Assembly: GCF_965230365.1 (NCBI RefSeq)
Contig: NZ_OZ246003.1
Location: 2,669,781 to 2,693,780 of the forward strand
Source: Oricola sp.
GTDB lineage: Bacteria > Pseudomonadota > Alphaproteobacteria > Rhizobiales > Rhizobiaceae
DNA: 24,000 bases
Direction of reading: 5' to 3'
In this document: positions 1 through 24,000 of the stretch, piece by piece
Position numbering within the stretch: the stretch's first letter is position 1
Layout: each line of letters starts with the position of its first letter
Program-made: the position numbers and the translations under genes
Notes under the pieces: model-generated
Databases searched by the model: none
What the model was told of the DNA's origin: nothing
Seen by the model: the letters and a program-made list of their open reading frames with translations, nothing else

Positions 1-5
1 GCGGC

Positions 6-1436
6 ATGGATCTCAACGTGACAGGCCCTGACGGCAACACGCCGCTGCTTCTGGCCGTCGCCGAAGGCAGCGTCGCCGCCGTCCGGTTGCTCCTGGAACT
101 CGGGGCCCATCCCGGCGTGTCTTCGGCCGATGATGTGCCGCCCGTGGTTGTCGCGGTGATGCTGAACCGCGCGGATGTGCTGCGCGTCCTGTTGGAAAAC
201 GATGCTGACCTCCCCGAGATGCATGAGGGCGTGCCGCTTTTGTCTCTGGCCGCCTTCAGCGGCGGCGAGACCATCGACGCGTTGATCGCCGCCGGAATTG
301 ACCCCGGCATCGCCGATACCGACGGCATCAAACCTGGCGATGTCGCCCGAGCCGTCGGCCTGATCGCCGTGGCGGAAAAGCTGGAGGAAGCCGCGCGTGG
401 GCCTGCTGACATCGACCTGCGCGCCGCAATCCGCGCCGGCGACAAGGCGGCGCTTGAGGCAGCGGGCAGCGCCGGTGTCGATTTCGACCAGGTCAACAGC
501 GCCGGCGTGCCGCTGCTTCTGGAAGCGGCGGGCACCGCACCAGACGGCGCGACCCTCGCCGCCATTGCTCGCGGAGCCGACAATCCGCTGGCCACCGACC
601 AAAACGGCGAAACCGCACTCGACGTGATTCTCGGGCGGCGGAAGGGCGATGCGCCTGACCCTGCGATCCCGGACATGCTCTACGGGCTGTCGCTCGCCAT
701 CAGCGCCGCCGAGCTTCGTTCGATGCTTACGCTTGAGGGCCGCGACGGTGTTTCCGGTCTGGGCAAGATCGCCCTTTTCGTTCCCGTCGGCCAAGAGGCT
801 CGCCGCGATTATCGAGCGTTCGCGGCCGCCGGCAGACGACTGGCAAACCAGGTCGACTCGACGGGCCGTACGCCGCTGCAAGCCGCCGTCATCGCCGACA
901 ATGCAGACTTCATTGCCGCTATGGGTGAACACGTCTCGACCGGTGTGGAAGGCCCACCGACACTGCAAGACCTCGCGCGCGCCAACAAGAGCTGGCAGGC
1001 CTTCGCGGCACTGCCGACCGACCGGCGCATCCCGGAAGAGTTTCGCCATGGCCTGTACAACAACGGGCGGCTGCGATTGCAGCGCATGCTGAACGACACG
1101 GGCTATTACTCCGGCACGGTCGACGGCAAGTTCGGCCCCGCGTCGCGGGCGGCTCTCGACCGGATGATCCGCGACCAGATCGCCGACATGCGCGCCATGA
1201 ACAAAGCCGGTGTCATCGCCTTCTCCGCCAATGTCCTGAGGCACCAATCCCACAGGCACTGGTGCACCTGGACATTTGTAGACTACGGAGAAACGTCCCG
1301 GTATCAGGACTATCTCGGCTGTGTTGTCGGCAGCGCAGAATTCCCCGGCAAGGGAATCGGCGTGCTGCGCAAGAACGGCTCGGTTGTCGAGACCTTCATA
1401 ACCACAGGTGGCTGGAAAGACCGGCTCCCGCTTTAG
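6..1436 (+). CDS. Ankyrin-repeat protein with a C-terminal peptidoglycan-binding (PG_binding_1-like) segment; the 5' end may lie outside the window
   Basis: 476-aa ORF. ANK-like repeats are present (GNTPLLLAVAEGSVAAVRLLLELGAHPGV; GETALDVIL; GRTPLQAAVIADNADFIAAM). LQRMLNDTGYYSGTVDGKFGPASRAALDRMI fits the PG-binding pattern (Q..L...GYY.G..DG.FG..T..A). The frame stays open back to base 3, so the true start is uncertain. Confidence 0.8.
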   Translation: MDLNVTGPDGNTPLLLAVAEGSVAAVRLLLELGAHPGVSSADDVPPVVVAVMLNRADVLRVLLENDADLPEMHEGVPLLSLAAFSGGETIDALIAAGIDPGIADTDGIKPGDVARAVGLIAVAEKLEEAARGPADIDLRAAIRAGDKAALEAAGSAGVDFDQVNSAGVPLLLEAAGTAPDGATLAAIARGADNPLATDQNGETALDVILGRRKGDAPDPAIPDMLYGLSLAISAAELRSMLTLEGRDGVSGLGKIALFVPVGQEARRDYRAFAAAGRRLANQVDSTGRTPLQAAVIADNADFIAAMGEHVSTGVEGPPTLQDLARANKSWQAFAALPTDRRIPEEFRHGLYNNGRLRLQRMLNDTGYYSGTVDGKFGPASRAALDRMIRDQIADMRAMNKAGVIAFSANVLRHQSHRHWCTWTFVDYGETSRYQDYLGCVVGSAEFPGKGIGVLRKNGSVVETFITTGGWKDRLPL

Positions 1437-1440
1437 ACGA

Positions 1441-3264
1441 CTATCTTCCCCGCGGTTGCGCGAAGTTGAAGGAAACCGGTTTCGGCTCGGAGATTGTGAC
1501 ACGGGTGTTGAGCTTGGCGATCTGACTGTCGCGCAGCATCTGGGTCTCGCGCGTATCGACGCGCAAATCCGCAGTTATCACGACACCGAACAAGTCGCTC
1601 GCCTCGGCACGGGTATAGTACTCCATCCGGACATCGCGAAGCACGGCTTGGGGATCGCGCGCATAGGCCGGCCCGAAACCACCACCGCCAGGTGTGCCGA
1701 CCCGCACCGTATCGCCCGGCGCCAGCGGGATATCCTGCTCCTTGGTGATATGTTCGGGGCGATGTTCCACGCCATCGCGGACCACGAGAATCTCGCCCGG
1801 CATGCCGTCTTCACCACCGCGTGCGCCTTGCGGGCCAAAGCGTCCATGGTCCATGACAAAGGAGGCGACCGCATTTCCGCGCAACAGTTCGACTTCGTAG
1901 TTGATGCCGAATCCGCCCCGCTGGCTTCCCGCACCGCCCGACGCTTCTCTCAGTGAGTATTCCCGGAAAAACACCGGGAACACCTGCTCGGTGATCTCCA
2001 CCGGCGGGCTCTTTGAGATGCCGATGGTCGAGCAGCCATTTGTCAAGCCGTCACCGCCGGCATAACCGCCATAGCCACCGCCAGAGATGTGGTACATCAC
2101 ATAATCCCGGCCCATCGCCGGATCGCTCCCGCCAAGTGCGAAATTGCCGCTGGAGCCAGCCGGTGCCGCGGTGACCCTGTCGGGTAGTGCCTTCACCAAC
2201 GCCGAGAACACGGCCTCTGCGATGCGTTGGGAAACCTCCGCCGCGCATCCCGACACCGGGCGCGGATACTCCGCATGCAGGAATGTTCCCGCCGGATCGA
2301 TGATGGTGATCGGATCGAACGCGCCGGCGCTGAGCGGCACGTCCGGAAAGATATGGCGCATCGCCAGGTAGACCGACGAATGTGTTGTCGCCAGTACACA
2401 GTTCATCGGCCCCTTGCATGGCGGGCTGGAGCCGGCGAAATCGAAAATCAGGCGATTGTCGATTGTCTTCATCACCGAGAGCGCGATCTTAAGCGGCTTG
2501 TTGATCACGCCATCGGAATCGATGAACGCTTCGCCATGATATGTATCGGTGCCGATCTGCGCGATGCAGGCGCGCATTTGATCTGCCGAGCGCACCCGCA
2601 ACTCGTCGATTGCCGCCTTGACGGTTTCGTCGCCATGCCGGTCCAGGAGTTCGGTCAGCCGCTCGCGACCGACCTCCAACGCGGCGGTTTGCGCGCGGAT
2701 ATCGCCAATACGCTGCTCCGCGACCCTGATGTTGGAGGTGATGATGCTGAAGATCTCTTCATCCATCTTGCCGCGCTTGAACAGCTTGACGGGCGGCAGC
2801 CGCAGGCCTTCCTGCTCAACCGAGGTCGCAGACGCCGAAAACCCGCCAGGAACCGCGCCGCCTATATCCGGCCAATGGCCGATGTTCGACAACCAGCAGT
2901 AGATTTCGCCATTGCGGTAATACGGCATCGCAAAGCGCACATCCATCAGATGTGTTCCGCCCAAATAGGGATCGTTGACGACATAGATGTCGCCCTCGTC
3001 CGGCGGCCCGCATTTCCCGTCGCGGATGAACTCGATGATCGTGCGCGTGGATGCTTGCATCGTGCCCACGAACACCGGTAACCCGCCCAACCCCTGGGCA
3101 ATCAGCGAACCGTCTTCCGCCGAGTAGATACCGTCGGAGCGATCGTCGGCTTCCGCGATGATCGGCGAAAACGCCGCCCGCGAAAAAGTCGTATCCATCT
3201 CATCGCAGACCTGCTGCAGACCCGACTGGATCACAGTCAGTGTGATGGGATCCAGCCTAGGCAT
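1441..3264 (-). CDS. hyuB: Hydantoinase B/oxoprolinase family protein (HyuB-type subunit of an ATP-dependent cyclic-amide hydrolase or carboxylase)
   Basis: The N-terminus MPRLDPITLTVIQSGLQQVCDEMDTTFSRAAFSPIIAEADDRSDG is typical of the HyuB/OplaH-B family. I trimmed the track ORF (1441..3450) to the ATG at 3264. That ATG overlaps the hyuA stop by 8 nt (CATGCCTAGG), and the discarded extension is Arg/Ser-rich junk lying inside hyuA. Confidence 0.9.
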   Translation of the reverse strand: MPRLDPITLTVIQSGLQQVCDEMDTTFSRAAFSPIIAEADDRSDGIYSAEDGSLIAQGLGGLPVFVGTMQASTRTIIEFIRDGKCGPPDEGDIYVVNDPYLGGTHLMDVRFAMPYYRNGEIYCWLSNIGHWPDIGGAVPGGFSASATSVEQEGLRLPPVKLFKRGKMDEEIFSIITSNIRVAEQRIGDIRAQTAALEVGRERLTELLDRHGDETVKAAIDELRVRSADQMRACIAQIGTDTYHGEAFIDSDGVINKPLKIALSVMKTIDNRLIFDFAGSSPPCKGPMNCVLATTHSSVYLAMRHIFPDVPLSAGAFDPITIIDPAGTFLHAEYPRPVSGCAAEVSQRIAEAVFSALVKALPDRVTAAPAGSSGNFALGGSDPAMGRDYVMYHISGGGYGGYAGGDGLTNGCSTIGISKSPPVEITEQVFPVFFREYSLREASGGAGSQRGGFGINYEVELLRGNAVASFVMDHGRFGPQGARGGEDGMPGEILVVRDGVEHRPEHITKEQDIPLAPGDTVRVGTPGGGGFGPAYARDPQAVLRDVRMEYYTRAEASDLFGVVITADLRVDTRETQMLRDSQIAKLNTRVTISEPKPVSFNFAQPRGR

Positions 3265-5332
3265 GTCTACCCCCCAAGACTTCGATAATGATGTTGCCGT
3301 CATCATCGCCCTCGGCAACGCTGTCGGGCGCGAGAACGGTCGTCGCATCGAACTGCGCCAGAATTGCCTGCCCTTCGATGCGCGCCCGCAACGGCAAGCG
3401 CTCCCTTTCATAGACCGGCGTGTCGAACCACTCGCCGTCAAACCAGACATCGCGCCGGCCGATCAGCGCCTCTTCCGCAGTCCCGTGCCGCTTCGCCTGT
3501 GTAATCAGTTCCTCGAGCGGCGCGGTCTCGCGGACACCGACGACGGACGAATTCACATTCACGATCATCGCCCGAACCTCCGGGAGCCGAACCCGGAAAC
3601 GTCGGTAATATGCTTCTTCGAATGCGATCTGGATGGATTGAAGGTTGTCGATCTTTCCATCGACCGGCACCCGGATGAGGTGCGTTTGCCCGGCGAACTG
3701 CATGTCGAGGCTGTGCTCGATGCGGATTTCGACCGGCTTGATCGTCTCGTCGTCGAGCGCTGCAACACCCGCCGCAACCTGGCTGGCGAGAACCTCGTTC
3801 AGACGCGTCAGATCGACATCGTGAACAAGTGCATTCAGCGTGTTGACATAGTCGTGCTGGAGATCGGCGACCATGCAACCAATGGCATTGGTGATTCCTG
3901 GACGAGCCGGCACCATGACGCGCGGAATTCCGAGTTCCCTGGCAAGGTCGACAGCATGCAGCGGTCCGGCGCCACCAAAGGCAAAGAGCGCCAAATCGCG
4001 CGGATCGTGCCCCTTGGCGATAGACACCATTCTGATCGCGCCCGCCATTTTCAGATTGGCGATTTTGAGAACCGCGCCAGCAGCCTCCGTGGCCGATACA
4101 CCCAGTTGTTCGCCAAGGCTTTCCTGGAATGCGCTGGATATCCGATCCCTGTCGACCGAATTGTCGACGGCCAGCAGCCGTTCGGGATCGAGCCGCCCCA
4201 GCAGCAGGTTCGCATCGGTAATCGTTGGTGCGCTTCCACCGCGTCCAAAACAGATCGGGCCCGGCATGGACCCGGCGCTCTGTGGACCGACATCGAGCAA
4301 CCCCGCAGCGTTGACCCGCGCCAGGGAGCCGCCACCGGCGCCAATCGTGTGAACATCCACCATCGGGACATGGATCGGGATCGCATACTCGACTTCGGTC
4401 TCGTTGGAGACAGTAGGCCGCCCGCCGCGCACCAGCGCAACATCGGTCGATGTGCCGCCCATGTCGTAGGTGATCAGATCCGATATTCCCGCGCGCTCCG
4501 CGATCCGCGCTGCCGCAATCACCCCGGAGGCAGGGCCCGACATGACCGTCTTGACCGCCTCACGAACAACGAGAGCCGATGATGTCGTGCCACCATTGCC
4601 GTTCATCATCAGAAAATCGCGGCGGTAGCCCTTGGTCAGCAGGCTGTCGCGCAGCTTGTCGACATAACGTTGCAGCACCGGTTGGACCGATGCGTTCACG
4701 GCCGCCGTCACACCGCGCTCGAACTCGCGCGCCTCCGAAAGGAGCGAATGGCCTGTCGTAACGAAGCCGTTCGGCCACATCTTCAGGGCGATCTCGGCCG
4801 CGCGGCGCTCGTGCTCCGGGTTCTTGTAAGCGTGTAAAAAATGAATAACCAGGGCGTCGCAGCCGGCTTCTATCAGTTCATTGACGGCTTCCCTGAACTC
4901 GTCCTCGTCCAAAGGTTCGCGAACGGCTCCCGTTGCTTCGATGCGCTCTGTAACCTCCAGCCGTAGATCGCGGGGCACGACCGGCACGTAGGTCCCGAAT
5001 AGACCGTAAGGGTTAGGCCTCGTGCGCCGTCCGAGTTCGATGATGTCGCGGAACCCCCTCGTCGTTATCAGGCCCGCCTTTGCAAGCCGCCGCTCCAGAA
5101 GCGCGTTCGTTGTCGTCGTGGTGCCGTGAATAATGAGATCGATATCGGCTACCCCGTGTTCCGTATGCTCGATTGCGCTCATCACAGCGCGTGACTGGTC
5201 GTCCGGCGTCGTCGGGACTTTCGATACGCAGACAGCACCAGCCTCTGAATCGAGCACGACGAGGTCGGTGAACGTCCCGCCGACGTCGACCCCCGCAATC
5301 ACCCCGCCCGATTTTTCCGGAATCTTGATCAT
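3257..5332 (-). CDS. hyuA: Hydantoinase A/oxoprolinase family protein (HyuA-type ATP-binding subunit)
   Basis: IAGVDVGGTFTDLVVL near the N-terminus and DMGGTSTDV mid-protein are the ASKHA-fold signatures of the HyuA/oxoprolinase A family. I chose the start at ATG 5332 (MIKIPEK). A GTG at 5353 is an alternative start and has no SD. Confidence 0.9.
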   Translation of the reverse strand: MIKIPEKSGGVIAGVDVGGTFTDLVVLDSEAGAVCVSKVPTTPDDQSRAVMSAIEHTEHGVADIDLIIHGTTTTTNALLERRLAKAGLITTRGFRDIIELGRRTRPNPYGLFGTYVPVVPRDLRLEVTERIEATGAVREPLDEDEFREAVNELIEAGCDALVIHFLHAYKNPEHERRAAEIALKMWPNGFVTTGHSLLSEAREFERGVTAAVNASVQPVLQRYVDKLRDSLLTKGYRRDFLMMNGNGGTTSSALVVREAVKTVMSGPASGVIAAARIAERAGISDLITYDMGGTSTDVALVRGGRPTVSNETEVEYAIPIHVPMVDVHTIGAGGGSLARVNAAGLLDVGPQSAGSMPGPICFGRGGSAPTITDANLLLGRLDPERLLAVDNSVDRDRISSAFQESLGEQLGVSATEAAGAVLKIANLKMAGAIRMVSIAKGHDPRDLALFAFGGAGPLHAVDLARELGIPRVMVPARPGITNAIGCMVADLQHDYVNTLNALVHDVDLTRLNEVLASQVAAGVAALDDETIKPVEIRIEHSLDMQFAGQTHLIRVPVDGKIDNLQSIQIAFEEAYYRRFRVRLPEVRAMIVNVNSSVVGVRETAPLEELITQAKRHGTAEEALIGRRDVWFDGEWFDTPVYERERLPLRARIEGQAILAQFDATTVLAPDSVAEGDDDGNIIIEVLGGRHA

Positions 5333-5353
5333 GGTTCCGTTCGATCGTCTCAC

Positions 5354-5452
5354 TTGCTTCGAAACGCATGCCCTTTACGCCACAGCGGATCGAAATTTAT
5401 TTGTATACGAACTAGTTTCTCAAACAGTACTAGTGACCATGGGCTGACGCCA
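5354..5452 (-). promoter_or_regulatory. AT-rich intergenic region upstream of hyuA, a probable internal promoter/operator
   Basis: This is the only sizeable gap (about 100-120 bp) inside the Module A array. Its AT-rich core cgaaatttatttgtatacgaactagtttctcaaacagtactagtgac holds the palindromes GTATAC and AACTAGTT, plus two ACTAGT hexamers (5411-5416 and 5429-5434). Confidence 0.4.
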
Positions 5453-6037
5453 TCAGCGCAAGCCGTCGCGCGCCTTGATGCCGGATGCCTCCAGGCCACC
5501 CATTCTGGCATGAATGCGCGGGCCGCTTGCCATCACCAGGCAAAGAACCATCTCGTCCGGACGCGGACCGTCCGGGACGCACAGCTCCATGGCGTCGAAA
5601 TGACTGCGCACATAAGCTGCGTTGATATGGCCGATCGGAATGTCGATCCGCGAACCGAAGCCGCCCACTTTTTTCGCCGACGGCACGATTGCCAGCGCCT
5701 CCCCGAGCCGTTCTCGCATCGCGTATCCGCCCGGAACGTGCCAAAGCGCGCCATGTTCGAGTTCGCCGGCGGTGCCGACGATCACACCCTTTCCGTAGGA
5801 ATCGATCATCTCTGCATCGTCGCCAAACGCGTCGATGAGCTTCTCTGTCATCAACTGGCCCAACGGCTTCAGATCGTCCATTGCGCCCTGTAAATCCTCG
5901 ACGTAGCGGCCGGCAAAGGGATTTCCGACCACCGCCATTGCCGCCGCCCTGTGTCTCGGCCGCTCTGGCGCAGTCCCGCCATCATGATGGATGGCCTCCG
6001 ATATGACCGCGATCTTGCGTATTGGAAAATCTGGCAT
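5453..6037 (-). CDS. AA_synth (DUF1185, 'amino acid synthesis') family protein, biochemical function unknown
   Basis: 194 aa. IRKIAVISE...RAAAMAVVGNPFAGRYVEDL...GTAGELEHGALWH...IDIPIGHINAAYVRSHFD matches my recollection of this roughly 190-aa family. A strong SD (GGAGGGGGCGGA) lies directly upstream of the ATG at 6037. Confidence 0.65.
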   Translation of the reverse strand: MPDFPIRKIAVISEAIHHDGGTAPERPRHRAAAMAVVGNPFAGRYVEDLQGAMDDLKPLGQLMTEKLIDAFGDDAEMIDSYGKGVIVGTAGELEHGALWHVPGGYAMRERLGEALAIVPSAKKVGGFGSRIDIPIGHINAAYVRSHFDAMELCVPDGPRPDEMVLCLVMASGPRIHARMGGLEASGIKARDGLR

Positions 6038-6065
6038 TCCGCCCCCTCCGCATGCGCACTCTACT

Positions 6066-6581
6066 TTATCGCGCGACTTTCTTAAGTAGTTCTATGAAGC
6101 GTTTACGTTCACGCTGGTTGAGCGGCGCCAGAAGCTCATCGCTGACACCGCGCGAAATTGGCACGACATCAAGCGTGAAACCGATTCCCTTGTCCGTGAG
6201 CCGGATCAGATTGACCCGCTGGTCGCTCGGCGAAACCACCCGTTCGGTCAAATCCAACGCTTCGAGACGCCGCAGCATCGTACTCAGCGTAGCGGTATCG
6301 ATAGCCGTGATCCTGCCAAGCTGGTTCTGCGGCAGATCTCCGTGCCGCAACAAGGTCGCAAGCACCGCAACCTGCGTCGGTGTAATGCCGTAGCCCTCGA
6401 ACGCCTTCTGGAAAAGCGCGGTCCCGCGTTGATGGGCGAGACGGATCAGATAGGCATTGTGTTCTTCCAGAAGGAAGCCGCTTTCGGCCAACCGCTTTTC
6501 GATCTCGGCGCGCGTAGGGCGCCGCCCTCCATCCAGGGTTTGGTCTTCGGCATGGGCCGTGTTTCCCGCGTGATACGTCAT
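6066..6581 (-). CDS. MarR-family transcriptional regulator
   Basis: 171 aa. The winged-HTH core is ITPTQVAVLATLLRHGDLPQNQLGRITAIDTATLSTMLRRLEALDLTERVVSPSDQRVNLIRLTDKG. The start ATG overlaps the upstream stop as ATGA (6578-6581). Confidence 0.9.
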   Translation of the reverse strand: MTYHAGNTAHAEDQTLDGGRRPTRAEIEKRLAESGFLLEEHNAYLIRLAHQRGTALFQKAFEGYGITPTQVAVLATLLRHGDLPQNQLGRITAIDTATLSTMLRRLEALDLTERVVSPSDQRVNLIRLTDKGIGFTLDVVPISRGVSDELLAPLNQRERKRFIELLKKVAR

Positions 6582-7246
6582 TGTGCTGCCACCCCCGAAG
6601 CCATGTCGTCTTCAAACACGAGGTTCTGAATCGCATCCCCGGTCGACAACGCCCGTGCTACCGAGCCACTGTCGGAGACCGTCCCGAAATGCGTCGCAAT
6701 GTCGTACAACGTCGAAACGTGTTCGCGAGGCCCGGTCGCCGCACAGGCATCGTGCGGGACCACCACATCGTAGCCCTGGAAGAAGGCGTCATGGACGGTC
6801 GACCGGACACAGATGTTGGTCACGACTCCGAACACAACCAGCTGCGAGATCATCATGTCTTTGAGCACCAGATCCAGGTCAGTCTGAAAGAAGGCGGAGT
6901 AGCGATGCTTGATCACGCGGATGTCGCCGTCCTGCGGTTCGAGATCATCGATGATTTCGGTCGCCCAGGTGTTCTCTACGCAGTGTGGCGTACGTTTCAG
7001 CCACTCCCGGTCTCGCCGCATGTCGCGCCTGTGAGAGTCGACGACAAAGATCACAGGCACATCGTTCTTGCGGGCGGCGGCGATCAGTTCCTTCTGCTGC
7101 GGCATGAGTGTTTCATAACCCGGAAGCACCATCTTCCCGCCGGGCTTGCAAAACTCGTTGATCATGTCGACGACCACAACGGCCGTCCGCGAAGCATCGA
7201 GAACAGTGGAGCCTTCGTGCCGATGCGCGGAAAACACATCTTTCAT
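6578..7246 (-). CDS. Isochorismatase-family cysteine hydrolase (amidohydrolase; CSHase/RutB/PncA superfamily)
   Basis: All three D-K-C triad contexts are present: AVVVVDMINEF (Asp), VIKHRYSAFF (Lys) and GVVTNICVRST (Cys). I trimmed the start to ATG 7246 (MKDVFSAH), which has GGAG 12 nt upstream. The track ORF's 32-aa extension overlaps the upstream gene's end region. Confidence 0.88.
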   Translation of the reverse strand: MKDVFSAHRHEGSTVLDASRTAVVVVDMINEFCKPGGKMVLPGYETLMPQQKELIAAARKNDVPVIFVVDSHRRDMRRDREWLKRTPHCVENTWATEIIDDLEPQDGDIRVIKHRYSAFFQTDLDLVLKDMMISQLVVFGVVTNICVRSTVHDAFFQGYDVVVPHDACAATGPREHVSTLYDIATHFGTVSDSGSVARALSTGDAIQNLVFEDDMASGVAAQ

Positions 7247-7280
7247 CTCTCTATACTCCGTGCCTTGGGAGAAGCATCGT

Positions 7281-8210
7281 TCACATCTCCAGCGATTTGT
7301 AGAACATGCTGAAGAACTTCTCCGAATCCACTTGCGAAGCAACTTTCGCGTTTGTCGCCAAGCCCCTCAATCCCCAGAAATCGGCAACTGTCGCACCGAA
7401 TGTGTGCGTGCCGGTTCGGTCGATCTCCACATGCGCCTCGCGCGTCTCGATGATTTCGGGATCGATGACGGCGGCGAGTACCAGCGGGTCGTGCAATGCG
7501 CCGCCGATGCCCATCTGGCCGCGATGCAGCTTCTCGTAGAACTTGAGCCAGTCCTCCACCACACGCGCCAGCGGCGTGTTGATTCCGGCGATTGCCTCGT
7601 ATTGCGGCTCCTCGACGACCACCCGCATCGTCACGTCCAGGCCAACCATGGTGATGTCCATGCCGCTGGTCAGGACGATTTCGGCGGCCTCGGGGTCGCA
7701 GAATATGTTGAACTCCGTCGGGGTGATGTACTCGTCGCGTCGGTAACACGCGCCGCCCATCAGCACGACCTTCTCAATTCTGTTCAACAGCTCCGGATAC
7801 TTCAGCACGAACATGCCGACATTGGTCAGCGGGCCGGTTGGCGCCAACACCACCGGTTCCTCGGCCTCGCGCAGCACGGCCGCCAGGAAATCGACGGCAT
7901 GCATGTCGACCGGCTTGATTGTCGGTTGCGGCAGATAAGGCGACCCGTCGAGCCCGCTCGGCCCGTCGGCAGTGCCCAACACCAGCGGCCGGGCGATTGG
8001 AGACACGCAACCCGCCGCGATCGGCACGTCGGTCGCGCCGATCAGTTCCATGATCCGCAACGCATTCGCGGTCGTCTTCGCCAACGGCGCGTTGCCGCAA
8101 ACCGTGGTGACTGCCAGCAGTTCCACCTCAGGCAGCTTGTGCGCCATCAGCAGCGCGATGGCGTCGTCGTGCCCCGGATCGCAATCGAGAATGACCTTGG
8201 TTGGTTTCAC
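7281..8210 (-). CDS. IUNH-family nucleoside hydrolase (ribonucleoside N-ribohydrolase)
   Basis: VILDCDPGHDDAIALLMA (DxDxxxDD Ca-binding motif), TEFNIFCDPEAA and GALHDPL are present. The start is GTG at 8210, preceded by AGGAG. The usual HGxxGLDG motif reads ADGPSGLDG here. Confidence 0.9.
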   Translation of the reverse strand: MKPTKVILDCDPGHDDAIALLMAHKLPEVELLAVTTVCGNAPLAKTTANALRIMELIGATDVPIAAGCVSPIARPLVLGTADGPSGLDGSPYLPQPTIKPVDMHAVDFLAAVLREAEEPVVLAPTGPLTNVGMFVLKYPELLNRIEKVVLMGGACYRRDEYITPTEFNIFCDPEAAEIVLTSGMDITMVGLDVTMRVVVEEPQYEAIAGINTPLARVVEDWLKFYEKLHRGQMGIGGALHDPLVLAAVIDPEIIETREAHVEIDRTGTHTFGATVADFWGLRGLATNAKVASQVDSEKFFSMFYKSLEM

Positions 8211-8219
8211 TTCACTCTC

Positions 8220-9236
8220 CTAGGTCAGCCTGCCGATGGACGCCTTGAACAACTCAAGGAACGACCGCCCGTCGAGCCCCTGACAAATTCGCGACGTCGC
8301 GGGCCCTTCGAATTCGAGGATCTGGCGGCCGGTAAAAGCCACCGTCTGGCCGCGCACCAGCCTTTCGCTGAGCGCGACGTCGACAAAGCGCGGTTTGCTC
8401 ATTTCGAAGAACTCGGGATGGGTGACCGCGGCAACGGCGATCGCATCGTCGAGCGGAAACCCGACAAGCGAAAAGAACTCTCGCCAGATGTCGATATAGA
8501 TCGGGAATTCCTGGCAGATATGGCGCACGACCTTGCTTTCGGGATGGGCGGCCGCGAGATCGGCCAGATCGTCGCGTGTCAGCATCGAAGCGGCGACGCG
8601 GTTGTCCTCGCAGACGTCAAGCGGCACCAGCACCACTGGCGCGCCGGATCGCAGCACCACGCGGGCCGCCTCGGGGTCCGCCCAGATATTGTATTCGGAA
8701 ACCGGCGTGATGTTGCCGGGTGTCGTGAAGCACCCGCCCAGCACGACGATCTGCCGGACGAGGTCGACCAGATCGGGTGCCAAATTAAGCGCCATCGCGA
8801 TGTTTGTCTGCGGGCCGGTTGCAACGATCGAAACCTCGCCCGGATTGGCACGGACCGTGTCTATGATGAAGTCCGTGGCATGTTTGTCCATCGGCGGGCG
8901 CACGGGCTGCGGCGCAGGCGGGTTGAATTTCTCCAATCGCTTGCCGAAGCGATCGCGAAGCGTCTTCTCGAAATTTACCGGTGCGTCCATGTCCGCGGCC
9001 GAGTTGCCGACAAACGGACGGTAGGCGCCCGCGGCGACGGGCAGATCGTCCCGGCCGGCCAGACTGGCAGTGTTGAGCACGACATTCGTGACCTGATCGA
9101 TCGAGCCCGCGGCGCCGGCCACGCCCGTCACGCCCAACAGGTCGATGTCGTCGCACCCAAGCGCAAAGAGGATGGCGAGAATGTCGTCGCCTGCGGAATC
9201 GACATCCAGGATGATTTTCTGCTTCTTGCGCGTCAT
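8220..9236 (-). CDS. Divergent IUNH-family nucleoside hydrolase-like protein
   Basis: IILDVDSAGDDILAILFA keeps the DxDxxxDD motif, and SEYNIWADPEAA is conserved. There is no HG..GLDG motif; an unrelated segment (GNSAADMDAPVNFEKTLRDRFGKRLEKFNPPAPQPVRPP) takes its place. PLDDAIA replaces LHDP. The start ATG at 9236 overlaps the permease stop as ATGA. The rest of track ORF 8220..9998 is a spurious extension inside the permease gene. Confidence 0.8.
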   Translation of the reverse strand: MTRKKQKIILDVDSAGDDILAILFALGCDDIDLLGVTGVAGAAGSIDQVTNVVLNTASLAGRDDLPVAAGAYRPFVGNSAADMDAPVNFEKTLRDRFGKRLEKFNPPAPQPVRPPMDKHATDFIIDTVRANPGEVSIVATGPQTNIAMALNLAPDLVDLVRQIVVLGGCFTTPGNITPVSEYNIWADPEAARVVLRSGAPVVLVPLDVCEDNRVAASMLTRDDLADLAAAHPESKVVRHICQEFPIYIDIWREFFSLVGFPLDDAIAVAAVTHPEFFEMSKPRFVDVALSERLVRGQTVAFTGRQILEFEGPATSRICQGLDGRSFLELFKASIGRLT

Positions 9237-10189
9237 GTTTGCTTGCGCCCGATGAGTTGTAGAGTTTCTAGGGTTTCCCGGAAGGTCTTGGGACGCAGCC
9301 GGTAGGTCAGCGCGAACAGCGCGCCGAGCGTCACCAGATAGGGCACAGTCAGTACGATATAGGACGACGCCAGTCCCAATGTCTGCAGCCGCAGCGACAG
9401 CGCGTCGGCGAAACCGAACAGCAGACAACCAAACAACACCCGAACTGGATCGCCGGCCGAGAAAATCAGCACCGCCACGGCCATGAAACCGCGTCCAGAC
9501 GACATGTTCTCGGCAAACATTGTGATATAGCCGAGCGACAGATGCGCTCCGGCGAGCCCGGCCAGAACACCGCAGCACGCAGATGCTATGTGCTGCATTT
9601 TCGCGTTGTTGATGCCGAGCGACTCGGCTGCGGCCGGCTTCTCCCCCGTTACCCGGATGTAAAGACCGATCCGCGTCCGGTAGATCACCAACCAGACGAC
9701 GAATACCAGGAGTAATGACAGGTAGATCAGAGGCGTGAAGCTGGCGAGTGCCTTGCCGAGCGATCCCATGTCGCCAATGAACGGAATGTCCAGACGCGGC
9801 AGACCGACGATGTCGCCGCTGACGATAGAACCGCGCGTGCCGAAGAAGGCCTTGGTCAACGTGATCGTCAAGCCGCCAGCGAGAATATTTAGCGCCAGCC
9901 CGACAACGACCTCGTTTGCCCGGAGCGTCACCACGAATAGCGAGAACACCAGCGCCGCCGACACCGACGCACCGACGCCGATTGCCACTCCGCCCCAAGC
10001 CGACTGGGTCCAGATCGACCCCATGACGGCAAAGAAGGCACCGAGCAGCATCTGCCCCTCCAGGCCGATATTGAAGATCCCCGCTTTCGTCGTGAAGGCA
10101 CCGCCCAGCGCCACCAGCAGGATCGGCGTCGTCATCCGCAGGGTCGCTGCGATCAGCGAAACGTTGAAGATGGTGTCTAGAACTTCCAT
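9233..10189 (-). CDS. ABC transporter permease (BMP/nucleoside-type, CUT2-like; YufQ/NupQ-like)
   Basis: Polytopic hydrophobic protein. MEVLDTIFNVSLIAATLRMTTPILLVALGGAFTTKAGIFNIGLEGQMLLGAF is the typical N-terminus of this permease family. I trimmed the start to ATG 10189, which overlaps the upstream permease by 13 nt. Confidence 0.88.
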   Translation of the reverse strand: MEVLDTIFNVSLIAATLRMTTPILLVALGGAFTTKAGIFNIGLEGQMLLGAFFAVMGSIWTQSAWGGVAIGVGASVSAALVFSLFVVTLRANEVVVGLALNILAGGLTITLTKAFFGTRGSIVSGDIVGLPRLDIPFIGDMGSLGKALASFTPLIYLSLLLVFVVWLVIYRTRIGLYIRVTGEKPAAAESLGINNAKMQHIASACCGVLAGLAGAHLSLGYITMFAENMSSGRGFMAVAVLIFSAGDPVRVLFGCLLFGFADALSLRLQTLGLASSYIVLTVPYLVTLGALFALTYRLRPKTFRETLETLQLIGRKQT

Positions 10190-11271
10190 CGACGCTCTCC
10201 CTGGCTGCTGTCGCGCCGGCGGCGGATCAGGATTTGCGCCGATACGCAAAGGATGATGAACGCCTGGAAGACGGTGATCACTTCGCGCGAGGCATTGGTC
10301 TCGACCTCCATCAAAAGCGAGCCGGCACGCAACGATCCGAAAAACAGCGCGGTGGCAATCACCCCGATCGGGCTGCCATTGGCCAGTAGTGCGGCGATTA
10401 CGCCGTCGAACCCGAAGCCTGGAGCAAAGCCTTCCATGAAACGGTGGTGGACACCGAGGGTCTCCACGCCGCCGGCGAGCCCACCGATTGCGCCTGAGCA
10501 CAGCAAGATAAGCAGGATGTTGCGCCGAACCGGCACGCCGCCATATTCCGCGAATTTAATGTTGGACCCCATCGAGTTCATGCCGTAGCCGGCCGCGGTG
10601 CGCGACAGGAACAGATGCAGGCCGACCGCAAGCATGACGCCGATGAACAGGCCCGCGTTCAGGCGCGAGAACTCGAACAGCTGCGGCAAGTGCGCCGTCT
10701 CCGCAATCGGCTCGGTCTCCGACCAGCCGCCCGGCCGCTTGAAGACGTCAATCGTCAGATACGAGGTAAGCAGGATCGCCACATAATTGGAGAGAATGGT
10801 CGAAACGACCTCATTGGTTCCGAAGCGGGCCCTGAAGATAGCCGGCAGCAGGATCCACAGTCCACCGGCTGCGAACGCTGCAGCGAGCGCCACGAGCATG
10901 TGGATACCCACCGGCATGGCAAACTGGAATCCGACCCACGCGGCTGCGAAACCGCCCATGTAGAGCTGCCCCTCGATGCCGATGTTGAACAGCCCGCCAC
11001 GGAACGCGATGCAGGCGGCAACCCCGCTGATGATGATCGGCGTAGCCTGAAGCAACGACCCGGCGATGCGTTCGCTGCTGCCAAAGGCCCCTCGAAGCAG
11101 CGTCGTGAAGACAAGGATCGGATCTTCGCCGACGAGCATGATGATGATGCCGCCGCCGACGATGGAGATCGCGACCGCGAGCAATTGACCGAACAGCGAC
11201 TCCAGCCATTCCGGCATGCGCGCGGTCTTTCGTTCGGCCGGGCTCCGGCTCTCCCCGACGTCGGCGCTCAC
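10177..11271 (-). CDS. ABC transporter permease (BMP/nucleoside-type; YufP/NupP-like)
   Basis: 364-aa hydrophobic protein with FNIGIEGQLYMGGFAAAW. The GTG start overlaps the ATPase stop as GTGA (11268-11271). An alternative start is the ATG at 11217 (MPEWLES). Confidence 0.85.
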   Translation of the reverse strand: MSADVGESRSPAERKTARMPEWLESLFGQLLAVAISIVGGGIIIMLVGEDPILVFTTLLRGAFGSSERIAGSLLQATPIIISGVAACIAFRGGLFNIGIEGQLYMGGFAAAWVGFQFAMPVGIHMLVALAAAFAAGGLWILLPAIFRARFGTNEVVSTILSNYVAILLTSYLTIDVFKRPGGWSETEPIAETAHLPQLFEFSRLNAGLFIGVMLAVGLHLFLSRTAAGYGMNSMGSNIKFAEYGGVPVRRNILLILLCSGAIGGLAGGVETLGVHHRFMEGFAPGFGFDGVIAALLANGSPIGVIATALFFGSLRAGSLLMEVETNASREVITVFQAFIILCVSAQILIRRRRDSSQGERRWKF

Positions 11272-12803
11272 GCCGCCTTCTCCCCGCCGATGCTTCCACC
11301 CGCCATGAGCGTTCCGATCTCCTCTTCCGTGGTGTTCTCAGGGTCGACCTCACCTGAAATCTGACCGGCAAACATGACCAGCACCCGATCCGCCAGTGCC
11401 AGGATTTCATCGATCTGCACAGAGATCAGCAGGATCGCACTTCCGGAATTGCGGCTGCGTATGATTTCGTCGTGGATGCGCTCCATGGCTCCGATGTCGA
11501 TTCCGCGCGTCGGCTGATCGATCAGCAACAGTGGCGCATGCCTGGAAAACTCGCGTGCGACGACGACCTTCTGCATGTTGCCCCCGGACAGCGTCTTGAC
11601 GACCGCGTTCTCGTCGGAGGCGCGTATGTCGAAGCGTTCGATGAGATTTCTCGCCAGTTGTCGGACGCGCGACCAATTGATGATGCCGAACTTGGACCAT
11701 GGCTCGGTGTGCTGCCGGGCCATCAGAACGTTGGAGCTGATGTCGGAAGCCGCGTCGACGCCGTGAACCAGCCGGTTGGCCGGCACATGCGCAAGCCCTG
11801 CCTGGCGCATTGCCCCAGGGTCGTGATGCCCGACTTCGACGCCATTCAGCACGATGTGTCCGTAACTTGGCGCTCGCAGGCCGGAAACGACTTCTGCCAA
11901 TTGCGTCTGTCCGTTGCCGTCGACCCCGACGATCCCGACGATTTCGCCGGACTTCACCTCAAGATCGATGTCGCGGAGCGCCGGAAGACCCCTGTCGTCG
12001 CGCGCATAGATCTCCCGTAGTTCCAGCACGGTCTCGCCGGAAGTCTGCGCGCGCTTGCGCCTGTCGAAATTCACGTTGCGCCCAACCATCATGCGGACGA
12101 GCGCCTCTTCATCCAATTCACGTGTCGGCCTGGTGCCGACAACCTCACCGTCCCGCAACACCGTGACGGTGTCGGACACCTCCAGCACCTCAGACAGATG
12201 ATGCGAGATAAAGATCACCGTCATGCCTGTATCGGCAAAGCGCCGGATGATGCGGAACAGGTCACGACTTTCCTGTGGCGTCAGCACCGCAGTCGGTTCG
12301 TCGAGGATGACTACATTGGCGCCGCGCGCCAGGACCTTCAAAATCTCCACGCGTTGTTCGGCGCCGACCGACAGCTGGTGGATCGGGCGATCGGGATCGA
12401 TCTGCAAACCGAATTCCTCGGAAAGCGCGCGCGCCTTTTCGGATTGCGCCTTCAGGTCGATCAGTCCCAGATTGGTCATTTCCATGCCAAGAAAAATGTT
12501 TTCAGCCACCGTTAGCGACGGCACGAGCTTAAAATGCTGGTGTACCATTCCGAGGCCGAGACCGATCGCCGTGCGTGGCGTTTCCATCACCACCGGTGTC
12601 CCGCCGATTTTGATCGCCCCCTCGTCCGGCTGCATCAGGCCAAACAGGATATTCATTAGCGTGGTCTTGCCAGCACCGTTTTCGCCAACGATTGCGTGAA
12701 TCTCGCCGCTCTTTGCGCCAAAACTCACATCCTTGTTGGCGGTGACCGGGCCGAAGCGCTTGGTCACGCCGACCATTTCAACGGCAAAAGCCATAGCAGA
12801 CAT
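11268..12803 (-). CDS. ABC transporter ATP-binding protein with two fused NBDs (second one degenerate)
   Basis: Walker A GENGAGKTTL, signature LSVGAEQRVEI and Walker B VVILDEPT are in NBD1. NBD2 has a degenerate P-loop (GVDGNGQTQL), LSGGNMQKV and LLLIDQPTRGID. Confidence 0.93.
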   Translation of the reverse strand: MSAMAFAVEMVGVTKRFGPVTANKDVSFGAKSGEIHAIVGENGAGKTTLMNILFGLMQPDEGAIKIGGTPVVMETPRTAIGLGLGMVHQHFKLVPSLTVAENIFLGMEMTNLGLIDLKAQSEKARALSEEFGLQIDPDRPIHQLSVGAEQRVEILKVLARGANVVILDEPTAVLTPQESRDLFRIIRRFADTGMTVIFISHHLSEVLEVSDTVTVLRDGEVVGTRPTRELDEEALVRMMVGRNVNFDRRKRAQTSGETVLELREIYARDDRGLPALRDIDLEVKSGEIVGIVGVDGNGQTQLAEVVSGLRAPSYGHIVLNGVEVGHHDPGAMRQAGLAHVPANRLVHGVDAASDISSNVLMARQHTEPWSKFGIINWSRVRQLARNLIERFDIRASDENAVVKTLSGGNMQKVVVAREFSRHAPLLLIDQPTRGIDIGAMERIHDEIIRSRNSGSAILLISVQIDEILALADRVLVMFAGQISGEVDPENTTEEEIGTLMAGGSIGGEKAA

Positions 12804-12841
12804 GCACCGAAATTCGTTTCCCGCGAGTTGCGGACATTAGA

Positions 12842-12876
12842 TCGATGGGCGAACCACCGCAGTGTTCGCCCATCGA
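12842..12876 (-). promoter_or_regulatory. Intercistronic stem-loop between the SBP and ATPase genes (13-bp perfect stem, 9-nt loop)
   Basis: tcgatgggcgaac (12842-12854) pairs perfectly with gttcgcccatcga (12864-12876). It sits 17 nt after the SBP stop. No U-tract follows on the transcribed (minus) strand. Confidence 0.6.
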
Positions 12877-12892
12877 CCACCCCCTGCTGTTC

Positions 12893-13900
12893 TTATCTGT
12901 TCAGCGTTACCGCGATCGTTCCATCAGCGATCCCGGCGCGGACGCTTTCAACGCCGTCCAGCACTTCCGCAGGTATCTTGTCGGCGACCTCGTCGCAGAT
13001 CTTCAGCTCGATACCGCCGCTGGCGACACCGTAGGAGACGGGACCGGCCGTGACAGGCGCAGAGCCGTCGACTTCGCCCTTGATCATGTCAAAGACAGCA
13101 ATGTCCGCGCGTTTCATCATCGAAGCCAGGATGTGACCCGGGGCGGTGCCGCATTGGTCGATGTCGACGCCCACGGCATACTTGTCTGCAACCTTGGCGG
13201 CTTGTAGAACGCCTTCGCCGGTCGGGCCGGCAGCCTGATAGATGACATCAACGCCCTGGCCGTAGAGCGTCATGGCGAGTTCGCTGCCCTTCGCCGGATC
13301 GTCGAAGGTGCCGGAGAACACGCCGGCAACAGACACGCCCTCGGAGTTCTCGCCGACGCCCTGTTCGTAACCCATCAGGAAGTTGCGGATGACCGGAATA
13401 TCGCGGCCGCCGATGAAGCCGACTTCGCTGCCGGAATCGAAGCCTTCAACCCCCTTCTCGGTCAACATGCTGGTCAGCGTGCCGACAAGGTAGGAACCCT
13501 CTTCCTCAACGAAGTCCACATAGGTCATCGTCTCGCTTTCGAGGATGCCGTCGATGAAGATGAAGCGCTGGTCCGGATAGGCCGCATTGGATTTCTGCAG
13601 CGCGTCGACCAGTTCCCACCCCATCACGAAGACGAGATCGTACTCGCCAGCCTTGGCAATGTTGTTGAACTGCTCTTCATAATCGAGGGCGCGATTGCCG
13701 GTATCGATGACCTTGATTTCGACACCCAGGTCGCTCTCGGCCTTCTTCAAGCCATTGACAATCGAGATACCGAAGCCCTGCGAAAAGTAGCCGGAGATTG
13801 CGGCGACCTTGAGCTTCTCGGCGGACGCCAGCGAAGTGGACGCTGCGAGCGCCCCGGCCACGGCTGCCCCGGTGGCCAGTTTCTTCATCATTCCCTTCAT
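12893..13900 (-). CDS. BMP-family (PnrA/Med-like) ABC substrate-binding protein, secreted
   Basis: Sec-type signal peptide MKGMMKKLATGAAVAGALAASTSLASA|EK with no lipobox Cys. The body (KVAAISGYFSQGFGISIVNGLKKA...DLVFVMGWELVDAL...) is BMP-like. SD GGGAGA lies 8 nt upstream of the ATG at 13900. Confidence 0.85.
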   Translation of the reverse strand: MKGMMKKLATGAAVAGALAASTSLASAEKLKVAAISGYFSQGFGISIVNGLKKAESDLGVEIKVIDTGNRALDYEEQFNNIAKAGEYDLVFVMGWELVDALQKSNAAYPDQRFIFIDGILESETMTYVDFVEEEGSYLVGTLTSMLTEKGVEGFDSGSEVGFIGGRDIPVIRNFLMGYEQGVGENSEGVSVAGVFSGTFDDPAKGSELAMTLYGQGVDVIYQAAGPTGEGVLQAAKVADKYAVGVDIDQCGTAPGHILASMMKRADIAVFDMIKGEVDGSAPVTAGPVSYGVASGGIELKICDEVADKIPAEVLDGVESVRAGIADGTIAVTLNR

Positions 13901-14099
13901 TCGTATTCTCCCATTCCCGATGCGACGCTTCCCCTGGTAGCGGCACCGCGTCTACGCCCTTGACGAGCAATTTGGTTCGTGTACGAATTAAAGTTGGACG
14001 CACTTTTTCCCTTAAGTCAAGAGTGGGTCCGGTACAAATTCGGTTCGCGGGCGAAGTTTTTTAAGTCCGGATTTCCTGAATCTCGAACGGAGGTTGAGA
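13901..14099. promoter_or_regulatory. Divergent promoter region between the Module A SBP gene (-) and the epimerase-like gene (+)
   Basis: 199-bp non-coding gap between divergent starts. CTTGACG lies at 13959-13965 on the + strand, and TTGACT lies on the - strand (complement of 14015-14020). The pseudo-palindrome TTCGTGTACGAA is at 13976-13987. I could not identify convincing -10 hexamers. Confidence 0.45.
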
Positions 14100-14933
14100 A
14101 TGGTTCGGCACGCCGTGGTCACAGGTGCGGCCGGTTTGCTTGGCAGGCATATTGCGACCGCATTCCGCGACGCCGGCTACAGGGTTACGGCGCTCGACCG
14201 TGACGTAGGTTCCCCCGACATGGTGCGCGCCGACCTTACGGAACTCCATGCGGCGATTGATTCGATTCCGGGTGCCGATATCATTGTCCATACGGCCGCC
14301 ATCCCCCGCCCCGTCGGCTACGACGGACAGGTGGTGTTCGGGACCAACATGGCACTGATGTACAATGTGCTGGCCGCCGCCGAGGAAGCCCGCATACCCA
14401 AACTTCTCTACGCTTCGTCCTTTAGTACCCTCGGACTGCCATTCGCGCCGGCGCCGGTCGAAGTTCTGCATTTTCCTATCGGTGAAGAACACCCGACAGC
14501 GCCGCAGGACGTTTACGCGGTGACCAAGTTGCTCGGTGAGGAAATGGTGGATGCGTGGCACCGCCGGACCGGTCGGCCCGCCGCCAGCATTCGGATGCCA
14601 TGGATCCAGACGCCCGAAAGCTTCACGCACGAAGTGGTGCCGCGCCGCGATACTCCGGGCGCCAGACTCGACCTGTGGGCTTATGTCGACGGACGCGATG
14701 CCGCCGCCGCATTCCTTGCGGCCGCCGAGGCCAGCTTCACCGGCCATGAACGCTATTTCATCTCGGCTGCCGACACCTATAGCACCGTGGAGACCGACAC
14801 CCTGCTGCGGCAGTTCTATCCCGATGCTGAACGCCGCAGCGCCCTGCCCGGCCACTCAGCCCTTCTTTCAAATGACAAGGCACACGCGCTGACCGGCTAC
14901 ACGCCCCGGCACAGCTGGCGGGATTATCGCTGA
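14100..14933 (+). CDS. NAD(P)-dependent epimerase/dehydratase-family oxidoreductase (extended SDR)
   Basis: VVTGAAGLLGRHI (GxxGxxG Rossmann motif) and YAVTKLLGE (YxxxK) are present. I moved the start to ATG 14100 because GGAGG at 14089-14093 sits 6 nt upstream of it. The track's TTG at 14094 overlaps that SD. Confidence 0.85.
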   Translation: MVRHAVVTGAAGLLGRHIATAFRDAGYRVTALDRDVGSPDMVRADLTELHAAIDSIPGADIIVHTAAIPRPVGYDGQVVFGTNMALMYNVLAAAEEARIPKLLYASSFSTLGLPFAPAPVEVLHFPIGEEHPTAPQDVYAVTKLLGEEMVDAWHRRTGRPAASIRMPWIQTPESFTHEVVPRRDTPGARLDLWAYVDGRDAAAAFLAAAEASFTGHERYFISAADTYSTVETDTLLRQFYPDAERRSALPGHSALLSNDKAHALTGYTPRHSWRDYR

Positions 14934-14952
14934 CATCAAGGAAACACACGGC

Positions 14953-15762
14953 ATGAACGATGGTTTCGATGGCAAGACGGTCCTGATCACCGGCGGCGCG
15001 GGCGCAATTGGCGCGGCCACCGCACGGGCATTCCTGGTCCGCGGTGCCAACCTGGTTCTCGCCGATCTCGATGCGGGTGGACTTGAGACGGTTCGCGACA
15101 ACCTCGGCGTACCTGACCGGATCGCAATCGTCGCCGGCGACCTCGCGGATGCGGATGTTGCGCAGACCGCGGTTGACGCCGCCGTCGGTGGGTTCGGCGC
15201 ATTGGATATTGCCTTCAACAATGCGGGAATCTCCGGCGAAGTCGCACCCGTCCACGAACTTCCGCTCGCCGAGTGGGACCGCATCGTCAACGCCAATCTG
15301 CGCAGCATGTTCTGCACGCTTCAGGCGTCGGCTCGCGAGATGGTGCGCGCCGACCGTGGCGGCGCGATCGTCAATATGGGATCTTCAATGGCCGGCTGGG
15401 ATGTGCTGGCCGGCGGTGCCGGTTACGTCTGCACCAAGCACGCCGTCGTCGGCCTGACCAAATCGGCGGCCTTCGATCTCGCCAGTCACGGCATCCGCGT
15501 GAATGCGGTATGCCCCGGTGTGATCGAGACAACGCTCGGCGTGCCAGACCTGCGCGAGGACAAAGCCGCCGCCGTCTCGGCGGTCGAGCAATTCGCCAGC
15601 CGCATTCCGCTGAAGCGCATCGGTCAGGTCGATGATGTCGCGGAAGTCGTCATCTTCCTCGCCTCGCCCGCCGCCCGCCACGTCAACGGCGCTGCGTGGC
15701 TTATCGACGGCGGCCAGACGCTCCAGAGCTTCTCCAACGGCCCGGAAGGCGGACACTACTAG
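14953..15762 (+). CDS. Classical short-chain dehydrogenase/reductase (SDR)
   Basis: TGGAGAIGAA cofactor motif, NNAG, and catalytic YVCTKHAV (YxxxK) are present. SD AAGGAAA lies about 10 nt upstream. Confidence 0.9.
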   Translation: MNDGFDGKTVLITGGAGAIGAATARAFLVRGANLVLADLDAGGLETVRDNLGVPDRIAIVAGDLADADVAQTAVDAAVGGFGALDIAFNNAGISGEVAPVHELPLAEWDRIVNANLRSMFCTLQASAREMVRADRGGAIVNMGSSMAGWDVLAGGAGYVCTKHAVVGLTKSAAFDLASHGIRVNAVCPGVIETTLGVPDLREDKAAAVSAVEQFASRIPLKRIGQVDDVAEVVIFLASPAARHVNGAAWLIDGGQTLQSFSNGPEGGHY

Positions 15763-15789
15763 CTGTTCGCAGCCGCTCGTCAAACCGGC

Positions 15790-17238
15790 CTATCTGTTGG
15801 CGCGAACACGCATTTTGAGCAGCTTTGGCTCGAGATAGGCTTCAAGCCCTTCCGGTCCGAGTTCGCGGCCGATACCGCTCATCTTCCAGCCGCCGAACGG
15901 CGCCTGCAACTCGCTGACATCATTGACATTCAACCCGACGCCGCCAAACTCCAGGCGATCGGCTAACGCCCACATGTGCTCCAGATCCGAGCCGTAGAGG
16001 TAGGCCGCGAGGCCGTACTCCAGGCTGTTGGCAATCTCGATCATCTGTTCGACATCGTCATACGGCGCGATTGCGGCAAGCGGCCCGAAAGTCTCCGAAG
16101 ACATCGGCAGGCTTTCATGCGGCGAGTCGTCGATCACCGTCGGTTGATAGAAAAACCCGCGCTCATACTCCGCATCGCGAGGCCGCAGTCCGCCGGCCAG
16201 CAGCTTCCCGCCTTTTGCAATCGCGTCATCCTTGTGCGCCTCGACCCGGTCGATGACAGACTGGTTCAGCACGGGTCCGTATTCGACCCCCGGTTCGCTG
16301 CCGTCGCCAAGCTTCGTCGTCGTCGCCAGTTCCGCCATGATGTCGGAGAACTCGCGATGCACGGCGCGATCGACCAATATGCGGTTCACCGTGATGCAGA
16401 TCTGCCCCATGTTGGAATATGCGCGCCGATGCGCGGCGCGCGCCGCCGCTTCCAGATCGGCATCCGCCATGACGATCAGCGGCGCATTGCCGCCAAGCTC
16501 AAGGCACACTTTCTTCAGGTTGCCGGCGGCATTGCGCATGATGTCCTGACCGGCCGGTATCGATGCCGTTGCCGAAATCACCCGCACCCGGGGATGCGAG
16601 GCCAGCGCGGCACCCGCCACCGGCCCATGTCCCGGTAGATCGGCCAATGCACCGTCCGGCAAGCCGGCCAGATGGAGGCAATCGACCAGCATGGCGATGG
16701 CCAACGGCGTTTCCGGCGGCGACTTGACGATCAGCGGGCAACCGGCGGCAAGCGCCGGTCCGACTTTCCAGCAGTAGAGGTCGACCGGATAGTTCCAGGG
16801 CACGATCGCTGCGGCAACACCGACAGGATGATAGGAGACGACATTCTTGATGTTCGCGGCGGATGCGGGGCGAAGATCGCCCCAGATCCTGGTCGCCTCG
16901 CCGGCATAGTAACGCAGCACCTTGGCGCCGAACATGATCTCCTTGCGGTTGTCGGCGACCGGTTTGCCCTGCTCGCGCGTCAGTAACCGGGCTATCTCCT
17001 CGCACCGCCCTTCGACCAGGCTCGCCGCCTTTTCGAGAAGCGCCGCACGCTCCTCAGGATGAAGTGCTGCCAGAACCGGCGCGGCCCTTTCCGCTGCTTG
17101 TACGGCAAGTTCTACCGTCGCTTCGTCGGCCAGAAGCGTGGATCCGACCGGCTCACCTGTCGCCGGATTGTTGATCTGCCAGCGCTCCAGCCCACCCGGC
17201 TGTTGCCAACGCCCATCCACGAATATCCCGCGATCCAT
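15790..17238 (-). CDS. NAD(P)+-dependent aldehyde dehydrogenase family protein
   Basis: 482 aa. LELGGNAPLIV carries the catalytic Glu, GQICITVNRILV carries the catalytic Cys, and FGPL is present. SD GGGGGAGAGG lies upstream of the ATG at 17238. Confidence 0.92.
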   Translation of the reverse strand: MDRGIFVDGRWQQPGGLERWQINNPATGEPVGSTLLADEATVELAVQAAERAAPVLAALHPEERAALLEKAASLVEGRCEEIARLLTREQGKPVADNRKEIMFGAKVLRYYAGEATRIWGDLRPASAANIKNVVSYHPVGVAAAIVPWNYPVDLYCWKVGPALAAGCPLIVKSPPETPLAIAMLVDCLHLAGLPDGALADLPGHGPVAGAALASHPRVRVISATASIPAGQDIMRNAAGNLKKVCLELGGNAPLIVMADADLEAAARAAHRRAYSNMGQICITVNRILVDRAVHREFSDIMAELATTTKLGDGSEPGVEYGPVLNQSVIDRVEAHKDDAIAKGGKLLAGGLRPRDAEYERGFFYQPTVIDDSPHESLPMSSETFGPLAAIAPYDDVEQMIEIANSLEYGLAAYLYGSDLEHMWALADRLEFGGVGLNVNDVSELQAPFGGWKMSGIGRELGPEGLEAYLEPKLLKMRVRANR

Positions 17239-17254
17239 GGTCCTCTCCCCCGGA

Positions 17255-18022
17255 TCAGCGCATCTTCAACCGGCGCCAAAGCTCGGCGTAGTTCCGGTCG
17301 TTGATCCGGTCCGCCTCCGCTTTCTCCGCAGTGTTCGGGCTGACCATGACATAGGGCTCGTGGCCGTTTTCGGTCATGATGCGCGCCGTTTCCGCATTGA
17401 TGGCCTGTCCGACAGCAATAGCAATCGAGGTCGACGTCGCGCCGACGCGATGTTTCATCCCGTCGATCTCAATACTGGCATCGCCCTTGGGCACACCCGT
17501 ATCGATCACAACATCGGCCAGCTCGTAGAGGCGCTTCCCGCAGGAATGGCGAGACGGCGTTGACGAAGAATGCGGGATGGATGTCACCCCGATGACCTTC
17601 ATGCCTCGCTCCTTGGCGCCAACCGCGATATCGAGCGTCACGGCGTTCAGGCCGGAATGCGAGAAAATCAGCATGGCGTCGCCGGCGTCGAGTTGGTGCG
17701 ACGACAGGATTGCGTCGCCATAGCCTTCGCGGCCATGGATAAAGCGATATTGGCGGGCGCCGCCATCGCCGAGCACTCGATGGAACGAGATCATCGTGCT
17801 CTCGACGATCGGTCGAAACCCGGTCACCGTGCCGGTGCGCGGAAACATCTCCATGGCAGCGAACGAGCCGTGGCCCGTGCCGAAGGTGAACACTAGCTTG
17901 TCGTTCATGATCGCTGCCGCGCAGATCTCGGCGGCTGCCGTAATGGCATCTGACTGTGTCTCCGATACCCGTTTCAGGCGTTCGATGACCGTGTCGAAAT
18001 AGGATAAAGCGATATTGCTCAT
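17255..18022 (-). CDS. SIS (sugar isomerase/phosphosugar-binding) domain protein, UPF0309-like
   Basis: 255 aa. KLVFTFGTGHGSFAAMEMF...AMLIFSHSGLNAVTLDIAVGAKERGMKVIGVTS fits a SIS-fold nucleotide/phosphosugar-binding core. Confidence 0.75.
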   Translation of the reverse strand: MSNIALSYFDTVIERLKRVSETQSDAITAAAEICAAAIMNDKLVFTFGTGHGSFAAMEMFPRTGTVTGFRPIVESTMISFHRVLGDGGARQYRFIHGREGYGDAILSSHQLDAGDAMLIFSHSGLNAVTLDIAVGAKERGMKVIGVTSIPHSSSTPSRHSCGKRLYELADVVIDTGVPKGDASIEIDGMKHRVGATSTSIAIAVGQAINAETARIMTENGHEPYVMVSPNTAEKAEADRINDRNYAELWRRLKMR

Positions 18023-18056
18023 AGTTTTACCGTTGTTCTTCGTATTTCTTCGGCGC

Positions 18057-18791
18057 TCAGTCGAGCGAAGCCAAACCGTCCAGAGCGATCTCGAACAGCC
18101 GGGTTTCGCCTTCTGCGAGTTCGTCCGGCGGCAGTTTTGCCTGGCTCAACGCATCGACCGTCCCCAGACACAATGTTGCGCAGGCGACATTGAGCGCGAG
18201 ACCAGCCGCCAGCAGTGCCGATGTCTCCATGTCAATTGCCAGTGCGTTATTCTCCATCAGCATCTTTCGGTTTGCTTCGACCCGTCTGCGCCCGTCTTCG
18301 TCAATCCCGAACATGTCCCGGTAAAACGCGTCAAATGTCGCATACATGCCGCGGCGCGCTTGAACACCGGCCCTCTCAGCCGCCGCCTTCACCGATGCGA
18401 CCAGCGCTTCGTCCGGCGGCAACGGAACACGGTCCGTGTAGGACTGTGAGGTCCCTTCAAAGCTGATGGCCGACCCGCTGATCAGGTATTCCCCGCCCTC
18501 GGCGGGCGGAAAATACATCGCCGTTCCGATCCTCAGAAAACGCGACACGCCGAGATCGGCGAGTTCATGGAGCACGATGGTTGCGATCGGCGCACCCATT
18601 CCGAACGCGCAGGCGGTTATCGAGCGGCCGCGGAATGTCCCGGTGACAGACCGCAAGCCCCGCGACACCGGATGGAGAACGGGTGCTTCGAGATAGCTGG
18701 CGATGCGATCCACCCTGTCAGGGTCGCCAATCAGTATCGCGCGATCTCCGACATCGGCCTCTTTGAGGCCGAGATACCATGCTTTCTTCAT
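18057..18791 (-). CDS. PNP/UDP-1 family nucleoside phosphorylase (uridine-phosphorylase-like) or nucleosidase
   Basis: LIGDPDRVDRIA, FGMGAPIATIVLHELADLGVSRFLRIGTA and AIDMETSAL match the hexameric PNP/UDP fold motifs. The start overlaps the upstream stop as ATGA (18788-18791). Confidence 0.85.
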   Translation of the reverse strand: MKKAWYLGLKEADVGDRAILIGDPDRVDRIASYLEAPVLHPVSRGLRSVTGTFRGRSITACAFGMGAPIATIVLHELADLGVSRFLRIGTAMYFPPAEGGEYLISGSAISFEGTSQSYTDRVPLPPDEALVASVKAAAERAGVQARRGMYATFDAFYRDMFGIDEDGRRRVEANRKMLMENNALAIDMETSALLAAGLALNVACATLCLGTVDALSQAKLPPDELAEGETRLFEIALDGLASLD

Positions 18792-19630
18792 GTCTCCCCT
18801 CTTGCTGAACGTTTCGTCAGCATTGCGCTCACGCTTGCGATACCCGCGCGCGCAGCATCGAGCGGACTGGCTGTTCCCGCCATTTCCGCTGCGATAAATC
18901 CACCGGCGAATGTATCGCCAGCACCTGTTGTATCGCGAACCGCAATCCGTTCGACCGGAAGCTGCCCCGCACTGTCTGCGGTAGCGACCCGCACGCCTTC
19001 AGAACCCAGTGTCTCGACGATTACCGCCGTATCGCGTGTATTGCCGACCAGCCCGCGTTCCGAACTGCTGAGAAAGATCACATCGGCTTCCGCGGATAAC
19101 CGTTTTCTGATTGGCGGTGTGAAACAATGCAAGTCGTTCTTGCAGATCCAGTACAATCGCGCCTTTTCATTGCGCGCCGACAGAATGTCTGCGGTGACCT
19201 GTGGCGGGCCAACCGTGACGCAGACGTGACTGGCAGCGGAGATCAGGGCGCGTTGCGTATCGGTGAGCACCTCTTCGCCGCCGAACCCCGGATCGAACAG
19301 GCATGCGCAGGTTCCATCCGCCTGGTAGCCGAGGATCGACATGGGTGATTTGCGATCGAGCCGCGACACGGCCTTCGTATCCACACCGACCGCCGTCAAG
19401 CCGGCAAGATAGAAGTCGCCGTGATCGTCACTGCCGGTCCAACTCACCGGATAGGCACGATGGCCATGCTGAGCGACCGCCATTGCCACATAGGCGGGAC
19501 AGCCGCCGACGCGCGGCCAGTCGTCTGGATCGCGATAGTCGATCAGCGTCGTGTGGTCGCCGGCAATCTGGCCAACGAGCCCGACTACATAGTCGACGCC
19601 GGCATATCCGGTGACAGCCAATGCGTTCAT
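18788..19630 (-). CDS. PfkB-family carbohydrate/nucleoside kinase
   Basis: The C-terminal PfkB signature DTTGAGDTFAGGF is present. I trimmed the start to ATG 19630 (MNALAVTGYAGVDYV), which overlaps the upstream stop as ATGA. The 115-aa Arg-rich extension of track ORF 18788..19975 lies inside the neighbouring gene. Confidence 0.85.
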   Translation of the reverse strand: MNALAVTGYAGVDYVVGLVGQIAGDHTTLIDYRDPDDWPRVGGCPAYVAMAVAQHGHRAYPVSWTGSDDHGDFYLAGLTAVGVDTKAVSRLDRKSPMSILGYQADGTCACLFDPGFGGEEVLTDTQRALISAASHVCVTVGPPQVTADILSARNEKARLYWICKNDLHCFTPPIRKRLSAEADVIFLSSSERGLVGNTRDTAVIVETLGSEGVRVATADSAGQLPVERIAVRDTTGAGDTFAGGFIAAEMAGTASPLDAARAGIASVSAMLTKRSARGET

Positions 19631-20181
19631 TGGAAGAACTCCGTGGCTTGCGCGGTAGTCGCCAGACTGCCGAGATAGCGCTCGATATCTTCCAGCGATG
19701 CCGACGCCAGATGATCGCGGTTGGAGTTGGTCGCATCCTTGACGACGACGACGTCGAAACCGTGTGCAAAGGCGTCCTGCGCCGTGGCGCGCACGCAGAC
19801 ATTGGTTTTCACGCCGCAAATGACGACCCTGTCGACCGATTGCTCGCGAAGGAACAGAGCAAGTTCTGTGGCAAAAAACGCGCTGAACCGCCGCTTGACG
19901 ATCTCGATCTCGCCTGCCGCTCCTTGTGGGCCAAACCCGTCGAAATACCCGGCATCGAACCCGTCGACGACGCAATGTATCGGCAGCCGGCGGTTTTCGA
20001 AGTCATCAAAGCCGTCGCGATGCCGGTCGGCGACATGCACGACTATGGCACCCGCCTCGCGCGCCCTGTCGATCAGCGCGAGACAGTTGCCGACCACCGA
20101 ACCGGCATCGGCGTAGTAATTCTCTCCGTCCGGATGCAGAAACGAGTTCTGCATGTCGATGACGATCAGGGCTGTTTTCAT
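19627..20181 (-). CDS. Isochorismatase-family cysteine hydrolase (second copy)
   Basis: Triad contexts are ALIVIDMQNSF (Asp), IVKRRFSAFF (Lys) and GVKTNVCVRAT (Cys). I trimmed the start to ATG 20181, which overlaps the permease stop as ATGA. Confidence 0.88.
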   Translation of the reverse strand: MKTALIVIDMQNSFLHPDGENYYADAGSVVGNCLALIDRAREAGAIVVHVADRHRDGFDDFENRRLPIHCVVDGFDAGYFDGFGPQGAAGEIEIVKRRFSAFFATELALFLREQSVDRVVICGVKTNVCVRATAQDAFAHGFDVVVVKDATNSNRDHLASASLEDIERYLGSLATTAQATEFFQ

Positions 20182-21077
20182 GACATCGCCTCTTTGGCCT
20201 GCAAACGGCGCCAGCCGGCGAAGCACAGCGCGATGAGGACCATCAGATAGGGAATGGTTCCGATCAGCTTCGGCGGCAAGCCGGCCGTCTGCATGCGGAT
20301 CTGGGTCGCATCGAGAAACCCGAAGAACAGGCAAACGAGCGCGGTGGCGACTGGTCTGTCGCGACCGAAATAAAATGCCGCGAGCGCGATGAAACCGCGA
20401 CCCGCTGTCAGTCCTTCGTTGAAGAGACCGATCGAGGCGAGCGCCAGATGCGCGCCGCCGAGACCGGAAAAGAAACCGGCGATGGCGGTCGAAGCGTCTT
20501 GGACAGCTTTTTGCGGAATGCCCATCGCGCGCGCCACCTGAGGCGCGTTGCCGCTGGCCCGCAGCCTAAGCCCCCACCGCGTATTGGCCAACAGGAATGG
20601 CAAGGCCAGCACCGACAGCCACGCAAACACAGTCAACGGTTCGAGTTCGGACAGGGCCAGTCCCACAAGCGGAACATCGGAAACCGCGTCGGGCAGCAGC
20701 TTCGGCAGCAGTGCCACGTCGGGCAGCCGCAGCGTTCCGCTGGAATTGTAGAACCAACTGAGCACAAATCCGAGCACACCGGCGACGAAGACATTGAGGC
20801 CGAGACCGGCGACGATCATGTTGGCGCCGGCGCGCGTTACCACCAGCGAGAACGCATAGCCCACAAGCAGTCCGGCCAAACCCGCCGCCACGACCGCAAC
20901 GAACCAACTGCCGGTCGCCGCCGAGACGACAACCGCGACAAAGGCGCCGGCGAGCATCTTGGCATCGAGCGCGATGTTGACGATCCCGCCTTGACGGTTG
21001 ATCAGCCCTCCCATGGCGGCAAGCAGGATCGGCGTGGTCAGCGCGATCGACGCTGCTATGATTTGATCGGCGATCAC
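20178..21077 (-). CDS. ABC transporter permease (BMP/nucleoside-type)
   Basis: 299-aa hydrophobic protein. TTPILLAAMGGLINRQGGIVNIALDAKMLAGAF parallels the Module A permease. The GTG start overlaps the upstream stop as GTGA (21074-21077). Confidence 0.85.
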   Translation of the reverse strand: MIADQIIAASIALTTPILLAAMGGLINRQGGIVNIALDAKMLAGAFVAVVVSAATGSWFVAVVAAGLAGLLVGYAFSLVVTRAGANMIVAGLGLNVFVAGVLGFVLSWFYNSSGTLRLPDVALLPKLLPDAVSDVPLVGLALSELEPLTVFAWLSVLALPFLLANTRWGLRLRASGNAPQVARAMGIPQKAVQDASTAIAGFFSGLGGAHLALASIGLFNEGLTAGRGFIALAAFYFGRDRPVATALVCLFFGFLDATQIRMQTAGLPPKLIGTIPYLMVLIALCFAGWRRLQAKEAMS

Positions 21078-22135
21078 GTGCGCCTCCGCCGCAGGAAGCC
21101 AAGCCGGCCGAGTTCAACGACCGCGAAAATCATCACGGTTCCCTCGATGATGTTGACGATATCGAGCGGGATGTCCGAGAAAAGCTGCACCGTCGTTCCG
21201 GCCGAAGCGAGCGCTCCGAACAGGATCGCCGCAAACAGAATACCCACCTCGTTGTTGCGACCAAGCAGCGCAACCGCGATGCCGGTAAAACCGTACCCGG
21301 GCGAGAAGCCATCTGCGAAACGATGCAGTTGGCCAAGCGCGTGCGATGCCCCGCCAAGGCCGGCGACCAGGCCCGATATCGCCATCACTACGATGATCGT
21401 TGCCGGAATGGAAATGCCGGTCGCCCGCGCGAAGCGCTGGTTGAAACCGACCAGCGCCCCTTCGAAACCCGCCGGCGTGCGGCGAGCCCAGATGCCATAG
21501 GCAATAAGCACGACAAGGCCCACCAGGAAGCCGGCATGCAAGGTCGAGGGTGGCAGCAGACGCGGCAGCCGCGCGACCTCGTGAACCAGCGGCGTCACGT
21601 TGTTGCCCGATATCTCCGAAAGCAGGATGCCGTTGACCAGGTATCCGGTAATACCGAGCGCCACGAAGTTGAGCATCAAGGTGGAAACAACCTCGTCAAC
21701 TTCGAAACGGGCCAGCAGATAACCCGGAACGAAAAGCCAGAACGCCGCCACCGCGCCCGCGAACAAGAACGCCAAGGGTATCAGCGAGAATCCGAAATAG
21801 GCCGGCAGCGAGAAACCGACCAGCGCGCCGCACAAGCCGCCGATGACGAAAGCGCCTTCGACACCGACATTGAAGACGCCGGACCGGAAACACACAGCTG
21901 TCGCCACTCCGGTGAAGATCAGAGGCGTCGCTGCCGAAAGGGTCGCCGCGATACGCCGCTCGGACCCGAACGACTCGCCGATCATCAAGGCGAACACATC
22001 GATCGGGTTCTCGCCGATAAACAACAGAATGACCGAAGCGACCATAAGCGCGACGATGAAGGGAAATGCCAATCCGACACCGCGTTCGAAGAATGCGAGG
22101 GGATCAAACCAGGCAGATTGGCGAACTTCAGCCAT
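21074..22135 (-). CDS. ABC transporter permease (BMP/nucleoside-type)
   Basis: 353-aa hydrophobic protein with FNVGVEGAFVIGGLCGA. The ATG at 22135 overlaps the ATPase stop by 8 nt (ATGGCTGA). Confidence 0.87.
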   Translation of the reverse strand: MAEVRQSAWFDPLAFFERGVGLAFPFIVALMVASVILLFIGENPIDVFALMIGESFGSERRIAATLSAATPLIFTGVATAVCFRSGVFNVGVEGAFVIGGLCGALVGFSLPAYFGFSLIPLAFLFAGAVAAFWLFVPGYLLARFEVDEVVSTLMLNFVALGITGYLVNGILLSEISGNNVTPLVHEVARLPRLLPPSTLHAGFLVGLVVLIAYGIWARRTPAGFEGALVGFNQRFARATGISIPATIIVVMAISGLVAGLGGASHALGQLHRFADGFSPGYGFTGIAVALLGRNNEVGILFAAILFGALASAGTTVQLFSDIPLDIVNIIEGTVMIFAVVELGRLGFLRRRRT

Positions 22136-23720
22136 GACCGGCCACCTGCGCCAGCATCAAGCCACCGATATCGGCGATCGTCGCATCAGCGGCCTGCCGT
22201 TCCCCGACAATCCGCCCGCCGGCCATCACATAGATGCGGTCCGACAGGGAGATGATTTCATCCAGTTCCTCGGAGATCAGCAGCACCGCGCCTCCTTTGT
22301 CGCGGAAATCACGCAAGATCTCGTGGATCGCCGCTATACCGACGAGATCCACCCCGCGGGTCGGTTGCGACACAACCAGCAGCTTGGGATCCGTGGAAAC
22401 CTCGCGGGCAAAAACCAGTTTCTGCTGATTGCCTCCCGAGAGGCTCGATACCGGATTGTCGAATCCGCCGAACCGCACATCGAGCGCGGCCAAGCGTTCG
22501 CCCGACACGCGACGCATCGCGCGTCGATCGATCAGACCACCCTTGCAGATCGGTGGCTCTCTGTGGCTGCCAACGATCACATTGGCCTCGATCGAAGCAT
22601 CAAGGGCCAATCCCTCGCTGCGCCGGTCGGCGCTGATATAGCCCATGCCAAAGCCGCGACGCTCCCGGTTACCCAATATCGTTACGTCATGATCGGCAAG
22701 GTGGATCGATCCGGCCGACGCATCGCGCAATCCGACTAGACATTCGGTTAGTTCATGCTGACCATTTCCGGACACGCCGGCGATACCGACGATTTCACCG
22801 CTGGCGACATGCAGGTCGACATCATGCAGCGGGTGGGAGCGCTCGATTGCGGCGATCGAGAGACCGCGCACGCGCAGCACCGCGTCACCGTCGTCCGGCG
22901 GCATCATCGCACGTTCACGCTCTCGATCGACAGGCAGGTCTTCGCCGCCGACCATGTGGCTGGCGATATCGTCGATACTTGTCTCCGATATCGGACTGGA
23001 GAAAACCACCCGCCCTCGCCGCATGACCGTGACCCTATCGGCCAGGGCCATTACTTCCCTGAGCTTGTGGCTGATAAAAAGAATCGTCGTGCCTTGATCA
23101 CGCAGCGTGCGAAGCAAAGAGAACAGGTCTTCGATATGCCGCGGAGCGAGAACTGCCGTCGGTTCATCGAGGATAAGAATACGTGTGCCGCGGCGCAGCA
23201 AGCGAATGATTTCAACAAACTGCCGAACATGCACCGGTGCGCTGGCCGCCCGGCGGTTCCAGTCGATTTCGATGGCCGCCTGCTCAGCGAGAGCCGATCC
23301 CGAACGACGGGCGTCGTCCCAGTCGATGCGCGACAGCGGGCCGGCTGTCAGCTGGAACGGCTCCTCGCCGAGGATCAGGTTTTCAAGCAGCGTAAGGTCC
23401 GGCGCCAGCATGAACTCCTGATGAACCATGCCGATCCCCAGCGAAAACGCTTGTTGCGGGCCGGAAAGTACATATGGCTTGTCGTCGACGACGACATGTC
23501 CATTATCCGGTTTCTCAATGCCCTGCAGCATGCGCATGAGCGTTGATTTTCCGGCTCCGTTCTCGCCAACGATGGCGTGAATCTCGCCCGGCGCAACCGT
23601 CAGAGAAACGTCTTGGTTGGCAAGGACGTTGCCATATCGCTTGCTGAGACGATCGGCGCCAAGCCGCACAGAAGCGCCAGACGCGCCCGCTCTGTTGATC
23701 ATCGGACCGGCCGTAGTCAT
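22128..23720 (-). CDS. ABC transporter ATP-binding protein with two fused NBDs (paralogue of 11268..12803)
   Basis: GENGAGKSTL, ILILDEPT, a degenerate second P-loop (GVSGNGQHEL), LSGGNQQKL and LLVVSQPTRGVD are present. The start is set at ATG 23720. ATG 23702 is also possible, and neither has a clear SD. Confidence 0.9.
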   Translation of the reverse strand: MTTAGPMINRAGASGASVRLGADRLSKRYGNVLANQDVSLTVAPGEIHAIVGENGAGKSTLMRMLQGIEKPDNGHVVVDDKPYVLSGPQQAFSLGIGMVHQEFMLAPDLTLLENLILGEEPFQLTAGPLSRIDWDDARRSGSALAEQAAIEIDWNRRAASAPVHVRQFVEIIRLLRRGTRILILDEPTAVLAPRHIEDLFSLLRTLRDQGTTILFISHKLREVMALADRVTVMRRGRVVFSSPISETSIDDIASHMVGGEDLPVDRERERAMMPPDDGDAVLRVRGLSIAAIERSHPLHDVDLHVASGEIVGIAGVSGNGQHELTECLVGLRDASAGSIHLADHDVTILGNRERRGFGMGYISADRRSEGLALDASIEANVIVGSHREPPICKGGLIDRRAMRRVSGERLAALDVRFGGFDNPVSSLSGGNQQKLVFAREVSTDPKLLVVSQPTRGVDLVGIAAIHEILRDFRDKGGAVLLISEELDEIISLSDRIYVMAGGRIVGERQAADATIADIGGLMLAQVAGHG

Positions 23721-23739
23721 GAAATTGCAATTGATTGGC

Positions 23740-23763
23740 GACCGGCGGCCTGCGCCGCCGGTC
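23740..23763 (-). promoter_or_regulatory. Intercistronic stem-loop between the SBP and ATPase genes of the second transporter (10-bp perfect GC-rich stem, 4-nt loop)
   Basis: gaccggcggc (23740-23749) pairs perfectly with gccgccggtc (23754-23763), with loop ctgc. It sits 12 nt after the SBP stop. No canonical U-tract follows. Confidence 0.6.
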
Positions 23764-23774
23764 AAGCAATCGTT

Positions 23775-24000
23775 CTAGTTGAAAAAGTCCGGGTAGCCTT
23801 CAGTCGAAACGTCCCAGACATCAATCTTGCCGGCAACGATATCGGCCTTCATGGCATCGACCTTCTCAAGATAGGCCGCCGGAACCAGGTTTTTCGTGTG
23901 CTTCATCTCCGAAAGAGCGACACCATTCTGCGCGAGGCCGAAATTCATCACCTCGCCGCCCGGAAACTCGCCGGCAGCGTAGTTGGTGATGATATCTTCG
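23775..24000 (-). CDS. BMP-family ABC substrate-binding protein, C-terminal 74 codons only (gene continues past the window end)
   Basis: I translated the minus strand by hand: ...EDIITNYAAGEFPGGEVMNFGLAQNGVALSEMKHTKNLVPAAYLEKVDAMKADIVAGKIDVWDVSTEGYPDFFN*. The stop is TAG at 23775-23777. The G.E.NFGLAQNGV..S and IV.G.I.V segments resemble BMP C-termini, and the gene sits directly upstream of the ATPase. It is absent from the ORF track because no start lies in the window. Confidence 0.7.
   Translation of the reverse strand, partial: EDIITNYAAGEFPGGEVMNFGLAQNGVALSEMKHTKNLVPAAYLEKVDAMKADIVAGKIDVWDVSTEGYPDFFN

What the first reader, a model, noticed from the sequence alone, without database searches (positions are those of the whole stretch)
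1441..13900. Module A: candidate undescribed nucleoside catabolic operon linking ribosyl cleavage to an ATP-dependent hydantoinase plus cysteine amidohydrolase pair
Seen in sequence: eleven co-directional genes are tightly packed or overlapping. They encode a BMP-type SBP, a fused ATPase, two permeases, two IUNH nucleoside hydrolases, an isochorismatase-like cysteine hydrolase with an intact D-K-C triad, MarR, an AA_synth/DUF1185 protein, HyuA and HyuB. Established knowledge: BMP/PnrA-type ABC systems import nucleosides (a family member also binds riboflavin), and IUNH enzymes hydrolyse the N-ribosidic bond. HyuA/HyuB-type enzymes open cyclic amides with ATP (N-methylhydantoin, 5-oxoproline, caprolactam) or carboxylate ketones. 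N-carbamoylsarcosine amidase, the step after N-methylhydantoinase in creatinine degradation, belongs to the isochorismatase superfamily. Inference: this combination is not the canonical purine or pyrimidine nucleoside route (deaminase, phosphorylase, Rut or reductive pathway). It suggests import of a riboside whose aglycone is a hydantoin-, lactam- or ureide-like ring. That ring would be released by the hydrolases, opened by HyuAB using ATP, and then deamidated or decarbamoylated by the cysteine hydrolase. Candidates to test include oxidised or modified nucleosides from RNA turnover and plant or rhizosphere ribosides. I cannot name the substrate from sequence.
Basis: partly seen in the sequence, partly recalled or inferred. 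Interest (0 to 1): 0.8.

Follow-up and report, generated by a model that had tools for sequence, protein, structure and literature searches.

The report
Nicotinamide-riboside breakdown cluster with ATP-driven ring opener
This gene cluster most likely lets a marine relative of the rhizobia import a vitamin-B3 nucleoside (probably nicotinamide riboside), strip off the sugar and the amide group, and feed the ring into a known nicotinate breakdown route, using an ATP-consuming enzyme pair where most relatives use a metal hydrolase called enamidase.

Summary
The eleven genes are real, at the stated coordinates, and belong to the stated families. The unit is larger than reported. Two divergent dehydrogenase genes (14094-15762) and two copies of a palindromic operator belong to it.

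Across 80 related loci, the cysteine hydrolase, MarR, AA_synth, BMP transporter and both nucleoside hydrolases are widely linked. HyuAB is present in only 10 loci. In 57 others an enamidase-like hydrolase takes its place, and no locus has both.

Orthologues of this HyuAB and AA_synth lie inside true nicotinate operons, beside a molybdenum hydroxylase and 6-hydroxynicotinate reductase. In one relative the nucleoside genes and the full nicotinate pathway form a single array.

The ring is therefore most likely pyridine-derived: the lactam 1,4,5,6-tetrahydro-6-oxonicotinate (THON), not a hydantoin or ureide. The cysteine hydrolase most likely acts before ring opening, as a nicotinamidase-like enzyme. 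HyuAB would be an ATP-dependent stand-in for enamidase.

The hydroxylase and reductase are not in the window, so how the ring reaches the lactam state here is unresolved.

Verdict: a new variant of a known pathway.

The parts
12893..13900 (-). BMP/PnrA-family periplasmic substrate-binding protein, first gene of the import and hydrolysis operon
   Evidence: Pfam Bmp 157.6 bits. Best PDB matches are 7X0R 'Lbp' (139.7 bits), then TmpC/PnrA-type proteins. In PLSDB, orthologues at 72% identity or more occur only in the 7 records that also carry the cysteine hydrolase; the next best match is 37%.
11268..12803 (-). Fused two-domain ABC ATPase
   Evidence: Pfam ABC_tran, two stretches, 182.6 bits. Conserved at 60-80% identity in related loci.
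10177..11271 (-). ABC permease 1 (BPD_transp_2)
   Evidence: Pfam 122.6 bits. Its start overlaps the ATPase stop by 4 nt.
9233..10189 (-). ABC permease 2 (BPD_transp_2)
   Evidence: Pfam 128.6 bits. The start is set by the 318-aa gene call in the 99%-identical contig L083.
8220..9236 (-). Nucleoside hydrolase 1 (IU_nuc_hydro), the divergent paralogue
   Evidence: Pfam 241.9 bits. NCBIfam UriH 164 and RihA 155 bits, far below cut-offs. PDB RihA 132 bits. DVDSAGDD motif present.
7281..8210 (-). Nucleoside hydrolase 2 (IU_nuc_hydro), RihA-like
   Evidence: Pfam 297.8 bits. NCBIfam RihA 295 bits against a cut-off of 433. DCDPGHDD motif present. Always paired with hydrolase 1 in related loci.
6578..7246 (-). 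Isochorismatase-superfamily cysteine amidohydrolase, proposed nicotinamidase-like enzyme
   Evidence: Pfam 160 bits. D27/K113/C146 invariant. D70-x-H72...H88-C-V-E-N-T aligns with E. coli PncA D52/H54/H85, and RutB lacks these residues. 65-81% identical in 80 loci. Sits in line with Mo-hydroxylase, Hnr and enamidase in L016, L029 and L065.
6066..6581 (-). MarR-family regulator, probable repressor of the regulon
   Evidence: Pfam MarR/MarR_2. Overlaps the hydrolase stop by 4 nt. Present in 68 of 80 loci. MarR genes also flank the plain nicotinate operons L091, L092, L093, L095 and L096.
5453..6037 (-). AA_synth / DUF1185 (PF06684) protein, B-type orthogroup. Biochemical function unknown; proposed to act just after ring opening.
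   Evidence: Pfam 226.5 bits. PDB 3BYQ and 2QTP, function unknown. 57-64% identical to the first of the two AA_synth genes in Roseobacter nicotinate operons that contain Hnr.
5394..5423 (-). Promoter-like site upstream of hyuA. It overlaps operator copy 1 (5400-5411, TTCGTATACAAA).
   Evidence: Promoter scan. The palindrome TTCGTRYACGAA has two sites in 24 kb against 0.08 expected. An equivalent site lies upstream of hyuA in L001-L007, L013, L081 and L083, whatever the orientation of hyuAB.
3257..5332 (-). HyuA-type subunit (Hydant_A_N + Hydantoinase_A + Hydant_A_C), proposed ATP-dependent THON lactam hydrolase, alpha subunit
   Evidence: Pfam. NCBIfam caprolactamase alpha 528.7 bits against a cut-off of 1000. 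PDB N-methylhydantoinase 7HK5 444 bits, caprolactamase 6YRA 393 bits, acetone carboxylase 253 bits. 60% identical to the HyuA in the Pseudosulfitobacter nicotinate operon.
1441..3264 (-). HyuB-type subunit (Hydantoinase_B), beta subunit of the same enzyme
   Evidence: Pfam 523 bits. NCBIfam caprolactamase beta 305 bits against a cut-off of 1000. 73% identical to Pseudosulfitobacter HyuB. 75% DNA identity to the Fuscovulum ytuae hyuB that lies in an Hnr operon.
13976..13987 (.). Operator copy 2 (TTCGTACACGAA) in the 193-nt divergent region between the SBP gene and the epimerase-family gene
   Evidence: Conserved at the same place in all complete window-type loci.
14094..14933 (+). NAD-dependent epimerase/dehydratase-family protein (279 aa), divergent from the SBP gene. 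Member of the regulon; role unresolved.
   Evidence: Pfam Epimerase 88.9 bits. Weak PDB matches to an SDR (4ID9) and to uronate dehydrogenase 3RFT. Conserved with the cluster in 57 of 80 loci.
14953..15762 (+). Classical short-chain dehydrogenase, co-transcribed with the epimerase-family gene. Role unresolved.
   Evidence: Pfam adh_short_C2 176 bits. NCBIfam glucose-1-dehydrogenase subfamily 199.7 bits against a cut-off of 215. Conserved in 55 of 80 loci.

Best explanation
The cluster is a MarR-controlled regulon for catabolism of a pyridine (vitamin B3) riboside, most probably nicotinamide riboside. It feeds the known THON branch of nicotinate degradation.

**Proposed sequence**
1. The BMP-type ABC system imports the riboside.
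2. The two IUNH hydrolases cleave the N-ribosidic bond.
3. The isochorismatase-like cysteine hydrolase, which carries a nicotinamidase-type metal site, removes the carboxamide nitrogen (nicotinamide to nicotinate, or the same reaction on a 6-oxo/reduced derivative).
4. The ring is brought to the lactam 1,4,5,6-tetrahydro-6-oxonicotinate (THON). No enzyme in the window is assigned to this step. It could be done by a Mo-hydroxylase plus 6-hydroxynicotinate reductase encoded elsewhere. Alternatively it could be done by the co-regulated epimerase-family and SDR dehydrogenases.
5. HyuAB hydrolyses the six-membered lactam at the expense of ATP, replacing the metal-dependent enamidase that most relatives use.
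6. AA_synth handles the ring-opened product, either by enamine hydrolysis or by decarboxylation of 2-formylglutarate. The carbon then goes to glutarate and glutaryl-CoA.

**Shown here**
- Family assignments of all genes.
- Conserved linkage across 80 loci.
- Mutual exclusion of HyuAB and enamidase.
- Orthology of HyuAB and AA_synth to genes inside operons that contain 6-hydroxynicotinate reductase.
- A shared operator at the transporter and hyuA promoters.

**Inferred**
- Every substrate.
- The order of steps.
- ATP use by HyuAB.
- The AA_synth reaction.
- MarR as the operator-binding protein.
For: **1. Conservation.** 80 loci were anchored on the cysteine hydrolase (65-81% identity). AA_synth is present in 68, MarR in 68, the orthologous SBP in 58 and the IUNH genes in 55. 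A ring-opening enzyme together with SBP and IUNH is present in 53.

**2. Displacement.** HyuAB occurs in 10 loci, the enamidase-like protein in 57, both in 0. The enamidase-like protein scores 372 bits, E 2.7e-110, full length, against PDB 2VUN enamidase.

**3. The same swap occurs in true nicotinate operons.**
- Pseudosulfitobacter plasmid: HyuB, HyuA, Mo-hydroxylase, FAD subunit, ferredoxin-NADP reductase, 6-hydroxynicotinate reductase, UPF0280, two AA_synth genes, MarR.
- Sulfitobacter CB2047: the same operon with an amidohydrolase, 63% identical to the enamidase-like protein, instead of HyuAB.
- Fuscovulum ytuae: FAD, Mo, Hnr, UPF0280, AA_synth, ABC transporter, HyuA, HyuB in one operon.
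- Window HyuB and HyuA are 73% and 60% identical to the Pseudosulfitobacter proteins.

**4. Fusion of the two halves.** L016 is one co-directional array: SBP, ATPase, two permeases, two IUNH genes, cysteine hydrolase, enamidase, FAD, Mo, Hnr, UPF0280, two AA_synth genes. L029 and L065 read FAD, Mo, Hnr, UPF0280, cysteine hydrolase, enamidase.

**5. Cysteine hydrolase.** The D-x-H...HCV(E/Q)N motif aligns with the E. coli PncA metal ligands and is absent from RutB. The gene is missing from the plain nicotinate operons L091, L092, L093, L095 and L096.

**6. Downstream fate.**
- In six Kaistia loci, a LysR regulator, glutaryl-CoA dehydrogenase and a succinate-glutarate CoA-transferase-like gene lie between the hydrolase-MarR pair and the AA_synth-enamidase genes. 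The dehydrogenase scores 620 bits against PDB GCDH. The transferase scores 594.6 bits.
- The Azorhizobium oxalatiphilum operon has the same CoA-transferase family next to Hnr.
- This matches THON to glutarate in A. caulinodans, as summarised in PMC3511419.

**7. Co-regulation.** TTCGTRYACGAA has two sites in the window against 0.08 expected, upstream of the SBP gene and of hyuA. The same pair is found in L001-L007, L013, L081 (S. medicae) and L083, including loci where hyuAB is inverted.

**8. Established knowledge.**
- IUNH enzymes hydrolyse nicotinamide riboside (yeast Urh1, PMC11241417; T. vaginalis, PMC10474468).
- HyuAB-type enzymes hydrolyse lactams with ATP (caprolactamase, PMC8453981).
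Against: - No substrate was tested, and the SBP ligand is unknown.
- The window and 76 of 80 loci lack the hydroxylase and 6-hydroxynicotinate reductase within 10 kb.
- Neither Sinorhizobium medicae nor Mesorhizobium appears among the 120 best reductase homologues in two searches, and the reductase is absent from S. medicae plasmids in PLSDB. The standard route to THON may therefore be missing in some carriers. This is only weak evidence of absence.
- The cysteine hydrolase fails the PncA equivalog cut-off (54.6 bits against 174). It scores higher against RutB (119.7) and BiuH (86.3).
- The roles of the co-regulated epimerase-family and SDR genes are unexplained.
- HyuA is about as close to N-methylhydantoinase (444 bits) as to caprolactamase (393 bits), so family placement alone does not fix the substrate.
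- L023 lacks the operator upstream of hyuA in the sequence available.
Confidence: 0.6

Rival explanations
1. A hydroxylase-independent route. The riboside itself (nicotinamide riboside, its reduced form NRH, or a hydrated/oxidised derivative) is converted to a 6-oxo-1,4,5,6-tetrahydronicotinamide riboside by the two co-regulated NAD(P) dehydrogenases. This could run by reduction, hydration and oxidation, which is redox-neutral overall. The pyrimidine-type IUNH enzymes then release the lactam-amide, the cysteine hydrolase makes THON, and HyuAB or enamidase opens it. No Mo-hydroxylase or ferredoxin-dependent reductase is needed.
For: - The ring opener and AA_synth are attached to the nucleoside genes in over 60 loci that lack hydroxylase and reductase within 10 kb.
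- The epimerase-family and SDR genes share the operator-bearing divergent promoter. They are conserved in 55-57 loci. They are absent from plain nicotinate operons. They are also absent from L016, L029 and L065, which carry the hydroxylase and reductase in cis.
- No S. medicae or Mesorhizobium reductase appears among the best 120 hits of two searches.
- The cysteine hydrolase is not a PncA equivalog.
- IUNH2 is RihA-like. It would therefore suit an N-ribosyl lactam that resembles uridine.
Against: - Kaistia dalseonensis has the epimerase/SDR-bearing cluster and also a reductase locus elsewhere (L020, L094).
- L051 has both epimerase/SDR and the Mo-hydroxylase.
- The cysteine hydrolases are about 70% identical between loci with and without the hydroxylase in cis, which suggests one substrate.
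- The SDR is closest to sugar 1-dehydrogenases, so it may simply oxidise the released ribose.
- No precedent is known to me for this chemistry.
Confidence: 0.17
2. Two independent modules that happen to be neighbours: a general pyrimidine-nucleoside uptake and hydrolysis operon (RihA-like), and a separate lower nicotinate/lactam pathway. There is no shared substrate.
For: - IUNH2 is most similar to RihA, and IUNH1 to UriH/RihA.
- 11 loci have the hydrolase, ring opener and AA_synth genes without SBP or IUNH within 10 kb. Methylobacterium uses a UrtA/AmiC-like transporter instead.
- hyuAB has its own promoter and is inverted in several relatives.
Against: - Linkage is kept in 53 loci across different gene orders.
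- L016 is a single array.
- The operator is shared by the transporter and hyuA promoters.
- The SBP orthogroup is found only with this cluster in PLSDB: 72-74% identity, then a drop to 37%.
- Acidobacteriota keep the cysteine hydrolase next to an IUNH gene even without any transporter.
Confidence: 0.1
3. An unknown riboside carries a hydantoin-, ureide- or lactam-type aglycone. HyuAB opens it directly after ribosyl cleavage, and the cysteine hydrolase then decarbamoylates or deamidates it, by analogy with N-methylhydantoinase and N-carbamoylsarcosine amidase.
For: - HyuA's best PDB match is an N-methylhydantoinase (444 bits).
- The cysteine hydrolase matches N-carbamoylsarcosine amidase (88 bits) and RutB (97 bits) in PDB.
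- No hydroxylase or reductase is present in the window.
Against: - HyuAB is replaced by an enamidase orthologue in 57 loci.
- HyuAB sits in 6-hydroxynicotinate reductase operons in three other genera.
- AA_synth is a fixed member of nicotinate operons.
- Glutarate-utilisation genes are inserted in the Kaistia clusters.
- The cysteine hydrolase has a nicotinamidase-type metal motif that RutB lacks.
Confidence: 0.08
4. HyuAB is an ordinary 5-oxoprolinase or housekeeping lactamase, unrelated to the rest of the cluster.
For: The Pfam family name, and the separate promoter upstream of hyuA.
Against: - The operator is shared with the transporter promoter.
- HyuAB and enamidase are strictly exclusive.
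- The orthologues are embedded in nicotinate operons.
Confidence: 0.02

Closest known systems
THON branch of nicotinate catabolism (Eubacterium barkeri nic cluster; Azorhizobium caulinodans aerobic pathway to glutarate; alpha-proteobacterial cluster described in PMC3511419)
   Same: - The window's AA_synth, and the ring-opening position that HyuAB fills, correspond to genes of these operons. This is shown by orthology to L091, L092, L093, L095 and L096.
- Regulation is MarR-type.
- The expected fate is glutarate to glutaryl-CoA.
   Different: - The nicotinate hydroxylase, 6-hydroxynicotinate reductase, UPF0280 protein and ferredoxin/FNR genes are absent from the window.
- Enamidase is replaced by HyuAB.
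- There is one AA_synth gene instead of two.
- A nucleoside importer, two ribosidases, a cysteine amidohydrolase and two dehydrogenases are added, none of which the described clusters have.
Enamidase (E. barkeri Ena, PDB 2VUN)
   Same: It occupies the same pathway position as HyuAB, judged by mutual exclusion in 67 loci and in Roseobacter operons. Both enzyme types hydrolyse cyclic amides.
   Different: The fold and mechanism are unrelated. Enamidase is a binuclear-metal amidohydrolase that needs no ATP. HyuAB belongs to the ATP-dependent hydantoinase/oxoprolinase family. The window has no enamidase gene.
Caprolactamase CapAB, N-methylhydantoinase and 5-oxoprolinase (HyuA/HyuB family)
   Same: Same two-subunit architecture and domain set. 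The closest curated models are CapA and CapB. The closest solved structures are 7HK5 and 6YRA. The expected chemistry is ATP-driven lactam hydrolysis.
   Different: Scores are about half of the equivalog cut-offs (528.7 of 1000; 305 of 1000). The genomic context points to a six-membered enamide lactam derived from pyridine, not to caprolactam, N-methylhydantoin or 5-oxoproline.
Nicotinamidase PncA, and the nicotinamide riboside hydrolases of the IUNH family (yeast Urh1, T. vaginalis riboside hydrolase)
   Same: - The cysteine hydrolase has the D-K-C triad plus the D-x-H...H metal motif, aligned with E. coli PncA.
- The IUNH proteins have intact Ca/ribose-binding motifs.
- The combination riboside hydrolase followed by nicotinamidase is the known NR to nicotinamide to nicotinate route (PMC11241417, PMC10474468).
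   Different: - Those enzymes serve NAD salvage. Here the genes are wired to a degradative pathway.
- The hydrolase is only 32% identical to E. coli PncA and fails its curated cut-off.
Rut pathway (RutB ureidoacrylate amidohydrolase, RutC)
   Same: RutB is the best-scoring curated model for the C-terminal half of the cysteine hydrolase (119.7 bits). A small trimer/hexamer-fold protein accompanies an amidase in both systems.
   Different: There is no RutA, RutD or RutF. The RutB cut-off of 378 is not reached. RutB lacks the metal-ligand residues. The context is nicotinate, not uracil.

Membership tests
IUNH nucleoside hydrolases (PF01156) | Full-length domain with the N-terminal DxDxxxDD Ca2+/ribose-binding motif | tested here: met
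   Both proteins match the profile end to end, at 241.9 and 297.8 bits. The motifs DVDSAGDD and DCDPGHDD are read from the translations.
IUNH nucleoside hydrolases (PF01156) | Equivalence to a characterised enzyme (RihA, RihB, RihC, UriH) | tested here: not met
   The best scores are 295 of 433 (RihA) for IUNH2 and 164 of 450 (UriH) for IUNH1.
Isochorismatase-like cysteine hydrolases (PF00857) | Asp-Lys-Cys catalytic triad | tested here: met
   D27, K113 and C146 are invariant in 16 orthologues. D27 and C146 are aligned with PncA and RutB.
Nicotinamidase (PncA) | Metal-binding Asp-x-His plus a distal His (HCV motif) | tested here: met
   D70, H72 and H88 align with E. coli PncA D52, H54 and H85. 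RutB has no equivalents. The ligand roles come from knowledge of PncA structures and were not tested here.
Nicotinamidase (PncA) | Score above the curated equivalog cut-off | tested here: not met
   PRK11609 scores 54.6 bits against a cut-off of 174. RutB scores 119.7 of 378, and BiuH 86.3 of 370.
ATP-dependent hydantoinase/oxoprolinase (HyuA/HyuB) | HyuA with Hydant_A_N, Hydantoinase_A and Hydant_A_C domains, plus an adjacent HyuB with Hydantoinase_B | tested here: met
   The two genes overlap by 8 nt.
Caprolactamase CapAB / acetophenone carboxylase / acetone carboxylase | Equivalog-level similarity | tested here: not met
   CapA 528.7 of 1000, CapB 305 of 1000, ApcC 324.8 of 1500. Acetone carboxylase scores 253 bits in PDB.
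THON-type nicotinate catabolic cluster | Molybdenum nicotinate hydroxylase and 6-hydroxynicotinate reductase in the cluster | tested here: not met
   tblastn with the Roseobacter proteins finds them in L016, L029, L065 and L051 but not in the window or the other loci.
THON-type nicotinate catabolic cluster | A THON ring-opening enzyme (enamidase) in the cluster | tested here: not met
   There is no enamidase homologue in the window or in any locus that carries HyuAB. HyuAB occupies the position instead.
THON-type nicotinate catabolic cluster | AA_synth (PF06684) genes orthologous to those next to Hnr and UPF0280 | tested here: met
   The window AA_synth is 64% identical to Pseudosulfitobacter AAs1 and 57% identical to Sulfitobacter AAs1. 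Only the B-type copy is present.
THON-type nicotinate catabolic cluster | Growth on, or turnover of, nicotinate and THON | not testable with these tools
   Requires culture work or enzyme assays.
BMP/PnrA nucleoside ABC importers | Bmp-family SBP with two BPD_transp_2 permeases and a fused double ATPase | tested here: met
   PDB relatives include TmpC/PnrA and the BmpA/BmpD proteins.
BMP/PnrA nucleoside ABC importers | A nucleoside ligand | not testable with these tools
   The nearest structure, 7X0R 'Lbp', has no paper in the searchable library.
   The context is nicotinate genes. PDB N-carbamoylsarcosine amidase scores only 88 bits. No creatininase or deaminase gene is present in the window.

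The most novel reading that the evidence does not exclude
In this and most related clusters, the pyridine ring reaches the THON-type lactam without a molybdenum hydroxylase or the ferredoxin-dependent 6-hydroxynicotinate reductase. The two co-regulated NAD(P) dehydrogenases would act on the riboside itself: reduction of nicotinamide riboside, hydration, then oxidation of the 6-hydroxyl, which is redox-neutral overall. Uridine-type ribosidases, a dedicated amidase and an ATP-dependent lactamase would then complete a previously unknown nucleoside-level route of vitamin B3 degradation. The same route might also clear hydrated or damaged NAD(H)-derived ribosides.
Probability: 0.17. Interest if true: 0.85.

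Novelty: new variant of a known kind. Interest (0 to 1): 0.6.

Why it matters

- **A new substrate class for HyuA/HyuB.** The cluster would give this family a pyridine-derived enamide lactam as substrate. It would also be a clear case of non-orthologous replacement, with an ATP-driven enzyme standing in for the metal hydrolase enamidase.
- **A pathway context for PF06684.** This family is still named 'amino acid synthesis', and the structures 3BYQ and 2QTP have no assigned function. Placing it in the THON pathway yields a testable reaction: the step after THON ring opening.
- **A possible first dedicated catabolic system for nicotinamide riboside.** To my knowledge, and in the searchable literature, no dedicated uptake-and-catabolism system for nicotinamide riboside has been described. 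This one is widespread in plant- and alga-associated Hyphomicrobiales (Mesorhizobium, Kaistia, Shinella, Hoeflea, Sinorhizobium medicae). That bears on competition for B-vitamins in rhizosphere and marine communities.
- **A candidate shortcut.** The missing hydroxylase and reductase, together with the two conserved dehydrogenases, suggest a possible new route from nicotinamide riboside to the lactam.

Tried and rejected
**Searches that led nowhere**
- Megablast of the 12.5-kb region against plasmids gave only one short hyuB hit (Fuscovulum). That hit later proved informative.
- An exact-sequence look-up of the window AA_synth found nothing.
- Literature searches found no paper on this cluster or on HyuAB in nicotinate catabolism. 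The terms covered DUF1185/PF06684, enamidase, ureidoacrylate plus oxoprolinase, dihydrouridine plus nucleoside hydrolase, 7X0R, and nicotinate plus hydantoinase.
- One paper search failed on term syntax. Kitts 1992 is not held, so its pathway is cited through PMC3511419.
- There is no Rfam family (for example an NAD riboswitch) and no tRNA in the window.

**Hypotheses considered and dropped**
- *A Rut-like hydrolytic uracil route* (RutB-like amidase, RidA-like AA_synth, YdfG-like SDR). Dropped after the enamidase match and the nicotinate operons.
- *Dihydrouridine to dihydrouracil to N-carbamoyl-beta-alanine.* Dropped for the same reason, and because glutarate genes, not beta-alanine genes, are linked.
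- *6-oxopipecolate or valerolactam as the HyuAB substrate.* These would fit glutaryl-CoA dehydrogenase, but not Hnr, the Mo-hydroxylase or enamidase.

**Test that stayed inconclusive**
- Two searches with 6-hydroxynicotinate reductase and one against plasmids could not establish whether window-type genomes have the reductase elsewhere. Only Kaistia dalseonensis was resolved, and it has the reductase on another contig.

**Operator in enamidase-type loci**
- The window-type operator is mostly absent from enamidase-type loci. Mesorhizobium has its own motif.

Full report
**Observation**

The window carries eleven co-directional minus-strand genes between 1441 and 13900.

- a Bmp-family binding protein;
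- a fused double ABC ATPase;
- two BPD_transp_2 permeases;
- two IU_nuc_hydro proteins;
- an isochorismatase-like protein;
- MarR;
- AA_synth (PF06684);
- HyuA, with all three of its domains;
- HyuB.

Both nucleoside hydrolases keep the DxDxxxDD motif. The isochorismatase-like protein keeps Asp27, Lys113 and Cys146.

Genes overlap by 4-13 nt or are separated by 9-34 nt, with two exceptions. One is an 89-nt gap after the binding-protein gene. The other is a 99-120-nt gap before hyuA.

No protein reaches the curated equivalog cut-off of any NCBIfam model. HyuA and HyuB are nearest to caprolactamase, at about half the cut-off. The cysteine hydrolase is nearest to RutB, BiuH and, more weakly, PncA.

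No Rfam family or tRNA is present.

**Source and relatives**

The region is not in PLSDB at the DNA level.

A metagenomic contig (L083) encodes a cysteine hydrolase 99% identical to the window's and shows the same gene order.

The closest named genome is Oricola indica JL-62. There all thirteen genes, including the two divergent ones, are 62-87% identical in the same order.

**Conservation test**

An alignment of the cysteine hydrolase (A1) was used to scan one genome per species. This gave 80 loci, most with full 10-kb flanks on both sides. tblastn with every window protein gave a clear picture.

| Gene | Loci (of 80) |
|---|---|
| AA_synth | 68 |
| MarR | 68 |
| Orthologous binding protein | 58 |
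| IUNH genes | 55 |
| Divergent epimerase-family gene | 57 |
| SDR gene | 55 |
| HyuAB | 10 |
| Amidohydro_1 (enamidase-like) protein | 57 |
| Both HyuAB and the enamidase-like protein | 0 |

HyuAB occurs in Oricola, Hoeflea, Chelativorans, a Shinella MAG, Oceaniradius and a Rhodobacteraceae MAG. Outside that set it is also found in Sinorhizobium medicae pSMED01 and Rhizobium rhododendri.

In the 57 loci that lack HyuAB, an Amidohydro_1 protein sits next to MarR.

That protein scores 372 bits (E 2.7e-110, full length) against PDB 2VUN. This is the enamidase of Eubacterium barkeri, which opens 1,4,5,6-tetrahydro-6-oxonicotinate (THON).

Its linkage is limited to one clade. However, the replacement by another cyclic-amide hydrolase shows that a ring-opening step is an integral part of the unit.

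**What the ring is**

Three lines of evidence point to the THON branch of nicotinate catabolism.

*First, AA_synth and HyuAB orthologues lie in true nicotinate operons.*
- Pseudosulfitobacter plasmid: HyuB, HyuA, a molybdopterin hydroxylase, its FAD subunit, a ferredoxin-NADP reductase, a gene NCBI names 6-hydroxynicotinate reductase, UPF0280, two AA_synth genes, an ABC transporter and MarR.
- Sulfitobacter CB2047: the same operon with an amidohydrolase in place of HyuAB.
- Fuscovulum ytuae: FAD, Mo, Hnr, UPF0280, AA_synth, ABC transporter, HyuA and HyuB in one operon.
- Azorhizobium oxalatiphilum and Rhizobium gallicum: the enamidase version.
- Window HyuB and HyuA are 73% and 60% identical to the Pseudosulfitobacter proteins.
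- The Sulfitobacter amidohydrolase is 63% identical to the Mesorhizobium enamidase-like protein.

*Second, four of the 80 loci join the two halves.*
- L016 is one co-directional array: binding protein, ATPase, two permeases, two IUNH genes, cysteine hydrolase, enamidase, FAD subunit, Mo-hydroxylase, reductase, UPF0280 and two AA_synth genes.
- L051 begins the same way, up to the hydroxylase, where the contig ends.
- L029 and L065 read FAD, Mo, reductase, UPF0280, cysteine hydrolase, enamidase.

*Third, six Kaistia loci point to glutarate.* Three genes are inserted between the hydrolase-MarR pair and the AA_synth-enamidase genes:
- a LysR regulator;
- glutaryl-CoA dehydrogenase (620 bits against solved GCDH);
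- a succinate-glutarate CoA-transferase-like gene (594.6 bits).

This fits the published fate of THON in Azorhizobium caulinodans, which goes via glutarate (PMC3511419, citing Kitts 1992). [quoted passage not shown] These are plausibly the AA_synth pair.

**The cysteine hydrolase**

Plain nicotinate operons lack this gene. It appears where an amide or a riboside would enter the pathway.

Examples include Methylobacterium loci with a UrtA/AmiC-like transporter. Acidobacteriota loci also keep it next to a lone IUNH gene.

Aligned with E. coli PncA and RutB, it shares the PncA residues D-x-H and the HCV(E/Q)N histidine. These are the metal ligands of nicotinamidases (from knowledge of PncA structures). 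RutB lacks them.

It nevertheless fails the PncA cut-off. 'Nicotinamidase-like' is therefore a functional proposal, not a family assignment. Its substrate could be nicotinamide or a 6-oxo/reduced nicotinamide.

**Regulation**

The palindrome TTCGTRYACGAA occurs twice in the window: at 13976-13987, between the binding-protein gene and the epimerase-family gene, and at 5400-5411, upstream of hyuA, where it overlaps a promoter-like site. The expected count is 0.08.

In L001-L007, L013, L081 (S. medicae) and L083 there are exactly two sites with at most one mismatch. They lie at the same two places, even where hyuAB is inverted. L023 lacks the second site in the available sequence.

Across the other 71 loci (1.37 Mb) only 10 such sites occur. 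Three of them lie just upstream of AA_synth genes (L026, L042, L030).

This argues that hyuAB is a separately transcribed but co-regulated member of the regulon, probably under the cluster's MarR. The binding itself is inferred.

**Specificity of the transporter**

In PLSDB, binding-protein orthologues at 72-74% identity occur only in the seven records that also carry the cysteine hydrolase. The next best match is 37%. This is not the general nucleoside importer.

IUNH-family enzymes are known to hydrolyse nicotinamide riboside (PMC11241417, PMC10474468).

**Most likely mechanism**

1. A pyridine riboside, most probably nicotinamide riboside, is imported.
2. The two IUNH hydrolases cleave the ribosyl bond.
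3. The cysteine hydrolase removes the amide.
4. The ring is converted to THON.
5. HyuAB opens the lactam using ATP.
6. AA_synth processes the ring-opened product, either by enamine hydrolysis or by the decarboxylation that follows ring cleavage in Azorhizobium.
7. The carbon is oxidised to glutarate.

What is shown: families, linkage, mutual exclusion, orthology to genes in nicotinate operons, and the shared operator. Substrates, step order and the AA_synth reaction are inferred.

**Open problem**

The hydroxylase and reductase are not in the window, nor within 10 kb in 76 of 80 loci.

In Kaistia dalseonensis the reductase sits on another contig, next to the glutarate genes. No enamidase or AA_synth is present there. 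The pathway can therefore be split between loci.

For S. medicae and Mesorhizobium, no reductase appears among the best 120 hits of two searches, and none appears on S. medicae plasmids. This is weak evidence of absence.

The co-regulated epimerase-family and SDR genes are absent from plain nicotinate operons. Their role is unexplained. They may oxidise ribose, since their nearest families are sugar 1-dehydrogenases. Alternatively, they may carry out redox steps on the riboside that bypass the hydroxylase and reductase. I give the bypass about 0.17 probability.

**Comparison and novelty**

Every enzyme family here is known, and the lower pathway is the described THON route. Three things are new:
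- the attachment of a nucleoside import and cleavage module and an amidase to that route;
- the replacement of enamidase by an ATP-dependent HyuAB, seen independently in Roseobacter nicotinate operons;
- a pathway context for PF06684.

I found no paper describing any of these in the searchable library.

I rate this a new variant of a known kind, with interest 0.6.

Noticed in passing
window 15790-24000 (minus strand): A second nucleoside-type module runs off the window end. It encodes an SSADH-type aldehyde dehydrogenase, a SIS_2 protein, a PNP_UDP_1 phosphorylase (uridine-phosphorylase-like, 104 bits against a cut-off of 280), a PfkB kinase, a second isochorismatase-like hydrolase that also has the D-x-H...HCV motif, two BPD_transp_2 permeases and a fused ABC ATPase. 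None of the related loci has it next to the cluster. The aldehyde dehydrogenase could in principle serve as glutarate-semialdehyde dehydrogenase for the first module.
   Followed up: partly
window 6-1436 (+): A 476-aa protein with N-terminal ankyrin repeats and a PG_binding_1 domain lies convergent with hyuB. It has no counterpart in related loci.
   Followed up: no
L036, L038, L045, L049, L056 (Acidobacteriota), around 7560-10630: Orthologues of the cysteine hydrolase (66-68% identity) lie about 2.4 kb from a single IUNH-like gene (38-39% identity). No transporter, MarR, AA_synth or ring-opening gene is nearby. This looks like a minimal riboside-hydrolase plus amidase pair.
   Followed up: partly
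L033, L035, L039, L063, L074, L076 (Kaistia), about 11200-14700: A LysR regulator, glutaryl-CoA dehydrogenase and a succinate-glutarate CoA-transferase-like gene are inserted between the hydrolase-MarR pair and the AA_synth/enamidase genes. In K. dalseonensis the same trio lies instead next to 6-hydroxynicotinate reductase on another contig.
   Followed up: yes
L046 (Mesorhizobium sp. B2-3-4) 9750-10010 and 13700-13940: Enamidase-type clusters lack the window's operator. Instead they share their own motif, TATGA(C/G)CATCAACGA, in both divergent promoter regions.
   Followed up: partly
L011, L012, L015, L020, L024, L027 (about 12770-13680 in L011): A ketopantoate-reductase-family (ApbA) gene lies between the enamidase and AA_synth genes. 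It is found mostly in loci that lack the epimerase-family/SDR pair, which suggests an alternative NAD(P)H-dependent step.
   Followed up: no
L030 (Methylobacterium symbioticum) 1392-14555: This version has no nucleoside genes. It has a UrtA/AmiC-like binding protein with an LIV-type ABC transporter, two AA_synth genes, an SSADH-type aldehyde dehydrogenase, a Phenol_MetA_deg outer-membrane protein, the cysteine hydrolase, MarR, enamidase and an MFS transporter. A window-type operator variant lies just upstream of the AA_synth pair.
   Followed up: partly
PF06684 literature (PMC2954203): The name 'amino acid synthesis' rests partly on neighbouring 'branched-chain amino acid' ABC genes. The neighbours seen here are BPD_transp_2/LIV-type transporters inside nicotinate operons, so that inference looks unsafe.
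   Followed up: partly

Follow-up and report, generated by a model that had tools for sequence, protein, structure and literature searches.

Gene organization of Module B

The window, that is, the whole 24,000-nucleotide stretch of Oricola sp. DNA analysed here, carries on its minus strand an array of nine genes (Module B, 15790–24000), which in transcriptional order are as follows.

23775..24000, minus strand: BMP/PnrA-family ABC substrate-binding protein (SBP), 3' end, last 74 codons and stop (frame translation)
22128..23720, minus strand: ABC ATPase with two ABC_tran domains (Pfam; alternative start at 23702)
21074..22135, minus strand: ABC permease 1 (Pfam BPD_transp_2, 1e-34)
20178..21077, minus strand: ABC permease 2 (Pfam BPD_transp_2, 3e-26)
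19627..20181, minus strand: IsoB, nicotinamidase-like cysteine hydrolase, 184 aa (Pfam Isochorismatase, 5e-40)
18788..19630, minus strand: divergent PfkB-family kinase, 280 aa (Pfam PfkB, 4e-20)
18057..18791, minus strand: PNPl, NP-I family nucleoside phosphorylase, 244 aa (Pfam PNP_UDP_1, 4e-29)
17255..18022, minus strand: UPF0309 SIS-domain phosphosugar enzyme, 255 aa (Pfam SIS_2, 3e-41)
15790..17238, minus strand: NAD(P)-dependent aldehyde dehydrogenase (ALDH), 482 aa, final gene of the operon (Pfam Aldedh, 1e-144)

The remainder of the SBP gene lies outside the window. The same window also holds Module A, a PnrA/Bmp-type nucleoside importer system.

Direct reading of the sequence bore out all the genes, strands, overlaps and gaps that an earlier note on this DNA had claimed, and Pfam upheld each of its family assignments. 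The ATPase stop and the permease 1 start share the 8-nt overlap ATGGCTGA (22128–22135). The two permease genes meet at a GTGA overlap (21074–21077), followed by three ATGA junctions (20178–20181, 19627–19630 and 18788–18791), all read directly. Gaps of 34 nt (18023–18056) and 16 nt (17239–17254) separate PNPl from the SIS gene and the SIS gene from the ALDH gene, respectively. The operon ends with the ALDH gene, whose stop codon lies 27 nt from that of a convergent SDR gene. Just upstream of the SBP gene, past the window edge, there is a tenth gene, encoding a GntR/HutC regulator; the earlier count of nine is right for the window but not for the unit, which has ten. Within the array, sites resembling promoters or terminators occur no more often than in shuffled sequence. 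Module B is a real, tightly packed operon, forming a single transcription unit of ten genes including the regulator.

Conservation of the gene order

Comparison of 44 species-level loci from Alpha- and Gammaproteobacteria (Rhizobiaceae, Phyllobacteriaceae, Rhodobacterales and two Gammaproteobacteria) revealed that the order SBP–ATPase–permease–permease–Iso–PfkB–PNP–SIS–ALDH is kept, together with the strand, in about 40, with a GntR+UTRA regulator immediately upstream in at least 28 loci. The same order was found in metagenomic contigs of a pelagic or deep-sea lineage (45%–48% GC) and on plasmids of Agrobacterium vitis and Rhizobium lusitanum, the latter at only 39%–64% identity. Moreover, in gene calls of these low-GC pelagic and plasmid lineages, successive genes between the ATPase and PfkB again overlap by 4 or 8 nt. 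The carriers comprise plant-associated, alga-associated and marine bacteria, with Hoeflea, Nitratireductor and A. vitis VAR03-1 among those in culture. The genes are one conserved functional unit rather than a chance neighbourhood; the earlier note had proposed a single unit and named neighbourhood conservation as its check, and the proposal withstood it.

A few loci depart from this pattern. About 40 loci have inherited SIS and ALDH together; both are absent locally from three (L020, L023 and L030), which retain only importer–Iso–PfkB–PNP, and ALDH alone from a fourth (L021), indicating that the last two steps are separable. In another locus (L044), the gene set is split into two divergent operons flanking the same regulator, and the two gammaproteobacterial versions carry a TonB receptor and an MFS carrier in place of the ABC importer.

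Predicted functions of the importer and enzymes

Full-length SBP orthologues, one from a contig 99% identical to the present one (L045) and one from a second locus (L002), belong to Pfam Bmp; in the PDB they match nucleoside-binding lipoproteins best, for example TmpC/PnrA (2fqw, 1e-34). The top NCBIfam match of the ATPase is a BMP-type "putative B6" ATPase, at 437 bits, below the cut-off of 670. None of the cluster enzymes reached an equivalog cut-off in NCBIfam.

PNPl aligns with Vibrio cholerae uridine phosphorylase (4g8j, 1e-25). Its phosphate-binding residues Arg26, Arg44, Arg87 and Thr90 and its ribose-binding residues Met188 and Glu189 are invariant in 45 sequences. Of the two modes of cleavage that the earlier note had allowed, phosphorolytic or nucleosidase-like, the phosphate site is thus of the phosphorylase type, and the ribose site is kept; it is the uracil site that is replaced. 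Met160 stands in place of uracil-binding Gln166. At the positions of uracil-binding Arg168 and Arg223 the residue varies, being small at the first (Gly162 in the protein of the window) and hydrophobic at the second (Leu215). A loop Asp-Ala-Phe-Tyr-Arg-Asp-Met-Phe is at least 98% conserved at each position. Judged from these residues, the base pocket appears to be new, unlike that of UP or DeoD. The 5' pocket differs as well: in place of His8 of uridine phosphorylase, which contacts the 5'-hydroxyl, PNPl has Tyr6, with Trp5 as its neighbour, and these two residues are invariant.

The PfkB kinase retains the conserved GG and DTTGAGD motifs. Its AF2 model (pLDDT 94) was matched by Foldseek foremost to ribokinases and nucleoside or adenosine kinases (TM about 0.8), and the only NCBIfam families with which it aligns over its full length are archaeal ribose-1-phosphate kinases, with scores of 59 bits (cut-off 330) and 28 bits, both far below the cut-offs. 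The kinase is predicted from this model to act on a ribofuranosyl 5-hydroxyl. A plain ribokinase, which the earlier note had named as a threat to its scheme, was ruled out by the 51 bits obtained with TIGR02152 (cut-off 300) and by a separate canonical ribokinase downstream of the cluster in one lineage. Taken together, the Bmp-type SBP, the PNPl ligands, and the kinase model and family alignments indicate that the substrate is probably nucleoside-like.

IsoB, which had been assigned as a cysteine hydrolase, keeps that family and can be narrowed to a nicotinamidase-like enzyme with a metal site. It aligns with Pyrococcus horikoshii PncA (1ilw, 9e-21) and contains the complete DXH...PXH...CV fingerprint of nicotinamidases (PMC3581539). 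Five of six key residues, the triad Asp9/Lys96/Cys129 and metal ligands His54 and His69, are invariant in 44 orthologues, and the sixth, Asp52, is Glu in four of them. However, the aromatic Trp/Phe68 of true nicotinamidases is replaced by Leu66 (Leu in 43 of the 44), and the score of IsoB on the PncA model, 46 bits, lies below the cut-off of 174. The triad, metal ligands and fingerprint suggest that the aglycone probably carries an amide.

The SIS protein is the most conserved of the cluster (71%–89% identity to orthologues) and scores 268 bits against the NCBIfam PRK02947 cut-off of 135; its PDB matches are 3cvj (3e-37) and NagS/SCO4393 (9eol, 5e-33). NagS, the sole characterised UPF0309 member, is a 6-phosphosugar dehydratase related to the MurQ etherase, which speaks against the aldose–ketose isomerase that the earlier note had envisaged. 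The SIS protein possesses equivalents of NagS residues His51, Arg62, Ser121, Ser123, Asp181 and Asn230. At the position of catalytic Glu94, it has a remodelled segment, ARQYRFIHGxEGYG, at least 93% conserved except at x; this loop, which contacts the C1–C3 end of the sugar in NagS, has gained three conserved Arg and one His. Six other types of UPF0309 context were inspected, and in every one the SIS gene adjoins or lies near a kinase or PTS gene in a sugar-derivative catabolic cluster; the Deinococcus SIS gene overlaps a gene for a KDPG-type aldolase. By analogy with these contexts and with NagS, the kinase probably feeds the SIS enzyme.

The top NCBIfam match of the ALDH is the SSADH subfamily (417 bits, cut-off 646), and models of E. 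coli AldA-type ALDHs score about 319 bits. The succinate-semialdehyde-binding residues Arg213, Arg334 and Ser498 correspond to Trp157, Ser275 and Gly461, at least 93% conserved in 39 orthologues. The likeness to SSADH is one of overall similarity only, all three of these residues being replaced.

A putative pathway and its alternatives

We propose, with a probability of about 0.5, that Module B and its GntR/HutC repressor form a self-contained system for the uptake and catabolism of a ribonucleoside-like compound with a heteroaromatic carboxamide aglycone, resembling nicotinamide riboside (NR). The sequences directly show the order of the genes, their translational coupling and conservation, the protein families and the catalytic residues that are kept; we infer the substrate, the order of the second to fourth steps and the chemistry of the last two as follows. 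Initially, the BMP-type ABC importer, or the TonB receptor and MFS carrier in the two gammaproteobacterial versions, would bring in the riboside. The NP-I phosphorylase would then use phosphate to cleave the N-ribosidic bond, with the free base and ribose 1-phosphate as products, and the nicotinamidase-like hydrolase would deamidate the base, releasing ammonia. The PfkB kinase may add a phosphate at the ribosyl 5-hydroxyl, either of the uncleaved nucleoside or, following the precedent of the archaeal pentose-bisphosphate pathway, of ribose 1-phosphate. Afterwards, the UPF0309 SIS enzyme, whose relatives always follow a phosphorylating step, might open, isomerise or dehydrate the phosphosugar. 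Finally, the ALDH would turn the resulting aldehyde into an acid, for whose entry into central metabolism no dedicated aldolase would be needed.

This scheme has its difficulties. NagS/MurQ-type chemistry requires a free aldehyde and cannot begin on ribose 1,5-bisphosphate, with its blocked C1, if that is what phosphorylase and kinase together yield; nor would isomerisation to ribulose 1,5-bisphosphate supply the ALDH with an aldehyde. Ribose 5-phosphate and ribose 1-phosphate are usable centrally without SIS or ALDH; thus the sugar may carry an undetected modification. Moreover, UPF0309 genes are paired elsewhere with sugar-acting NagA-like amidases, so that the amide might be on the sugar and not the base. 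Literature searches matched no described pathway with this combination of enzymes, in line with the earlier suggestion of a candidate new route; the operon appears uncharacterised and probably serves to import and break down a nucleoside-like compound.

Several other readings were weighed. A bacterial, non-orthologous pentose-bisphosphate route is unlikely: ribose 1-phosphate would be converted by PfkB to ribose 1,5-bisphosphate and by the SIS protein, replacing the eIF2B-like isomerase, to ribulose 1,5-bisphosphate, with a phosphatase and an aldolase encoded elsewhere giving DHAP and glycolaldehyde, and the ALDH making glycolate. In its favour, the first three enzyme types mirror those of the archaeal pathway (PMC9700705), the two archaeal kinase families are the only ones aligning with PfkB at full length, the Arg and His residues gained in the SIS loop would suit a second anionic group, and the AldA-type models score about 319 bits. 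However, the 59 bits of the kinase match fall below 330, and RuBP phosphatase, ribulose-1-phosphate aldolase and RuBisCO are missing from all neighbourhoods, island-borne copies included. The pentose phosphate pathway is expected in these bacteria, making the need for such a route doubtful. About equally improbable is salvage of NAD vitamers, in which nicotinamide would be released from imported NR, IsoB would act as PncA, the kinase would act on NR or ribose 1-phosphate, and SIS and ALDH would be accessory. The complete fingerprint and metal site of IsoB, the three genomes retaining only importer–Iso–PfkB–PNP, as expected if base salvage were the core function, and the occurrence in both plant- and alga-associated bacteria fit this reading, whereas ten genes under repressor control with a terminal ALDH look catabolic, the ring-stacking aromatic residue is Leu in 43 of 44 orthologues, pncB and nadR are not linked to the cluster, and an accessory role poorly suits the co-inheritance of SIS and ALDH in about 40 loci, SIS being the most conserved protein.

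The scheme of the earlier note, in which non-orthologous enzymes would salvage a 5'-modified nucleoside in the manner of the DHAP shunt or of 5-deoxyribose salvage, with an aldolase encoded elsewhere, seems less likely still. A nucleoside-cleaving enzyme, kinase, SIS protein and terminal ALDH do share one conserved operon, and the 5' pocket of PNPl is altered by the invariant Tyr6 and Trp5, but in more than 50 loci the 10 kb flanking the cluster to each side held no conserved aldolase, leaving the analogy unsupported as written. Furthermore, PNPl, with all its phosphate ligands, already yields the sugar 1-phosphate, so a 1-kinase would be redundant and PfkB cannot take the MtnK role. The kinase model resembles kinases of the ribofuranose 5-hydroxyl, which 5-deoxy sugars lack; the amidase would be left without a role, and NagS is a dehydratase. 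Breakdown of an amino or N-substituted sugar derivative instead of a classical nucleoside, with the amide on the sugar, as where NagS is paired with NagA or a UPF0309 protein with an amidohydrolase, and with a non-canonical substrate for the PNP-fold enzyme, is quite improbable. In its favour, UPF0309 genes elsewhere have kinase or PTS genes, NagA- and NagB-like genes and regulators of the GntR or LacI type as neighbours, and the GntR(HutC)–PfkB–SIS trio recalls the frl operon. Other points speak against it. To our knowledge, PNP_UDP_1 enzymes act only on ribosyl N-glycosides, and PNPl retains the ribose ligands; the SBP is of the nucleoside-binding BMP type, the kinase fold fits ribofuranose kinases, and IsoB has the ring-nitrogen-binding metal site of PncA. 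As for a fortuitous juxtaposition of an importer with unrelated, separately regulated enzymes, the 34- and 16-nt gaps could in principle house promoters and the L044 set is divided, but both L044 halves still adjoin the same regulator, the order persists at 39%–89% identity across classes, GC contents and habitats, the stop/start overlaps are conserved, and promoter- or terminator-like sites are not in excess. The conserved order and overlaps already contradict this reading, which is hardly credible.

Comparison with known systems

The proposed riboside pathway is reminiscent of the archaeal pentose-bisphosphate pathways of Thermococcus and, in its non-carboxylating form (PMC9700705), of haloarchaea; they share with Module B a phosphorylase, a PfkB kinase for the ribosyl 5-hydroxyl and a phosphosugar-rearranging enzyme, and the haloarchaeal route ends in a C2 aldehyde. 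In Module B, however, the third enzyme is a UPF0309 SIS protein instead of an eIF2B-like ribose-1,5-bisphosphate isomerase, RuBisCO, RuBP phosphatase and ribulose-1-phosphate aldolase are not linked, and the aldehyde would be oxidised rather than reduced. Module B also adds an importer, a nicotinamidase-like amidase and a HutC regulator, and its host is bacterial. The DHAP shunt and the salvage of 5-deoxyribose (DrdK/DrdI/DrdA) and methylthioribose likewise cleave a nucleoside, phosphorylate and rearrange its sugar and end with an aldehyde. Unlike them, Module B uses PfkB instead of an MtnK-type kinase and SIS instead of an MtnA-type enzyme, has an aldolase in no locus, and contains both a phosphorylase and a kinase, redundant by their logic.

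Among individual components, the SIS protein belongs to the UPF0309 family of NagS (SCO4393, the Streptomyces GlcNAc-6-phosphate dehydratase), with MurQ as a relative, and keeps its phosphate-binding Ser-x-Ser, essential His, Arg and Asp, and catalytically important Asn. Nevertheless, the identity is about 30%, a level at which homologues in the NagS paper showed negligible or no NagS activity, a conserved loop rich in Arg and His takes the place of the Glu94 loop, and the nagS–dmdR1 synteny is absent. IsoB has in common with PncA of NAD salvage the Asp-Lys-Cys triad, metal ligands and fingerprint, but it carries Leu for the stacking Trp/Phe, falls below the PncA equivalog cut-off, and is encoded in a catabolic operon, not beside pncB. 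PnrA/Bmp importers accompanied by Rih- or Deo-type genes share the BMP SBP, double-domain ATPase, two permeases and N-ribosidic cleavage; in Module B, by contrast, kinase, UPF0309 and ALDH genes belong to the same operon as the importer. In the frl operon, the GntR/HutC regulator FrlR accompanies the PfkB kinase FrlD and the SIS deglycase FrlB, which acts on the kinase product. FrlB is a double-SIS GlmS-like protein and the frl substrate an Amadori compound, unlike in Module B; the two systems would nonetheless have in common a HutC-type regulator, a PfkB kinase and an SIS enzyme in one catabolic operon.

Results

The ORF listing and its translation place nine co-directional minus-strand genes within 15790-24000, the array referred to here as Module B. 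They encode, in order, a BMP-family substrate-binding protein (SBP), an ATPase, two permeases, a nicotinamidase-like hydrolase (IsoB), a PfkB kinase, a PNP/UDP-family protein (PNPl), a SIS protein of the UPF0309 family and an aldehyde dehydrogenase (ALDH). Reading the coding strand at each junction reproduced exactly the coordinates of the earlier note, and all the protein families that it had assigned were confirmed by Pfam. The junctions are as follows.

22128-22135, minus strand: ATPase/permease 1 junction, ATGGCTGA
21074-21077, minus strand: GTGA overlap
20178-20181, 19627-19630 and 18788-18791, minus strand: three ATGA overlaps
Ahead of the SIS gene: gap of 34 nt
Ahead of the ALDH gene: gap of 16 nt

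Only the last 74 codons of the SBP gene lie in the window (stop codon at 23775-23777); for the ATPase, a start at 23720 or 23702 is most likely. A convergent SDR gene stops 27 nt from the ALDH stop codon, so the operon ends at ALDH. Promoter-like and terminator-like matches inside the array did not exceed the shuffled-sequence expectation, and no Rfam family reached its gathering score in the window. The plus-strand AT skew is strongly positive (0.20-0.33) in windows 9001-11000 and 20001-22000, exactly across the four permease genes; this likely comes from hydrophobic residues being encoded by T-rich codons on the coding (minus) strand, a compositional side effect rather than a separate feature.

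A PNPl-based scan with one genome per species yielded 44 loci, with which the window proteins were then compared by tblastn. The full SBP-ATPase-permease-permease-Iso-PfkB-PNP-SIS-ALDH order recurs in about 40 of them, and with it the PfkB/PNP/SIS/ALDH block, the conservation of which the earlier note had proposed to check. These loci belong to Rhizobiaceae, Hoeflea, Nitratireductor, Roseitalea, many Rhodobacterales and one Kiritimatiellae-binned contig. An abundant pelagic or deep-sea lineage of 45-48% GC has the same nine genes, as do plasmids of two plant-associated bacteria, Agrobacterium vitis VAR03-1 and Rhizobium lusitanum, with identities there of only 39-64%. In the pelagic and plasmid lineages, independent gene calls show the same 4- and 8-nt overlaps in the stretch that runs from the ATPase to PfkB. 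In two gammaproteobacterial loci, the five enzymes are kept while the ABC importer is replaced by a TonB-dependent receptor and an MFS carrier (L043 4000-7450; L044 2490-6060), a choice that may say something about how large or how scarce the substrate is. In L044, the gene set is divided into two divergent operons that flank the same regulator. SIS and ALDH are missing locally from three loci, and ALDH alone from a further one, which makes importer-Iso-PfkB-PNP a separable core.

Clustering of the flanking ORFs revealed a tenth conserved gene directly upstream of SBP in at least 28 loci, which encodes a GntR/HutC regulator with GntR and UTRA domains; the apparent extra "families" in this clustering were antisense ORFs of the same genes, and it gave no further conserved neighbours. 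Neither an aldolase nor a phosphatase or mutase was found as a conserved gene adjoining the cluster. Among the loci with the regulator is L045, a 99%-identical metagenomic contig, through which alone the window was extended; exact-sequence look-ups with the 353-aa permease and with a 100%-identical SIS protein (P0121) matched no contig. The GntR and ALDH genes of L045 (2-671 and 8246-9693) are each broken into two ORFs; the 3x coverage given in the contig name makes assembly frameshifts, rather than pseudogenes, the probable cause.

Some loci differ in their surroundings. In the pelagic lineage, the cluster has no GntR gene (L046 1-2900 and 13300-15300; L049 9000-10900), and a search for a riboswitch upstream of it gave nothing credible, only a sub-threshold palindrome. 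A P4-like primase and a small ribbon-helix-helix-like ORF, read by eye, lie upstream and suggest a genomic island; downstream are an AP_endonuc_2 gene (sugar-phosphate isomerase/epimerase-like) and a canonical ribokinase gene. On the A. vitis plasmid (L053 37-972), a choline/ethanolamine-kinase-family gene stands directly upstream of GntR on the same strand. Its product is an APH-fold kinase, the fold of MtnK, and is absent from the other loci.

The window also carries a second BMP-type importer operon, Module A (1441-13900, minus strand), which may be functionally linked to Module B. Its genes and those around it are listed below.

12893-13900, minus: Module A SBP
11268-12803, minus: Module A ATPase
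10177-11271 and 9233-10189, minus: Module A permeases
8220-9236 and 7281-8210, minus: Module A IU-type nucleoside hydrolases, RihA-like
6578-7246, minus: second isochorismatase-like hydrolase (Module A)
6066-6581, minus: Module A MarR regulator
5453-6037, minus: Module A PF06684 "AA_synth" protein
3257-5353 and 1441-3264 or 3306, minus: Module A hydantoinase/oxoprolinase A and B subunits
14094-14933, plus: NAD-dependent epimerase/dehydratase
14953-15762, plus: SDR gene
6-1436, plus: 476-aa protein with N-terminal ankyrin repeats and PG_binding_1

The Module A genes point to a riboside that is first cleaved hydrolytically and a cyclic amide base that is then opened at the expense of ATP. The Module A hydrolase has DxH and HCV motifs like those of IsoB, but with Pro directly before His. 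The epimerase and SDR genes between the modules diverge from Module A and converge on the ALDH gene of Module B; they are not conserved beside Module B elsewhere, except for the epimerase in a Rubellimicrobium locus (L038 1-2000), where an IsoA-MarR pair and the epimerase lie directly upstream of Module B. Three Rhizobiaceae MAGs have HyuA/HyuB homologues directly downstream of Module B (L001 11400-16700; L003 15800-19700; L005 14400-18200). Parts of Module A accompany Module B in these genomes and in Rubellimicrobium. The pairing of ankyrin and peptidoglycan-binding domains at 6-1436 is unusual for a free-living alphaproteobacterium.

The Bmp-family SBP, the double ABC ATPase and the two BPD_transp_2 permeases together form the defining set of a BMP/PnrA-type importer, for which we predict nucleoside specificity. 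PNPl aligns over its full length with uridine phosphorylases (UP; 1e-25) and with hexameric PNPs. Its residues R26, R44, R87 and T90, invariant in 45 sequences, align to R30, R48, R91 and T94 of UP, the phosphate ligands of that enzyme. The Arg/Thr positions that the earlier note had singled out for comparison are of the phosphorylase type, and the intact phosphate site by which the nucleoside phosphorylase of the archaeal pentose-bisphosphate pathway is recognized is present in PNPl. M188 and E189, likewise invariant in the 45 sequences, align with ribose ligands of UP. The position of His8, which in E. coli UP contacts the 5'-OH, is always Tyr in the PNPl orthologues. At the uracil-binding positions Q166, R168 and R223, PNPl has M160, a variable small residue (G162 in the window) and a variable hydrophobic residue (L215 in the window). 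The family also has a loop of its own, D-A-F-Y-R-D-M-F, with hardly any variation. PNPl scores far under both the UP and the DeoD cut-offs (TIGR01718, 104 bits against 280 for uridine phosphorylase); this score and the replaced uracil-binding residues rule out assignment as a uridine phosphorylase. Judged from these residues, PNPl would be a true phosphorylase acting on a riboside with a new aglycone.

IsoB has the triad Asp9-Lys96-Cys129 and a metal site, Asp52-x-His54 ... Pro67-x-His69, which matches P. horikoshii PncA in the alignment. Of the six triad and metal-ligand residues, five are invariant in 44 orthologues, and Asp52 is Glu in four; Val130, next to Cys129, is Ile in one of the 44. 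IsoB thereby carries the DXH...PXH...CV fingerprint proposed for nicotinamidases (PMC3581539). Leu66 replaces the ring-stacking Trp/Phe68 in 43 of 44 sequences, and the score against NF008623 (PncA) is 46 bits, with a cut-off of 174.

Conservation within the cluster is lowest for PfkB (38-63% identity), which comes from a tight family with only 249 detectable relatives. It keeps the GG and GAGD motifs, and its AlphaFold model (pLDDT 94) has ribokinases and nucleoside/adenosine kinases as nearest structures (TM about 0.8), a fold that matches ribofuranose 5-kinases. The only full-length family alignments, both weak, are to the two families of archaeal ribose-1-phosphate kinases, NF053626 (59 bits, cut-off 330) and NF041134 (28 bits, cut-off 500). 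Against the ribokinase equivalogs TIGR02152 (51 against 300) and PRK11142 (35 against 341), only the C-terminal motif aligns, and these cut-offs rule out a plain ribokinase. A canonical ribokinase with GGKGANQ is separately encoded downstream of the pelagic cluster in L046 and L049.

The SIS protein is the most conserved of the cluster (71-89% identity) and a clear UPF0309 member (PRK02947, 268 bits against 135); its solved relatives are 3cvj and NagS (SCO4393). NagS, related to the etherase MurQ, was shown in 2025 to dehydrate GlcNAc-6-phosphate; homologues of about 30% identity had no or negligible NagS activity, and membership was set at no less than 58.7% identity together with nagS-dmdR1 synteny (PMC12680351). 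The match of NagS to the SIS protein is distant (118 bits), on the order of those excluded homologues, and the gene context is entirely unlike nagS-dmdR1. Ser-x-Ser, which binds phosphate, is retained in the SIS protein, as are the equivalents of NagS H53, R64, D179 and N228 (H51, R62 and D181 among them). Of the essential NagS residues H53, R64, E94 and D179, E94 is not matched: its position holds no conserved acidic residue (His96 if motifs are compared, Tyr92 if aligned by MAFFT), and the loop of catalytic Glu94 is replaced by a conserved Arg/His-rich ARQYRFIHGxEGYG. Identity, synteny and the missing E94 thus rule out a NagS orthologue.

A tblastn search against annotated plasmids brought up distant UPF0309 genes in the following other contexts.

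LacI | NagB-like - UPF0309 - amidohydrolase - ceramidase-like - sugar ABC: five alphaproteobacterial genera
SDR - (ROK kinase) - UPF0309 - FAD oxidoreductase - phosphotriesterase-like: Bacteroidota
PTS - UPF0309: Carnobacterium
GntR - AgaS-like - NagA - UPF0309: a Rhizobium
FGGY kinase - SDR - FAD - hypothetical - KDPG-type aldolase - UPF0309: Deinococcus

In nearly every case, the UPF0309 gene stands beside a phosphorylating step in a cluster for catabolism of a sugar derivative, which supports the view that the PfkB product is the substrate of the SIS protein in Module B. On a Deinococcus aetherius plasmid (L056 6360-7816), the UPF0309 gene overlaps the stop of a KHG/KDPG-type aldolase gene by 4 nt, in a cluster that also holds an FGGY kinase, an SDR and an FAD oxidoreductase; this coupling suggests that some UPF0309 enzymes feed the cleavage of 2-keto-3-deoxy-phosphosugar acids. 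The first context, with a NagB/6PGL-like and a ceramidase-N-like gene, was seen in L055, L059, L061, L062 and L065, on plasmids of Nitratireductor, Ponticoccus, Microvirga, Martelella and Devosia; to our knowledge it is uncharacterized and forms a second unexplored context of the NagS family.

ALDH is succinate-semialdehyde dehydrogenase-like overall and scores 417 bits against TIGR01780 (cut-off 646). The residues Arg213, Arg334 and Ser498, essential for succinate-semialdehyde binding (PMC11681614), correspond to Trp157, Ser275 and Gly461, each conserved in at least 93% of 39 orthologues. The score and these replacements rule out a succinate-semialdehyde dehydrogenase.

Discussion

Module B is an uncharacterized operon, probably for nucleoside uptake and catabolism, for which we propose a putative model. 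A riboside would be imported and cleaved by phosphorolysis, and the freed heteroaromatic amide would be deamidated by the PncA-like enzyme. The ribosyl unit would then be phosphorylated at O5 by PfkB, the phosphosugar converted by the UPF0309 enzyme and an aldehyde product oxidized by ALDH, with the whole unit under the control of the HutC-type regulator. At this general level, we give the model a probability of about one half. Substrates considered, all speculative, are t6A/ct6A, 2'-O-methyl nucleosides, 5-hydroxymethyl-deoxyuridine, dihydrouridine, AICA riboside and arabinosides; uracil-type candidates are disfavoured because PNPl has lost the uracil-binding residues.

The weak point is the link between the kinase, the UPF0309 enzyme and ALDH. 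Kinase and phosphorylase together predict ribose 1,5-bisphosphate, in which C1 is blocked for NagS-type chemistry and from which isomerization yields a product without an aldehyde. This leaves three options: a modified sugar, another order of steps or new SIS chemistry. A more specific account, which we consider unlikely, makes Module B an undescribed bacterial route by which the ribosyl moiety of a nucleoside is processed without an aldolase: phosphorolysis and the PfkB 5-kinase would give a doubly activated pentose, UPF0309, as a NagS-like dehydratase or lyase and not an isomerase, would turn this into an oxo- or enal-aldehyde phosphate, and ALDH would form a 2-keto-3-deoxy-type phospho-acid. 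The UPF0309 contexts in other genomes keep open such a lyase or dehydratase role rather than that of a simple isomerase. If true, this route would give UPF0309 a second function and would be a new pathway for nucleoside carbon, frequent among marine and rhizosphere Proteobacteria.

Between algae, plants and their bacteria, nucleosides and NAD-derived ribosides serve as common currency, and little is known of the fate of non-canonical ribosides. Module B is a self-contained unit, each enzyme of which lies outside its characterized subfamily, widespread in Rhizobiales, Rhodobacterales, some Gammaproteobacteria, the abundant pelagic lineage and plant-associated plasmids. Solving it would identify a new transported metabolite, add a second UPF0309/NagS function to the first, reported only in late 2025, and correct automatic labels such as "uridine phosphorylase", "sugar isomerase" and "succinate-semialdehyde dehydrogenase"-like. 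The literature searched on UPF0309, on this enzyme combination, on bacterial pentose-bisphosphate routes and on marine modified-nucleoside catabolism yielded nothing on Module B.

The gene array described in the earlier note is confirmed and enlarged, and its interpretation is borne out in part. The note had loosely likened Module B to the DHAP shunt and to 5-deoxyribose or MTR salvage, and had called for an aldolase to be sought beyond the window. The analogy does not hold: in L001-L054, the 10 kb to each side of the cluster contain no conserved aldolase, class II enzymes of the Ald2/DrdA/MtnB type included, the enzyme families differ, and the kinase would be redundant with the phosphorylase. 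The DHAP shunt uses an MtnK-type kinase and an MtnA-type (eIF2B-like) isomerase, whereas Module B uses PfkB and a SIS_2/UPF0309 protein, a difference that the note itself had seen correctly. In its logic, Module B comes closest to the archaeal pentose-bisphosphate pathway, which comprises a phosphorylase, a PfkB ribose-1-phosphate kinase and an isomerase (PMC9700705). Module B differs from it in the isomerase family and in the absence of the downstream enzymes; no neighbourhood contains an eIF2B-like R15P isomerase with RuBisCO, or a RuBP phosphatase with an aldolase. The enzymes of Module B stand outside the NagS, PncA, UP, ribokinase and SSADH equivalogs, yet probably share a chemistry akin to that of several of them.
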